This document shows, piece after piece, positions 1-57,684 of a stretch of DNA of 57,684 nucleotides. The notes under the pieces were generated by a model. It was not told where the DNA came from, ran no database searches, and saw only the letters and a program-made list of their open reading frames with translations. The stretch's first letter is position 1; each line of letters opens with the position of its first letter. The stretch spans positions 1 to 57,684 of the forward strand of contig JBEKXL010000015.1 of assembly GCA_049512075.1 (NCBI GenBank). Direction: 5' to 3'. This stretch comes from Candidatus Bathyarchaeia archaeon (GTDB lineage Archaea; Thermoproteota; Bathyarchaeia; Bathyarchaeales; Bathycorpusculaceae). Position numbers and translations under genes: made by a program.

Positions 1-75
1 GGCACGCAAGAGGGCTAAAAACAGATGCACACCTCAAAACTGCCCCCAAACCCGAAAATAAGAATTATAGCCATT

Positions 76-426
76 TTACACCAATTTCGGGACAAGGCAG
101 CGCGCTTCTATCTGGCGGAATCCTTCGACGCCTACGCGCTTCTTCATCTGGCTGAAGTGCGCTTCAGTGGGGATTTTGTTGCCGTAGCCGCAGGCGTTTC
201 GCAGGAAGCGGCTTCGCCTGAGCCGTTTCACCAAGTCCTTGCCGTAGGGTATCTGCTCCAGCTGACGCAAAAGGAGCGCTCGGAGGTCGCACTCCGGGCT
301 GTACTCTGCGGGTCGCCCCGCGCCTTCCTGGTGTAGACCGTTCCAGAGGATGGAGTGAAGAGGAGTTAAATCCAAGTTCTTGAATAGAAGCATGGCAGAA
401 CCTGATCTCTTCATTTTCGTATCCAT
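76..426 (-). pseudogene. N-terminal fragment of a DDE transposase (DUF772-like, IS5/IS1182-like), truncated
   Basis: Translation 'GAGRPAEYSPECDLRALLLRQLEQIP...LVKRLRRSRFLRNACG...PTEAHFSQMKKRVG' parallels the N-terminus of the transposase at 7564-8558. No DDE domain follows; the reading frame degenerates at a GCGCGC site (100-105). Confidence 0.75.
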
Positions 427-481
427 CAATATGAGGAGGTCGGGCTCCCCCAATATAAACCATGAATTATTTAATCCGCCC
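100..481 (-). mobile_element. IS remnant bounded by GCGCGCGC (482-489) and GCGCGC (100-105)
   Basis: Transposase fragment plus ~55 bp upstream region that ends exactly at the octamer; the other end is lost. Confidence 0.6.
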
Positions 482-516
482 GCGCGCGCTTTTCCTTTTG
501 GCCATTGTCTCACCCC

Positions 517-660
517 TCACATATCGTTAAAATCGTACTTCACATTGTGAAGCAGGTTGAAGATTCTGTCAACATGCTCTTGTGTTAGCTCGTTGGAGTT
601 TTCAATAATCGTTAATGCTTCAGCGAGAGTATGCAGTTGTATGTCTGCTCGGTAGGGCAT
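517..660 (-). CDS. Small hypothetical protein (47 aa from ATG 660)
   Basis: Only ORF between octamers at 482 and 776; helical amphipathic-looking sequence, no recognised motif. Confidence 0.35.
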   Translation of the reverse strand: MPYRADIQLHTLAEALTIIENSNELTQEHVDRIFNLLHNVKYDFNDM

Positions 661-783
661 GGCACGTGTTTCTTTTCCCAGTGCTTCACCACAAATCGAA
701 AGCTGATGCAAAAGGACAGGAGAAGTCTTGATAGGTGAAGGATGCTTGTTCACTGACAAACGATGTAGGTGTGAGGCGCGCGC

Positions 784-3700
784 TTAGCGTGCGCTGTCTT
801 TTTGTTTATCGTGCGTTTCAAGGCTTTCTTTGTTCAAGGGCAATTCGCAATCTGAATATTTCTGGTTAGTCATCTTCTTGACCCTTACAAACTTCAGAGG
901 TCCAGTTCCAGTGTCTTTTTCAAAGATGGCGATTTGTCCTTCGAATAGATCCAGAATTGCTTGAACTTCTTCTTGGGGGTGCATCTGGAGGTTAATCACT
1001 GCAAGCGTCGTGAACCCCTTCGATCTGAATTCGGGAATGAGGCCCGTCAGCCATCTTCTGGTCTGCAGGGCATGATGCTGCAGTAAAACGTCGGAAATGA
1101 TTTCAACGCAAGCTCTTCTAGGGACGTTTTGCAGTGCGTCAGGTGCGCGAAAGGCTTTGGCCAATGCGATGCTTATCTCGGTGAGGTTTTCCACACCTTT
1201 CAATTTGAATACGTTAGGCAAGCTCTCTATCATCGTGTCCGCCTGAGGACTGCAGACGAAAAGGTAGAAGTTTGACTGGTATTCTCTTGCCAGCGATGCC
1301 AGTTCAGCTGGGTCAATTGTGACGTGAAACGTGGCATCGCCACTCTTTGCCCCTGCTTCTAGAAATCCTTTGATGAGTGAATCCCTTTCGTCGCATGAAG
1401 GTGCAGTCAAGGCGACCGAGTATCCTTTTGGTATTCCGCCGTAGAGTAGGTTGTCGAGGGCCTCACATCCAGTTGGGATTCGGTTCGCAAGAGCAACCTT
1501 TGGAATCGTGACTGGTGCGGGCTGCGGATACGTTTTCTTGATGCGGTTTCTACTCGTCCTAACCCACACGCCTCCAACTAGAGATCCGGCAAGCACTGCA
1601 AACAGTGCGAGGACGAATGGCATGTTCGCAGGAGCGAACAGGTTGTTCCACCACGCAGCGGCTGGTAGGTAGTGGGCAACGGCCGTGTGCGGTCCGTACA
1701 CCGTGATGTTTATGGAGTTGCGGCCGGGTTCGTAGCTTGAGTCATCGACTGTCCAGCGGTCAAACACTTTGCCGCTTACGTTCTGAGCCGTACACGTCAG
1801 CACAGTACCATCGTCGTACCATGGTCCAGGTGAAAAACTGGGCTGGGGAATCAGGCCAGCAGGATCAGTGTTCACATTGACTCGGTACTGGGTCTTCCAA
1901 TTCCACATTAGGCTAGAAGGTTGAGTTATCGATAAGTTTGCTGACGTTTCTGTTCCGGATGCAGGAACGCTTCCGGTCCCATTCCATCCCGTGCACACGT
2001 ACTGAGTATCCGTCGGTGCTGGGGGCGTGACAGACGCGAGAATCGATGTTCCTGCTTCCATCCAGCCGCTGGAAAGCGTGGGCAAACCGTAGATAGAATC
2101 TACCGTCAAGTAGTACTCGTGTCTCCAGTTGACTGTTTCGTTGATGGGAGCATTCATGGTTATGAAACTTGAATCGGCCATGCCGCTGTAGCTGCCGCTG
2201 CCTGTTCCATTCCAGCCGAGCAAGACGTATCGTTCTTGCGTGGGTGAAAAAGCTAACGGTGGGGCCGTTGTGTTAACAGAAAAGGCTGAGTCGGCATTAC
2301 ACCAGTATGCACCGACTGATGGAATAGTGGTTCCAAGGTTTGCATTGATGATTAGTTGGTACTGAGGCTGGTATTTGGCTGTTAGCGTTGTCGTCCCGTT
2401 CACGAGCAGCGTTCTTGAATTCGATGTTTCATTGCCCTCCCATTGAATGAAGGCTGAACGTGAACCGAGTCCTGTTGAGACGTAGGCTGTTACGTTTACG
2501 GTGTAGTCGGCAGGCGGAAGGAACACTTGGGCTTTTCCATAGTCATCTGTAACGTACGAATAGTTAAGCGCGCCTGCGCTAACGGCTGTTACCGGTATGT
2601 ACGACTCATTGGCAACTGTTACCGGGATGTTAGGGTAGGGAGGAATTGTCTGAATTGTCAAGAGGCATCCGGACAAATGGTATTGTAGAAATTCATTCCA
2701 AGCAGTATCTGCCGCAAAGGTTGTGTTTTCATATTCCTTTTCGAAACTGCTATACCTCGCTCCATCACTCGGGAAGAATATCGCCAAGCCATAGGAATTT
2801 GGGAGCAATATGTTTTCTGCAATTATCGTGCTCTCGTTTATCGCTGTCATCACTTGGCCAGCAGCGTTTCGAAGCTCCTCGTCGACAGGATTTTGATAGG
2901 TTGAAGCATTGATAAGCTGGGCAAAGTGGCAGAGATCAACGTAGCAGCCCGTGTCCCCTTCGTATGGGCCTGGATATTCCTCAGTCTTGTTTCTTGCCCA
3001 GCATATCTGTTGGTCGTACGGCGTTTCTTTATCCTTTAACTCCATAGCAAAATCGTCGATGGCGGCACTTAGACTTGTGATTCTTGTCAGGTCGATTGCC
3101 GACATAGTTGCATTCTGAATCACCTGAGGATGACCTTGTTGGCTGTAAATTTGACGTTCGTGATTGCACCAGGCTATGTAGTCGCTGACCACTTGCGTCG
3201 CTAACTCGCTTGGCATCATCGATGGGTTGCTGGTCAGGTGTGCCAGGTACCAGTTATAAGGGCCTGGTGAGTAGCCAAGCCCTTCATAGCCAACCATTAT
3301 ATCTGCATAATCCTTAACCTGATAGGCAACCTCTGTCATAGACATGCTGCAAGCGTCATTGAATACTACATCGATTATTACTGGAAGCCCGTCCAGAGCT
3401 TGGCTCAATTTGGACATTGACAAAAAATCGTTGTTTGTTGAGTCAATACAAAGGCCCACAAAACCTGCTCCATGGTCCCAAAGCACCAGACAGTAGTGGT
3501 TGGCAGGATAACTGTCTATTGTCCAATTGACAAAATCCCTTAGAGTTGCAGGATCTCCCATGTCCACCTCGCCCAAATCCGATATTGCATTCCCAGCCGT
3601 AGGCGTCATGTTTGTCGTGACGTAGAAGCGTTTACAATCAGTCCAATTGTCAAACCTGCCGTCGCTTGTCCAAACGCCATTATTCCACCAGCCTGCAATT

Positions 3701-4875
3701 CTGTCCATCTGTACGACCACGTTAACTTGGGATGAGGAACCGACCTCGGCGATATTCAGAAAAGTATCTATTCCTGCGGAACCATTTTGACCTTCTACGC
3801 TAAAATTGTAGTCTGCATCAAGGTACACCATGAATGTCCAGTCTGCGACGGGTTTGTTTGCAACGACGAAAGGCGTGGTCGCGACAGGCCCGTAAGGCAT
3901 CCATGTCCCGTTGAAATAGCTGTCAAGGTAGACTTCCACTTTCCAGTTTCCGACAGGGGTGCTTGAATTGATGGGCATATAATCGTCCGTGGCGTAGTCG
4001 TATTCCCCACAGTTCCAAGTCACGTTCACATCTTTGTAGTCAGTGAAGTTGCCCGAGTACGTTTCATATATGCTGCCGTCGGGCTGAATCCAAACGGTCG
4101 TGAAGTTGTGGCTGCATCCTAGCTCTTCGTTGAAGTAGGCGATTTTGTCAAACCTGAGATAATAGTATACGTTTGAGTCTGCTCCGATGGTGAACCGGGA
4201 TTTCATGTTGATTGGATTCCCGTTTGTGTCAACACCCTCGCAAGTGCGAGGGCTTTCCAGCCCGCCGTTGGTTATCTCGAAGAAATCTGAAAACGAAAAC
4301 TTCCCGTTTAGGTAAGCGTCAACCTTATAAGCCCTCGGGCAATACAGCTCGTGCCCTGCGATGAATAGGTGGCCTTCGCACCCCATATTTGTCACCGTTG
4401 TTGCGCAGGAGTAGCATAAAACCCAAGTTTTAGATGTGTCGCTCCTATAGTACCATCTGAACTCAACAGAACCATTGATTGGACTTGTTACCAGACACAC
4501 CGCTTTTTCGTCACCAGGACTGAAAATCGTCGTGAGATCAACGGGGGCGCCATCTGGTGTATAGTCCTTGCACATCGCATGGTTGATTAAAGGAGAACTT
4601 GAGGCAGAAGCGCTCACACGCAAGGTTTGAAGACCTCCTTGATATGTTTCTGTTGAATTCTCCTGAGCAAGCTCGACTACTGACGTATCAGATTCAGGTC
4701 TTTGGGAACCCATGGAGCCCCCAATCTTTTGCGCGGTTGGAGCGTTCTCTCTTGCATAGGCATCGTCCGAAAATGCCGTCCCTGCTGCATTGACCCCCAC
4801 GTGAATCACTGATGATAGAGTGAAAAAAAAGACTAGAAAAATGAGAAAAACTACTCCGCTAACCCTCAATTTCAC
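784..4875 (-). CDS. Secreted clostripain-family (peptidase C11) protein with beta-rich repeats, one TM helix and a C-terminal KaiC/RAD55-like ATPase domain
   Basis: N-terminal signal peptide; C11 motifs WTFMVYLDAD, LWDHGAG (His) and DACSM (Cys); repeated 'WNGTGSG/V' modules; TM 'FVLALFAVLAGSLVGGVWV'; 'RIPTGCEALDNLLYGGIP' RecA/KaiC start with a degenerate Walker A. Confidence 0.85.
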   Translation of the reverse strand: MKLRVSGVVFLIFLVFFFTLSSVIHVGVNAAGTAFSDDAYARENAPTAQKIGGSMGSQRPESDTSVVELAQENSTETYQGGLQTLRVSASASSSPLINHAMCKDYTPDGAPVDLTTIFSPGDEKAVCLVTSPINGSVEFRWYYRSDTSKTWVLCYSCATTVTNMGCEGHLFIAGHELYCPRAYKVDAYLNGKFSFSDFFEITNGGLESPRTCEGVDTNGNPINMKSRFTIGADSNVYYYLRFDKIAYFNEELGCSHNFTTVWIQPDGSIYETYSGNFTDYKDVNVTWNCGEYDYATDDYMPINSSTPVGNWKVEVYLDSYFNGTWMPYGPVATTPFVVANKPVADWTFMVYLDADYNFSVEGQNGSAGIDTFLNIAEVGSSSQVNVVVQMDRIAGWWNNGVWTSDGRFDNWTDCKRFYVTTNMTPTAGNAISDLGEVDMGDPATLRDFVNWTIDSYPANHYCLVLWDHGAGFVGLCIDSTNNDFLSMSKLSQALDGLPVIIDVVFNDACSMSMTEVAYQVKDYADIMVGYEGLGYSPGPYNWYLAHLTSNPSMMPSELATQVVSDYIAWCNHERQIYSQQGHPQVIQNATMSAIDLTRITSLSAAIDDFAMELKDKETPYDQQICWARNKTEEYPGPYEGDTGCYVDLCHFAQLINASTYQNPVDEELRNAAGQVMTAINESTIIAENILLPNSYGLAIFFPSDGARYSSFEKEYENTTFAADTAWNEFLQYHLSGCLLTIQTIPPYPNIPVTVANESYIPVTAVSAGALNYSYVTDDYGKAQVFLPPADYTVNVTAYVSTGLGSRSAFIQWEGNETSNSRTLLVNGTTTLTAKYQPQYQLIINANLGTTIPSVGAYWCNADSAFSVNTTAPPLAFSPTQERYVLLGWNGTGSGSYSGMADSSFITMNAPINETVNWRHEYYLTVDSIYGLPTLSSGWMEAGTSILASVTPPAPTDTQYVCTGWNGTGSVPASGTETSANLSITQPSSLMWNWKTQYRVNVNTDPAGLIPQPSFSPGPWYDDGTVLTCTAQNVSGKVFDRWTVDDSSYEPGRNSINITVYGPHTAVAHYLPAAAWWNNLFAPANMPFVLALFAVLAGSLVGGVWVRTSRNRIKKTYPQPAPVTIPKVALANRIPTGCEALDNLLYGGIPKGYSVALTAPSCDERDSLIKGFLEAGAKSGDATFHVTIDPAELASLAREYQSNFYLFVCSPQADTMIESLPNVFKLKGVENLTEISIALAKAFRAPDALQNVPRRACVEIISDVLLQHHALQTRRWLTGLIPEFRSKGFTTLAVINLQMHPQEEVQAILDLFEGQIAIFEKDTGTGPLKFVRVKKMTNQKYSDCELPLNKESLETHDKQKDSAR

Positions 4876-4999
4876 CCCTCATGCTCAATATGAATTAGCG
4901 CGCGTGCGCTCTATATAAGAGTTCGAAGACGCTGATTTGAGGGAATTGTTTTAAAGAAACTATGGAAGAACACTGAACGCGCGCGCTCTCTTAAGGGCA

Positions 5000-5212
5000 C
5001 TATATTGTCACTGTTATGCCTATTGCGAAGGCGAGGGCGGCGATGAATAAAAGCGAAAAAACCGTAACGTAGGCAGCTGTCCGCGTCATTGATCCTCCAC
5101 CGAAAAATCCCCAAGGAATCATCTTATTCTTAGGAGTCTGCCTAATAAGATACCAGTACCCAGCAGCGATGAGAACACAGAACGCACCCACCAAGAATGC
5201 GGGAAAATACAT
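5000..5212 (-). CDS. Small two-TM membrane protein
   Basis: Two hydrophobic segments; lies between octamers at 4979 and 5271. Confidence 0.55.
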   Translation of the reverse strand: MYFPAFLVGAFCVLIAAGYWYLIRQTPKNKMIPWGFFGGGSMTRTAAYVTVFSLLFIAALAFAIGITVTI

Positions 5213-5365
5213 CAACCCTACCCACAAATCTACACAACAATAAAACAGTTAAAACTTGCTATGCGCGAGTGCGCGCGCTGTGAGTAAGAGCGCGTGCGCT
5301 CTATCGAGTGATTCATGCGCTAGCCTAGAACCTTCAAGCCTGCCTTGTCAGATTCTTTGCGGGCG

Positions 5366-5497
5366 CTATTTTTCGCCTTTGGTGTATTCTGGAGGGAGTT
5401 GAGTGTTTCGTCTCTCTTTCCTTTTTAGTTCTTTTTCTCTCTGCAATTTCATGTGCTGTTTATGATCTGTAGCTTTCTGTTTCTTACCTTTTGACAC
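5366..5497 (-). CDS. Small basic hypothetical protein (43 aa, MSKGKKQKATDHKQHMKLQREKELKRKERR...)
   Basis: GTG start preceded by AGGAGG and an upstream TATA-like element (~5538-5545); below the ORF-track cutoff. Confidence 0.45.
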   Translation of the reverse strand: MSKGKKQKATDHKQHMKLQREKELKRKERRNTQLPPEYTKGEK

Positions 5498-5671
5498 ATT
5501 TCATCCTCCTCAACACGTTAGACTTTGTTCTTACGTCTATAAGAAATGCGCGTGTCTTATGCATTTAGCTTCCTTTAGTGCAATCCAAGGAGCAACGTAG
5601 AAATGATGACTTTTCCCCGATAACTTAGTTTCAGCGGTCAACTTTGTCTTGGCTATGAGATAGCAAGAAGC

Positions 5672-5941
5672 TCAGCGCAACCTTGTAAAAGCAGCCAGAT
5701 ATTCAACTTTGCGCTTGTGATATACCTTGCATTCTTTGACGACTTTTTTCCCGTATGGCGGCGGGTACATCATACCCATCCTTGCCAGCAACATGAGTTG
5801 CGTTGCCTGATCCTGCCTTGTTTCGCTGTATTCTGGGCATCCTATGCATTGATCGGGGAACTCATTGAAGCACACATGTTGTACTTCCAAAACTATTCCC
5901 CCAGCGCGAGCGCTCGGGATATCTTCTTCCTTAGATGACAA
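5672..5941 (-). CDS. Hypothetical Cys-rich protein
   Basis: 89-aa ORF with C-x7-CIGC and a distal Cys; possible metal binding. Confidence 0.5.
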   Translation of the reverse strand: MSSKEEDIPSARAGGIVLEVQHVCFNEFPDQCIGCPEYSETRQDQATQLMLLARMGMMYPPPYGKKVVKECKVYHKRKVEYLAAFTRLR

Positions 5942-6238
5942 AGGGGCCGAACGGAGATATTAAGATGTATGGAGCTATCTTCTATCCTCGTCTGATCTGA
6001 AAACTCGCGCGCGCGAAGCATGGGTTAAGAGCGAGATTGAGAAAGGCACGTTCCGAAAGAGATCAGACGCTCTTAAGGAGGGTCTTCTGCGTATGCGCGA
6101 AGCCATGAAAGAAAAGAAAGAATAGCGAACCGTTTCTTATTCATAAAGCTGGTTCAGCACTCAAGCGCGCGCTAACTTTTAATAATAGTTTCAACACAAG
6201 TAACATTTGCGAGAACAAGAGTTAAGGAGAATGGAAAA

Positions 6239-7390
6239 TTGAAACAAGCATCGTTAATAATGATTGGTCTAAGTCTCTTGATGTTTTCGGTCCTTGCACC
6301 TCAGGTGAAAGCATTTGGCATCACGGCATATCCTTGGTCAATGTTTCACCACGATTCAATGCACACAGGATTTTCCCTGTCACCAGCGCCGAACGTGAAT
6401 AGCATCCTTTGGACATTTCAAACCGCCGGCGGAATCGTAGGATCCCCAGCCGTTGTTGATGGTAAAGTCTTCGTAGGAACAGAAAACTCGCTTTACGCTG
6501 TAGATCAGATCAATGGCAAATTGTTGTGGAGCAGACAAGATATTGGCTCCTGGTGGAGTTCACCAGCTGTTGACGACGGTAAAGTCTTCATCTGCGACTT
6601 CAGCAATATATACGCTCTCAAAGAGAGTGATGGCAGCACAGTATGGAGTTACCCGTTAGACTTCTTCGCTTATTATTCATCACCCACTGTCGTTGGTAAC
6701 CTCGTGTTTGTAGGGGATATCGATGGCATCTATGCTCTTAATGAAAAAACCGGAGCCAAAGTATGGAACTACGCGTTACCAGATGTATTTTGTAGTGTAG
6801 CAGCAGCCAACGGTATGATCTTTGCTGCCAACCTTGGGCCCCCTTGCTCGTTGGTCGCTCTGAACATGTATACTGGTCATGTTGTTTGGAGCCTCAGTTT
6901 AGATTATGGTGGCTCATTCGTCGCTTCTCCCGCCGTTGCTGACGGCAGGGTCTTTGTGTCAGTCCTCACGGGCGACTTGGCAAACGGATGTGTTCTTGCT
7001 CTTAACCAGTTCAACGGTCACATTATATGGCGAAGTATGGAAACTGGCCCTATTTACTCTTCTCCAGCTGTGGCCTACGACAAAGTCTTCGTTGGCAGTG
7101 ATGATAACAACACCTACGCTTTTCATGAGAAGGATGGCAGCTTAATTTGGAGTTACGCAACTGGTAATATCATCGAAGCATCTTCTCCTGCTGTAGCCGA
7201 CAACAAAGTTTTCATAGGCTCATGGGACAACTACGTGTATGCTCTGGACCAACATACTGGAACCCTCTTATGGAGACTCAAAACAGGAGGCGCGACAGGT
7301 TCACCAGCTATTGCCGATGGCGTTTTATATGCGGGTTCATTAGATGGAAGACTATACGCTGTTGGGACGCACGCGCACAAACGGTTCTAA
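6239..7390 (+). CDS. Secreted PQQ-binding-like (BamB-type) beta-propeller repeat protein
   Basis: Signal peptide, WSMFHHD...TG start, about eight repeats of 'SSPAV.DGKVFVGS.D..YAL....G..W'; GGAG RBS, upstream TATA, downstream T-tract. Confidence 0.9.
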   Translation: MKQASLIMIGLSLLMFSVLAPQVKAFGITAYPWSMFHHDSMHTGFSLSPAPNVNSILWTFQTAGGIVGSPAVVDGKVFVGTENSLYAVDQINGKLLWSRQDIGSWWSSPAVDDGKVFICDFSNIYALKESDGSTVWSYPLDFFAYYSSPTVVGNLVFVGDIDGIYALNEKTGAKVWNYALPDVFCSVAAANGMIFAANLGPPCSLVALNMYTGHVVWSLSLDYGGSFVASPAVADGRVFVSVLTGDLANGCVLALNQFNGHIIWRSMETGPIYSSPAVAYDKVFVGSDDNNTYAFHEKDGSLIWSYATGNIIEASSPAVADNKVFIGSWDNYVYALDQHTGTLLWRLKTGGATGSPAIADGVLYAGSLDGRLYAVGTHAHKRF

Positions 7391-7523
7391 ATCTAAGCAC
7401 AAAAATCAGGCAAACTCCCACATTTTTTCTATTTTCGCAAAACCGAAAAGGGACGCGCAGCATGCCTCTGTTGGAACTAGTTCGTGAGAGACTGTGTTTC
7501 ATTGCCTAAACAATGGCGCGCGC

Positions 7524-8633
7524 CAGCTCGTTGCTAAATCGATTTCTTTGTGTTAATTTCTCTTTATCTTGCGAGTATAGTGATGGATCTGGCTTTTTCC
7601 GGCCTGTTCAGCCTCAACGCTGTTAATGCATTCAGAAGCATGGCGATTATACAGAGCAGAGCATGTATGGTCATACGTTCGAGGCCTCTGGCCTGTGCCT
7701 TTCAAGACAGAGCTGTCCCTTCAGCCTTGAATTCACCCGCTCAATGGCTCCCCTCTGAGCGTAAATCTGGCGTTCGCCTGCAGGACCATGAGTCCTGAAG
7801 TACTTGTCCACACGCAGTAGTGTCTTCTTTTCTTTGCTCTGGTTCGCCGGGTAAGGAATGACGACCTTTACGCCGTGAGTTGAAAGCTGTTCTCTCAGTT
7901 TTCTGCTGGAGAATTGCGAATCCGCAACGAGTGTTTTTGTGCGCTGCTCTGTGGTTTTCAACGCCTTGCGAAAGAGCGCTGATGCGTGTTTCTTCTCGTT
8001 CTCGTTGGCCGACGCAGCGATAACTGCCAGAGGCAGCTCCGACTTCGCGTCTGCTGCAACGTGCAGTTTGTAGCCGAGCTCGTAGGTTTTGCCGTTCCTC
8101 CCCACCCTGGCTTCAGGGTCTGACTTTCCACGACTGGTCTCATGCGGATCTCTTCTGCTGTAAGCCTTGACGAAGGTGGCGTCCAGCACCACGGTTTCAC
8201 CGCTAATAACGCCTCTCTTCAAAAGTTCCTTGAGCAGCCTGTTCATGATTCTTTGAAGCCTTCGTGTTCCGACGCGTTTCTTGAACCGCGACAGCTGCGA
8301 TGGATGATAAGGATTCTGTTCCGTTTCGATGTCGCAGATCTCCCTCAAGTTATCGTCTTTCCATAACCGTCTACAAAGTTCTCTCTCGCTGGGAATCTGC
8401 TGAAGCCGCTTCACGATCAACGCTTTGAAGATGCCAATCGGTTTCCTGGGCGGCCTACCCGGCCCATCTTCTTTATGGTAAGCTTTCTTGACAACCTTCG
8501 CTATATCATCTAAGCCTAGTTTAGATAGGATGGCGCATGAGAATTCGGGTTTCTCCATCCTTCACCCTGAGTATTCAAGTCGAAACAAGCTTAAACAGCA
8601 ACATGTCAACTCTCATAATTTTGCAACAAGCTG
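7524..8633 (-). mobile_element. Complete 1110-bp insertion sequence (IS5/IS1182-like DDE) flanked by GCGCGCGC on both sides
   Basis: 16-bp terminal inverted repeats CAGCTCGTTGCTAAAT (7524-7539) and ATTTTGCAACAAGCTG (8618-8633), 14/16 match; GCGCGCGC at 7516-7523 and 8634-8641. Confidence 0.9.
7564..8558 (-). pseudogene. DDE transposase with a 1-nt frameshift near the C-terminus
   Basis: Motifs VVLDATFVKA (D), LVADSQF (D), RGAIERVNSRLK (E). The frame stops at 7671, but the expected tail 'RGLERMTIHALLCIIAMLLNALTALRLNRPEKARSIT' continues in another frame from ~7691 to TAA at 7564. Confidence 0.85.
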
Positions 8634-8684
8634 GCGCGCGCTTTATGGAGAAAAAATAGGGATATGAAACTCAGAATACGTTGA

Positions 8685-8999
8685 TTATTTTTTTGGTTTC
8701 AGGGGTTCGGGGGCCACAGGTGACTTGTCCCAGAGATTCCAACATAGGTCATGGGCGTGCATCATTGTTTTGGTCATCATGTCTTTGATTTTTGGGTCGT
8801 CTAGAGCCTTTCCCCACGACATGTATGAGTCGAACTCCATCTCGACAAGTACGTTGAGCGTTCCGGTCTCTCGGTATCCCCTGAACTCCTTGAGGCCGGG
8901 GGTCGAGAGCCAGGCGGGAACGGCGACCTCCTTTGCGAATTTCGTGTAAGCATCTATCTTATCCTTATCGATTGTGTACTTTACATAGTAGAGAACCAT
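8685..8999 (-). CDS. Dimeric alpha/beta barrel (NIPSNAP/ABM-like) protein
   Basis: 104 aa; pattern 'PGLKEFRGYR...VLVEMEFDSYMSW.KAL'; GGAGG RBS. Confidence 0.65.
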   Translation of the reverse strand: MVLYYVKYTIDKDKIDAYTKFAKEVAVPAWLSTPGLKEFRGYRETGTLNVLVEMEFDSYMSWGKALDDPKIKDMMTKTMMHAHDLCWNLWDKSPVAPEPLKPKK

Positions 9000-9260
9000 G
9001 CTTCATCCCTCCGTAGCTGGATAGAGAAGTTGAATTTAAAAATGTTTCGCACGACCCCTAAACGTTAACATCTTGTTGTTTCTTTGCATGTTCGGGCTTC
9101 GGATAAAACTCTACCCCCACACACGCAATAATCCCTTTTCGGTTCAGCATAACTTTTCCGCAAAACCAAAAACTGGCTTTCTTCATGATGAAAAACCTTT
9201 ATGGACTCCCTGAAATCTTGCATAAGAGTTAACATAAGGGTTGTTAGAGTTCTTGTTGAA

Positions 9261-9681
9261 ATGACCAATATGCTTCAGATGAAGCTGGATTCTATTCAGC
9301 CGTCTCAGTTATACATTAATTCTGAGAAATTACGTTATGTTATGAGACAACTTGTCTAAACCATGTTTTGCTGAGCCTGTTCCAGTGAAGAAACTGGGAG
9401 ACCAAGTTGTTCTTGTTGACGGGCACACAAGAGCCTTTGCAGCATTCTTGCTTGGTTTTTCTGAAATTCCAGTCGAATGGGAAGATGAAGAGCTCGATTG
9501 GGAAGAATACGAAGTCTGTGTTAGATGGTGCAAGGAAGAAGGAATTCACACCATATCAGATTTGAAAAACAGGGTCATATCACCCAAGGATTACCAAGTC
9601 CTATGGCTTGACAGATGTGCAAGAATGCAAAGAGACTTGGAAGAAAAGAGAAAAGCTCAGAAGAACAGAGCAAAGACATAA
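9261..9681 (+). pseudogene. ParB/sulfiredoxin-like domain protein, frameshifted
   Basis: 'IQPSQLYINSEKL' (frame from ATG 9261, stop at ~9357) continues in another frame as 'EPVPVKKLGDQVVLVDGHTRAFAA' (9352-9681). Confidence 0.7.
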
Positions 9682-9699
9682 TAGCACGGTGCAATCTTT

Positions 9700-9948
9700 C
9701 TACTTCTTCTTCTTCGGTTTCTTGTAAGTTACGTATGCCTCTGTAACCTTTGAATCCAATGGTTTTAGTTCTGTTATTACCCATTCCCTAATCTCTATAG
9801 TTGCTGTTCCTTCTTTTACCTTGCCTGCCACCTTATCCGCTACTTTTGTTGCGTGTTCTTCTTTGGCTCCAGCCTTCTTCACAGAAGTTTTACACTTTGC
9901 TTTGTCAAACTCTTGCATAACCCCCGAACGCTTCTTCACTTTAGCCAA
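9700..9948 (-). CDS. Stand-alone ATP-cone domain protein
   Basis: 'VKKRSG..QEFDKAK...SVKKAG...TIEIREWVITEL' ATP-cone signature; GAGGTG RBS. Confidence 0.8.
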   Translation of the reverse strand: MAKVKKRSGVMQEFDKAKCKTSVKKAGAKEEHATKVADKVAGKVKEGTATIEIREWVITELKPLDSKVTEAYVTYKKPKKKK

Positions 9949-10069
9949 CCAAAATCACCTCCTCATTCGTCAATTTCCCCTATAAATCATATACTTTTAA
10001 GTTTTACGCTAAGTAGACGCCCGCGCTACCAGCAGTGCTTCCCATTTTGCGGGAGTGAGATTTTAACTC

Positions 10070-10852
10070 AGGACAAGTGGAGATGTCTCCCGCAGAATTT
10101 CCCTTTTTTCTTCTTCATGAAAATACACTGAATCTTTTTTCTCGCGGAACTTTTCTTCTTGGACACGATTCCACAACCCAAATATCTCTGCGCGAGCTGC
10201 GAAAGAAGGTTCTCGGCACGCACACTACCTTTAATCAGGGACATGCCGTTGGTTCTTGCTGGTTCGAAATGAACATTGTGAACAAACCTGTTGTTTCTGG
10301 ACCGCTTGCATGGTTCTATGTTGCGACGACCGCGCTATTGGCAGCTTTGGCTTTGTTCTTTGTCTATCTGTATTTGCAGACACCAGCGCTCGGAGGTCTT
10401 GTGGGCTTGGTGGTCATCGTCGTCGTGGACATAATAATAGTCTCTATAGCGGTTTCCCTGTACGCGACGCGCTACACTTTGACGCAGAGTGAATTGATTT
10501 TAAGAGCGTCCATCTTCATCGGCGGCACCAAAAAGATTTCCTTAGACACGATAGAATCTGCTGAAAGAACGCTCATTCCTTTCGGCATCAGGCTATTCGG
10601 GGCAAGCGGCTACGGCGGATACTACTATTTTCCTAACATTGGCAGGGCATTCGTGGTCATAACCAACTTCAGGGACGGTGTGCTGATAAAAGCCAAGCAA
10701 GGCATTTATCTTATCACTCCTGGGAACCCCGACGAGTTCATCGAATCCATCAAGAAAGCCCGCGCTAGACTGTAGTTTCTACCGAAATCTCCCTTTTTTG
10801 TTGGATTGCAGGTCGCTGGAATTTGAACGAGGACAAATGGAGATGTCTCCCG
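10070..10852. repeat. 23-bp direct repeat AGGACAARTGGAGATGTCTCCCG flanking one gene
   Basis: Copies at 10070-10092 and 10830-10852 (1 mismatch) with internal dyad GGAGA-TG-TCTCC. Confidence 0.8.
10269..10775 (+). CDS. Membrane protein with bacterial PH-like domain
   Basis: Two TM helices followed by 'RYTLT..ELILRA...IRLFGASGYGGYY...YLITPGNPDEFIESI'; ATG 10269 preferred over 10077. Confidence 0.75.
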   Translation: MNIVNKPVVSGPLAWFYVATTALLAALALFFVYLYLQTPALGGLVGLVVIVVVDIIIVSIAVSLYATRYTLTQSELILRASIFIGGTKKISLDTIESAERTLIPFGIRLFGASGYGGYYYFPNIGRAFVVITNFRDGVLIKAKQGIYLITPGNPDEFIESIKKARARL

Positions 10853-10935
10853 AACTAGGTCTTCAGATGGACGATATCTCCAATAGGTAATTACGGTTTT
10901 GATGGTTTACGAAGGCATATGGAGGAATCGTCTGG

Positions 10936-11313
10936 TCATTTTCGCTCTAGCTTGAAGACCACTGGTCTTAATCCGTCTCCGCAACACCCTACTGCAACTC
11001 CAGGTTCATCATACCACTCGCTAAAGTTGCCATTTGACTTGAGCGTTATAACTGCAAAAAAGATTGCGTCCCAAGCATAAGGGCAAAACCCACTTGGCAT
11101 GCTGTCATCAACATAGAATACCTGTCCTTCTTTGAAGACGGGGCATGGACCACTATACTTTGCCTTGACGGGAGGGTCTTTGAATACCTCTTTGGTGTCA
11201 AACCGTTTGAGCACTGTGACCTTTATACGACCCGCTTCCTTTTCCAAAAAGAATACCTCATACTTTACAGATAGGCTTTGCAGCCTTCTTACAGCTTGTG
11301 GAAGAAACTCCAA
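10936..11313 (-). CDS. TIGR04076-family Cys-rich protein
   Basis: 'GPCPVFKEGQVF...MPSGFCPYAWDAI...CCGDGLRPVVFKLER'; true start uncertain. Confidence 0.8.
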   Translation of the reverse strand: MEFLPQAVRRLQSLSVKYEVFFLEKEAGRIKVTVLKRFDTKEVFKDPPVKAKYSGPCPVFKEGQVFYVDDSMPSGFCPYAWDAIFFAVITLKSNGNFSEWYDEPGVAVGCCGDGLRPVVFKLERK

Positions 11314-11409
11314 TCCAGATATCAGCGCGCGCTATCTTCAAGCGGTTTTTGTCAAGCGCGTGCGCGCTTAAATCCGCACAGCAACAGAAGACAAACTAGG
11401 TGTTCCAAC

Positions 11410-11658
11410 ATGAGTGAAGTCAAGAAGTGTCCCGAATGTGGTGGAGAAATGGAAAAAGGATAAGTGAATACAGCTCGCGGACTATTCTGGGATACGAAAG
11501 CACATAAGGGGATTTTTGGAACCGCTGGTGGGGCTGTGATTATTCCACTTAACTGGACGGTTCAGAATCTTCAAGCTTACCGCTGCGTGAAATGCTGGCT
11601 GATATTGTTCAAATATGGCAAAAAAACCGAGCTACCCCAAACGATGCCTTATGAATAA
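11410..11658 (+). pseudogene. Small zinc-ribbon protein with an in-frame TAA
   Basis: MSEVKKCPECGGEMEKG*VNTARGLFW...AYRCVKC: the two CxxC halves are in the same frame, separated by TAA at 11461-11463. Confidence 0.75.
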
Positions 11659-11725
11659 TTGACCATCCTTGGAAACACAGAAATCTTTAATCTGCACAGC
11701 AACAGAACATAAACTAGGGATTACA

Positions 11726-11941
11726 TTGAGAGTTGACGATTACCGATATTATGGGCAAATTTGCTTGGGCTTTGGGATAATCTTGTTAGTTGTCGGAGTT
11801 GTCTTGCCAATTTTTATAATAACATGGTTTACAGATTATGGAATAGTCATGGCTGTTGTCGGAGCCATTCTGATTGTAGTCAGTCAAATACTCTACAGAG
11901 AATACCGACTCAGAAGCACACAGCAACAGAAGCCAAACTAG
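11726..11941 (+). CDS. Small two-TM membrane protein
   Basis: TTG start 7 nt after repeat copy 2; two hydrophobic helices. Confidence 0.6.
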   Translation: MRVDDYRYYGQICLGFGIILLVVGVVLPIFIITWFTDYGIVMAVVGAILIVVSQILYREYRLRSTQQQKPN

Positions 11942-11951
11942 GGATGAAAAA

Positions 11952-12533
11952 ATGAATGAAACAATACCAAAGAAAATGGTTAGTAACAAGATTGTTATCG
12001 CATTGGGAACAGCCTGCATCATTCTGGGAGCATTTCTTGTTGCCATCTATTTTACCTCTACAATAAACGACACCATCAATCAGAAGGATAGCCTGATAAG
12101 AGACTTGAACGACACACTCAACCTTCTGAAATACACAGTCTGGGTCAATAACGAGACTGTCAGTCAAACAGCAGGCAACTACACCTCTTGGACGTTCTTA
12201 GATGGCGTACCAGCAGCAGGTTACTTCGAAGTACTTACAACATCAACAACCAACAACACGTATATTGAGGTAATCTACAATGCCACTGTACAGATTGGAT
12301 TCGAAGAAGACCACACATACCATTATATAGGTACTCCAGAGGCTTTTGCATGGTACCCCTACGACTATGACCATCGAATCAACGTACCATCATTTGAAAC
12401 AGTCAGTGTTTTTCCCGTTCTGCTCGCTATGGGTCAACTTCATTCTGGAACATCTTTTGTAGAAATCAGAGTGGGAAACACAAACACCATTGATAACGCA
12501 ACTGAAACTGTGTTGGTAACATACTACTACTAG
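11952..12533 (+). CDS. Membrane-anchored extracellular hypothetical protein
   Basis: N-terminal TM, short coiled coil, Thr/Asn-rich beta domain with several N-x-S/T sequons; T-tract after the stop. Confidence 0.7.
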   Translation: MNETIPKKMVSNKIVIALGTACIILGAFLVAIYFTSTINDTINQKDSLIRDLNDTLNLLKYTVWVNNETVSQTAGNYTSWTFLDGVPAAGYFEVLTTSTTNNTYIEVIYNATVQIGFEEDHTYHYIGTPEAFAWYPYDYDHRINVPSFETVSVFPVLLAMGQLHSGTSFVEIRVGNTNTIDNATETVLVTYYY

Positions 12534-12639
12534 ACCCACTCTCTTTTTCTAGTTTAAGCCATGCCTACAGAAGGCTCTAGTCAAACCTTAAATCTAAAAA
12601 TAGATATCGAGAAAACTGTCCGATATCAATTTGGAGTGA

Positions 12640-12858
12640 TTGAAGATGACTTCTCAAAATGCTAAACAGTTATCACGAATAGCAATTTTGGGCTTAGTCC
12701 TCATCGTCATAGGCTTGCTCCTTGCAGTATTCTATGCTTTCAGACTAAATGACGAGATAGACATCTTACGTGAGAGAGATTTGGGTTTCATTATTGTCGG
12801 TGTGTCAATTCAACTGCTTGGCTTTGGTCTAATAGCTATCGGGAAAAAGTCAAGCTGA
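12640..12858 (+). CDS. Small two-TM membrane protein
   Basis: GGAGTG RBS, two hydrophobic helices. Confidence 0.6.
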   Translation: MKMTSQNAKQLSRIAILGLVLIVIGLLLAVFYAFRLNDEIDILRERDLGFIIVGVSIQLLGFGLIAIGKKSS

Positions 12859-12921
12859 AAGAGGAATCTCGGAGAAATCTTTAATCTACACAGAAACAGA
12901 AGACACACTGGCGATTTAAAA

Positions 12922-13440
12922 ATGACTACAAACAGAATCCATATCTTCAGAGAAATTGTCATTGTGCTAGTCTTGAGTCTAGTCTTTGTTTCGTCTATCA
13001 GTATCAAAACCGTTAATGCTCAAGCTGGACAAGTAACACTGAAACCCTCAGACGATACGTATGTTGATTCTAGCAACCCAAATTCAAACTATGGTGGGCA
13101 GACCGACCTTGAGGTTGAATATTGGGTCTTTGGTTCTTCACCTTACCAAGACATAGTATGGTTGAAATTCGACTTATCCACTATTCCAAACGGAGCGGTA
13201 ATTGACGGAGCTACACTTTCGCTGTATACATTTATCGTTGGTGAAACATTCAATGTTTATGCTTGTTACTGCTCTGACAACCCTTGGACGGAATTAGGGA
13301 TAACATGGGTCAATTATCCAAGAATAGGTTTCATATCAGTAGACTCGGTGTCAGTTGCAACCCCTGACAAATGGTACAATTGGAACGTATCTGGTGCTAT
13401 TAAATATACTCAAGACAACGCGCGCGCAAATCCAAAGTGA
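12922..13440 (+). pseudogene. Secreted DNRLRE/CBM96-like domain protein, apparently truncated at GCGCGCGC
   Basis: Signal peptide, 'DDTYVDSSNPNSNYG', 'LKFDLSTIP.GAVI.GATLSLY', 'WTELGITW', 'WYNWNVS'; the domain's last strands are missing and the ORF ends 'NARANPK*' across the octamer at 13420. Confidence 0.65.
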
Positions 13441-13518
13441 ATAGACTTCTATGCGGATAAAGAGCGGGTTCAGACACAAAGAAAACAAATCCGAACAGAA
13501 TAAACTTCTATGCGGATA
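13439..13518. repeat. 21-bp direct repeat GAATARACTTCTATGCGGATA x2
   Basis: 13439-13459 and 13498-13518, 1 mismatch, 38 bp apart. Confidence 0.75.
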
Positions 13519-13749
13519 CCAACCGGTCCACATATCTCTAGAAATAGAGTTCAAATCAGGGCTTTTGTTTGTGAACCTGTTTTATGTACCTGTTCGTGCT
13601 TTATCTTCTAGATACAGCCCGCCGCGCGCGCCGCCGGTATTGATCTGGAAGTTTTCCCAACGTAGCACCATTTGATCTCAAAATCAACATTATGCTTCAC
13701 GTATCTGAATTGACAGAGTGGGCCTAGCAGACGGAAGCATTATTAGAAT

Positions 13750-14328
13750 TTGGAGGTAGTGTCTCTTAGGGAAATGGTTCAGATGTCTGTGAAACCTTTT
13801 CTGTGTCAGAATTGTGGGGCTACAGTTTCATCGCAGGCGGGTGTGTGCAAATGCTGTGGTTTGAAATACGTTATCGAAGCTGGAAAGATAATTATGAACC
13901 AACTTGATATGAAGAAAATTGAGCGTAGTGAGAAATTGATGAGAAACAATTTCCCCGAAAAGGTTCTTGGAACATTAGTACCATATCCTGAGGAAAGAAT
14001 CATTTTCGAACAGGACTGGAAAAATCTAAAGAATCATTTTCTGGTTACAAATGAGAAAATGATTTTCTACAAGGAAGACATGACGGACCATTGGGTGTTA
14101 CCTTTTGATGACTTTGGTGGGGCGTCTATGGGTCAAGAAAGAAATTTCCTGACTAGATTGGGTGATGTTTCCTTCTTTGTAACCCTGCAACTCCGCAATC
14201 TTAAAGACAATGTCTGGCTGAGGCTGCCTGGAATTTTTCCTCCCGGCACAGACTATTCAACACTAAAAACTGCAATCGATAATGCTTACAACCTGTGGCT
14301 CACGAAAAAACAGAACAAACAATCATAG
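13750..14328 (+). CDS. Zinc-ribbon plus PH-like domain hypothetical protein
   Basis: CQNCG...CKCCG followed by 'EERII...FLVTNEKMIFY'; real start probably ATG 13774 or 13783. Confidence 0.65.
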   Translation: MEVVSLREMVQMSVKPFLCQNCGATVSSQAGVCKCCGLKYVIEAGKIIMNQLDMKKIERSEKLMRNNFPEKVLGTLVPYPEERIIFEQDWKNLKNHFLVTNEKMIFYKEDMTDHWVLPFDDFGGASMGQERNFLTRLGDVSFFVTLQLRNLKDNVWLRLPGIFPPGTDYSTLKTAIDNAYNLWLTKKQNKQS

Positions 14329-14339
14329 GGGGAAGGTTC

Positions 14340-15737
14340 ATGAAGATAAAGTTCTTGGGTGCAGCGCGTCAAGTGACTGGATCAAGCTATTTCCTGGATG
14401 CCGGTGGAGTGAAGATTCTTGTCGATTGTGGGCTGTTTCAGGAAAGGGACTATTCCTACAGAAACTGGGAGGCCTTCCCCATTCCTCCAGGCCAGATTAA
14501 TCATGTCCTCCTCACACACGTTCACCTGGACCACTGTGGGCTCATTCCCAAACTTGTCAAAGAGGGATTCACCGGAGACATCCTGCTCACGCCTGCATCC
14601 AAAGCACTTTTTCCAATAATCATCTTGGATTCTGCTCGAATGCAGGAAGAAGATGCCGCCTTCAAGAAAAAGCGCCATGATACCGAAGGCCGAAAGGGAC
14701 CCTACCAGGAAATCCCCCTTTACACAGTCCAGGATGCTGAAAAGTGTTTTCCACTCCTGAAGGAGATTCCCTACGAAGAATATCTGCCGCTTAATGATCA
14801 AGTTAAGGTGTGTTTCCACGATGCCGGCCACATCCTGGGCTCAGCCATGGTTGAGTTAATCGTACAAGATGACAACGGCTCGCGGAACATCGTCTTCTCA
14901 GGCGACATCGGCCAATGGGACAAGCCCCTTCTCGCCAATCCCGCCACTTTTGACCGAGCGGATTACGTGGTCATGGAATCCACGTACGGAGATCGCAACC
15001 ACGACAGCCCTCAAGATATCGATGACAAACTCTCCAAGGTCGTAAATGACACGGTGAACGCGGGCGGGAACGTCCTCATCCCCACCTTTGTAATTGAGCG
15101 CGCGCAAGACCTGCTGTATCACCTCGGTCGCTTGGCCAATGCGAAAAGGATCCCCTATGTTGTGACCTTTCTCGACAGCCCTATGGCCGTCGAAATCACG
15201 AAGGTCTTTGAACAATTCAAAGAGTATCTTGAAAAACAGACACCGGAACTCTTCAAGAATGGTCAATCACCTTTTGACTTTCCAGGGTTGAAGCTCACCG
15301 AATCCATTGAAGCGTCCAAGGCAATCAACCTCATCAGAGGGTCAACCATCATCATGGCCGGCTCGGGGATGATTACAGGAGGAAGAATCAAGCATCACCT
15401 AGCCCGAGAGATAACTCGTCCAGAATCCACTCTTCTTTTTGTGGGGTACCAAGCAGCTGGTACGTTGGGAAGGCAAATCTTGGACGGCGTTTCCCCCGTT
15501 AGAATCCTGGGACAGTCCTATCCTGTGCGGATGAATATCGAGAAACTCGATGGCTTCTCCGCACACGCCGGCATGAACGACCTGCAACGCTGGCTCAACA
15601 ACTTCAAATCTCCACCGAAGCATGTTTTCCTGACCCACGGCGAAGAAGAAGCGATATCGAGCCTAGAGAACTATCTCCATTCCAAGGGCGGATGGCAAGT
15701 AAGTGCACCAACATACATGGAAGAATACACCCTCTGA
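14340..15737 (+). CDS. MBL-fold beta-CASP ribonuclease
   Basis: GAARQVTGS, THVHLDHCG, AGHILGS, MESTYG, GYQAAGTLGR and FSAHA motifs. Confidence 0.92.
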   Translation: MKIKFLGAARQVTGSSYFLDAGGVKILVDCGLFQERDYSYRNWEAFPIPPGQINHVLLTHVHLDHCGLIPKLVKEGFTGDILLTPASKALFPIIILDSARMQEEDAAFKKKRHDTEGRKGPYQEIPLYTVQDAEKCFPLLKEIPYEEYLPLNDQVKVCFHDAGHILGSAMVELIVQDDNGSRNIVFSGDIGQWDKPLLANPATFDRADYVVMESTYGDRNHDSPQDIDDKLSKVVNDTVNAGGNVLIPTFVIERAQDLLYHLGRLANAKRIPYVVTFLDSPMAVEITKVFEQFKEYLEKQTPELFKNGQSPFDFPGLKLTESIEASKAINLIRGSTIIMAGSGMITGGRIKHHLAREITRPESTLLFVGYQAAGTLGRQILDGVSPVRILGQSYPVRMNIEKLDGFSAHAGMNDLQRWLNNFKSPPKHVFLTHGEEEAISSLENYLHSKGGWQVSAPTYMEEYTL

Positions 15738-15930
15738 CTCCTCCAAGAGACCGTGGTTCCGCGGTCACTTTTCTCACACGCGCTAAAATCGTATTCTTCT
15801 CTCTGTCTAGACTTGTGAAATTGGAATTTCTGTTTTCCTTCTTTTCCAGACTCGGTCTACAGCAAGGCTAACATAAGCTTTAATAAATTAAAGCTCGTAG
15901 CGTAAGAGCAATCTGTAGGGGCGAGATTGA

Positions 15931-16365
15931 ATGCCGCAAGAGAGCAAGTTGGCACAGTTGATCACGCAACAAATCAATGTTGAAAATGAGTACGTAAAGT
16001 GCCTTTCTGATTTGAGAGAGAAGGTCGGTATTGCTGCTGCGAGACTTCTCCTGCTGGAGATGCGCCTTGACTCTGAAAAGCGCGCTGCTATTCTGACTGA
16101 GATGCTTGAAATCCTCAGAGGTGTTCCCGCAGGCACATCATTGTGGGATCACACACTCGAAGAGTACGTGGACGAAGTCTTAGTGAGAAAGGAGTTTGAA
16201 GAGCAGGTCAAAAAGGAAACCGACACACTAGCCAGCTTGAAAAAAGAGATGACGCACACGAAGGACGAGGGTCTTAAACTGCTGTGGCAGAACATAGAAG
16301 AAGACGAGAAGAAACACGACAGAATAATACAAACAATAGCCAGGAATCTTTACAAAATAAATTAG
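15931..16365 (+). CDS. Ferritin/rubrerythrin-like four-helix protein
   Basis: 'VENE...DSEKRA...KETD...IEEDEKKH' diiron-like spacing, partly degenerate. Confidence 0.7.
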   Translation: MPQESKLAQLITQQINVENEYVKCLSDLREKVGIAAARLLLLEMRLDSEKRAAILTEMLEILRGVPAGTSLWDHTLEEYVDEVLVRKEFEEQVKKETDTLASLKKEMTHTKDEGLKLLWQNIEEDEKKHDRIIQTIARNLYKIN

Positions 16366-16807
16366 CAGCGCAATGTTGACAAAGTAAAACTCTACTACGA
16401 AACGCCGCGCCTCAGTATTCTTCCTTCTTCCAAATGTTGTACGGACACTGTCTCCAACAGTACGTGCCCGCCTTGTAAATACAATTCTGACACTCGAGTC
16501 TGTCGAACCGTCTACGTCTACTCACAAACAGACTCTCCTAACACTCTTATGAACAGCCTCCCTCATTAAGCCTTGGATTGCGTTCTAATTCCGCAATGTT
16601 AAGCGGAAATCCACAACTTTGGCGCGCTAACGAGCCCATGACAAGCGGCATTCGTGCTGGCTAGGCCCAATCACTCTTCATTCGCAATCCGTGGCTCCGT
16701 TGAGCAAAGTCGCTGTTGATGTGCTGGACAATAGACGAATCATCCATACGAATCATGAACGCGCCTTATAAGCGCGGCTTGGGTTGCGTTCTATTTGGTG
16801 ATAAAAC

Positions 16808-17347
16808 ATGACAAAAAGTGTGAAATTGGCTGCAGCTGTTACAGTGCTGTTCTTGGCATTTGGAGCCGTTGTCTTGGCGTACGCAAACTCTCAAAATGCG
16901 TCGATGTCCAGCAACGGACAGAATCCGCCGACTTACACGGCCAACAGTGCACCGCAAGGTCAATCGCAGAACATGCAATCGATAATGGGCAAAGATCATG
17001 CGTGGACCAAGAAGTTTCTGGAGAACGCGACTATCACAACGGTCAATGGCACTGTCATTTCCATGTTCAAGGGCATGCTGATACTGGAAACAGGCTCAAA
17101 CGAGGTCAGAATTCTAATGCCCAAATACTGGAGCGTAGGCACCGAAGTCGTCGGCAGATGGAAGCTGTTCAACAGTACATACTCCTTCTCAGCCTCAGGA
17201 CAGAACGTCAATGTCAAAGCCTTAGAAAGCGAAATATTCGAGAACCCGAGCTTCAACATTAACGTAATGGTCGGCTACGAAATCACGAACGCAACAGGCA
17301 CAGCCGCATACGCAGTGCTCCCCTTCGACATAGTACCAAGCAGCTAA
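16808..17347 (+). CDS. Secreted hypothetical protein
   Basis: Signal peptide, low-complexity linker, beta-rich domain; GGTGA RBS, TATA at ~16766, T-tract terminator at ~17363. Confidence 0.75.
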   Translation: MTKSVKLAAAVTVLFLAFGAVVLAYANSQNASMSSNGQNPPTYTANSAPQGQSQNMQSIMGKDHAWTKKFLENATITTVNGTVISMFKGMLILETGSNEVRILMPKYWSVGTEVVGRWKLFNSTYSFSASGQNVNVKALESEIFENPSFNINVMVGYEITNATGTAAYAVLPFDIVPSS

Positions 17348-17589
17348 ACTTCCTCCATCCTCTTTTTTTCTTGAATTGATGCCCTGTTCGTTGTGGAAGG
17401 CGAAAACTAGCTACTCTTCTTTCTTTTCGAACCCGAGCTAATTGCCACGGGTGCCCAGGCACTAGTGGTTTTTTTCATTAAGGTTTAGGCCTATTTTTAT
17501 GTGCAGATACATGATTTTGCACCGTGGGCGCCGTCAGCCCATTCTTGGTTTTCATATTTGAGTCAATATCTCGGGTGCGCCATTTTGAA

Positions 17590-18282
17590 CTAGTAGTATC
17601 TCTTCAGTGGGTTTCGCTGATCTGTTGCCAATTTCACCTGTCGAGGAACTAATATGCCTTGCCAATCCGCTCTGGCGATGCTCTTTCTATGGCTGCCAAC
17701 ATTGACGCTGTGGACGTGAAGTGCGTAAGACATTGCGCGGTCTTGCGGATTCTCGATCTGAAGCATCTGTCCTAGGCTCAGGTGCTCAAAGACTCGACGG
17801 ATTGGACGTAAAGAGTTGCCGTGGCACGATATGGCCACGTTGCCCGGGTTTTGTCTGAGCCACTCTTCAAGCTGCACCAGGAAGGGCAAAGTCCTGTTTT
17901 CGACCATCTTCAGACTCTCTCCATCGGGAGGTGGAAAATCGTAGCCCCTGTGAATCTTTGCAAACCATTCGGGCCTTTCCTCTGCAACCTTTCTCTTGCT
18001 CTTGCCCTGAAGCAAGCCATAGCAGCGCTCGATGAGCCGGTCGTCCGTGAAAACAGAAATGGCAGGCTGTGTCTCAAGGATTATTTCAAGAGTTTTCCGA
18101 GCTCTTTTGAGGTGGGACGTGAACGCGTAGTCAATCTTCTCTCGCCTCAGCTGCTCTGAAATCTCGTGTGCTTGCGAAAGCCCTTTCGAAGTGAGTTTCG
18201 GGTCTCGCCACCCCGAGAATATTCCACGACTGTTATCAGTCGTCTCAGCATGCCTGAAGACAAACAACTTGCAAATCATCAA
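17590..18282 (-). CDS. Histidine phosphatase / cofactor-dependent phosphoglycerate mutase family protein
   Basis: RHAET...FSGWRD..LT..G, FTSHLKRA, LIERCYGLLQG, PPDGESL, SCHGNSLR. Confidence 0.88.
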   Translation of the reverse strand: MMICKLFVFRHAETTDNSRGIFSGWRDPKLTSKGLSQAHEISEQLRREKIDYAFTSHLKRARKTLEIILETQPAISVFTDDRLIERCYGLLQGKSKRKVAEERPEWFAKIHRGYDFPPPDGESLKMVENRTLPFLVQLEEWLRQNPGNVAISCHGNSLRPIRRVFEHLSLGQMLQIENPQDRAMSYALHVHSVNVGSHRKSIARADWQGILVPRQVKLATDQRNPLKRYY

Positions 18283-18518
18283 CGCATCCTCCTCTACGAG
18301 TTAGTTAGCGCCCGCAGAAGCGCCTGTTGAACCGAACCGAGAGCATGAACAATTGGAGAAGACACAGTCGCACGTGTGATCGACACGCGCCGAGCAAGGT
18401 CCTTTACGTGGTTCGCGTGTCTACCTCCCCCCCCACTTCTTCTTGATGGACATTGCGAGGATTTCCCGTATTTCCAATCTTTTTTGAATGAAAGTACTTA
18501 AACGCGTACTGGCCAGTG

Positions 18519-19688
18519 CTACGTCAATCCAGCGTCTTTTTTGAGGATCTCTGCTTTGTCGGTTCTTTCCCACGTGAAGTCCGGATCATCTCTTCCAAAG
18601 TGCCCAAACACGGCGGTTTTTCTGTATATTGGTCTGAGCAAGTTCAGGTGATCTATGATCGCCTTTGGTCTCATGTCAAAGTGTTTTTTAACCAATTCTA
18701 GGATTTTTTCGTCGGGTATTTTTCCAGTTCCGAACGTGTTGACCATTACGGAAATTGGCTGCGCTACGCCTATTGCGTATGATATTTGAATTTCGCATTG
18801 GTCTGCCAGACCCGCCGCGACAACGTTTTTTGCGATGTACCTTGCCATGTAGCAGCCTGATCTGTCCACCTTTGAGGGGTCTTTTCCGGAGAAACATCCT
18901 CCGCCGTGGCTTCCGACGCCTCCGTATGTGTCGACGATGATTTTTCTTCCCGTCAGGCCTGAGTCTGCCAGGGTTCCTCCGACAACGAACCTTCCTGTTT
19001 CATTAATGTAATATTTCGTTTCTTTGTCCAGCATGGTCGAAGGTATGACCTTTCTTATGACTTGGTTTATTATGTCTTTTCTCATCTTTTCTCTGTCAAC
19101 TTTCGGAATGTGTTGAGCAGCTATTACGACGGCTGTCACTCTTCTTGGTTTTCCGTTGACGTATTCAACTGTGACCTGCGACTTGCCATCAGGTCTCAGA
19201 TAGGGTAGAATCTTTTTCTTCCGGCATTCGGAGAGCCTTCTCATGAGATTGTGTGCTAGCATTATGGGCAGCGGCATCAGCTCTTTTGTCTCGTTTGTCG
19301 CGTAGCCGAACACCATTCCTTGATCTCCAGCTCCCTGTTCATGAGTTTCCGTCTCGATGACTCCTCTTGCAATGTCTGGGGACTGCTCCGTTATCGAAAC
19401 CAAGACGCCGCAAGTTTCCCAGTCCATGCCGTCTTTGGCGTCATCCAACCCTATTTCCTTCAGCGTCTCTCTAGCGATGCTGGGAATGTCCACGTAGCAG
19501 GAGGTCGTGATTTGACCGGTGACTACGACGTTTCCCTGCATCACCAATGTTTCGCAGTCAACTCTTGCTTTAGGATCTCTACAAAAGACAGCATCGAGCA
19601 CAGCATCTGAAATTTGGTCCGCGACTTTGTCCGGGTGACCCTCCGCCACGGATTCCGAAGTGAACAGGTATTTTCCTTCTTTTACCAT
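18519..19688 (-). CDS. metK: S-adenosylmethionine synthetase (bacterial/eukaryotic type)
   Basis: [60 protein letters not shown]. Confidence 0.95.
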
Positions 19689-19845
19689 ATGAACCATCAA
19701 TTGCAATCGTGAAGTGAAACGTAACGATCTCGTACTCTTATCTTAAGAAACTTTCCCTGAGCGCGAGCCATGAGACATCATCGACCAACTTCGACAACGC
19801 TCGTCTTAAATTTCCAGACTAGCAAAGGATTATTGAAGTGAGTCT

Positions 19846-20313
19846 ATGTTAAATGAAATTGACGCCAAAATAGGGAAGGCTAAAGAAGCACTGAAGCAGT
19901 TTGGTTACGACCGAATCGATGTTTCCGCAAGGGAGTTTTATGATTGGATGACTGGCGAGATTTTCTCTGATGACCCTACAACTTTGCGTGATGTTCTGGG
20001 CAATGAGTACATAATGATACACGAACTAGTGGAAATAAGCGAACTCAAGAAAATGGGAAGAACCATCGACAAACGAGTTATCGCGGACTCGCCCAGGACG
20101 GCAGTTTATGATGCACATCTAACTGCCATGGAAACAGAACTCAAATACGCACTTCACAAGTGCGACACGTACTGGGCGAAAATCAGACTGAGACAGCACA
20201 AGGAAAGCGTCCTAGACGACGATCCAAACCTTCCAGAAGAACTGCGACCGAGGGCAGAGGAAATATACGAAAAATATCGCAGACTCCCCAAACAAGCATC
20301 AGAGCGACCCTGA
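19846..20313 (+). CDS. Hypothetical protein with HExxE motif
   Basis: 155 aa, 'MIHELVEISELK...AHLTAMETE', possibly metal-binding. Confidence 0.7.
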   Translation: MLNEIDAKIGKAKEALKQFGYDRIDVSAREFYDWMTGEIFSDDPTTLRDVLGNEYIMIHELVEISELKKMGRTIDKRVIADSPRTAVYDAHLTAMETELKYALHKCDTYWAKIRLRQHKESVLDDDPNLPEELRPRAEEIYEKYRRLPKQASERP

Positions 20314-20355
20314 ACCTGTGAAAGCTCTTAAGATAGCGCGCGCTTGCGTGGTTTT

Positions 20356-20932
20356 TCATCCTGTGGGCATTACTATCGCCTGATCGGAGGTTCCATACGT
20401 GACGCTTTTTCCTTCCACGTGGAGTTTTCCAACGAGAGCACAGGTTACAGCGTCCAGTTCATGGTCACTCATTCGGGTATTCAGTCCTCTCACTCCGCCT
20501 TCTCCAAACCCTCTCTTAACCTGTCTAGCCCCGTTTGCTTTCTTGGAATTCCAAGAACGCCTTGGGCGACACCAGGATAGACCTCTATTACTCTAAAACG
20601 TTTGTTCTCAAGGGTTCTTCTCAGACTCATGCCCCTAGTAGTAAGTTTTCTCATCGGGCCGAGAGTGACTGGAAAGAATTTTATCCCTCTTCGCAGGAGT
20701 TCTTTGTCACACTCTCTCAGATGAACGTTCGTCCTTTGCTCTATTGACTCTCGCCCAGCCGGAAGACTCAGAGGCGCATCGATGGCAACTATCTCGGGCT
20801 TACTTCCTTCTGTCTTCTCCAGCACTTCCTCATCTGTGTAGACCAGGACGTCTCTGCTTTCATGTCCCTCAGTACGCAAAGACCCGTGGGTCTGCTTTCA
20901 ACACCTGCCAAATCCAAGCCGACTATCGACAT
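20356..20932 (-). pseudogene. DUF429-family (RNase H-like nuclease) gene with two frameshifts
   Basis: MSIVGLDLAGVESRPTGLC (from 20932), then 'IVAIDAPLSLP...RECDKEL...IEVYPG' in a second frame, then 'SDHELDAVTCALVG' to TGA 20356 in a third; shifts at ~20846 and ~20496. Confidence 0.8.
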
Positions 20933-21130
20933 TCAGCATCAACGCATTAGTCCCATGGCTAGTCTTATAATTCTTCCACAAGCGCCCTTCCCGCGCGTGG
21001 TCGGGGCAAGTGTTTGGAATTAAGCCAATCGCGCGCTTGAAACAGTGGACGCGTGCATTGTCAATTCTGGAGTCCACTAATTCCTAATTGAAATAAAAAA
21101 AGATAGGGGTGAAGTGTTTTTTTTATGAGT

Positions 21131-21295
21131 CTAGATTTTTCTTTTGCCTAGCGTGGATCTGAAGGTTTTTCCGCAGTGTTCAAAGAGTCCGATTGTCAGT
21201 TCCGTTCTCTTGCCGCTCTTGTCTGCTTTGCCTGCCATCTTCCAAGTCTTCTTAGGAGTGCTGACTTCTTTTCCACATAAAGGACATTTAGCCAT
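21131..21295 (-). CDS. cren7: Cren7-like chromatin protein with a zinc-knuckle (54 aa)
   Basis: MAKCPLCGKEVSTPKKTWKMAGKADKSGKRTELTIGLFEHCGKTFRSTLGKRKI has the Cren7 pattern P-x-K-x-W...IGLF...GK-x-FR; not in the ORF track. Confidence 0.7.
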   Translation of the reverse strand: MAKCPLCGKEVSTPKKTWKMAGKADKSGKRTELTIGLFEHCGKTFRSTLGKRKI

Positions 21296-21543
21296 AATGA
21301 TCCCGATTCATCATTTGCATGGGATGAGCATAAAACATTTTCCATTGCGACCTCCCAAAATCGGCCTGATCACGCCCCTTCTAGCTGCAAACAACGCGAA
21401 AAGATACATCACAAGCACATACTAACGTCCAAACGGTTGCATAATCAATCGCTTGACTCCCGAAAAAATCACGGTTTGAGTAATCAAACACAAGTGCAAG
21501 ATTTCAACATAAGCCCGTTTCCTGGGCAGCGCCCCATCCACCG

Positions 21544-22245
21544 TCAGCCAAGGCGAACGTTACACTTTCCCCTTCTGTACTCCTTGCCCAACCTGAGCAA
21601 AGCAGTCTCAAAGTGCACGAACGATTCTCCCGCAACCCCGTTTTTTGCCCAGAAAGCCTTCAGCCGTTTCAAAGCCTTTTCACCGTCCAGACCCTTCTCC
21701 AGGATTCCGAGCCGTTCACCAGCAAGAAGTTCGAGGCCCGTCGGGTAGGGATCAGCCTTCTCCCAGATGCCCCGCAACTCTCTCAGAAAAATGCTCACCG
21801 TCACATCACCAACCCCGTTCCCCAAACCCTTCAGCCTTCTCTCCAAATCCTGCGAGCTTGAAGCCACGCTGTGAACACGGCTCAAACTCCCACCGTACTC
21901 CTCCGCAAGCTTGTTCGCCACCTCCAGAAGCTTGTCCGCAGTCTTGTAGTCGTACCGCGTGTAGCCGCCTTTATCCAGGATCTCAACCAGCCCCTCCCAC
22001 CCAGTTCCGACAATCTTCCTAGGAGTCAAAACACCGTGCTTCTCAAAGCAACCGTAGGTCCTGATGGCCGTAGACTCCGTTATCGGAGCACCGAACAACA
22101 GCGACGCCAAAAACCACTTGAAAACCTCCGCGTCATCGCCCTCGCCAAGCCTTATGCCCAGAACCTCAGAATACCTCCGCCCATAGGCTTCAACGAACTC
22201 TTTCAAGCCAACCGTTTTCACAAACTTTTTCACCCTGCCCAACAA
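21544..22245 (-). CDS. HhH-GPD / endonuclease III-related protein
   Basis: 'FKWFLASLLFGAPI', 'GGYTRYDYKTA', HhH 'LKGLGNGVGDVTVSIFLRELRGIW'; start may be slightly downstream. Confidence 0.75.
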   Translation of the reverse strand: MLGRVKKFVKTVGLKEFVEAYGRRYSEVLGIRLGEGDDAEVFKWFLASLLFGAPITESTAIRTYGCFEKHGVLTPRKIVGTGWEGLVEILDKGGYTRYDYKTADKLLEVANKLAEEYGGSLSRVHSVASSSQDLERRLKGLGNGVGDVTVSIFLRELRGIWEKADPYPTGLELLAGERLGILEKGLDGEKALKRLKAFWAKNGVAGESFVHFETALLRLGKEYRRGKCNVRLG

Positions 22246-22289
22246 ACCTTATACATGCACAGCATAAACGGTTTACGAGGCAATGAGCC

Positions 22290-23315
22290 ATGCCAACGAT
22301 AGAGTGGCGCAACGGCACGGTGCAGACGATTGACCAGACACGACTCCCCAACGAAGAAGTATCCATCACCATGAAAAACTGCCTGGACGTGGCCGACGCC
22401 ATAAAAACAATGAAGATAAGAGGCGCACCCTTGCTTGGAGCAGCCGCAGCCTTCGCCTTAGCCCTCACAGCCCGCAACACAAAGGCAAAAACGAAAAAAC
22501 AACTCATCATCGAACTCGAAAAAGCCGCAGAAACCATAAGGGCGACAAGACCCACAGCAGTCAACCTCTTCTGGGCCCTGGACAGAATCCTCGACAAAGC
22601 CAAAACAGCTGAAGGCAGCGCAGAAACTGTGGCCGCACTCGTCGTGGAAGAAGCAAACAGAATCGCTGAAGAAGACGTCGCCACAAACCGTCTTATCGGC
22701 AAGCATGGAGCCAGACTCATCCACGACGGAGACGCTGTGTTGACACACTGCAACGCCGGCGCGCTGGCCACTGTAGATTTTGGCACAGCCCTAGGCATCC
22801 TGAGAGCCGCATGGGAACAGGGAAAGAGGTTCAAGGTTTTCGCGGACGAAACCCGCCCGCTCCTGCAGGGCGCCAGGCTCACGGCCCATGAGCTCAAACG
22901 AGCGGGGATACCCGTCACACTGATTACGGACAGCATGGCCGGCTACGTGATGAGCAAGCAGATGGTGAACAAGGTCATCGTTGGAGCGGACCGCATAGTC
23001 CAGGACGCCGTTATCAACAAAATCGGCACCTTCACCGTCGCCGTCCTAGCCAAAGCGCACAGGATCCCCTTCTACGTTGCAGCACCCAAATCCACGTTCG
23101 ACCTAAAACACACGTCTACACAGGTCGTCATCGAGGAACGGAAACCCGAAGAAGTCACGCACATCGGCCAGCAACGCATCGCCCCAGAGGGAATAGACGT
23201 GCTAAACCCGGCCTTCGACGTAACACCGTTCAAGTACGTCTCAGCCATCGTCTGCGAAACCGGCATCCTGCGCAGAAAGGATTTAAAACGGTTTGAGGCC
23301 AACCGCTATAAGTGA
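22290..23315 (+). CDS. mtnA: Methylthioribose-1-phosphate isomerase (eIF2B-like family)
   Basis: IDQTRLP, IRGAP, TRPTAVNLFWA, LTHCNAGALAT, DETRPLLQGARLT, GADRI, NPAFDVTP. Confidence 0.9.
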   Translation: MPTIEWRNGTVQTIDQTRLPNEEVSITMKNCLDVADAIKTMKIRGAPLLGAAAAFALALTARNTKAKTKKQLIIELEKAAETIRATRPTAVNLFWALDRILDKAKTAEGSAETVAALVVEEANRIAEEDVATNRLIGKHGARLIHDGDAVLTHCNAGALATVDFGTALGILRAAWEQGKRFKVFADETRPLLQGARLTAHELKRAGIPVTLITDSMAGYVMSKQMVNKVIVGADRIVQDAVINKIGTFTVAVLAKAHRIPFYVAAPKSTFDLKHTSTQVVIEERKPEEVTHIGQQRIAPEGIDVLNPAFDVTPFKYVSAIVCETGILRRKDLKRFEANRYK

Positions 23316-23347
23316 AAACACTCTTATGCATGCTGAGAGGCGTTCAG

Positions 23348-23899
23348 ATGAGCAGGAGTGAAGAAAAAGCGCCGTCGGAGCTCAGGGCCAAGGGCTTGCT
23401 CGTGAAAGACGGCGTGAAGGTTCCTGAAAAACGGTTTGTAGACGAGCTTTCCCAGAGAGGCTACGGCGTGCCAGGAAAGAAGAGTTTTCTGCTTACATTC
23501 TACGAGGCGCTCTACCTCGTAGACAAGTCGATGCTGGAGGTTGAGGATGAAAACGGTGAAAAAGCGGGTTTTCAGAGGCTGCTCCAGCGTTACGAAAGCG
23601 TTAACGAGAACGCGTGGGCGTGCTACCTGGTCTTCCGTGATTTGAGAAGCAGGGGATACGTTGTGCGCGAGGGCTTCGGCCAGGGCGTGGATTTCCGAGT
23701 TTACGAGCGCGGCGACTACAGCAAGGACACGGCAAAGTACCTGATAGTGAGCGTTCAAGAGGGAAAGCCTATTGCAGTTGAAAGCCTGAGCCGCGCGTTG
23801 ACACAGAGCCTTAGCCTCAAGAAAGAACTCGTCCTGGCCGTCATGAACCGCAGAGGAGAAATAGTTTACTACTCCGTCTCAGAATTAAGCTTGAAATAA
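23348..23899 (+). CDS. endA: tRNA splicing endonuclease subunit, probably the structural (non-catalytic) one
   Basis: 'LTFYEALYL', 'YLVFRDLRSRGYVVREG', 'DFRVYERG'; the catalytic His region appears absent. Confidence 0.8.
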   Translation: MSRSEEKAPSELRAKGLLVKDGVKVPEKRFVDELSQRGYGVPGKKSFLLTFYEALYLVDKSMLEVEDENGEKAGFQRLLQRYESVNENAWACYLVFRDLRSRGYVVREGFGQGVDFRVYERGDYSKDTAKYLIVSVQEGKPIAVESLSRALTQSLSLKKELVLAVMNRRGEIVYYSVSELSLK

Positions 23900-23916
23900 G
23901 AGGGGGAAGGCTGAGC

Positions 23917-25218
23917 ATGGCCGAGTTCAAGACCGTCCGAGGCATGAGAGACTTTCTCCCAGAAGAAGCCAGGCTGCTACGACACGTTGAAGGCAGGGCT
24001 AGGGAAGTGGCGAGGCTCTACCGTTACAGGGAGATTGTGACGCCCGTCGTTGAGTCATACGAGCTCCTGTCAGCCAAAGCCGGTGAAGAAGTCAAGTCGC
24101 GCATGTTCCTCTTCAAGGACCTGGGCGGAAGAGACGTCGCGTTGCGACCGGAGTTCACCGCCTCCGTGGCTAGGCTTGTGGCCACGACCTTGCGGAACGA
24201 GCCCAGGCCGTTCAGGCTCTTCTCTGTTGGAAGCATATACAGGTACGATGAGCCACAACGGGGCCGTTACCGAGAGTTCTGGCAGACGAACTACGAGCTG
24301 ATGGGTTCAAGCAGACCAGAGGCAGATGCTGAAATCCTGCTACTGACGAACAGCCTCATGCAGACCGCAGGGTTGAAGAAGTTCGCGTTCAAAGTCGGCC
24401 ACATCGGCGTCCTGAGAGGCATACTTACCCAAGAGAAACTCGTGGACAAGGTGCAGAGCGCCGTCATGCAGCTCATGGACAAGAAACAGTACGAAGATGC
24501 GTTCAGACTCGTGGAAAGCGCAGGCGTGTCAGAAACGTGCATTCTGACCCTTCAAAAACTGGTCGAACTCAAGGGCAACAACGTTCTCGACGTGGTCGAC
24601 AGAGTAGCCGAACTCGTGGGAGATTATGAAAAGTCTGTTGAGGCTTCGAGGAACCTGGGCGAGATTCTGGATCTTGTTTTGAAGAGCAGATGCGATGTTG
24701 ACATGACGGTTGACGCGGGGTTCGCCAGGGGGCTAGAGTATTACACGGGAATGATTCTTGAAGTTTACGTGCCCGACCTGGACATAGCATTGGGCGGAGG
24801 CGGAAGATACGACAGGCTGATTGAGCTGTTCGGGGGCGACCCGACCCCTGCTGTGGGCGTTGCCCATGGAGTGGACAGGCTGATGCTGGCGTTGCAGGAG
24901 CAGAAGGCTGCCCAGAGAACCTTGCGAGAGACTGAGGAGGAAAGGGCGGTACTGGTTGTTCCCATCAAGGAGGAGCTGAGGGGTGAGGCCTTGAGGGTTT
25001 CGCAGATGCTTAGGAACGCGGGAGTGTCGGTTGAGCTTGAGGTCATGGGGCGAAAGATGGCCAAGGCGTTGGAAGATGCAGATAGGAGAAAGATGAGTTA
25101 CGCTGTGATAATCGGGGAAAGAGAGCTCAAAGAAGGAGCAGTCGTCGTTCGAAACTTGGCCAAAAGAGTGCAGAGCACGGTCAAGATTGAAGATGTTTTG
25201 GAAGCAGTGAAAAGCTAG
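23917..25218 (+). CDS. hisS: Histidine-tRNA ligase
   Basis: VRGMRDFLP, LRPEFT, YRYDEPQRGRYREF.Q, RGLEYYTG, GGGRYD, anticodon-binding domain. Confidence 0.96.
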   Translation: MAEFKTVRGMRDFLPEEARLLRHVEGRAREVARLYRYREIVTPVVESYELLSAKAGEEVKSRMFLFKDLGGRDVALRPEFTASVARLVATTLRNEPRPFRLFSVGSIYRYDEPQRGRYREFWQTNYELMGSSRPEADAEILLLTNSLMQTAGLKKFAFKVGHIGVLRGILTQEKLVDKVQSAVMQLMDKKQYEDAFRLVESAGVSETCILTLQKLVELKGNNVLDVVDRVAELVGDYEKSVEASRNLGEILDLVLKSRCDVDMTVDAGFARGLEYYTGMILEVYVPDLDIALGGGGRYDRLIELFGGDPTPAVGVAHGVDRLMLALQEQKAAQRTLRETEEERAVLVVPIKEELRGEALRVSQMLRNAGVSVELEVMGRKMAKALEDADRRKMSYAVIIGERELKEGAVVVRNLAKRVQSTVKIEDVLEAVKS

Positions 25219-25494
25219 AGTCCAAATCGTGCAGCGACCAAAGCATCTGATGCTGGATTTTGAGCCCTTGCTTCTAGGTGCCTGATTCGCGATTTCTCTG
25301 AGGCACAAACCGTTGATGACGTCACACGTTGTGTGATTCTTCCGCACTGCTTGAGATTATCTCTTTTGGTTTGAGGCAATTCCTGGAGTTCCTCGCACCA
25401 TGGGTTTCATTTCCGACGCTTGTCATGGCGCGCGCTCCGCGTTCTTACGTTGTTTTGGCAGTCTCTGAGTTGTTGCGTGTATTCTGAAGGGCGG

Positions 25495-26682
25495 CTAATC
25501 ATGGGTGGAGAAAATGTTTGTGTACTCTTTGCTCTCCCAGTAGGATGCTACTCTCCTAGCGAGTAATCCGTCGATGAAGCAGTAAACGATGAAAAACACT
25601 GTGGTAGTAACCAGGCTTGGGATAACCAGGTTTATGACGAGTAAGGGTATTCTTGCGATTGCCAGTATTATCAACAGGATTAAGCCCTGGCCCAAAACAC
25701 TCTTCCAGCCTCGTTTTATTGAAACATGCCAAATATGCTCGGTCAAAAAGCTGTTCAAACCGCCAATTATGAACAAGAGCACAACAATCCCCAGTATGAA
25801 GCCGATTATGAAGCCCACCAAAATCAGAAAAGCGGTGAGAACAATCCACACTATTTCAGCTACCATTAGCAGGCCTGAAAAGGCCGTTCCGTGTAGGAAA
25901 AGCCTAGCCAACGTGGCTTTCCATGAAAGCTTCCCCGCCAAAGCGGCCTTATCCGATTTTTGAGGCTCATTGGGAGTCCACCATCCGTCCCTGGGCTGCA
26001 AGGCCCAGTTCGCGTGCTTGGTTTGCTCGTAAGCCAGAAAAGCGAGGGGCGACTGCACAAGACAAAACAATACCAAAGCGACCCACCACAGACTCGTAGC
26101 CAGCGACATCACGAAAATTGGAGTCACGACAATCAAGTCTGCCATGAGAAGACCGAATAACACCGGATACTTGAGCACTATTGCCCATTCACTATCATAC
26201 AGTGTTCCGCCGCTTTTCCAGACGAATGCTACTTCCTTGGCGACGAATCCGTCAACGAAACAGTAAGCAATGTAGACCACCACGATAGTGATCCAGCTTG
26301 GAATCAGGAAGTTTATTATGATGGATGGTATTCCAACCAATAGCAGGGCGATGAACAGGACGAGGCCGTGGCCCAGAACAGCCTTCCAGTCCTGTCTTAT
26401 TGAGACTTTCCATACGAACTTTGTTAGGAGAATGTTCAAGCCACCTTCTATGAATATGTACAGAACAAAGCTCAGTATCAAACTGATTACTACGCCCAGC
26501 ATTAGACCGACTGCGAAGCCTACCATTACCAGAGTACCAGTAACAAATGCCCATACGATCGTAGAAACTGCTAGTAGCGCAGAGAAGGCTATTCCGTGAA
26601 GAAAAAACCTGGCCAGTAGGGACCCAAATGAGTGGCCTTTCTGTTCTCCTTCTTTCTCCACCGGACTTCCCCCAATATTCAT
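25495..26682 (-). CDS. Polytopic membrane protein with an internal duplication
   Basis: Two similar ~135-aa hydrophobic units ('LAR.FLHG.AFS...W.VSI...WK.VLG.GL...YCF.DG..A..VA..W') separated by a 2-TM linker; start at 26682 inferred. Confidence 0.75.
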   Translation of the reverse strand: MNIGGSPVEKEGEQKGHSFGSLLARFFLHGIAFSALLAVSTIVWAFVTGTLVMVGFAVGLMLGVVISLILSFVLYIFIEGGLNILLTKFVWKVSIRQDWKAVLGHGLVLFIALLLVGIPSIIINFLIPSWITIVVVYIAYCFVDGFVAKEVAFVWKSGGTLYDSEWAIVLKYPVLFGLLMADLIVVTPIFVMSLATSLWWVALVLFCLVQSPLAFLAYEQTKHANWALQPRDGWWTPNEPQKSDKAALAGKLSWKATLARLFLHGTAFSGLLMVAEIVWIVLTAFLILVGFIIGFILGIVVLLFIIGGLNSFLTEHIWHVSIKRGWKSVLGQGLILLIILAIARIPLLVINLVIPSLVTTTVFFIVYCFIDGLLARRVASYWESKEYTNIFSTHD

Positions 26683-27007
26683 ACCAACAGAAGAATTAAT
26701 ATACTTTCTCCAATAGCAATATGCGTTAGAAACAGAAAGAATAATTTTCTGAATCAAGTGAGTGACATCCATACGCTTGGAGAGCAAAGCATCCGCCCGC
26801 TCAGTCCGATTTCGCATCGAAGCTCCTTGTACACCACGGAAGATTAAGATCAGAGCGCAACCACAGATGGTTGTTGTATGTCGACAAACAGACTAAGACT
26901 TATCTTCTCGGCGGAAGGAGTGGACAAACAACATAGAATAGAGTGTAGCCAGTGAGGACCAGACTGGTCAGAAAAAGCGTATTGCAACGTGTGGACGACT
27001 GAAAGCC

Positions 27008-28255
27008 ATGAGGAAATCAGACTCGGAAGAAAACAGCCCAAATTCGCGGTCGGCCAAGCTTTTTCGCGGCAACACCGCGGTAATCATCGGCAGCAACATG
27101 GTGAATGGTTTTGGAACAGGAATAATCGGTCCTTTCCTTTCGCTTTACTTCGTCAGCATCGGCGGAGACCCTATAAGATTAGGGTTCATGTCTTCAATAT
27201 CAATCATAATACAGTGCTTGATACTCTTCCTAGGAGGACGCGTAGCAGACCACTACGGTAGAAGAAGACTGATAGTGATCGCAGCGTTTTACGCAGTGCT
27301 CTTCCCAGCGTTGTACGCGTTGATTCGTGACTGGCGAATCTTCTTCGTAACATCCGCGATGGGCGCTTTCGGAGCCATATCCAGTCCAGCGTATCATGCA
27401 ACAGTGGCTGATTCGATTCCTCCCGAAAAAAGAACTACAGCGATTTCAATGCTTCAAGTTTTTCCCTCCTTTCCTGCGATATTCTCTCCTCTGATTGGAG
27501 GATGGTTCATAGACACGTACGGCCCGCAGAGCGGCTTCAGACTGGCCTGCGCGTTCGTTGCAGGAACAACATTGGTCTCTGCCGCAATTTTGCTGCTGTT
27601 CCTCAAAGAAACAATACGACCAAGAAACGGACAGAAATCCACTGTCCTTGGCAACTCGACGGTGAGTATCCGTGGTGCACTATCAGCAAAATCCCTGCAC
27701 AGTCTAATGGCACTGCTTTTTGCGTACGGACTCGTCGCCTTTGCCAACGCGCTGATCAGCAATTACTACATTCTCTACGCAACTCAAGTCATAGGTCTTG
27801 ACACATTGAGTTATGGAATCATCGTCAGCCTACAAATTCTTTCCATCACGCTCTTGAAAATTCCTGGAGGATGGGCAAGTGACAAGTATGGCAAGAAGAA
27901 GATCATGATAATCTCAATATTAACGTGTACCCCCTTCGTAGTCGCGTTCACATTCTCTCGATTATTCGTTCAAGCAGCGATCACCATGATCCTATTGGCA
28001 ATAGCAGGAATGTACTATGCACCCGCGCATGAAGCTCTTCAAGCTGACTTAGCCCCCCGGGAAATTAGAGGAAGAATCACGTCTTTTTGGGACATATGTG
28101 GCGCCATCGGAGGAGCCGTAGGCGCACCCCTTGGAGGCTTTTTCTTCCAAACAATCAGTCCCGCAACACCTTTCTACCTTTTCGCCGTAGTTGAGGTGGC
28201 AGCTGCCCTCTTGATACTCGTCGCTGTCAAAGAACCGCAAAAAGCACAAAACTAA
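27008..28255 (+). CDS. MFS transporter
   Basis: About 12 TM segments; motif A 'GRVADHYGRR' and 'GWASDKYGKK'. Confidence 0.92.
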   Translation: MRKSDSEENSPNSRSAKLFRGNTAVIIGSNMVNGFGTGIIGPFLSLYFVSIGGDPIRLGFMSSISIIIQCLILFLGGRVADHYGRRRLIVIAAFYAVLFPALYALIRDWRIFFVTSAMGAFGAISSPAYHATVADSIPPEKRTTAISMLQVFPSFPAIFSPLIGGWFIDTYGPQSGFRLACAFVAGTTLVSAAILLLFLKETIRPRNGQKSTVLGNSTVSIRGALSAKSLHSLMALLFAYGLVAFANALISNYYILYATQVIGLDTLSYGIIVSLQILSITLLKIPGGWASDKYGKKKIMIISILTCTPFVVAFTFSRLFVQAAITMILLAIAGMYYAPAHEALQADLAPREIRGRITSFWDICGAIGGAVGAPLGGFFFQTISPATPFYLFAVVEVAAALLILVAVKEPQKAQN

Positions 28256-28491
28256 AGAAATCAGGCGAACATGATGCCGACTGCAATTTTTGAGCGAGCA
28301 AGACGACAGATACGCGCGCGAGACGCGCCAACCGCAAAGAATAATCCTAAGACCTGTCCGTACGCAGCAGAGGAAAACTCAGCATACAAAGATACCTAAG
28401 ACTAATGCACCATCTCAATTGGCGCCCAAATTATCTATTTGCTGCGCCCTGCAAAAGTGAATTTTGATCGTTTGTTAACTGACGTTTTCAG

Positions 28492-29148
28492 TCAGTCTAC
28501 GTCTCCAGTTTCGGGAACTATTTCCATGGGTTCGTTCTTAATCTTCTCGGTTCTCTTGTGTCCCACTTCTGAAATGACAGATTCGACTACGATGAACACG
28601 ACAATCAGAATCACTATCAGAAGTATTCCGATGGAATTGCGCATGTCAAGTGCTATGTATCCGAGCCAAGGAACCCGCATGACAACTTTCCCGATCACAT
28701 TCTCCGCTGGAGTCGGCGAATAAGGACCTGGCTCAAAGTTATTGTCACCCTGAGTTATGAAATAGATTTGTCCGTTCGAGACGGTTTTGCCAACCGCTCT
28801 GTGAACGATTAGTTCATCATTGCCGATAGCGCGAAATACTAGTATGTCGCCAGATCTCCCGCTCTCGTTGAATGGGGCAGCGTAGACATCATTCGGGTTG
28901 ACCCCCTCCACTATGATTAGATCACCCGTGTGCAGTGTCCGCGAGAAGGGGCCTGCCCAGCCTGGATCAGGCGCGCCTTTGGGCACGCTCATGCTTCCAG
29001 AAGCCACAGCAAGCACGGGATAATCCGTGTTTAACCCCAAACGCAGGCCGTACCAAAAGCCTAAGACCACCACGACTATGAGGAGAATCATTACGACGGT
29101 CCGAAAATACTCGTTTTTCCATAATTGCTTGTTTCGTTGTGTTGCCAA
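28492..29148 (-). CDS. Signal peptidase I (S26, archaeal type)
   Basis: 'VASGSM', 'GDLIIV', 'GDILVF', 'IVHRAV', 'TQGDNN', 'IGKVV.RVPWLG'; TTG start inferred. Confidence 0.88.
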   Translation of the reverse strand: MATQRNKQLWKNEYFRTVVMILLIVVVVLGFWYGLRLGLNTDYPVLAVASGSMSVPKGAPDPGWAGPFSRTLHTGDLIIVEGVNPNDVYAAPFNESGRSGDILVFRAIGNDELIVHRAVGKTVSNGQIYFITQGDNNFEPGPYSPTPAENVIGKVVMRVPWLGYIALDMRNSIGILLIVILIVVFIVVESVISEVGHKRTEKIKNEPMEIVPETGDVD

Positions 29149-29427
29149 CAGGTGACCTTCTTTACCGCTCAACTCGGGCTTTCTATTAGACTGAAACAGG
29201 CATCCTTTAAAACTTGATGGTTTGCATAGCATTGAGCCTGAGCACTCGCTGAACAAGAAACCGATTTCTGTGAAACCCGTGAAGACAACCAAGGCAAGCC
29301 CATGGAAAAGGTTAGACAAATCAGAAATGAGATAGAAGACAGAGTTAAGAAACTGATTTCAGAGGTTGCCGTATGACCAAAAAAGGCATTATAGAACTGA
29401 AATGGAGGGCGGTGTTGTATCTTGTTG

Positions 29428-30210
29428 TTAGCACACGCTTGTGCAACACGCAGGGTTGTCGTAGTAGTCTCTGCATACTCGAATCAGATTTTGGTCTTGT
29501 GTCAGCATGGCGACCTCATCGAACCAGTCCGATAGTGTTAGGAGTGTGCGCATATCGGTGATGACCATTCCGAGGGATTCAACCGATTGGTCGGACGAGC
29601 AACCTAACAAGCGTATTTTGCCCAGGTTTGAAGAGTCTTCTTTTTCAAAAATCTCCCGTGTCATGGCGATGTTTAATTTGACTTTGCGTTTCTCTTTCGC
29701 TTCTACCAATGATTCCTTCAGTCCAATTAGAACTGCCGGGTGTGAAATGAAAATGGTTATTTCTTTGCGTGCCGCTGCAACTAGCGTTTTCATTCTGTTG
29801 ATTATGTTCTTTTGTCCCCGGATGATGTAAGCTACTTCCAGTTCCTCCGGCTTTGCGGCACTCTCGTACACTGGCGTCAGCATGTCCACCAAAACGTCCG
29901 CTTCCCTTATTTTCTCATTGAGCCTTTCAGTCAGTTGCTGTTTCAGATTGGCGACAGCGTCCTTCGGTGCCATGGGCAGGTAAATATTTGGATTGCCTTT
30001 CTGAACTATGAGCATGCCTTTCTTAGAGAGCCCGTCCAGAGCGTAGTAAATTTTCGAGTCAGGGATACCCGTTTCCTTGCACAGTGCACTCGCCGTCATG
30101 TTGGAATGTGTCAAGAGCGTGAGGTAAATCAACGCCTCATGTGTTGGTAATTCTAGTTCTTTGAGTCGCGAAACTATTCGGTCTCTGGCGACGGTTTCCT
30201 TGAAGTTCAC
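29428..30210 (-). CDS. TrmB-family transcriptional regulator
   Basis: 'L..HEALIYLTLL...TAS.L..ETGIPDSKIY..L..L..KG' wHTH plus C-terminal effector domain. Confidence 0.88.
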   Translation of the reverse strand: MNFKETVARDRIVSRLKELELPTHEALIYLTLLTHSNMTASALCKETGIPDSKIYYALDGLSKKGMLIVQKGNPNIYLPMAPKDAVANLKQQLTERLNEKIREADVLVDMLTPVYESAAKPEELEVAYIIRGQKNIINRMKTLVAAARKEITIFISHPAVLIGLKESLVEAKEKRKVKLNIAMTREIFEKEDSSNLGKIRLLGCSSDQSVESLGMVITDMRTLLTLSDWFDEVAMLTQDQNLIRVCRDYYDNPACCTSVC

Positions 30211-30295
30211 AATTGCTTCCTCCTACTCCTAGTAAGGAGTTGTCAGAGAATCCTTAAATAGTTTTCTACTACCATTGCGTAGTAGATACCAATAA

Positions 30296-30556
30296 ATGGA
30301 GAGATCTGAAATGGAAACAAAAGAAGACCAGCACGATACCCAACTTGAGAATGAACGCGGGCACAGACTCAGGAGCCGCGCCATCGACCAGCTCGCCATT
30401 GGATCCGTAGTAGCTCTATGGGGCATCCTCTTGACACTGAAGCAAGTTGGAATAATAGACAAGAACGTGAGCACCTGGCCTATTGCCTTGGCGGCCTTCG
30501 GCATACTGCTCGTGGCTGGTGGCATCTACAGATGGAGCAGATCGAGAAATCTGTGA
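30296..30556 (+). CDS. Small membrane protein (LiaF/DUF5668-like)
   Basis: 'G.VVALWGILLTL...G...TWPIALAAFGILLV'; divergent from trmB. Confidence 0.6.
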   Translation: MERSEMETKEDQHDTQLENERGHRLRSRAIDQLAIGSVVALWGILLTLKQVGIIDKNVSTWPIALAAFGILLVAGGIYRWSRSRNL

Positions 30557-30683
30557 GAAAGTGGTTCGCTCGGAAAAGTAAGTGACAGGACATGGTAAAA
30601 GTGGAATGTGCAAGCAAGAAAGAAGAAAAAGTAAAGAAAAAAGTGCAAGCTGATTGAAAAAAACAACACGGAGGTGATATGCT

Positions 30684-30980
30684 ATGGAAGACAAAATCAA
30701 ATTGTTGATCGCGGTTGGAGCTTCTGTTACGGCAAATTGCATACCTTGTCTTAAAACCGCTGTTACTCAGGCTGAGTCAGTAGGAGTGGATAAGAAAGAA
30801 ATCCTCGAAGCAATTGCGATAGGGAGAGTTGTCAGAAAGGGTGCATTTGGCAAGATGGACAAATTCGCCTCAACCCTAACCGGAAAGAATGTGGGCAACT
30901 CAGACGAATGTCCATTCGGCTCAACAGAAGAGGAAGTCAAAGAATGGGTAGAACAAGACGATCAATGTGGTTGCACTTGA
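30684..30980 (+). CDS. Carboxymuconolactone decarboxylase / AhpD-like protein
   Basis: 'LIAVGASVTANCIPCL...A...GV...EILEAIAIG..VRKG'; Cys-rich tail; GGAGGTGA RBS. Confidence 0.82.
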   Translation: MEDKIKLLIAVGASVTANCIPCLKTAVTQAESVGVDKKEILEAIAIGRVVRKGAFGKMDKFASTLTGKNVGNSDECPFGSTEEEVKEWVEQDDQCGCT

Positions 30981-31056
30981 AAGATTGATCCCTTGAAGAC
31001 TTCACTCAGGATGGGTTAAATAACGCGTATAATTCATCATGTGGGAGGTGCGTAGT

Positions 31057-31893
31057 GTGAAAGAAGAAAAATTAAAGAAAATAGTTCGAGACGGCTATGC
31101 AAAGATAGCTAAGAAAGAGAAAACCCCTGCGAGCTCTCTGGCTTCCTGCTGCTCTAATACCTCAGACATGAGCAAGGATATTAGCAGAAGAATAGGCTAC
31201 AGCGAAAAAGAAATAGGCTCAGTTCCAGTAGGCGCAAACCTGGGTCTAGGATGCGGCAACCCCGTTGCTTTAGCTTCCCTGGAAAAAGGACAAACCGTTC
31301 TAGACCTCGGTTCGGGGGGAGGGTTTGACTGTTTTCTGGCAGCTAACAGAGTCGGCAAGAGTGGCAAGATCATCGGCGTGGACATGACCGCCGAAATGAT
31401 TGACAAGGCCAGAGAAAACGCAAGAAAAGGCAAGTACGAAAACGTTGAGTTCAGGCTCGGAGAAATCGAGAACCTACCCGTGGCAGACGGAAAAGTGGAC
31501 GTTGTAATCTCAAACTGTGTAATCAACCTCTCACCGAACAAGAAACGCGTGTTCGAAGAAGCCTTCAGAGTTCTGAAGCCGAACGGAAGACTAATGGTCT
31601 CAGACATTGTTCTGCTGAAGAAGCTTCCCGAAATCATAAGAAAAAACGTTCAGGCATACATCGGATGCCTCTCAGGCGCCGAAATGAAAGACAGATACCT
31701 CCAAATGATAAGAGAGGCGGGCTTTCAAGAAGTCAAAATCATCGAAGAAAACTACTTCCCAGTCGAAAACATGGCGAACGATCCAACCGCACAAGCAATC
31801 GCCAAAGCCAAAGAAATCCCCGCAGAAAAACTCAAGAAAATCGCAAACACCGTCGCAAGCGTAAAAGTCACTGGCGTTAAGCCCAAGAATTGA
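31057..31893 (+). CDS. arsM: Arsenite methyltransferase
   Basis: SCC, NLGLGCGNP, LDLGSGGGFDCF, VISNCVINL, GCLSGA. Confidence 0.9.
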   Translation: MKEEKLKKIVRDGYAKIAKKEKTPASSLASCCSNTSDMSKDISRRIGYSEKEIGSVPVGANLGLGCGNPVALASLEKGQTVLDLGSGGGFDCFLAANRVGKSGKIIGVDMTAEMIDKARENARKGKYENVEFRLGEIENLPVADGKVDVVISNCVINLSPNKKRVFEEAFRVLKPNGRLMVSDIVLLKKLPEIIRKNVQAYIGCLSGAEMKDRYLQMIREAGFQEVKIIEENYFPVENMANDPTAQAIAKAKEIPAEKLKKIANTVASVKVTGVKPKN

Positions 31894-31930
31894 AGGACAA
31901 AAAGGCCAATATGGAGCGCGAGCTAGTTGC

Positions 31931-32395
31931 TTATCTCTCTCTTCGGAGGAAGTCGCCTATGTCCAGAATGTTCTCTACCGCTGGACCTCTTCTTTTTCTG
32001 TCCAGATTACGCAGTATCTTGCCGAAGCCTAGGCACTCACCATATGAGTTTAGGACCAATATGTAGTCACCCTTTTTCGTCGAACCTGCCACTTTCGTTA
32101 TTCCTTGTTCGAATACGTCTCTTCCGCAGATGAATAGCCATTCCGCCTTTTTTTCGATATTTATTCTGCTTGCTTTTTTCTGTGCAACCATATTCAGCAG
32201 ATTGAAGCTTGGAAAGAATTTTCCATCTTTGACTCTTCCCAAGTAGGTTCCTGCATAGTAGAAGCCTTCCGACGTCAATCGCTTGACATTCTCACTTAGG
32301 AGGAAGTATCGACCCTGCTTTTTCACGATGAAATTTTCATCAAAGGTAATCTGCGTTCCGAAGCGGCTTACAAAATCGTCTAAAGGCTTGATCAT
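31931..32395 (-). CDS. NIP7-like PUA-domain ribosome biogenesis protein
   Basis: 'AGTYLG', 'KAEWLFICGRDVF', 'NILDIGDFLRRE'; overlaps the NOP2-family gene. Confidence 0.78.
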   Translation of the reverse strand: MIKPLDDFVSRFGTQITFDENFIVKKQGRYFLLSENVKRLTSEGFYYAGTYLGRVKDGKFFPSFNLLNMVAQKKASRINIEKKAEWLFICGRDVFEQGITKVAGSTKKGDYILVLNSYGECLGFGKILRNLDRKRRGPAVENILDIGDFLRRER

Positions 32396-33282
32396 GCAGC
32401 CTTCCGCCGTTTCAGTTTACACACAAAGAACCCCTGCGTGTGTCCTGGCCAGATTCGCCTGCACTTTTCTATTGAACTATCCAAGCATTTCCCGAAAACG
32501 TCTGTCAGAGCCCTCTGTCCATGACAGCTGATTTCTTCCACTTGAAGGTCAAGGTTTCTTATGGCCCAGTCAATGTTTAACTCGTCTTCTTCAGGCTCCA
32601 AGGAACAGGTCGAATACACTATTTCACCATCGTCTTTTAGAACCTTAACTGTTTTAGCCAGTATCTCTCTTTGAAGCCCCGCGTTTCTTTCTACATCCTT
32701 GATAGTTCTTCTATTGAACCAGTTTTTGTCTGCCGCGAAGTTCCCTGAGCAGGGCATGTCGAGAAGTATTCGGTCAAAACCCACTCTCAATTGAGAGACT
32801 TGTCTTGAATCCAAGAAGTAGACCACTGTATTCTTGACGCGGCATCGTTCTAGTTGGTTTGTCAACGCTGTCAGCCTTTGTCTTCTGATGTCTAGAGCGA
32901 CTATTGCGCCTGTGTTGTGCATTGAATCGGCCAGTTGCACGGTTTTTCCTCCGGGAGCTGCACAGGCGTCCAACACGGTTTTGTTTTCTAGTTCTGTGAA
33001 CAGGGTGACTGGTATTTGAGCCGCTGCCTCTTGAATTGAGTAAAGGCCCCGGAGGTATTCTGATGTCGCTCCGACCGAGAATTTTGCTTCACAAACCCAG
33101 TAGCCGTGGTCGAGGAAAGAAACCTTTTCAAGCGCTATTCCAATAGACTGTAGCCTCTGCAGGATGGCTGATGTTTTGTCTACGTTTATTGTGTTTATCC
33201 TTAGTGCACGTCTAGGTGTGACGTCTTCGTATTTCCAGCCTAGTTCTTGGTAGCGATTTATGAAGAAATTCTTGCTAGACAT
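32392..33282 (-). CDS. RsmB/NOP2-family RNA m5C methyltransferase
   Basis: LDACAAPGGKT, DRILLDMPCSG, VYSTCSL.PEEDE, GFFVCKL. Confidence 0.92.
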   Translation of the reverse strand: MSSKNFFINRYQELGWKYEDVTPRRALRINTINVDKTSAILQRLQSIGIALEKVSFLDHGYWVCEAKFSVGATSEYLRGLYSIQEAAAQIPVTLFTELENKTVLDACAAPGGKTVQLADSMHNTGAIVALDIRRQRLTALTNQLERCRVKNTVVYFLDSRQVSQLRVGFDRILLDMPCSGNFAADKNWFNRRTIKDVERNAGLQREILAKTVKVLKDDGEIVYSTCSLEPEEDELNIDWAIRNLDLQVEEISCHGQRALTDVFGKCLDSSIEKCRRIWPGHTQGFFVCKLKRRKAA

Positions 33283-33339
33283 TGATGATAGTTTACGATG
33301 CTGTTCATAAAAACTTGGTGTTGGGGCACCGATGTAGAC

Positions 33340-36114
33340 TCACTTCGTCAGTCTTCTTGTGAACCACTTCCTGATTTCTTCGACGAAGACTATAATGACT
33401 GCGAGAGACGCTAGGAACGCCCATTCAAACGGCCCTAAGGGTGCTGTGCCAAAAAGCGCTTGCATTGGTGGAGCGTATATCAGAAGAGATATTATGGATA
33501 TTTGGGAGGCTATGCCGAGCCATATCCACTTGTTGCTTGTGAGGCTTGTTTTGAAGATGGAAACTTTGTTCGTTCTGCTTGCCAAGACGTTGCCAACCTG
33601 GGCTATCACGATGCCAGCAAAGGTCATTGTGGTACCTGTGGCGTAGATAATCGGATTTTGAGCGACCCAATTATTGCGCTCGACCACAGACATTCCGAGG
33701 TGCCAGCCTCCTGCTGACCAAGTGATGAGGCACCCGATCATTGCGCCCGTGGCGATAATCGCGCCTATGTACAGGGAGCGGAGAAAAACCTTTGTGCTAA
33801 ACAATCGTTCTTTAATGCTCCGTGGCCGTTCCTGCATTATGCCGACTTCTGGCGGTTCTCGGCTCAGAGCCAAGGATGGAATTACTTCAATTCCCAAGTC
33901 TATGGCTAGGATTTGGGCGACAAGCAGTGGAAGAGGCAAGCCCAGCACGACGTAGAGGACAAAGGGAATCAGTTCGGCCCAGTTGTGGGCGAAAACGTAC
34001 ACGATGAACTTCCTCAGGTTCTCGTAGATTGTCCGTCCAGACTCTACCGCCTTGACGATTGAGGCGAAACTGTCGTCCAGCAGAACCATATCCGCAGCTT
34101 CTCTTGCCACATCTGTTCCTGAAACGCCCATGGCTACTCCTATGTCAGCTTCTTTCAACGAGGGAGCATCGTTTGCTCCATCTCCTGTTACGGCCACGAT
34201 TTCACCATTCTGTTTGAGAGCTTTCACTATCCGAAGTTTCTGTTCGGGTGAAACCCTTGCAAAAATGACGTTTTCTTTCCTGACCTCTTCCGAGATTTGT
34301 TCGTCCGTAATCGCTTCCATGTCGATGCCGCGGATTATGCGGCATTTATTTGGATCCACTATGTCCACTTCTCGAGCTATGGTCTGAGCCGTCGGACCAT
34401 AATCTCCAGTTATTATGACAATCTTTATTCCGGCCTTTTTTGCCACGGTCACCGCATTCTCCACTTCTGGGCGAGGTGGGTCTTTCATGGCAATAAGCCC
34501 CACCAGAACCATGTCTCTTTCAACATTTCTAGCCTTGAAAGCGCCATTCGCTGGCAGCTCTGAGTAAGCCACGGCTATGACGCGAAGACCTTCTTCTGCG
34601 AACTCCCGAATTCTTGTCTCGGCAGCGTTGAGATATTCTTTGGTCAGGTTTTCCACATTGTCCTCAACCAACACCCTGTTGCATATGGAGAGGATGCTTC
34701 TAGGCGCGCCTTTCGTGTAAGCACAGATAGTGTGGTCATACTTGTGAATCGTCGTCATCCTTTTTCTCCGCGAGTCAAAAGGTATGACGTTGTGAATTGG
34801 CTTCTGTGCCAGCAAGCTCTGCGGGTTTAGCCCGTACTTTATGGCGGCTACGAGTAATGCACCGTCTGTTGGGTCTCCTACGATGCTCCAGGATCTGTTC
34901 CTGTCTGAAGGCGGCTCGAGCTTGGCACTGTTGCAGAGGGCCGAGATTTCCAAGAGTTTCTCAACCGTGCCGGATTCTTCCTTTTCCAAAGGCTTGCCGC
35001 TGTTCACAAAATCGCCCGCGGGATTGTAGCCGACCCCTGAAACATCTACAATCCTATCTGGAACCCACATTTTCGTGGCGGTCATTTCGCCCTTCGTAAT
35101 CGTTCCTGTTTTGTCGGTGCATATCACGGTTACGCTGCCGAGCGTCTGAACTGCCGACAAACGCTTCACTAGAACGTTTTCTCGCACCATCTTCAATACG
35201 TTAATTGCCAAGACGCTGGACACGGTGACCTGCAACCCTTCTGGAACTAATGCCACCATCACGCCTATCATGAACAGGATGGCAGTGACGAGTAAAACGT
35301 GAAGCAATGTCAAACTTACGAAGAAGAATGCGATACCCACGGTTATGGCTAGAATGAAGTCGTATCTTGCAGCGTAGGCAATCTCTTTCTGTAAGGGACT
35401 CGCCTCTTCCTTTATCTCCTGTGTAAGCCCGGCGATCTGCCCGAACTTCGTTTCCATACCTGTTTTGACTACGACTGCTTTGCCTTGACCCGTGGCAACG
35501 CTTGTGCTCATGAAAACGAGGTTGGAGACATCAAGGTAAGTGGAGTCTACAGTTTTGATAGCTTTGGTCGTTCGGGGCTGCGGCTCAGATTCGCCCGTTA
35601 ACGGAACATTGTTAGTCCACAGATCGAAGGCTTCTACCAACCGCGCATCTGCAGGAACCCGGTCACCCTCTTCAAGGACGATAAGATCGCCTGGAACCAA
35701 ATCTCTTACCAGAATCTTCTTCAGTTCCCCGTCTCGGATGACCTTGGCATACTCGGGCATCCAGCTCTTCAGGGTTTCCATCGCTTTTTCCGCACGCCAT
35801 TCTTGGAAAAGGCTGAACAAAGCGTTTACAAGGACCACGGCAAAGATTATGGCGCTTGTCTCCCACATGCTGAAGTTGTTTTCCCATATGGCATCCACCG
35901 CGGCAAGCAGACTCGCAAAAAGCAGCAACACGCCAAACAAGTCTTTGAGTTGCCCCAGAAACTTGTAGAGTATCGAGACGTGTTTCTTCTCGACTAGTAT
36001 GTTAAGACCGTGCTCGGCAAGTCGTCTCTTGGCCTCTTCACTGGTCAATCCTGCAGGTGAGGTTTTCAGAACCTCGAAGACCTCTTTGACATGCAGAGTC
36101 GCAGCATCCTTCAA
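33340..36114 (-). CDS. Cation-transporting P-type (type II) ATPase
   Basis: LTGES, VPEGL, DKTGT, KGAP, ITGD, TGDGANDAPSLK. Confidence 0.95.
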   Translation of the reverse strand: MKDAATLHVKEVFEVLKTSPAGLTSEEAKRRLAEHGLNILVEKKHVSILYKFLGQLKDLFGVLLLFASLLAAVDAIWENNFSMWETSAIIFAVVLVNALFSLFQEWRAEKAMETLKSWMPEYAKVIRDGELKKILVRDLVPGDLIVLEEGDRVPADARLVEAFDLWTNNVPLTGESEPQPRTTKAIKTVDSTYLDVSNLVFMSTSVATGQGKAVVVKTGMETKFGQIAGLTQEIKEEASPLQKEIAYAARYDFILAITVGIAFFFVSLTLLHVLLVTAILFMIGVMVALVPEGLQVTVSSVLAINVLKMVRENVLVKRLSAVQTLGSVTVICTDKTGTITKGEMTATKMWVPDRIVDVSGVGYNPAGDFVNSGKPLEKEESGTVEKLLEISALCNSAKLEPPSDRNRSWSIVGDPTDGALLVAAIKYGLNPQSLLAQKPIHNVIPFDSRRKRMTTIHKYDHTICAYTKGAPRSILSICNRVLVEDNVENLTKEYLNAAETRIREFAEEGLRVIAVAYSELPANGAFKARNVERDMVLVGLIAMKDPPRPEVENAVTVAKKAGIKIVIITGDYGPTAQTIAREVDIVDPNKCRIIRGIDMEAITDEQISEEVRKENVIFARVSPEQKLRIVKALKQNGEIVAVTGDGANDAPSLKEADIGVAMGVSGTDVAREAADMVLLDDSFASIVKAVESGRTIYENLRKFIVYVFAHNWAELIPFVLYVVLGLPLPLLVAQILAIDLGIEVIPSLALSREPPEVGIMQERPRSIKERLFSTKVFLRSLYIGAIIATGAMIGCLITWSAGGWHLGMSVVERNNWVAQNPIIYATGTTMTFAGIVIAQVGNVLASRTNKVSIFKTSLTSNKWIWLGIASQISIISLLIYAPPMQALFGTAPLGPFEWAFLASLAVIIVFVEEIRKWFTRRLTK

Positions 36115-36416
36115 AAATACCCTCTCTCCTTAAAATCGTTTTCAACTCGGATGCGTTAAGGTCCTTTAGAACAGTTGTCTCTGGTCAGGCAGTCAGCTAA
36201 GAAAACGTGCGGCAACAAAATGTTGCTTGTTTGTGCCAAAATGGTTAGAACATACATCTAGATCAGCCTGTTGAGACCTTGCTACTCTGCGAATCTGCGC
36301 ATCTTTGCGTTGATCACCGATATTTTGTTGTTTACAATGACTAGCCCTTACATTTAAACTAATCGGACAATCGTGGACTGTTTTGTTCTGAGAAGTCTTA
36401 AATGTAGAAGTGGCTT

Positions 36417-36902
36417 ATGTTGGTTGTTGCGCGGGTGGTAGGGATGGGTGGAAAACAGGCTTTTGTAATGATGATTCAAAACAGATGGTGGAATGAATTT
36501 TGCCGTCGCAATCATGAGGGAAGAATGACTCATTCATTCGTGCTCAGAGGAATAGCCCCGCCCAAGGATGCTTCGACGGTTCTATTCTATGTAACCAAGC
36601 CAGTGGGTGAAATTGCCGGGTACGCCGACTTCATCGAGCGAAAAGTTGGGGACGCTGACAGACTGTGGAAGGAGCATGGCGATGAGTCGGTGTTGAGCTC
36701 AAAGGAGAAATACGATGGTTTCGTCAAGGATTCGCAGAGAGTGTCTTTCGTCAGGTTCAAGGATTTGCACGAGGCAGCCAGGACTATCCCACTTAGCCAT
36801 GTTCTAATGTCTCTTGGAGTCAGAAGACTAGGCAGGAAAGGTTTTTACATTGATAGGGAAATTGAGGACAAGTTTGTGGCGTTGATGAAGGAAAGAACCT
36901 AG
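36417..36902 (+). CDS. PUA-like (ASCH/EVE/DUF365-like) hypothetical protein
   Basis: 'VLFYVTKPVGEIAGYADF....GD...LW..HG'; start may be ATG 36444. Confidence 0.6.
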   Translation: MLVVARVVGMGGKQAFVMMIQNRWWNEFCRRNHEGRMTHSFVLRGIAPPKDASTVLFYVTKPVGEIAGYADFIERKVGDADRLWKEHGDESVLSSKEKYDGFVKDSQRVSFVRFKDLHEAARTIPLSHVLMSLGVRRLGRKGFYIDREIEDKFVALMKERT

Positions 36903-37085
36903 TAGTACAACCAAATCTGTTTCCAACGGCATTGATGAAACGAATGGCACAAAGTTAATAGGTCGCTTTTTTTACATCCATGTAGCTCATCTTTAGGCAG
37001 TGGAAACCTAGAATGTTCGAAATGTCAAAGGCAACTCCTTTACAGATATTCATGAGTTTTTCGCTACCGCAGGGAAGGTTTGATT

Positions 37086-39302
37086 ATGGTACGCTACAGG
37101 CAAGTTGAAGAAATTCAGAAGCTGATGAATTATCCGGAAATGATTAGAAACACTAGCATTATTGCTCACGTTGATCACGGTAAGACGACGCTTTCAGACA
37201 GCCTCTTGGCCGCGGCTGGAATAATCAGTGAACAGAGGGCGGGACAACAGCTTGCACTCGACTCTTGGGAACTTGAACAGAAGAGACAGATGACCGTTTT
37301 TGCCTCCAACATTAGCTTAGCTCACAATTTCCAAGGAAAGGATTATCTGATAAACCTCATCGACACTCCTGGACACATTGACTTCAGCGGCGCAGTCACA
37401 AGAAGCCTCCGAGCAGTAGACGGCGCCCTTGTCGTTGTTGACGCAGTTGAGGGCCCTATGACTCAGACGGAAACGGTCCTGATGCAAGCCCTGCGCGAAA
37501 GGGTTAAACCCATTCTTTTCATAAACAAGGTTGACAGGCTCATAAAAGAAATAAAACTGACGCCTGACGACATTCAGAAGAAATTCGCAAAAATCATCAC
37601 GAAAGTCAACACTCTCATCGAAAAGTATGCGCCGCCTGAGCACAAAAAGGACTGGCAGGTCAAAGTTGAAGACGGCGCCGTCGCCTTCGGTTCAGCCCTC
37701 CACAAGTGGGGCTTAAACCTGCCACACATGAAGGCGAAAGGCGTGACATTCGCAGAAATCATCGACGCCTACACCGGAGAGCACGAGGAGGTTACCAGAA
37801 AGGTTGACGCCCTGAGCAAGAAGGCTCCAGTGCAGGACCCTATCCTGGACATGTTCATTGAGCACTTGCCAAACCCGATAGAGGCTCAGCCTTACAGGCA
37901 GAGTCAGATTTGGCCTGGCGACGCAAACGGCGTTGTGGGCGAGGGGATGGCCAAGGTTGACCCCAAGGGTCCGCTTCTGATGTGCGTGTCAACGATTGAG
38001 GTTGACACTCACAGTGGAGTTGTGGCCATCGGACGTGTTTTCAGCGGCACGGTGGAAAAGGGAAAGCTCGTTCAACTCATAACCAGCAGACAGAAGGGCA
38101 CGATTCAACAGGTTTACATGAGCATGGCCGCTGACCGAGTGATAATCGACAAAGTTCCCGCCGGCAACATCGCTGCCCTCTCTGGTCTGCCTTCGATCCA
38201 CGTGGGCGAGACCGTTGCAGAGGATGGTGTGGAGACGCAGGCGTTTGAAGGGTTGAAGTACGTTTCAGACCCTGTGGTAACGGTGGCTGTTGAACCTGCC
38301 GACGTCAAAGACTTGCCACTTTTCGACAAGGTAGTGCACAAATTGACGACTGAAGACCCTAACCTGCACTTCCTGATAAACAAGGAAAGCGGAGAATATC
38401 TGCTCAGTGGCATGGGTGAGCTTCACTTGGAAATAACGGCTTATCGCATGCAGGAAGCCAACCTGAAAGTGAAAATTAGCAAGCCAATCGTAATCTACCG
38501 CGAGACTATCAGCCATGACCTTAAGGGTCCGGCGATAATGGGCAAGAGCCCTAACAAGCACAACAAGCTTTGGGTGACGATGGAGAAGTTGCCGGACGAC
38601 GTGGTTGAAGCAATCAAGCTTGGAAAAATCAGTGAAATGCAGGCACGCGATGAGAGGCAGAAGATTCTTAAAGGGTTCGGCTGGTCGACGGATGACGCAC
38701 GCAACGTCGTGGCTATTGAAGGCAACAATCTTCTTGTCAACAGAATCAAGGGAAGACAGTACGTTGAAGAAATAATGGACCACATAAAATCGGGTTTCAG
38801 AGAAGCAGTGTTCACGTCTGTTTTGGCAAAGGAACCTGCGTACGGCTTGAAGATAAACCTGGAAGATGTGACGGTTCATGAAGACCCGGCGCACCGCGGT
38901 CCAGCGCAGATATTGCCCATGACTTGGCGTCCGATATGGTGCGCCTTTCTCCTCAGCGACCCTAAGCTTCTGGAGCCGCTGATAAGTTTCGATTGCAAGG
39001 TTCCCAACCAGTTCGTGAGCAGCGTCATAGCCATAGTTCAGAAGCGCCGAGGCAAAATATTAGACATGACCAACGAGGAAGACATGATAATCGTCAAAGC
39101 AGAAATGCCAGTGTCCGAATCGTTCGGCCTAGCTGAAGAACTGCGGTCCTCCACGGAGGGCAGAGCGTTCTGGGCTACGCAATTCAGCCGTTGGGCTCCG
39201 GTTCCAGAACAGATGAAAGATGAAATAATAAAGCAAATACGCGAACGCAGAGGTTTATCACCGACACCGCCGAGACCTGAAGAATTCTTCGAAGAAGCAT
39301 AG
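37086..39302 (+). CDS. fusA: Archaeal elongation factor EF-2 (possibly a paralog)
   Basis: AHVDHGKTTLSD, DTPGH, NKVD, GMGELHLE, SPNKHN, diphthamide loop HEDPAHRG; T-tract after the stop. Confidence 0.93.
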   Translation: MVRYRQVEEIQKLMNYPEMIRNTSIIAHVDHGKTTLSDSLLAAAGIISEQRAGQQLALDSWELEQKRQMTVFASNISLAHNFQGKDYLINLIDTPGHIDFSGAVTRSLRAVDGALVVVDAVEGPMTQTETVLMQALRERVKPILFINKVDRLIKEIKLTPDDIQKKFAKIITKVNTLIEKYAPPEHKKDWQVKVEDGAVAFGSALHKWGLNLPHMKAKGVTFAEIIDAYTGEHEEVTRKVDALSKKAPVQDPILDMFIEHLPNPIEAQPYRQSQIWPGDANGVVGEGMAKVDPKGPLLMCVSTIEVDTHSGVVAIGRVFSGTVEKGKLVQLITSRQKGTIQQVYMSMAADRVIIDKVPAGNIAALSGLPSIHVGETVAEDGVETQAFEGLKYVSDPVVTVAVEPADVKDLPLFDKVVHKLTTEDPNLHFLINKESGEYLLSGMGELHLEITAYRMQEANLKVKISKPIVIYRETISHDLKGPAIMGKSPNKHNKLWVTMEKLPDDVVEAIKLGKISEMQARDERQKILKGFGWSTDDARNVVAIEGNNLLVNRIKGRQYVEEIMDHIKSGFREAVFTSVLAKEPAYGLKINLEDVTVHEDPAHRGPAQILPMTWRPIWCAFLLSDPKLLEPLISFDCKVPNQFVSSVIAIVQKRRGKILDMTNEEDMIIVKAEMPVSESFGLAEELRSSTEGRAFWATQFSRWAPVPEQMKDEIIKQIRERRGLSPTPPRPEEFFEEA

Positions 39303-39408
39303 AACGAGAGCAAGTCACGCCTTTTTTAGGCGCCTATTTCTCCCTTTTTCCTTGAATTTTCAGTAAACCTTATTGATTTTGAGGGGCATAAGACTGTAAT
39401 GGGTTATT

Positions 39409-40005
39409 ATGATACTTGGTATTTGCGGGAGTCCGAGAAAACAGGCGACTGAGCACGTCTTGGGCGAAGCCTTGAACCTCCTGGGAAAAATGGGTTTTGA
39501 AACAGAATTCTTCACTGTGAGAGGCAAGAACATTGGGTTCTGCCAGCACTGTGATTACTGTTTGAGAAATAAGGAGTGCAAGCTCAAAGATGACATGTAC
39601 GCGCTTTATCCATTGCTCAGGAAGGCTGATGGACTGGTATTTGCTACGCCAGTTTACAACGGCGGAATAAGTGCCCAGGCGAAGACTGTTATGGATAGGT
39701 GCAGGGCCTTGTTTGCCGGCGACAAGAACGTGTTGAGGTACAAGGTTGGTATGGCCATCGCAGTCGGCGGAGACAGAGCCGGAGGTCAGGAACTGGCGAT
39801 CCAGCAAATCATGACTTTTTACGTTTTGAACGGCGTCATACCCGTCAGCGGTGGTCCATTTGGAGCAAACTTGGGAGCCACTTTCTGGTCCAAGGACACC
39901 CTGAAGGATGTCAAACAGGATGAAGAAGGATTCAAGACTCTTAAAAAGACTGTGAAGAGATTCGCTGACCTTGTGAAAGAGAATGATATCCAGAAAAGAG
40001 CCTAA
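39409..40005 (+). CDS. Iron-sulfur flavoprotein (flavodoxin / NADPH-dependent FMN reductase family)
   Basis: GSPRK, C-x2-C-x2-C-x5-C, ATPVYNG, GGQE. Confidence 0.9.
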   Translation: MILGICGSPRKQATEHVLGEALNLLGKMGFETEFFTVRGKNIGFCQHCDYCLRNKECKLKDDMYALYPLLRKADGLVFATPVYNGGISAQAKTVMDRCRALFAGDKNVLRYKVGMAIAVGGDRAGGQELAIQQIMTFYVLNGVIPVSGGPFGANLGATFWSKDTLKDVKQDEEGFKTLKKTVKRFADLVKENDIQKRA

Positions 40006-40017
40006 AATGGTGTTATT

Positions 40018-40614
40018 ATGACGGGAGACCCGGCAAGAAGCGAGAAGAAGAGGAAAGTCGCGTGGGGAATCACCGGCAGCGGAGACAGATTGCCCGAAAC
40101 AATCGACACCATAAAAGAGATTAAGAAACAGTATCAAAATGACGTCGATGTGAGGGTTTATCTTTCGAAGGCGGGGGAACAGGTCGTCAAATGGTACAAG
40201 CTTCACGAGCATTTGAAACAGAATTTTGAAAAAGTCTGGGTCGAACTCAACTCTAACTCGCCGTTTCTTGCCGGTGACCTCGAACTGGGAAAATATGAGT
40301 TCTTGCTGATTGCACCGGCAACGTCGAACACCGTGGCAAAAATCGCAGCAGGAATAACCGACACGCTACTCTGCAACTCAGCAATCATGGCTTTGAAAGC
40401 CTTTGTTCCCGTCTACATCATGCCCAGCGATTACAAGGAAGGAACTGTGGTCACAAGGCTCCCTGATGGGAAGGATCTCAAATTGAGAGTAAGAAAAGAA
40501 GATGCAGAAAACGCAAGAAAGCTGTCTCGCATGGAAAACGTGTTTGTGCTTGAAAAACCAGAAGACATACGTGAGGTCTTCAAGAAGCATTTCAAACAGA
40601 AAGAGCGGGAATGA
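40018..40614 (+). CDS. afpA: Archaeoflavoprotein AfpA
   Basis: VAWGITGSG, SPFLAG, IAPATSNTVAKI..GI.DTL, YIMPSD. Confidence 0.85.
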   Translation: MTGDPARSEKKRKVAWGITGSGDRLPETIDTIKEIKKQYQNDVDVRVYLSKAGEQVVKWYKLHEHLKQNFEKVWVELNSNSPFLAGDLELGKYEFLLIAPATSNTVAKIAAGITDTLLCNSAIMALKAFVPVYIMPSDYKEGTVVTRLPDGKDLKLRVRKEDAENARKLSRMENVFVLEKPEDIREVFKKHFKQKERE

Positions 40615-40629
40615 GAGCTGGGCGGAACA

Positions 40630-40899
40630 ATGAACTTTGCACTGCTTGCCGTTCCATTGGTGGCCGGGATGTTTCTTGGCTACTTTTTGCGTGAGAAGAG
40701 GAAAGTCAATCTTGGCAAAGCCACGTTTGGAATAATTCTTGTGTTGATATTTTCGCTTGGTTTTGGAATAGGTTCAAACAGTGAATTGTTGAATTCGTTA
40801 CCCGATGTTGGCTTGAGCGCTGTCGTCATTGCTTCGCTTGCCATAGTGTTCAGTGTGGTCCTTGTTAAAGCAGTTAAGAGAACGGCGGGCTTGGAATGA
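40630..40899 (+). CDS. LysO/DUF340-family exporter, N-terminal part
   Basis: Three TM helices, 'LIFSLGFGIGSN'; overlaps the next gene. Confidence 0.7.
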   Translation: MNFALLAVPLVAGMFLGYFLREKRKVNLGKATFGIILVLIFSLGFGIGSNSELLNSLPDVGLSAVVIASLAIVFSVVLVKAVKRTAGLE

Positions 40900-41528
40900 T
40901 AAAGTACATACTAGCTGCCCTAATGCTCGGAGGTATTGCAGGATATCTCGACGCAAATTGGGCGACTGTCGTCAACAGTGTCTGGGTTTCTGATTATCTA
41001 CTCAATGCCTCACTCATGCTGTTACTGTTCGTTATGGGAGTAGCTTTTGCAATGGACAAGAACTCCATCTCCAAGATAAGACGGACCGGACCCAGAATAT
41101 TGATTGTTCCCTTAGCAATCGCGTTGGGCACTATTCTGAGCGGCTTGGTAAGCGCGCTGATCCTTGGAATCAACGTGGTTGCGACGACAGCGGTAACCGC
41201 GGGGTATGGATGGTACACGTTGACAGGTCCACTGGTGAGCCAAATTTTCGGAGCAAAGTGGGGAGCTCTGGGCTTTGCCGCAAACTTCCTCAGAGAACTG
41301 TTGACGATACTCGCCGTTTCTCTGATGGTCAAGGTTGACAAATACGCTCCAACTGCATCAGGCGGCGCGACAGCCATGGATACAACACTGCCCATAATCG
41401 TGCGTTACTGTGGCTCTGACACGCTGATTACGGCCTTTTCAAGCGGCTTTGTGCTAAGCATTATAGCTCCTTTCACAATAATGGCCATAGCCTCTCTAGG
41501 CCACGTTCCCAACCCGCTATTCTTATAA
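40896..41528 (+). CDS. LysO/DUF340-family exporter, C-terminal part
   Basis: GYGWYTLTG, ANFLRELL, GGATAMDTTLP. Confidence 0.88.
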   Translation: MIKYILAALMLGGIAGYLDANWATVVNSVWVSDYLLNASLMLLLFVMGVAFAMDKNSISKIRRTGPRILIVPLAIALGTILSGLVSALILGINVVATTAVTAGYGWYTLTGPLVSQIFGAKWGALGFAANFLRELLTILAVSLMVKVDKYAPTASGGATAMDTTLPIIVRYCGSDTLITAFSSGFVLSIIAPFTIMAIASLGHVPNPLFL

Positions 41529-41547
41529 ATTCACGATATTTTAGTAG

Positions 41548-42339
41548 ATGTCCATGCAAGCAGAAATAGGAATAATCGGAGGAACAGGCTTCTACGATCC
41601 GCATCTCGTTAGGAACCGCAGGGAAAAGAAGCTTGACACACCATATGGACCACCTTCCGACGCTGTTGTAGTTGGAGAACTGGATGACAGAAGGGTAGCG
41701 TTTCTGCCGCGACATGGAAAGAAGCACACGATAAGGCCCACGGACGTCAATTCAAGAGCCAACATACACGCGTTGAAAGAACTGGGCGTTCAACGTATTC
41801 TGGCTCCGTCAACTGTCGGGTCTTTGAAGGAAGAGTACAAGCCCGGCGATATCGTGTTCGTTGATCAGTTCATAGATCGAACGACAAGGCGGGAACAGTC
41901 CTTCTATACTGGCCCGAGGGTGTGCCACATTTCAGTGGCTGAACCCATGTGCCCTGACTTGAGGAAGATACTGATGGAAGTGGCTGAGGAAATGAATATC
42001 AGTTATCATAAGATTGGAACTTACGTTTGCGTAGAAGGACCGAGGTTTTCAACGAAGGCCGAGTCCAAAATGTTCAGGAGCTGGGGCGCCGACGTGGTAG
42101 GTATGACGCTTGTTCCCGAATGCGTTTTGGCTCGTGAAGCTGAGATATGCTATGCCTCGATAGCGACTGTAACTGACTACGACGTGTGGAAAGATCATCC
42201 AGTAAGCGCTGGGGAAGTTGCGAGGACTATGAAAGAGAACATCGAGAAAGTCAAGAACGTCATCATGGAGACAACAGCGAGAATACCGAAGGAAAGAACG
42301 TGTGAATGCAAAGACGCATTGAAAAACGCATCAGTTTGA
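41548..42339 (+). CDS. mtnP: S-methyl-5'-thioadenosine phosphorylase
   Basis: IGIIGGTG, TPYG.PS, FLPRHG, EGPRFSTKAES, VGMT.VPE, TDYDVW. Confidence 0.92.
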   Translation: MSMQAEIGIIGGTGFYDPHLVRNRREKKLDTPYGPPSDAVVVGELDDRRVAFLPRHGKKHTIRPTDVNSRANIHALKELGVQRILAPSTVGSLKEEYKPGDIVFVDQFIDRTTRREQSFYTGPRVCHISVAEPMCPDLRKILMEVAEEMNISYHKIGTYVCVEGPRFSTKAESKMFRSWGADVVGMTLVPECVLAREAEICYASIATVTDYDVWKDHPVSAGEVARTMKENIEKVKNVIMETTARIPKERTCECKDALKNASV

Positions 42340-42341
42340 AA

Positions 42342-42896
42342 ATGCGTTATCAATTGGGCGAGGTGTCAAGCCTGAATCTTAAGTCGAAAATAAGGAGAAT
42401 ACCAGAGTTCAAGGGCGTCGTTTTCTGGGACATAACGCCGCTTCTGAAAGACAAGAATGCCTTCCGCGAGTGCATTAATCAGATAGCGAACCACTTCAGA
42501 GCCAAGAAAATAGACTTGGTAGTTTCGAATGAGGCCAGAGGCTTCATAATAGGAGGGGCAGTGGCCTACAAGCTCGGGGTTGGCTTTGTTCCGATCAGAA
42601 AGAAGGGCAAACTCCCCTCGAAGGCAGTAAACCTAACGTACAACAAGGAATACGAATCAGACACGATAGAGATTCACGAAGACTCCGTTGAACCCGGCCA
42701 GAAAGTGTTGCTTGTCGACGATTTGCTGGCGACAGGAGGAACGATTAAGGCCAACGCGGAATTGGTTGAAAAGCTTGGCGGAGAAATTGTGGGTATGGGC
42801 TTTTTGATAGAGCTTGAATACCTGCACGGAAGAGAATACTTGGGAACAAAGTACGACATATTCTCAATCATAAATTACAAAACAACTGCAGAATAA
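42342..42896 (+). CDS. apt: Adenine phosphoribosyltransferase
   Basis: GVVFWDITPLL, EARGF, RKKGKLP, LLVDDLLATGGT; start uncertain. Confidence 0.92.
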   Translation: MRYQLGEVSSLNLKSKIRRIPEFKGVVFWDITPLLKDKNAFRECINQIANHFRAKKIDLVVSNEARGFIIGGAVAYKLGVGFVPIRKKGKLPSKAVNLTYNKEYESDTIEIHEDSVEPGQKVLLVDDLLATGGTIKANAELVEKLGGEIVGMGFLIELEYLHGREYLGTKYDIFSIINYKTTAE

Positions 42897-43125
42897 GTTC
42901 AAGGTAAGATTTGCCAGACTTCAGTTGGCACTGGCAACGTATTATTCCGCGCTTATTGCGAGAACCTTCTGGGTCAGATACGCCTTCATGAGCGCCAGAT
43001 TGATCCGTAATACGTTCATGTAGGGGCTACCAAATATCCAGAGTGTACCCTCTTCGTTCTGGTTGACGATGCTTTTTAGCGAATCCAAGAGGATGCCAGT
43101 GACTTGTGGTTTTGAACCCAAAATT

Positions 43126-43226
43126 TGGTGCGGTCGCCGGGATTTGAACCCGGGATCGCAAGCTTGGAAGGCTTACACTTGCCTTTGAAGGCTTTTGTGT
43201 CCTAAACCAGTCTAGACGACGACCGC
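43126..43226 (-). tRNA. tRNA-Gly(TCC) with a 22-nt non-canonical intron at position 29/30 and encoded CCA
   Basis: Acceptor GCGGTCG/CGACCGC-A-CCA, T-arm CCGGG-TTCAAAT-CCCGG. Removing 43173-43194 restores the anticodon arm CAAGC-CTTCCAA-GCTTG; the junction forms a bulge-helix-bulge with central helix ACAC/GTGT. Confidence 0.93.
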
Positions 43227-43279
43227 TCTTTTTCCGCAATAGATTAGGATGGTGGTATAGATAAGATTTCTTTCTCTGC

Positions 43280-43948
43280 CTATTGGGGTTTCTCGTTCGG
43301 CCCGAAGAGCTTCTTCTCATGTTTGGGTCTCGGCTTGAAACTGCCATGATATTTTGGCATTGAAGTTCTCTGCCGTTCCAGATTCTTGATCCTAGCGTAG
43401 AGTTTCGAGACCTTGGTTTTTGACGGCTTTTTGGGTTTCGGAATCCTTACACGGACAGGTGTGAACGGCTTCTTGATCTCTCTGCTGAGGCTCTTTCTTT
43501 TCATCGGCACGTCCTTCACTTTTCTGAAGACGACGAAGCCTTCTTTCAGATTCACTTCTCGCACTTCCCAGCCTGCTTCCAGCCAGCCTTTGGCATGTGG
43601 ACTGCTGGGCAGGTTGTCCCACCATTCTTCGCTGCGATAGGCGCTCATGGGCAAGTTTTCCCCGATTATTCCGTCAATACGAGCGAAGCTAAGCTTGACC
43701 GCACTTGTGAAAGCACCTCGGAACTTCAGATAGCCGGTCAATCCGCCGTATCTAGACACGCTTCGGGGCACAACTGTCCTTCGCGCACAATTCAGGCAAA
43801 GCAGCTTCGTCGGGTCGCCTGTCGACACGTCTGGAACCATACAGTCTCTACAGTATAGCCGCCCGCACCTCTGGCAGCGTCTGAGATAACTGTATGAGAG
43901 AACTCTGCCGCATAGCCCGCACTCGTCCTTGAATGGCATTCCAATCAC
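43280..43948 (-). CDS. Zinc-finger protein with a central conserved domain and basic tail
   Basis: Four CxxC pairs, then 'SRYGGLTGYL...VKLSFARIDGIIG..LP.SAY....WW.N....HAKGWLEAGWEV'. Confidence 0.75.
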   Translation of the reverse strand: MIGMPFKDECGLCGRVLSYSYLRRCQRCGRLYCRDCMVPDVSTGDPTKLLCLNCARRTVVPRSVSRYGGLTGYLKFRGAFTSAVKLSFARIDGIIGENLPMSAYRSEEWWDNLPSSPHAKGWLEAGWEVREVNLKEGFVVFRKVKDVPMKRKSLSREIKKPFTPVRVRIPKPKKPSKTKVSKLYARIKNLERQRTSMPKYHGSFKPRPKHEKKLFGPNEKPQ

Positions 43949-44077
43949 TGATAACTCGAACGCTACGTACTAGTTATGTGGAAGCTTTTGATATAGACTT
44001 CGCCAAAGCCGCGAGGATATCGAAAAATATCGCAAGATTTATAGACGTTAAGCCACGAAAACAAACCGAGGGCTTTA

Positions 44078-44452
44078 TTGCTTTTCAGTGAGTATCTGCA
44101 CGAGAAAGCAGAAGAGTCTCGACACAACGAAACCATCGGCTACCTGATAATCATCATCGGCTCAGTATTCTTCGTTGGCGGACTCCTCGAAACGATAATA
44201 ACAGCCGAATTAGGTGGTGTAAATCCAGACTGGTTCCTGATATTTCCTTATCACTTCACACCCAATCCGGACAGCCTCCTAGGCACATCTCTGACCTCGG
44301 TGGGCATTGTCCTAATCTTTCTGGGAATAGCGTTGGCAATACACTACGCCAGAGAGAGATCATGGTACATGAGAGAGCTTCACAGGGCACATTCCGTGGA
44401 AGAACAGAAACTGAGGACGGAAAAGAATAACGAGTCCAAGCTGAGCAGCTGA
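44078..44452 (+). CDS. Hypothetical two-TM membrane protein
   Basis: 124-aa ORF with two TM helices; upstream TATA at ~44038. Confidence 0.65.
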   Translation: MLFSEYLHEKAEESRHNETIGYLIIIIGSVFFVGGLLETIITAELGGVNPDWFLIFPYHFTPNPDSLLGTSLTSVGIVLIFLGIALAIHYARERSWYMRELHRAHSVEEQKLRTEKNNESKLSS

Positions 44453-44492
44453 AGCAAAATAAGGGGGGGAGTCTAGACTCTCATGGAAGAGT

Positions 44493-45971
44493 CTAGCCTT
44501 TCACAACCGCTATGGGAACTAGCCTGGCAACTTTTGTGGCTATGCCAACTTTGTCGCTTACGTCTACGACGACGTCAACATTCTTGTAGGCTGGATCTGC
44601 TTCTTCGGCCAAGGCCACCAAGCTTGCAGCTCGAACGTAAATCCCTCGTCTCTCCATAGCCTTCTTGATGTCTCCACCATAGAAGTTTCTTTTTGCTGCG
44701 CTTCTGCTTAGCATACGACCGGCGCCGTGGGCTGTGGAGCCGAAGCTCACCTGCATGGCCTGTTCCGTACCGACCAAGAGCCAAGAGCTTGTGCCCATGC
44801 TTCCCGGGATGAGCACAGGCTGGCCCACAGAACGATAATCTGCGGGTATTTCCGGGTGCCCGGGCGGAAATGCTCGTGTCGCACCTTTTCTGTGAACCCA
44901 GACTTTCTTCTTGTCCCCGTTGACTCTGTGATTCTCTATTTTGGCAATGTTGTGAGCGACATCGTAAACGAGTTTCAACCCGAATTTTTCGGGTTTTTCT
45001 CTGAAAACCTGCTGGAAGCTCTGTCGAACCCAGTGCAGAATCGTTTGTCGATTGACGAATGCGTAGTTGACGGCGCACGCCATCGCTTGATAATAATCCT
45101 CTGCCTCTTGGCTTTTCCCAGGCGCGCAGGCAAGCTCCCTGTCTGGAAGAACTATTTTGTACTTTTGAACTGCCCTCTCCATCACCCGAAGGTAGTCTGA
45201 GCACACCTGATGGCCGAAACCTCTTGAGCCGCAGTGAATCATAACGGTGACTTGGCCTTCATGCTCTAACCCGAACACCTTGGCTGTACGCGAATCGTGT
45301 ATTTTGTCCACTCTCTGGATTTCCAAGAAGTGGTTTCCAGAACCAAGAGTGCCAATCTGCGTTAATCCCCTGTTTTTTGCGTTCGATGAGACTTTGTCAG
45401 GGTTGGCGTTTTTCATGCAACCGTTTTCTTCGCAGTGCTCGGCATCTTCAGGCCAGCCCAGCCCCTTGTCTATCGCCCATGGAACACCTCTCGTTGTAAG
45501 CGTGTCCAAGTCGTGTTGCGACACCCGGAAGTCTTTCCGACGGCTTCCAAGTCCGGCGGGTACGTTGTTGAAAATAGCGTCTGCGAGTTGGCCGAGCTTC
45601 GGTCGTATGTCCTGCTCAGAAAGGTTCGTCGTGACTAGGCGGACACCGCAGTTGATGTCGTAGCCCACGCCGCCCGGACTTATCACGCCTTCTTCATAGT
45701 CTGTCGCGGCTACGCCGCCTATCGGGAAACCGTAACCTTCATGCCCGTCCGGCAGGGTAATTGAGTACTTGTATATGCCGGGTAAATGTGCAACGTTTAC
45801 GCATTGATGCAGGGTTCTGTCGGTCTGCATCTTGTCCAGCAACTCTCTGTTGGCGAAGACTACGCCAGTGACCCTCATCCCCGGCTTGTACTTCGGAATG
45901 CGCCAGGAGCAATCGTCTATCTTTTCAAGCGGAATTCTCTCCGAAGGAGGATGACTTTCTCCCTCTTCCAT
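44493..45971 (-). CDS. rtcB: RtcB tRNA-splicing ligase
   Basis: PDGHEGYGFPIGGV, GYDINCG, GTLGSGNHFLE, HCGSRG, YDVAHN, HRKGAT, HGAGR; no intein. Confidence 0.96.
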   Translation of the reverse strand: MEEGESHPPSERIPLEKIDDCSWRIPKYKPGMRVTGVVFANRELLDKMQTDRTLHQCVNVAHLPGIYKYSITLPDGHEGYGFPIGGVAATDYEEGVISPGGVGYDINCGVRLVTTNLSEQDIRPKLGQLADAIFNNVPAGLGSRRKDFRVSQHDLDTLTTRGVPWAIDKGLGWPEDAEHCEENGCMKNANPDKVSSNAKNRGLTQIGTLGSGNHFLEIQRVDKIHDSRTAKVFGLEHEGQVTVMIHCGSRGFGHQVCSDYLRVMERAVQKYKIVLPDRELACAPGKSQEAEDYYQAMACAVNYAFVNRQTILHWVRQSFQQVFREKPEKFGLKLVYDVAHNIAKIENHRVNGDKKKVWVHRKGATRAFPPGHPEIPADYRSVGQPVLIPGSMGTSSWLLVGTEQAMQVSFGSTAHGAGRMLSRSAAKRNFYGGDIKKAMERRGIYVRAASLVALAEEADPAYKNVDVVVDVSDKVGIATKVARLVPIAVVKG

Positions 45972-46041
45972 TTTTTCACCTGCTTACTACACAAAAAGTA
46001 AAGAAGCGCAAATATAAACGATCTTGACTCTTCGCAGCAAG

Positions 46042-46962
46042 CTACGACGGGTTGCCACGGCATTTCTCAGCGAACTGCATGAACCCCTCTACGCTGTTGT
46101 TAAAAACGGTTTCGTTCAACACTGGGTGAGCTTCAATGAATTTTACAGCTTTCTGGATCTGCCGGTCATTTTCAATAATCTTCTGACGCACTTCTTCCAG
46201 GCTCTGTTTTTCTTGTATTCCTTGCTGTGCAATTTTCGCCCACAGCCGCAACTGCTCAGCGTATGCCTTAAGCCTTCCAACAGGGTTGGACGCGTCTCCA
46301 AAATGACTGTAGTACAGAGCCTTCGGTTTCAGGCTAATCAGCTTATCTACGGCGACTAATGCACTGTCCAGACGAAAAGGTGCCGGTGTCGTAGGCACGA
46401 TTGCATCGAATTCTCTTAGATAAATGCCAGCCGCGTCTCCTAGAAAAACTCCGCGGCCGAAAGTCTCGTAGTAGCTCTGATGATGCGAAGCATGGCCAAG
46501 AGTCTCCACAACTTTGAATTCGACGTTTTTTCCAAGGTCAAAGGTCATGCCATCCTTTGCTGCAATGATTCTTTCAGGCGGAACAGGTTCAGACTCCCCG
46601 TACAACTCTGTTATCTTGCCGAGAACCTCCCTCGACTGCTGCCAAAGCTTCTCAGGATTGGCCAAGTGAGGTGCACCCCTCTGATGTACGATGACCTTCG
46701 CGTTAGGCAGACTTTTCAACAGGGTTCCAGCACCTCCTCCATGGTCAAGATGAACGTGTGAAACTGCAACGTAGGTCACATCTTCCAGTTTGACGCCTAA
46801 TTTTCCAAGACCAGTGAGAAGGTTGGGCACCGAAGAAGTCGGACCTGTCTCAATGATTGCAACGCTTTTTCCTCTCAGGACGTAGCTGGCGATAAAATTC
46901 TCGAAGCCAGCCGTTTCAACGTCGACTAGATCGATGTGTTCTTCAAGTTTTGTCACGTGCAT
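46042..46962 (-). CDS. MBL-fold metallo-hydrolase
   Basis: SHVHLDHGGG, GHASHH, GDAAG, YSHFG. Confidence 0.9.
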   Translation of the reverse strand: MHVTKLEEHIDLVDVETAGFENFIASYVLRGKSVAIIETGPTSSVPNLLTGLGKLGVKLEDVTYVAVSHVHLDHGGGAGTLLKSLPNAKVIVHQRGAPHLANPEKLWQQSREVLGKITELYGESEPVPPERIIAAKDGMTFDLGKNVEFKVVETLGHASHHQSYYETFGRGVFLGDAAGIYLREFDAIVPTTPAPFRLDSALVAVDKLISLKPKALYYSHFGDASNPVGRLKAYAEQLRLWAKIAQQGIQEKQSLEEVRQKIIENDRQIQKAVKFIEAHPVLNETVFNNSVEGFMQFAEKCRGNPS

Positions 46963-47224
46963 CTGCTAATCATCCGCTTTATTTCTCGTGAACCCTAGCG
47001 GTGACTGCCTGCTTAAATGTTTTCGTCGAAACGTTTGTCATAGTTGAGCAGGCCAATCGATGGAATAGAGAACAAGTGTGTGTCAAACCAAGGAGCTTGT
47101 CGAGTTTACAAAGTGAGGCCTCATCCTCACTTCATCTTCTTTTCCCTTTCGGTAGTCGTTCCTGGCATATTTCCAGTTTTGGAACAATGCTTTTAATCGC
47201 CTCCGCCAGTTTCTCGTTGGAGGG

Positions 47225-47455
47225 TTGGGGATGATTGACTGTCCTGAATGTGGAAAACCCTTGCGGAAGGAACGAGAAGGCAAGAGCAAGTATTTCTGCG
47301 AAAACGAGCAGTGCAACGTTGCATTCGTGCTGCATCCTCATAAACCGAGCAAAACCAGGATTGCTTACACAGGATTTGTGCGGTACAGGACAGCGGGACT
47401 GCCGCATAATGAAACGTATAGACACTCAATAAGACAGAAGCTCAAGCTCTTCTGA
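47225..47455 (+). CDS. Small zinc-finger protein
   Basis: CPECG...YFCENEQC; GGAGG RBS upstream of ATG 47231. Confidence 0.55.
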   Translation: MGMIDCPECGKPLRKEREGKSKYFCENEQCNVAFVLHPHKPSKTRIAYTGFVRYRTAGLPHNETYRHSIRQKLKLF

Positions 47456-47654
47456 TTGTCTGGCACGGGCAACAATCTGACAGCTTGAGTTCAACCTTGG
47501 CGCGCCAAGACCTTCATTGGCGAACTGGCTACCCTAGACTGTGCTGAGGAAAAAGAAGCAAAAAGGCAGTCTTTCTTATGACCCGATTCCTATTCATTGC
47601 TCTGACTGTTCTTGGTGCGTTTTCGACAGGCTGCAGCACTTAAGGTGAAGCTGA

Positions 47655-47930
47655 TTATTTGCGGGGCTTCTTTTTTTGCTCTTGCTCCTCATCAACCGCG
47701 GGTTCCTCGGCCCCAAGAAGCACTCTTAACGACTTCACTTCCTCCCTCAGCATGCCGACCTCGCTCTCTAGAGCTTTGGCCTTTGAATCCGCCATCTTCT
47801 TGAGTTCCTCAATCTCCAGTAGAAGATTCTTGCGTTCATTCTCCAAGTTTCTAAGCCTTTCTACTACACTCTTGAAACTGCTCATAGACTCTACGCGCCC
47901 CTTACTCCCTTCTCTGGTCATAGTAGCCAT
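47655..47930 (-). CDS. Coiled-coil hypothetical protein
   Basis: Heptad-rich 'LRNLENERKNLLLEIEELKK...LESEVGMLREEVKSL'. Confidence 0.7.
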   Translation of the reverse strand: MATMTREGSKGRVESMSSFKSVVERLRNLENERKNLLLEIEELKKMADSKAKALESEVGMLREEVKSLRVLLGAEEPAVDEEQEQKKKPRK

Positions 47931-47975
47931 TCAGACACATATTAAGATTTTGCGAGCAAGTCTATGGATGGTTTC

Positions 47976-48413
47976 TCATATGTCCAGAATGAATTTCAGC
48001 GTCACTATATCGGGTTCCTTGAGGATCTCCATGCGGTGATAGGTAACGGCTTTGACGCCCACCTTCTGCAGATGCTTTTTCGGGTTGAACTTCTCTCCCC
48101 AAATCCTAGCCTCAAGCTTGAGACCCTTTGCAGTCTTTCGGATTTCTGAAATTTTGAATTTGGAGTAGAGCATCCGGTTCGTTTCAGACTTTATGAGTAA
48201 TGCTTCAAGCCAACTGTAGAGCAGGCTGTATTCATCTTCGCCTTCGGCCATGACCAAATCCTCAAACCTGGAACTGACGGTTTCTACTTCGGTCATCACG
48301 TCGAACATTGCAACTGCAGCGTTCTCAAAAGCCTCGGCCAAATCTCTACCGTACGCAGCGATGTAGGCGTCTGCGGTGTGCTCCAGAAATTCATAGCCCT
48401 TATCGTCGTCCAA
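47976..48413 (-). CDS. Archease (RtcB cofactor)
   Basis: YEFLEHTAD, VKAVTYH, terminal 'ILDI'; start inferred. Confidence 0.92.
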   Translation of the reverse strand: MDDDKGYEFLEHTADAYIAAYGRDLAEAFENAAVAMFDVMTEVETVSSRFEDLVMAEGEDEYSLLYSWLEALLIKSETNRMLYSKFKISEIRKTAKGLKLEARIWGEKFNPKKHLQKVGVKAVTYHRMEILKEPDIVTLKFILDI

Positions 48414-48535
48414 CCGTCTAACCGTGAGAATAATGAAGTGTTTGGTTTTAAAACGATTTTGCATGTTGCCTTAAGTGAAAAGGCTTAATTCAAACGCCAG
48501 CCGAGTTGACTCGCAGTCTCTGAGGTTCAATAGCA

Positions 48536-49510
48536 TTGAAAAGGGAAGCCCCCGCTGTGAAAATCGTTCTAGCCTACTTTGCTATTGCCGTTGCTGTTCT
48601 TTTGATAGCCTTTCTCTTTCCCGGACAAGACGAATCTCTCGCCTCAGTTCCAGTTCTCGTTTCGCTCTTCTTGTTGATGCCACTCTATGCGTGGTACAGA
48701 AGCTACAATCGGAAAAGGAATCTTTCGAATGATATATGTGCAAGAGACAACAGTGAGGCTGTTTTCTGGGTTTTCGCACTTTTCCTCCTGGCGATGCTTA
48801 TTCGAATCCCATCGGTGGCGATTTTCGGTGTGCCTTTTGAAAAGACGCCTGTGATCTTTCTCACAATCTCAACGATAGTAGTCATCGAGAAAACCAATCT
48901 TTCTGCTTTTGGTTTCACTACAAAAAAACCTGGAAAATCACTCGCTTACGGAGTTGTGTTCTTCTTCACGGCGAACATACTTGCCACAGTCATTAGTTAT
49001 CTGCTAATATACGGCCTCACGAATCGAATGGCGTTTGAAACGTTCAACCCTGTTCCTTTCCTGCTGGTGTTGCCCTTCATGACCCTGTGCGTGGGCATAT
49101 GCGAGGAAGGACTCTTCAGAGGATACATACAGAATCATCTTGAAAAACTTTCCACGCCGAGGAGTGCCATCCTTGTTCAGGCAATTCTGTTCGGAGCATG
49201 GCACTTCGTCTGGGACCTCTCCCCTTTCAACCCGTTTGACATGGCCCAGCGAGTTTTGACTACATTCCTCTTCGGGTTGCTCTTCGGTTATTTCTACAGC
49301 AAAACAAGAAGCCTGACCCCGCTCGTTCTGGCCCACGGACTTTGGGACAGCGTTGCACTGGGAATAGTGGAAAGTCAACCAGCCTTCGACGCCCTTGCAA
49401 AAACATCGCCCTCAACCCAAGCACTGGTTTTCCTCTTGCCTTATGCGATAGGGGCGCTGCTCACCTTTGTCTTCATAAGGTGCTTTGTAGAAAGGATTAA
49501 CGGTGCCTAG
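48536..49510 (+). CDS. CPBP (CAAX protease-like) intramembrane metalloprotease
   Basis: EEGLFRG, FGAWH, AHGLWD motifs; multiple TM helices. Confidence 0.88.
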   Translation: MKREAPAVKIVLAYFAIAVAVLLIAFLFPGQDESLASVPVLVSLFLLMPLYAWYRSYNRKRNLSNDICARDNSEAVFWVFALFLLAMLIRIPSVAIFGVPFEKTPVIFLTISTIVVIEKTNLSAFGFTTKKPGKSLAYGVVFFFTANILATVISYLLIYGLTNRMAFETFNPVPFLLVLPFMTLCVGICEEGLFRGYIQNHLEKLSTPRSAILVQAILFGAWHFVWDLSPFNPFDMAQRVLTTFLFGLLFGYFYSKTRSLTPLVLAHGLWDSVALGIVESQPAFDALAKTSPSTQALVFLLPYAIGALLTFVFIRCFVERINGA

Positions 49511-49986
49511 GCTGTGTCCCGACCGAGGGCAACGAGGATTTTGACAGCACTCTTGACGAAAACGGTGCACTTCTTCTCAAACACGTGCTTTTCCTGAGCC
49601 TTCTTGCGCTGTTTTGCATCAGACAGGTCGAGTCCTATTAGTTCTCGACACATGACGCTTCTATTCTGTTTCTCAAACTGCCGATAGAATGTTTCGGCGA
49701 GTTCATAAGCACGTGATCGTTTTTCCGCTGAGGGCTCGTTTGTTCCATACTTTACCCCGATAGCCATCAGACCTCCAGTCAGAGCCCCACAAACTGAACC
49801 GCACCTTCCCATTCCTCCGCCAAATGCAGTGGCCACCTTAGGAATCAGTTCATTCTTACATTTCCAATGCTCAGCCATGGTCAGCAGAACACTCTGCGAG
49901 CAATTGTAGCCGTCGTCTCTGAAATGTCTCGTGGCCTTTTCACCAAGCGAGTTTGCATGATTCATCAGTTTCACACCCATCTTCAA
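49507..49986 (-). CDS. C-GCAxxG-C-C family putative redox protein
   Basis: YNCSQSV, FGGGMG..GSVCGALTG, CREL, C..FV. Confidence 0.88.
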   Translation of the reverse strand: MKMGVKLMNHANSLGEKATRHFRDDGYNCSQSVLLTMAEHWKCKNELIPKVATAFGGGMGRCGSVCGALTGGLMAIGVKYGTNEPSAEKRSRAYELAETFYRQFEKQNRSVMCRELIGLDLSDAKQRKKAQEKHVFEKKCTVFVKSAVKILVALGRDTA

Positions 49987-50061
49987 AGCCTAGCACCGAA
50001 GGCGTGCGCCCAGATATATCCTATGGGAACTGTTTTGTACCTGACAAATCTGGTGCGCAAA

Positions 50062-51117
50062 TTAGAAGTATTTCGGTATTTTTTTGATTGCGGCAACTGT
50101 CAGTTTCACGGTGTTTTCCACGTCGGTCAGACTGAGGAGCGATGTTGGACTGTGAATGTAACGCGTCGGTATGCAGATGCTGCAGCTCGGCACTCCCTCT
50201 CTCGCCAGAGAGATGCGCCCAGCGTCTGTTCCTCCCGCCAAGCCTGTTTCAAGCTGGTAGGGAATCTTGTTTTCCTCCGCGACTTCCGTCAACAGCCTCA
50301 AGACCTTCGGATGGGATATGTGCATCGCGTCAGCAATCAACAGCGATGGGCCTTTCTTGAGCTTCGTGGGAGCCTCAACTTCTTTGACCCCCGGGATGTC
50401 GCCAGCCACTGTCACGTCGAGCGCTAGTCCGACATCCGGGTATATTCCAAAGGCAGAGGTCGTTGCTCCTCTACATCCGACTTCTTCCTGCACAGTTCCC
50501 ACAGCGTAAATTGTGCACTCAGTCTTTTGCAAACGCTTCAGAACCTCTATCATCGCGGCGCATCCAACCCTGTCATCCAAAGCCTTGCCAATCACGATGT
50601 CCTTATTGATAGCGGTAAACTTCACGTCGAACACAACTGAGTCTCCGATTCTCACGCCCATCTTCTTGGCTTCCTCCTGACTTGCAGCCCCGATGTCAAT
50701 GAACAACTCGTCATAAGGGATGACTCTCTTGCGTTCATCTTCCTTCTGTATGTGCGGAGGCTTCGAACCTATTATCCCGTGCAGAGGCCCCTTCTCAGTG
50801 TACACCATCACCTTCTGCGCCAGCAAAACACGGTCGTCTATCCCGCCTATTTTCGCGAACTGAAGATACCCCTCTTTCGAAATCGTCTTGACCAGCAAGC
50901 CTATTTCGTCCATGTGACCAGCAAGCATCACTTTGGGCGCGGTCTTCACGCCTTCCTTAATCCCAATCACGTTACCTAGCTTGTCCTCTTTGACCTCGTC
51001 CACGCACGGCTTTAACAGTTTACGCATCAAACTTCGAACTTCTTCTTCCCTGCCTGCAACTCCACAAGCATTGCAGAGCTTTTCCAAAACCTCAACCGAC
51101 ATCATCACAGCCCTCAT
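50062..51117 (-). CDS. M42-family (TET) aminopeptidase
   Basis: AGHMDEIG, KALDDRVG, VQEEVG, GGTDAG, RYIHSP. Confidence 0.93.
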   Translation of the reverse strand: MRAVMMSVEVLEKLCNACGVAGREEEVRSLMRKLLKPCVDEVKEDKLGNVIGIKEGVKTAPKVMLAGHMDEIGLLVKTISKEGYLQFAKIGGIDDRVLLAQKVMVYTEKGPLHGIIGSKPPHIQKEDERKRVIPYDELFIDIGAASQEEAKKMGVRIGDSVVFDVKFTAINKDIVIGKALDDRVGCAAMIEVLKRLQKTECTIYAVGTVQEEVGCRGATTSAFGIYPDVGLALDVTVAGDIPGVKEVEAPTKLKKGPSLLIADAMHISHPKVLRLLTEVAEENKIPYQLETGLAGGTDAGRISLAREGVPSCSICIPTRYIHSPTSLLSLTDVENTVKLTVAAIKKIPKYF

Positions 51118-51217
51118 AATGAGTACCTAGAATTCTTGTGTTTCATATTAAACAATTGCGGTAATCCAGACCAGAAAGAAACAGACTCTAAACCAAACTC
51201 GCGCACACTGATCTGGA

Positions 51218-52015
51218 TTGACCTTCGCATCCAACCCTGAAAAAAGCGAAATCATGACGAAAGTCACCGTCTCTCACGCTCAAGCCTTTTCTACCGCTCG
51301 ACAAATTCTGAGTAGTGGTCTGATGCGCAAAACTCAGGCAGTGAGCCTAACTGCAACGTTTGCAGCCTTGCACGCAGTGCTCGCCTTCATCTCGCTTGGA
51401 ATTGGGCCTTGGCGCAACTGGGCGGTCTACCTAGAGCCTTTCGAAGGGATAATTCTTGGTCCACAAGTCGGCTTTTTCGCCGCCCTCATCGGCAGTTCAA
51501 TCGCTAGAATGGCTTGGCAAAGCAGCGACTGGATGTTCGGCGTGATAGCAGAGCCACTTAGCGTTTTGATGGCGGGATTTCTGGCCAAAGCCAAATGGAA
51601 ACCCGTTCTCGCAATTTACGCGATAATGCTTTCAGCCTATTTCATACATCCATATGGACGAGAGCTTCCACTCTGGACGGTATTGGACGTTCTGTTCGCC
51701 TTGCTCCTCATCTATCCCGCCGCGAAGCTAAGCCGCAACCTGTTCGGATCCGATGTTAAACGTATGTCGACCGCCCTTGCTTTGATATCCTTCACAGTCA
51801 TAGCCACTGACTCGCTCATCAGAGTGTTTCTACTCGTCCCAGCCGGCCTTTACAACATTTTTGTGCCCGATTATGTAACCCTTCGCGGGATGTTCATCAC
51901 GAGCGCGGGCTTCTCTTATCTTGAAGATTTCATTGCCGTTGCCGTATCATTCCTTGTGGGTGTCCCCTTGCTCGCCAGAATTCTCAAACTGGAACACAAC
52001 GACAAGCACGAATAG
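51218..52015 (+). CDS. Membrane protein, ECF S-component-like
   Basis: 'ATFAALHAVL...GIILGP..GFFAALIG'; about 7 TM; real start probably ~51323. Confidence 0.6.
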   Translation: MTFASNPEKSEIMTKVTVSHAQAFSTARQILSSGLMRKTQAVSLTATFAALHAVLAFISLGIGPWRNWAVYLEPFEGIILGPQVGFFAALIGSSIARMAWQSSDWMFGVIAEPLSVLMAGFLAKAKWKPVLAIYAIMLSAYFIHPYGRELPLWTVLDVLFALLLIYPAAKLSRNLFGSDVKRMSTALALISFTVIATDSLIRVFLLVPAGLYNIFVPDYVTLRGMFITSAGFSYLEDFIAVAVSFLVGVPLLARILKLEHNDKHE

Positions 52016-52103
52016 ACCCTCAATCAAGTTCTTTCTTGGTTCGAAGGAAAGCTTATGGCAATTCTTAAATGTTTAAGGTTTCAACTTTAGCGCGGGTGCA
52101 ATC

Positions 52104-53066
52104 TTGTCGCAACCACAGTTCAAGAAAGTGTTCATTTTTCTAGACACTGACAAGCACGCAAGCCCGTTTGACATACTGGCAACGATAGATGCTTTTCCAG
52201 AAGCCACGATAATGAAGTACGAAAACGTGACGGCCGAGGACGCAGACAAAATCCTTTACGACGCAATGTTTCCCCGAGGCCCGGAGGGAGCGAAAAACAC
52301 GAAGGTCTTCATCAACGGGCGTGACTTTGACCTCGCGAACGAGATTCTGGGCCGAGCGAAGAAATGCATGTTTCCACCGTTCGAACTCTCCGTGATTATT
52401 GACCCACGGGGAGCCTACACAACCGCGTCAGCCGCAGTTGCCAAGACCCTGAAGGTTTCGCTTGAGAGGAACCTCGGAACCTTGGAGAACAAGGAGGTAA
52501 CCGTGCTGGCGGGAACAGGCCCGGTCGGTCAAACCGCGGCAAGGCTGTACGCGTCTGAAAAAGCCAACGTCATCGTGACTTCACGCACGCTTCAGAAGGC
52601 CTCATCCGTGGCAGCGAAGATAAACGAAGAGTTCAAGAGCGAAACGGTCCACGGTCTCCAAGCTCAAACCTCCGAAGACGTTGGAAAAGCCATAGCAAAC
52701 GCGGAAATCATTCTTTCAGCTGGAGCAGCTGGAACTGAACTCCTCCCGTTGACCGTGCTCAAGGAAAGCGCGAAAAAATGCAGGATCGTCGCCGACATCA
52801 ACGCGATTCCACCACTTGGTGTCGCAGGCTTGGACTCCAACACGGACGGCAAGGAGATGCTGCCCGGCGTTTTCGGCATCGGCGCACTTGTCATCGGAAA
52901 ACTCAAGAACAAAATCGAAGTGGCGCTCATAAAAAAGGCTGCAGAAGAGCCTAATGGCATATTCGACTACAGAATGGCCTATGAATTGGCTAAGAAATCG
53001 ATAACCGAGAAGCGCGAGGACAAGAAAACCCCTAAGGCCGAGCCCAAGAAAAGTTGGCTACCTTAA
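52104..53066 (+). CDS. NAD(P)-dependent methylene-H4MPT/H4F dehydrogenase (MtdA/B-like)
   Basis: 'DTDKHASPFD', 'AMFPRGP', 'DPRGAYTTASAAV', 'VLAGTGPVG', 'DINAIPPLGV', 'GIGAL.IG.LK'. Confidence 0.82.
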   Translation: MSQPQFKKVFIFLDTDKHASPFDILATIDAFPEATIMKYENVTAEDADKILYDAMFPRGPEGAKNTKVFINGRDFDLANEILGRAKKCMFPPFELSVIIDPRGAYTTASAAVAKTLKVSLERNLGTLENKEVTVLAGTGPVGQTAARLYASEKANVIVTSRTLQKASSVAAKINEEFKSETVHGLQAQTSEDVGKAIANAEIILSAGAAGTELLPLTVLKESAKKCRIVADINAIPPLGVAGLDSNTDGKEMLPGVFGIGALVIGKLKNKIEVALIKKAAEEPNGIFDYRMAYELAKKSITEKREDKKTPKAEPKKSWLP

Positions 53067-53500
53067 GGCATAGCCTGCCTAATTCGCAGGGCGGCCGCAT
53101 CCAATTCCTTTCTGTCCGGTCTAAAACCATAGTCGGGACCGAACCTGATTCCGAAACCATCCCCTCTGAACCTTGGAATAACGTGCAAGTGGACATGCGG
53201 CACCTCCTGACCCGCAGCCTCACCGTCTGCCAGGTGCAAATTTACTCCCTCAACCTTCAATTCTGACCGCCTGAGACCTTGGGCAACTCGCATCGCAACC
53301 CTGAACACCTGAGCTCCCGTTTCTTCATCAAGCTCCGCCAAGCGTGACGCATTACCCCTCGGAATCACAAGCACATGACCCGAGTTAACAGGTTGAACGT
53401 CCATGAACGCCAAAATTCTCTCATCGGAATAAACTACACTTGTCGCAGTGACGTTGTCAACTATACGGCAGAAGATGCAGTCTTCCAATCCCAGCACCAA
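53063..53500 (-). CDS. HIT-family hydrolase
   Basis: CIFC, GHVLVIP, AGQEVPHVHLHVIPR. Confidence 0.92.
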   Translation of the reverse strand: MVLGLEDCIFCRIVDNVTATSVVYSDERILAFMDVQPVNSGHVLVIPRGNASRLAELDEETGAQVFRVAMRVAQGLRRSELKVEGVNLHLADGEAAGQEVPHVHLHVIPRFRGDGFGIRFGPDYGFRPDRKELDAAALRIRQAMP

Positions 53501-53632
53501 GGGAGACAGATTCCCCGCTGATTTATATGCTTCGCTTGTAGCATTCGCGCTTCAACCCGACTCTGAAAAACAAGGCCTGCCTGAAAGCGAAAGGAGTTTA
53601 AAGTTCAGCCAGCAAAGACTTATTGTCCGCTC

Positions 53633-54982
53633 ATGATTCGCCTGTGCTTTAACAAGGGTACAATTCTGTTGCGCGGGGAGGTTGGAACCCCGTACGGCAA
53701 GTGGGACCCCAGGGTTGAGTGTTACAGAATAAAAGCCATGCATTACTGGGACGCGTTGGCCTACCTGAAGGAAAGCAAACTAGCCTTTCAAGATGATGTT
53801 CCAAATCTGCCCCCAATTCAGCAATTGAATTCAACCGTAGAACTGCGACCCTACCAGAAAGAAGCCCTTGACAGGTGGCGCCACGCCAACATGCGGGGAA
53901 TCCTAATCCTTCCCACGGCCGCGGGCAAAACCTACGTGGCGTTGAAGGCCATAGGCCTCTTGAGAACGCAGACCTTCATCGTTGTCCCAACCCTAGACCT
54001 CATAGACCAATGGCGAAAACGGGTCGCGGAGCATCTGAACACGGAGGCTGGAGCCGTCGGCGGAGGCGAAAACACCGTCAGAATGATAACCGTCTCGACC
54101 TACGACTCGGCGTACCTCCAAGCAGAAACACTCGGCAACAAGTTCATGCTGATAGTCTTCGATGAGGTTCACCATCTGGCGTCGCCGAGTTATATGCAAA
54201 TCGCCGAAATGTACATCGCACCGTACCGCATGGGCTTGACGGCCACGTACGAGAGAAGCGACGAAAGACACTCACTCTTGCCACGGCTCGTCGGAGACCC
54301 GGTATACACTGTGGGCGTTGAAGAGTTGGCCGGAGAACACCTTTCACCGTACACGTACGAGAAAATGTTCGTTGAACTGACCCCTGATGAACAGCGAGCC
54401 TACGACGATGAGATGGCAACATTCAGACTCTACCTGAGAGAAAAGGGAATAGTCCTCAGAAGTGCCGAGGACTTCCAAAAGTTCATCATGGTCACCGGTA
54501 GAGACCACCGCGCGCGAGAAGCCCTTCTGGCCAGAAACCGCGCGTTGAAAATCGCACTCAACTCAGACGCGAAACTGGGTCTCCTGGGACGACAACTTGA
54601 AGCCAACAGAAACGAGAAAACGCTGATATTCACACTGCACAACGACCTTGTTTACACGATCAGCCGCAGGTTTCTGATACCAGCCATCACGTACCAAACG
54701 CCGAGGGAGGAGAGAAGAGAAATCCTGGAAAACTTTCGAAAAGGCGAGTACAAAGCCGTAGTCACGTCTCAAGTTCTCGACGAGGGCGTGGATGTCCCGG
54801 ACGCTTCGGCAGGCTACATACTGAGCGGAACGGGAAGCACAAGGGAATACATCCAGAGACTGGGAAGAATTCTTAGAAAAGTGGAAGGAAAAAGAGCTAA
54901 GCTCGTGGAATTCGTCTCAAAAGAGACCGTGGAAGTGGGAATAAGCCGCAGACGACGGCACAAGAAGGCAACGGAGGACTGA
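53633..54982 (+). CDS. xpb: XPB/Rad25-like SF2 helicase
   Basis: LRPYQ, PTAAGKT, DEVHH, GLTAT, DEGVDVPD, QRLGR; adjacent to a DUF790 gene. Confidence 0.88.
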   Translation: MIRLCFNKGTILLRGEVGTPYGKWDPRVECYRIKAMHYWDALAYLKESKLAFQDDVPNLPPIQQLNSTVELRPYQKEALDRWRHANMRGILILPTAAGKTYVALKAIGLLRTQTFIVVPTLDLIDQWRKRVAEHLNTEAGAVGGGENTVRMITVSTYDSAYLQAETLGNKFMLIVFDEVHHLASPSYMQIAEMYIAPYRMGLTATYERSDERHSLLPRLVGDPVYTVGVEELAGEHLSPYTYEKMFVELTPDEQRAYDDEMATFRLYLREKGIVLRSAEDFQKFIMVTGRDHRAREALLARNRALKIALNSDAKLGLLGRQLEANRNEKTLIFTLHNDLVYTISRRFLIPAITYQTPREERREILENFRKGEYKAVVTSQVLDEGVDVPDASAGYILSGTGSTREYIQRLGRILRKVEGKRAKLVEFVSKETVEVGISRRRRHKKATED

Positions 54983-54985
54983 ACC

Positions 54986-56539
54986 GTGCTTCCAAGCGAA
55001 CTCCTCGCCGTGTGGAAAAGGAAAGGCGACATATGGCCAAGGTACGCAAGAGCGACCGAAGACAGTCTGGAAGTCGCAAACAGCCTGATCAACGCTTACA
55101 AAGATCACGTAGGCGAAAAGAAGAGCGTTCTGAAAGCGTTTGCCAGCGAACTTGAGGACAAAGGATACGAATACCGTTTTGTCAGAGGCCTCGCCTATCT
55201 CCTGGACAGAAAGGGCACGTTCAAATGCAACGAAGGAATCAACCCTGTGGAGTTGAGGCGTAGAATTTTTCAAGCAACAGAAGAGCTTGGGCTGGCAACG
55301 ACCCCGGAGCGAAGGAGGAGAATAGTCGAAACCGTAGCCTCAGAACTGAAGGTAAGGTCTGAGACTGTTGACGAATTCCTCTACGCCGATCTCGACAGTG
55401 AACTGGTCCTTGAAGAATTCGAGCCGCTCGCGCCGGACGAACTGCTGAAAGAGTACAACCTCAGCCTGACGCAGACACTTCTCTTCGACTCCACAGAGCT
55501 GAACTTCACGGCCTCGGGTAACTGGCAGCGAATATTCTATGCCGTAAAAAGGCTTGGGTTAATCTACGAAGTTTACAAGGACGGCAGGTTCTGGGTGAAA
55601 ATAGACGGACCTGCCAGCCTGTTCAAACTCACCAGAAGATACGGAACGGCGACAGCCAAGCTTCTTCCCACAATCATCGCAAACCCGGAGTGGACCGTTG
55701 AAGCAAAGATATTGTGGAGATACACGAACGAGATATGCAGATTCAAACTTGAAGGTTGGAAACACCGTGCAATGCTAAAGAGCCCTCAACAGCCAAAAGT
55801 CTCCTACGACAGCGCGGTTGAACAGGACTTCGCCGAACAGTTTCAAGGCCTAAAAACAGGATGGCAGCTGAAAAGAGAACCCGAACCAGTTCCTGCGGGC
55901 AAACAGGTCATAATACCAGACTTCTCCCTGGAGAAGGAAAGCGTCAAAGTGTACATGGAAATAGTCGGTTTCTGGACACTCGAATACCTGCTACGCAAAA
56001 TGGAGAAACTCAAAAAGGTCGAGGCAAACATGCTCGTAGCCGTCAACGAAAACCTGGCCTGCGAAAAACTCGCCAACCTAGAGAAAAACGCGCAACTCAA
56101 CATAATATATTATCACGACAAAATTCCGTTAGCCCCGGTTCTCCGCTATCTGGAAGGAGCGTTTCAAACCGTTCAAACAAGACAAACGGGACTGTTGAAA
56201 AGCCTCTCGGTAATATTCACTGAACCCTTTGTCAACTACGAGGAGTTTGCGGCCAGAATCGGCGTGTCCACCGAGGCAGTGAAGGAAGCATTGACCGAGA
56301 AGCCGCCTGAAGGCTACACGGCCATGTCCGACGGCTTGGTGAGAAGGGACAAGCTCGAACAAATCAGAAGGAAAATCGAAGAACAACTGGGCCCGACAGG
56401 CCGACTGCCCTTGCCCGATGCGATAAGAATCATTGAATCAGAAGGAGTGGCGGACGCAACCAAGTCGCTCGAAGCCCTCGGATACAAAATAAACTGGCAT
56501 GGAATCAATGCTGAAGAAGCTGAAGTTGCCAAGCTCTAG
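54986..56539 (+). CDS. bax1: Bax1 / DUF790-family endonuclease
   Basis: 'MLPSELL', 'YNLSLTQTLLF', 'IDGPASLF', 'YDSAVE', 'IPDF', 'EIVGFWT.EYL.RK'; classical XPB partner. Confidence 0.85.
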   Translation: MLPSELLAVWKRKGDIWPRYARATEDSLEVANSLINAYKDHVGEKKSVLKAFASELEDKGYEYRFVRGLAYLLDRKGTFKCNEGINPVELRRRIFQATEELGLATTPERRRRIVETVASELKVRSETVDEFLYADLDSELVLEEFEPLAPDELLKEYNLSLTQTLLFDSTELNFTASGNWQRIFYAVKRLGLIYEVYKDGRFWVKIDGPASLFKLTRRYGTATAKLLPTIIANPEWTVEAKILWRYTNEICRFKLEGWKHRAMLKSPQQPKVSYDSAVEQDFAEQFQGLKTGWQLKREPEPVPAGKQVIIPDFSLEKESVKVYMEIVGFWTLEYLLRKMEKLKKVEANMLVAVNENLACEKLANLEKNAQLNIIYYHDKIPLAPVLRYLEGAFQTVQTRQTGLLKSLSVIFTEPFVNYEEFAARIGVSTEAVKEALTEKPPEGYTAMSDGLVRRDKLEQIRRKIEEQLGPTGRLPLPDAIRIIESEGVADATKSLEALGYKINWHGINAEEAEVAKL

Positions 56540-56625
56540 CAACCATTATCATCAGCATGAACGATTTTATAAGTCAAACGTCACCATACTGAAATTCAAC
56601 AGTCCTGCTCTAAGGAAGTGAGCAA

Positions 56626-56937
56626 ATGGATGGAGCAAAGGCCGAATCCAAACGCGTTTCCTCAAAGAAAAAAGAGCGATTGTGGTTTGACGAGCTGAGC
56701 ATGAAGGAAGCAGAAACTAGGGCCAAAGGGGGAAGCGTTGTCATATTTCATATTGGAAGCGTCGAAGAACACGGAGATCATCTGCCGCTCTGCACGGACA
56801 GCCTGCAACCCGAGTTCGTGGCGTTAGAAGTGGCCAAGAAAACAGGTTGCCTCGTTGCGCCTCCGCTACGGTACGGTGTCTGCAACTCTGCCCGTGGTTT
56901 TCCAGGCACCGTTTCAATATCTCAGAACCAAGTCTGA
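56626..56937 (+). pseudogene. Creatininase-family amidohydrolase, C-terminally truncated
   Basis: 'IGSVEEHGDHLPLCTD' and 'FPGTVSI' present, but the later NGHGGN / D-x-H-A-G..E motifs are absent; stop lies 2 bp before GCGCGCGC (56940-56947). Confidence 0.8.
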
Positions 56938-56939
56938 CA

Positions 56940-56947
56940 GCGCGCGC
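56940..56947. repeat. GCGCGCGC junction site
   Basis: Same octamer as in the left accessory region, in the context TGACAG-CGCGCGCGTA-TGACAG. Confidence 0.8.
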
Positions 56948-57088
56948 GTATGACAGACCAGCTCCGCCGTTGTTGTTTGTGCCAGTGTTGGGATTTTACT
57001 AAAGCCGCTAATCCGTTCAATTTTTGACCCTGAGCACAAGCGGTTAGGTCTGGAAGACACAAAAAAAGGGAGGTTTGTTTTCACCAGT

Positions 57089-57684
57089 TCAGTGTTGGAA
57101 TCCAGCGTTGATTTCCGAAGGTGGGTCTGGCGTGTTGTAGCTGTAGTTGCCCCAGTACCAGCCGTAGTGTTTGGCCAGTGTTGCCAGGTCGGGCAGGCCG
57201 ATGACACCTGATGGCGCAGCTAAGTCGGCTCCTGGCTGCCATGAGTGAGGACCCGCTGAGATTGGTACTGTTGAGGGAGGTGTTCCGACTGTTCCATACG
57301 CTTTCGCAAGCATGCTAAGGTCGGACAGGCCTACCCTGTAGTATCCACCCGATGGCTGTGCATCAGCATCGGCATGGAGCCACGTGTACCTGAAGCTTAT
57401 TTCGCCAGGCACAGGTTTCATCCAGAAGCCTGACGAAGCGTCGAGGGTTACGCCTCCGCCAGGGCTCTGCATTGATACAGAGTTTGTGCTGCCCGGTCGG
57501 TACTTCCAAGGGCCTGTGCCGACCCATACGTAGTCCATTCCGTGGGCCGGGTCTTGGAGTTGCGACAGCGTGAAGGGTGCGTCGGCTAGGATGTTGCCGG
57601 ATACCGCGGCTTGTCCTGGCCATAATCCGTGGAGGCCATCTGTTGCTGAGCCTTGTTCAGCCAGGGTCAAGTTGTTGGGTACTA
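57089..57684 (-). CDS. C-terminal part of a secreted protein (ABC solute-binding-like) with dockerin-like repeats; runs off the window
   Basis: 'WVGTGPWKY' and two dockerin-like motifs 'VGLSDLSMLAKAYG' / 'IGLPDLATLAKHYG'; T-tract terminator at ~57060-57067. Confidence 0.7.
   Translation of the reverse strand, partial: VPNNLTLAEQGSATDGLHGLWPGQAAVSGNILADAPFTLSQLQDPAHGMDYVWVGTGPWKYRPGSTNSVSMQSPGGGVTLDASSGFWMKPVPGEISFRYTWLHADADAQPSGGYYRVGLSDLSMLAKAYGTVGTPPSTVPISAGPHSWQPGADLAAPSGVIGLPDLATLAKHYGWYWGNYSYNTPDPPSEINAGFQH

Follow-up and report, generated by a model that had tools for sequence, protein, structure and literature searches.

Short alternating-GC palindromes at the borders of lineage-specific DNA in Bathyarchaeia look like scars of DNA joining rather than cassette docking sites

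In the first 25 kb of a contig from an uncultured soil archaeon of the Bathyarchaeia, accessory genes are parted again and again by the same eight letters, GCGCGCGC. What places so short a palindrome between unrelated genes? The initial annotation proposed an insertion site used over and over, from which integron-like cassette arrays are built. The comparisons described here suggest a different answer, in that the octamer looks less like a place where cassettes dock than like a GC palindrome of fixed sequence, left as a scar at joints by a DNA-repair route not yet described. The matter bears on how double-strand break repair without Ku and the uptake of foreign DNA proceed in most archaea.

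Abundance and form of the octamer

The octamer is a self-complementary palindrome of eight letters, and the window, that is, the whole stretch of 57,684 nucleotides analyzed, holds 15 copies, starting at 482, 776, 4979, 5271, 6007, 6165, 7516, 8634, 11325, 13420, 13624, 15098, 20336, 25428, and 56940, exactly the set that had been counted by eye. This is far above chance; 100 dinucleotide-preserving shuffles gave a mean of 0.73 copies and a maximum of 4, and none of the 100 reached 15. Across the source genome (G000), GCGCGCGC occurs 646 times and ranks first among the 65,536 8-mers. On an ORF map that is crude, 528 of the 646 copies lie outside ORFs and 111 inside, though ORFs make up 79% of the genome, so that the density outside is 18 times that inside, and the 528 copies in non-coding DNA compare with 5.7 to 97.8 expected under Markov models of orders 1 to 3. 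The initial annotation had confined the octamer system to 100-25435, which does not hold, since the feature is genome-wide and its density in the window (15 in 57.7 kb, or 0.26 per kb) is that of the genome on average (646 in 2,725 kb, or 0.24 per kb). The contrast within the window is real, with 14 copies in the first 25.4 kb and 1 in the last 32 kb, and variable and shared DNA differ in the same way across the genome. The absence of GCGCGCGC from 29-56 kb was likewise borne out; the other phase, CGCGCGCG, lies there at 54509, inside the XPB gene, and also at 28313.

The octamer is one form of an alternating-GC run. Among intergenic runs that begin with G there are 244 of 6 bp, 201 of 8 bp, and 76 of 10 bp; for those that begin with C the counts at these lengths are 86, 26, and 12, and only 4 runs are longer than 10 bp. 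The preference for one phase is clear among isolated intergenic 8-mers, with 201 copies of GCGCGCGC versus 26 of CGCGCGCG. Because length and phase are so sharply limited, microsatellite slippage was rejected as the source of the runs. The run is usually GCGCGCGC, weakly TA-GCGCGCGC-TA; an alignment of 546 runs with their flanks showed A at position -1 in 59% and T at position +1 in 59%, and no consensus beyond these two positions. Intergenic variants of the run that arise by a transition had 91 to 100 copies, about twice the 33 to 49 copies of those that arise by a transversion. Richness in the octamer is restricted to certain lineages, and the runs are purged from genes. Their spacing is clustered, with 23 gaps of more than 20 kb observed versus 5.6 expected. 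A promoter or terminator element was also rejected, since the runs are similarly dense in divergent (0.72 per kb), tandem (0.78 per kb), and convergent (1.07 per kb) spacers, and their distance to gene starts and stops shows no peak and no fixed position.

Runs at the borders of lineage-specific DNA

The source genome was compared with a sister genome that is about 95% identical (G002), the compared part being 867 kb of the sister's 2,327 kb. In G002 the runs occur at 0.24 per kb where intergenic DNA is shared, at 1.17 per kb where it is unshared (5-fold higher), and at 6.49 per kb within 10 bp of the ends of homology blocks (27 times the shared intergenic value), so that core intergenic DNA is comparatively poor in the octamer. 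Of 265 ends of homology blocks between the two genomes, 59 had a run no more than 2 bp away in one genome or both. With expectation calculated by placement within the same intergenic interval, 34 of 206 ends were this close versus 3.0 expected, and the maximum over 2000 simulations was 10. Twenty-three of 25 control 8-mers gave 0 or 1 in this test, and the other two, which overlap the flank of the motif, gave 3 and 6. Synteny breakpoints thus coincide with the octamer, and they do so at the strain level as well, where contigs of the near-identical strain X7 break exactly at octamers 482, 6007, and 8634. Runs stand at the exact borders of lineage-specific DNA and accumulate in variable DNA.

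At 48 of the 62 borders that bear a run, only the genome with the novel DNA has it, as the first sequence outside the shared block. The run is common to both genomes at 4 of the 62, and the exact X7 borders include the octamer in 2 of 3 cases; these shared border runs represent re-use of a run, not its creation. Where a third genome gave the polarity, the ancestral sequence lacked the run in 5 of 6 cases, indicating that the run arose with the event. In these cases, A-GCGCGCGC stands in place of 131 bp common to G000 and G001, acCGCGCGCGt in place of 776 bp common to G002 and G004, a run-X-run arrangement (event 20) in place of about 340 bp of coding-like DNA common to G000 and G004, and 6.9 kb bracketed by octamers in place of 64 bp common to G002 and G003. 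The fifth case (event 33) lies in the window, where an ancestral spacer of 405 bp (53084..53490), common to G004, has a run-bordered substitute in G002; this is 719 bp of different DNA, bordered on one side by a 7-mer run and on the other by the variant gcgcgtgc. In the contrary case, the run is intact in G003 and decayed in G000, and G002 has 992 bp with the same borders.

We read the (GC)3-5 runs as made at illegitimate DNA joints and open to later re-use, a by-product and not a signal or docking site, and we would put the chance that this is correct at about one half. Most rearrangements do not use such a joining-scar route, as neither border has a run in 44 of 81 colinear indel events. Among 20 segments with a run of at least 8 bp at a border, 16 have it at one end only, and for these the scar model would have to assume something more, for instance that homology anchors the opposite end. 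Clean insertions have no run of at least 6 bp at their borders in 21 of 23 cases, and the remaining two, events 28 and 31, have runs on both sides of the segment and a single run in the other genome. As a separate observation, nearly all clean mobile-element insertions ignore the runs.

Within blocks, 3 of 32 runs sit in small pure insertions of 12 to 14 bp that carry the run, and 11 of 32 differ from G002 by substitutions only. The latter would be expected if the runs came from mutation bias or selection and merely attracted breaks, slippage, and microhomology-mediated deletion, acting as fragile sites or microhomology hotspots because all are the same GC-rich palindrome. The few shared border runs (4 of 62), the collapse of two runs to one in events 28 and 31, and a difference of (GC)4 versus (GC)5 at octamer 11325 also agree with a fragile site. 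Such a site leaves unexplained the origin of the 500-odd runs, the runs that replace ancestral DNA with no run at either border, and the 5-fold density in unshared DNA. Moreover, a search of run-rich genomes for a C5 methyltransferase, which could drive a repair bias like that proposed for the cyanobacterial word HIP1, found no PF00145 in G000, G001, G003, G004, G018, or G021 and only a sub-threshold match in G002. We therefore hold the fragile-site account to be very doubtful.

HIP1 (GCGATCGC) deserves comparison in its own right, because the octamer might be a selected functional word of that kind, serving as a site for binding, methylation, or chromosome structure. Both are GC-rich octameric palindromes, by far the commonest 8-mer of the genome, in one lineage and of patchy intensity; the hyper-abundance typical of HIP1 is seen with GCGCGCGC (rank 1, 528 versus 5.7 to 97.8 expected), whose phase specificity (201 versus 26) also suits a functional word. 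HIP1 was reportedly first noticed at deletion borders. HIP1 is described as enriched and conserved in ORFs as well as in the spacers between them, a pattern that speaks for selection (PMC5861425), and as tied to GATC/CGATCG methyltransferases (PMC4390886). The octamer does not share this enrichment and conservation within and between ORFs. It is 18 times denser outside ORFs, concentrated in unshared DNA, and less conserved than background, with 6 of 22 runs kept, whereas random intergenic 8-mers from the same blocks were kept in 796 of 1497 cases. The runs are without purifying selection; they are clustered, depleted in shared core spacers, and at no fixed position near gene starts or stops. 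We give hardly any credence to a selected word.

The octamer array in the window

The left part of the window (1..13438) is a mosaic specific to the source genome, with scattered fragments only and no colinear counterpart in G002. Ten of the 15 octamers fall within it (0.75 per kb). Twelve of the 15 lie outside any ORF of at least 80 aa, the exceptions being 482, 13420, and 15098. The first octamer (482..489, maximal run 481-489) is inside a doubtful ORF, and the homology of an X7 contig (record 25) stops at 490, exactly at the edge of the run. The second (776..783) directly adjoins the stop codon of a minus-strand gene of 1363 aa (784-4875), clostripain-like/KaiC-like by Pfam, in agreement with what had been said of this protease gene. 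Near the start of the same gene lies a 7-mer run (4898-4904), with an octamer (4979..4986) about 100 bp upstream of that start. The octamer at 5271..5278 has decayed variants (gcgcgtgcgc) 20 bp beyond it. That at 6007..6014 (maximal run 6006-6015) is the left border of a segment absent from strain X7, whose record 28 ends at 6014 and whose depth was 0.84, 0, 12.2, and 4.92 in four bins over 6004-8671 versus 34.8 to 80.4 from 8672 on. A PQQ beta-propeller gene (6239-7390, Pfam) does lie between octamers 6165 and 7516, as claimed, 66 bp downstream of the former (6165..6172). It is followed by an IS5-family insertion sequence (7516..8641) with inverted ends CAGCTCGTTGCTAAATCG, bracketed by octamers at 7516-7523 and 8634-8641 and encoding a transposase on the minus strand (7671-8558; Pfam DDE_Tnp_1, 4e-24, and DUF772, 9e-14); X7 homology (record 29) begins at 8642, just past the right octamer. 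Further along, a stretch of 2162 bp (9171-11332) splits a multi-copy short repeat and has an octamer (11325..11332) at its right end. The joint of 9170 to 11333, with TAT between, is present in contigs of runs X2, X5, and X6, and X7 has (GC)5 at the 11325 site, a run-length polymorphism. The octamer at 13420..13427 occupies the last codons of a CBM96 ORF (12922-13440), and synteny with G002 (C2) starts at 13439, 12 bp after it.

The octamer at 13624..13631, together with a 4-bp duplication (cgcc), is a clean 12-bp insertion relative to G002. The octamer at 15098..15105, inside a beta-CASP gene, is conserved in G002 and reads gcgtgccc in G004; it is probably a chance coding occurrence. At 20336..20343, G002 has gcggtcgt, with 3 of 8 positions different in DNA that is otherwise 95% identical, and G004 homology begins 12 bp past the octamer. 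The octamer at 25428..25435, for which G002 has gcgagcgc, is flanked by the HisRS gene on one side and, on the other, by an ORF of 440 aa that matched nothing in Pfam. The last (56940..56947, maximal run 56940-56948) comes 18 bp after 56922, where homology with both G002 and G004 ends.

Such an array invites a reading in which the octamer is a reusable landing pad for a dedicated site-specific recombinase, with cassettes inserted, excised, and exchanged there. Single genes are bracketed by octamers in 1-13.4 kb of the window, and breakpoints coincide with octamers, at 4 of 62 borders with a run common to both genomes. Events 28 and 31, with two runs around a segment and a single run in the other genome, are of the expected form, as is the 992-bp segment, which stands exactly in place of a run common to two other genomes. 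The source genome also has 22 tyrosine-recombinase matches, all on contigs other than that of the window. The initial proposal is borne out in part. Both of the checks it named came out in its favor, as breakpoints fall on the octamer and core intergenic DNA is poorer in it, and a minority of runs are re-used; a pre-existing site from which cassettes are built agrees poorly with the data, the run being confined to the genome with novel DNA at 48 of 62 borders and derived in 5 of 6 polarised cases. The co-occurring recombinase fared no better, as counts of tyrosine recombinases do not track octamer richness (3 each in G003 and G018 versus 11 in octamer-poor G006 and 10 each in G014, G020, and G040), and a Pfam search of 29 window ORFs gave no integrase. 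Against a landing pad there are also the lack of conserved arms around the 8-bp core in the alignment of 546 runs, cassettes in both orientations in the ORF list with no attC-like hairpins, the 21 of 23 clean insertions without a border run, and the decay of runs at a rate faster than background. Altogether, we consider a landing pad quite improbable.

Integrons resemble the array in being variable sets of single genes parted by a recurring short element, with presence/absence borders at that element. An integron attC site is an imperfect inverted repeat of about 57 to 141 bp with conserved core sites, IntI, attI, and a promoter stand at the end of the array, and the cassettes lie mostly in one orientation. 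The window array differs in having no attC-like hairpin or extended flank, ORFs on both strands, and no adjacent integrase. Furthermore, an integron attC pre-exists, whereas the runs mostly appear to be created with the event.

Proposed joining of DNA ends and the transposon alternative

In this lineage of Bathyarchaeia, a joining scar would form when two non-homologous ends are joined with a short self-complementary alternating-GC stretch at the joint, whether in a deletion, a segment replacement, or the capture of foreign or relocated DNA. The ends would be given, or would find, GC-alternating 3' tails, which could anneal, (GC)n being its own complement, after which gaps would be filled in and the strands ligated. 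An existing run may serve as ready-made microhomology and be used again as a joint, which would explain the minority of shared border runs. In a fuller and more tentative form, to which we give somewhat less than an even chance, this would be an undescribed Bathyarchaeia end-joining route, patchy in at least six families, in which alternating-GC tails stamp every illegitimate joint with an 8- to 10-bp palindrome, the stamps become preferred joints later on and yield cassette-like mosaics without an integrase, and an IS/MITE family has adopted the GCGCGC end.

To our knowledge, no prokaryotic activity adds a defined alternating sequence to DNA ends, and we identified no enzyme for the joining. 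Ku, searched for in 41 genomes, does not track octamer richness. It was found in six, of which G000, G002, and G004 are run-rich and G010, G020, and G040 run-poor, and it was not found in octamer-rich G001, G003, G018, and G021. Ku/LigD non-homologous end joining was rejected as the source of the scar, since Ku was not found in four run-rich genomes and is present in three run-poor ones.

Filler DNA occurs at end-joining junctions, and telomeric repeats have been inserted at internal breaks in primate chromosomes. Like the runs, these are short extra sequences located exactly at repaired breaks and visible only when orthologous loci are compared, and in the primate case a defined repeat is added by an end-extending enzyme. 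They differ in being eukaryotic, and ordinary filler has no fixed sequence; for the Bathyarchaeia runs, we know of no telomerase-like enzyme and found none. The nearest precedent for the proposed joining is pp-MMEJ, attributed to the Saccharolobus primase PriSL, an archaeal, Ku-independent end joining that leaves small insertions and deletions (PMC12019639). In that work, archaeal PriSL performs terminal transfer and anneals strands, for which two shared GC pairs can suffice (PMC12019639). The study does not report a filler of defined alternating-GC sequence and concerns another phylum, and a link to the runs would be by analogy.

If the run is a scar of fixed sequence, it would imply that the joining has a new chemistry or that a known enzyme, for example the primase, has a new role. 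It would also be a built-in marker for counting and dating illegitimate recombination in uncultured archaea, would let past deletions, replacements, and gene captures be read straight from the genome, and would explain the assembly of cassette-like accessory regions in organisms abundant in soil and sediment. There is a practical rule for annotating these genomes as well, namely that a GCGCGCGC run marks a seam where stretches of DNA with different histories meet.

Transposition is another conceivable source of the runs, which would then be left-overs or pseudo-ends of a cut-and-paste IS5-like/MITE superfamily with inverted ends starting GCGCGC and a TA duplication. They could be excision footprints, collapsed elements, or products of aberrant transposition, in which the transposase takes any GCGCGC(GC) as an end and moves or deletes the adjacent DNA. 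The IS5-family element of the window (7516-8641), with its octamers on either side, is consistent with this, as are 47 complete elements in the source genome with ends GCGCGC-NN-GCYTGTYCCTAAAT, mostly with TA outside. This end pattern was counted 62 times in G000, 28 in G004, 23 each in G002 and G021, and 22 in G001, and it was absent from 31 of 41 genomes searched and present 1 or 2 times in octamer-poor G007, G020, and G032. In addition, TA stands on at least one side of 106 of 246 solo (GC)4 runs versus a 4.3% TA background, a multi-copy repeat in G001 ends exactly at a border run, and end-like sequence lies next to the border in 9 of the 37 events bordered by runs. However, searches of six octamer-rich genomes of other genera (G018, G089, G098, G114, G250, and G225) did not find the end pattern of this IS/MITE family. 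The flanks of the runs are mostly unique, 42 of 580 adjoining DNA with at least three other copies versus 23 of 600 random intergenic positions, with octamers 7516 and 8634 of the window among this minority. A TA-run-TA footprint is rare (15 of 246 solo 8-mers, 10 of 98 solo 10-mers, and 4 of 507 solo 6-mers), junction runs replace 131 bp to 10.9 kb of ancestral DNA without TA or inner end sequence, and element ends measure 6 bp in almost every case, in contrast to the peak of 8 to 10 bp among solo runs. We thus regard transposition as unlikely; were it correct, a transposase would be remodeling the genome through minimal palindromic ends, of which there are few examples in prokaryotes.

REP/BIME sequences and IS/MITE ends are like the runs in being short intergenic palindromes in hundreds of copies. 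REPs are 20 to 40 bp long with conserved stems, whereas the runs are 8 to 10 bp with no flank consensus, and more than 90% of them adjoin unique DNA. The abundant IS/MITE superfamily of this genus ends in GCGCGC with TA immediately outside, which is hardly a coincidence and which the joining-scar model does not explain. This end family is present in G000 to G004, G021, G024, and G203.

Abundance, form and distribution of the runs

The 15 copies of the alternating-GC palindrome GCGCGCGC, here called the octamer, that were listed in the initial annotation were all recovered exactly by a pattern search of the window, where dinucleotide-preserving shuffles gave a mean of 0.73 and a maximum of 4. 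Twelve of the 15 lie outside any ORF of at least 80 amino acids. The copy at 776 abuts a stop codon, that at 13420 falls within the last codons of a CBM96 ORF, that at 482 within a doubtful ORF, and that at 15098 inside a beta-CASP gene. The octamer density of the window equals the genome mean, and there is therefore no local system at 100-25435 of the kind that had been proposed. The host genome (G000; 2.73 Mb in 86 contigs, 47.5% G+C, estimated contamination of 4.19%, with the window as contig C15) contains 646 copies, which ranks the octamer first among the 65,536 8-mers; CGCGCGCG, in the other phase, is found 353 times, and nine other GC-only palindromic 8-mers were counted 4 to 44 times. 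By a crude greedy ORF map (2,405 ORFs of at least 100 amino acids, covering 79% of the genome), 528 of the 646 copies were wholly outside ORFs, against Markov expectations for non-coding copies of 5.7, 21.3, and 97.8 at orders 1, 2, and 3, respectively. A ranking at order 6 did not flag the octamer because its sub-words are enriched too, and the lower orders were used instead.

The octamers reside in 547 separate runs, that is, maximal alternating-GC stretches, of which 250 are 8 bp, 186 are 9 bp, 105 are 10 bp, and 6 are longer. Intergenic runs beginning with G outnumbered those beginning with C by 244 to 86 among 6-mers, 201 to 26 among isolated 8-mers, and 76 to 12 among 10-mers. Microsatellite slippage was rejected, since the runs are phase specific and hardly ever exceed 10 bp. 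The flanks showed A at -1 and T at +1 (59% each), a weaker T/A preference at -2/+2, and otherwise no signal. Run density was about equal across divergent, tandem, and convergent spacers, and no preferred distance to gene starts or stops was seen in the host genome, so a promoter or terminator signal was likewise rejected. The runs are clustered, showing an excess of 25- to 300-bp spacings and 23 gaps above 20 kb (5.6 expected); contig C35 has 23 runs within 17.8 kb of low coding density. Among intergenic variants of the octamer, those differing by a single transition are roughly twice as frequent as those differing by a transversion, as expected if point mutation decays the runs.

The four other genomes of the genus hold 168 to 460 octamers each. 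The trait is patchy within the family (439 copies in G021, 227 in G018, 0 to 7 in most members), and the 301 genomes of the class that were surveyed include run-rich members from six or more families. Examples are G089 (601 copies), G203 (512), G250 (346), and G114 (325), the close relatives of which have next to no octamers. An assembly artefact is unlikely because runs recur in separate genome assemblies and in contigs from other sequencing runs, and because 8 to 10 bp is less than the assembly word length.

Runs at breakpoints between related genomes

The sister genome, G002, is approximately 94 to 96% identical to the host genome in shared DNA, and the comparison of 867 kb of its 2,327 kb yielded 137 non-redundant blocks totalling 563 kb; comparison with another congener, G004, covered 420 kb of one contig, and these related genomes are not independent. 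Leaving aside those at contig ends, there were 265 block ends, and 59 of them were at most 2 bp from a run in one or both genomes. The figure for the host genome alone was 35 of 265, compared with 1.0% of 5,000 random intergenic positions. When block ends were redrawn within their own intergenic interval, 3.0 matches were expected (maximum of 10 in 2,000 simulations) and 34 of 206 were observed. Twenty-three of 25 abundant control 8-mers gave 0 or 1 match at block ends, and the remaining two, which overlap the motif's own flank, gave 3 and 6. In the sister genome, shared coding DNA had 0.02 runs per kb. Intergenic DNA had 0.24 per kb where it is shared and 1.17 where it is not, and the density within 10 bp of block ends was 6.49 per kb. 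Two outcomes that the initial annotation had named as refuting it, an octamer equally common in core intergenic DNA and breakpoints that do not coincide with it, thus did not occur.

Runs turn over faster than the DNA around them: in shared intergenic DNA, only 6 of 22 runs were perfectly conserved, compared with 796 of 1,497 8-mers drawn at random from the intergenic DNA of those blocks. Of 32 host runs at least 60 bp inside shared blocks, 13 were kept in the sister genome, 11 differed by substitutions only, 5 showed small gaps, and 3 were clean insertions of 12 to 14 bp, one of which, at window position 13624, consists of GCGCGCGC plus a 4-bp duplication. The octamer at 20336-20343 differs from the sister genome at three of its eight positions in a 209-bp stretch that is 95.2% identical, and on this comparison runs may be hypermutable. 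In descriptive terms the octamer is a highly iterated palindrome, as is HIP1 of cyanobacteria, which is conserved within and between ORFs (PMC5861425). The runs here are the opposite in being less conserved than their surroundings, and of the properties tested for HIP1, the octamer lacks conservation and presence in genes. For the third, a C5 methylase, a search of the C5 class found no C5 methyltransferase in run-rich genomes, and on this ground a Dcm/Vsr-like repair bias was rejected. The abundance of the octamer would suit a selected functional word and its poor conservation would not; we give that explanation an extremely small probability.

Within the window, positions 1-13438 have no colinear counterpart in the sister genome and carry 10 of the 15 octamers. 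Positions 13439-56922, with four octamers, are common to both genomes as rearranged blocks, and the outer limits of this shared part are 12 and 18 bp from runs. Positions 1-20000 were also compared with contigs of a near-identical strain (sequencing run X7; identity of roughly 98 to 99%, judged by the listed differences), counting uncovered parts only where contig homology ends and unlike sequence continues. Homology ended at 490, ended at 6014, and started at 8642, the contigs continuing with unlike sequence, and all three limits coincide with octamer edges (482-489, 6007-6014, and 8634-8641). Mean X7 word depth in the four bins of 6004-8671 was 0.84, 0, 12.2, and 4.92, versus 34.8 to 80.4 from 8672 on. 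Octamer 11325 is (GC)5 in this strain versus (GC)4 in the window. Contigs of three sequencing runs join 9170 to 11333, which shows that in the window 2,162 bp, with octamer 11325-11332 at their end, interrupt a multi-copy repeat. Short interspersed repeats lie at 1-106, 9137-9187, 11367-11418, 11673-11722, and 12460-12584, with numerous matches in each of the four congeners and a summed contig depth of hundreds to more than 1,500 in other sequencing runs; 9137-9178 and 11333-11418 lie side by side in other copies.

Borders and polarity of individual events

A run touches the border at 62 block ends. In 48 of these (24 per genome) it is the first thing outside the block and is found in one genome only, and in 4 of the 62 it is common to both. 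Among 81 colinear indel or replacement events between the two genomes, 26 had a run of at least 8 bp at a border, 11 had 6- to 7-mers only, and 44 had no run. Six of the 26 set a solo run in one genome against a 110- to 835-bp segment in the other; the other 20 comprised 2 with runs of at least 8 bp at both ends, 2 with an 8-mer and a 6-mer, and 16 with a run at one end only. One event scored as having none sets a 25-bp stretch with GCGCGCGC against 10.9 kb in the sister genome. Clean insertions, in which the other genome is uninterrupted, lacked runs at their borders in 21 of 23 cases, several of them showing ordinary target duplications and inverted ends. The idea that the replaced segments are mobile elements was rejected, all seven tested (Y1 to Y7, opposite a run, a decayed run, or the 25-bp stretch) being single-copy; the 10.9-kb segment has partial matches of 65 to 74% in the host genome and short matches of 67 to 73% elsewhere in the sister genome.

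A third genome decided polarity in six cases, the outgroup being uninformative for events 28, 31, 37, 41, 44, and 75 (event 31 lies where a multi-copy repeat ends). The sister genome has A-GCGCGCGC in place of 131 bp common to the host and the congener G001, and the host has acCGCGCGCGt in place of 776 bp common to G002 and G004. At event 20, the sister genome has a run-X-run arrangement of about 960 bp, against about 340 bp of coding-like sequence common to the host and G004. An octamer-bracketed 6.9 kb in the host stands against 64 bp common to G002 and the congener G003. At event 33 (window 53084-53490), 405 bp are common to the host and G004, and the sister genome carries 719 bp of different DNA, with a 7-mer run at one border and a one-transition variant at the other. 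The sixth case is contrary, with a 9-mer intact in G003 and decayed in the host at exactly the place where the sister genome has 992 bp with the same borders. The run is therefore new in five polarised cases and older in one. That the runs are simply hotspots would not suit the five cases in which they are new, and we consider it very improbable. The site of the host's 6.9-kb segment (G002:C6:133936-134001 and counterparts) is a rearrangement hot spot; in G004 the sequences on either side of it are on separate contigs, each broken no more than about 40 bp from this point.

The initial annotation read the octamer as a reusable landing pad that builds integron-like cassette arrays. Breakpoints at octamers agree with this, and octamers bracket single genes in the first 13.4 kb of the window. 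An integron has attC cassette sites and an integrase, whereas the octamer array has no attC, no adjacent integrase, genes in both orientations, and no pre-existing site, and the integron-like reading did not hold. The co-occurring recombinase that it called for was sought. Tyrosine recombinases exist in the host genome but do not track octamer richness, with 22 matches there and 28 in G021, 3 each in run-rich G003 and G018, and 10 to 11 in four run-poor genomes, and a dedicated tyrosine recombinase was rejected. We regard a landing pad as decidedly improbable. The 22 matches (17 over the Pfam cut-off; for example, C1:322164-322628 and C4:116595-117023) are unusually many for a 2.7-Mb archaeon. 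Ku-dependent NHEJ was rejected in turn, Ku being uncorrelated with run richness: it is present in G000, G002, and G004 and also in run-poor G010, G020, and G040, and was not found in four run-rich genomes. Ku is rare in archaea; the host homologue is at C16:6054-6590 (PF02735, 7.6e-41). No candidate among C5 methyltransferases, Ku, and tyrosine recombinases tracks run richness.

Mobile elements with GCGCGC ends and the origin of the runs

An IS5-family transposase is encoded at window 7671-8558, within a 1,126-bp element (7516-8641) bracketed by octamers. The host genome has 47 complete elements with ends of the form GCGCGC-NN-GCYTGTYCCTAAAT, mostly with TA outside (for example, C1:117494-117677, C3:7469-7681, and C32:7469-8577). 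They form an IS5-like/MITE superfamily of 131- to 304-bp MITEs and approximately 1.1-kb ISs. The end pattern was counted 62 times in the host, 22 to 28 times in G001, G002, G004, and G021, 3 times in G003, and 4 times in G024, and was absent from 31 of the 41 genomes searched; members of the family occur in the genus as well as in G021, G024, and G203. The pattern was not found in run-rich G018, nor in G089, G098, G114, G250, and G225, which are run-rich too and belong to other genera. Runs abutting DNA with at least three other copies numbered 42 of 580, against 23 of 600 random intergenic positions, and a TA-run-TA footprint surrounded only 15 of 246 solo 8-mers. The family is thus connected with the motif. 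Since it was not found in several run-rich genomes, the footprint is rare, and few flanks are multi-copy, it cannot be where the motif generally comes from, and a transposon origin of the runs is unlikely. MITE collapse between two GCGCGC ends was rejected, TA-GCGCGC-TA being found in only 4 of 507 solo 6-mers. More than 90% of GCGCGCGC copies failed the tests for REP sequences and IS ends. A search for empty sites placed both flanks in another genome for 1 of 58 elements, and gave no target site because that element is conserved there.

The evidence is best fitted by runs that are scars made at illegitimate DNA joints, an explanation to which we give an even chance. It is favored because a run arrives with the event, on the derived side only, context-free and unconserved, and because runs are purged from genes and pile up where DNA turns over. 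Two ends with (GC)n tails could anneal to each other, since (GC)n is its own complement. An existing run might also serve again as a joint, and such re-use would account for the shared minority of border runs. Archaeal PriSL has terminal transfer activity and can anneal strands with no more than two GC pairs in common (PMC12019639). It is the nearest known mechanism, and by analogy it may be involved here. Counting against scars are the 44 run-less events among 81, the 16 of 20 run-bordered segments with a run at one end, the one contrary polarity case, and the lack of an enzyme among the candidates searched, and the GCGCGC ends of the IS family are not accounted for. Titles and abstracts of the literature on GCGCGCGC in genomes or intergenic DNA and on bathyarchaeal palindromes contained no description of the motif in archaea.

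Several other window genes merit description. The minus-strand gene at 784-4875 encodes a 1363-amino-acid protein with a clostripain-family peptidase C11 domain and an InlB-type repeat, and with a weak KaiC-like ATPase match at its C terminus, below the Pfam cut-off. The P-type ATPase shares up to 90% identity with proteins from genomes labelled Bathyarchaeia. At 53633-56539, an XPB-type helicase is directly followed by a DUF790 protein of 517 amino acids, which we take to be the archaeal XPB-Bax1 pair.
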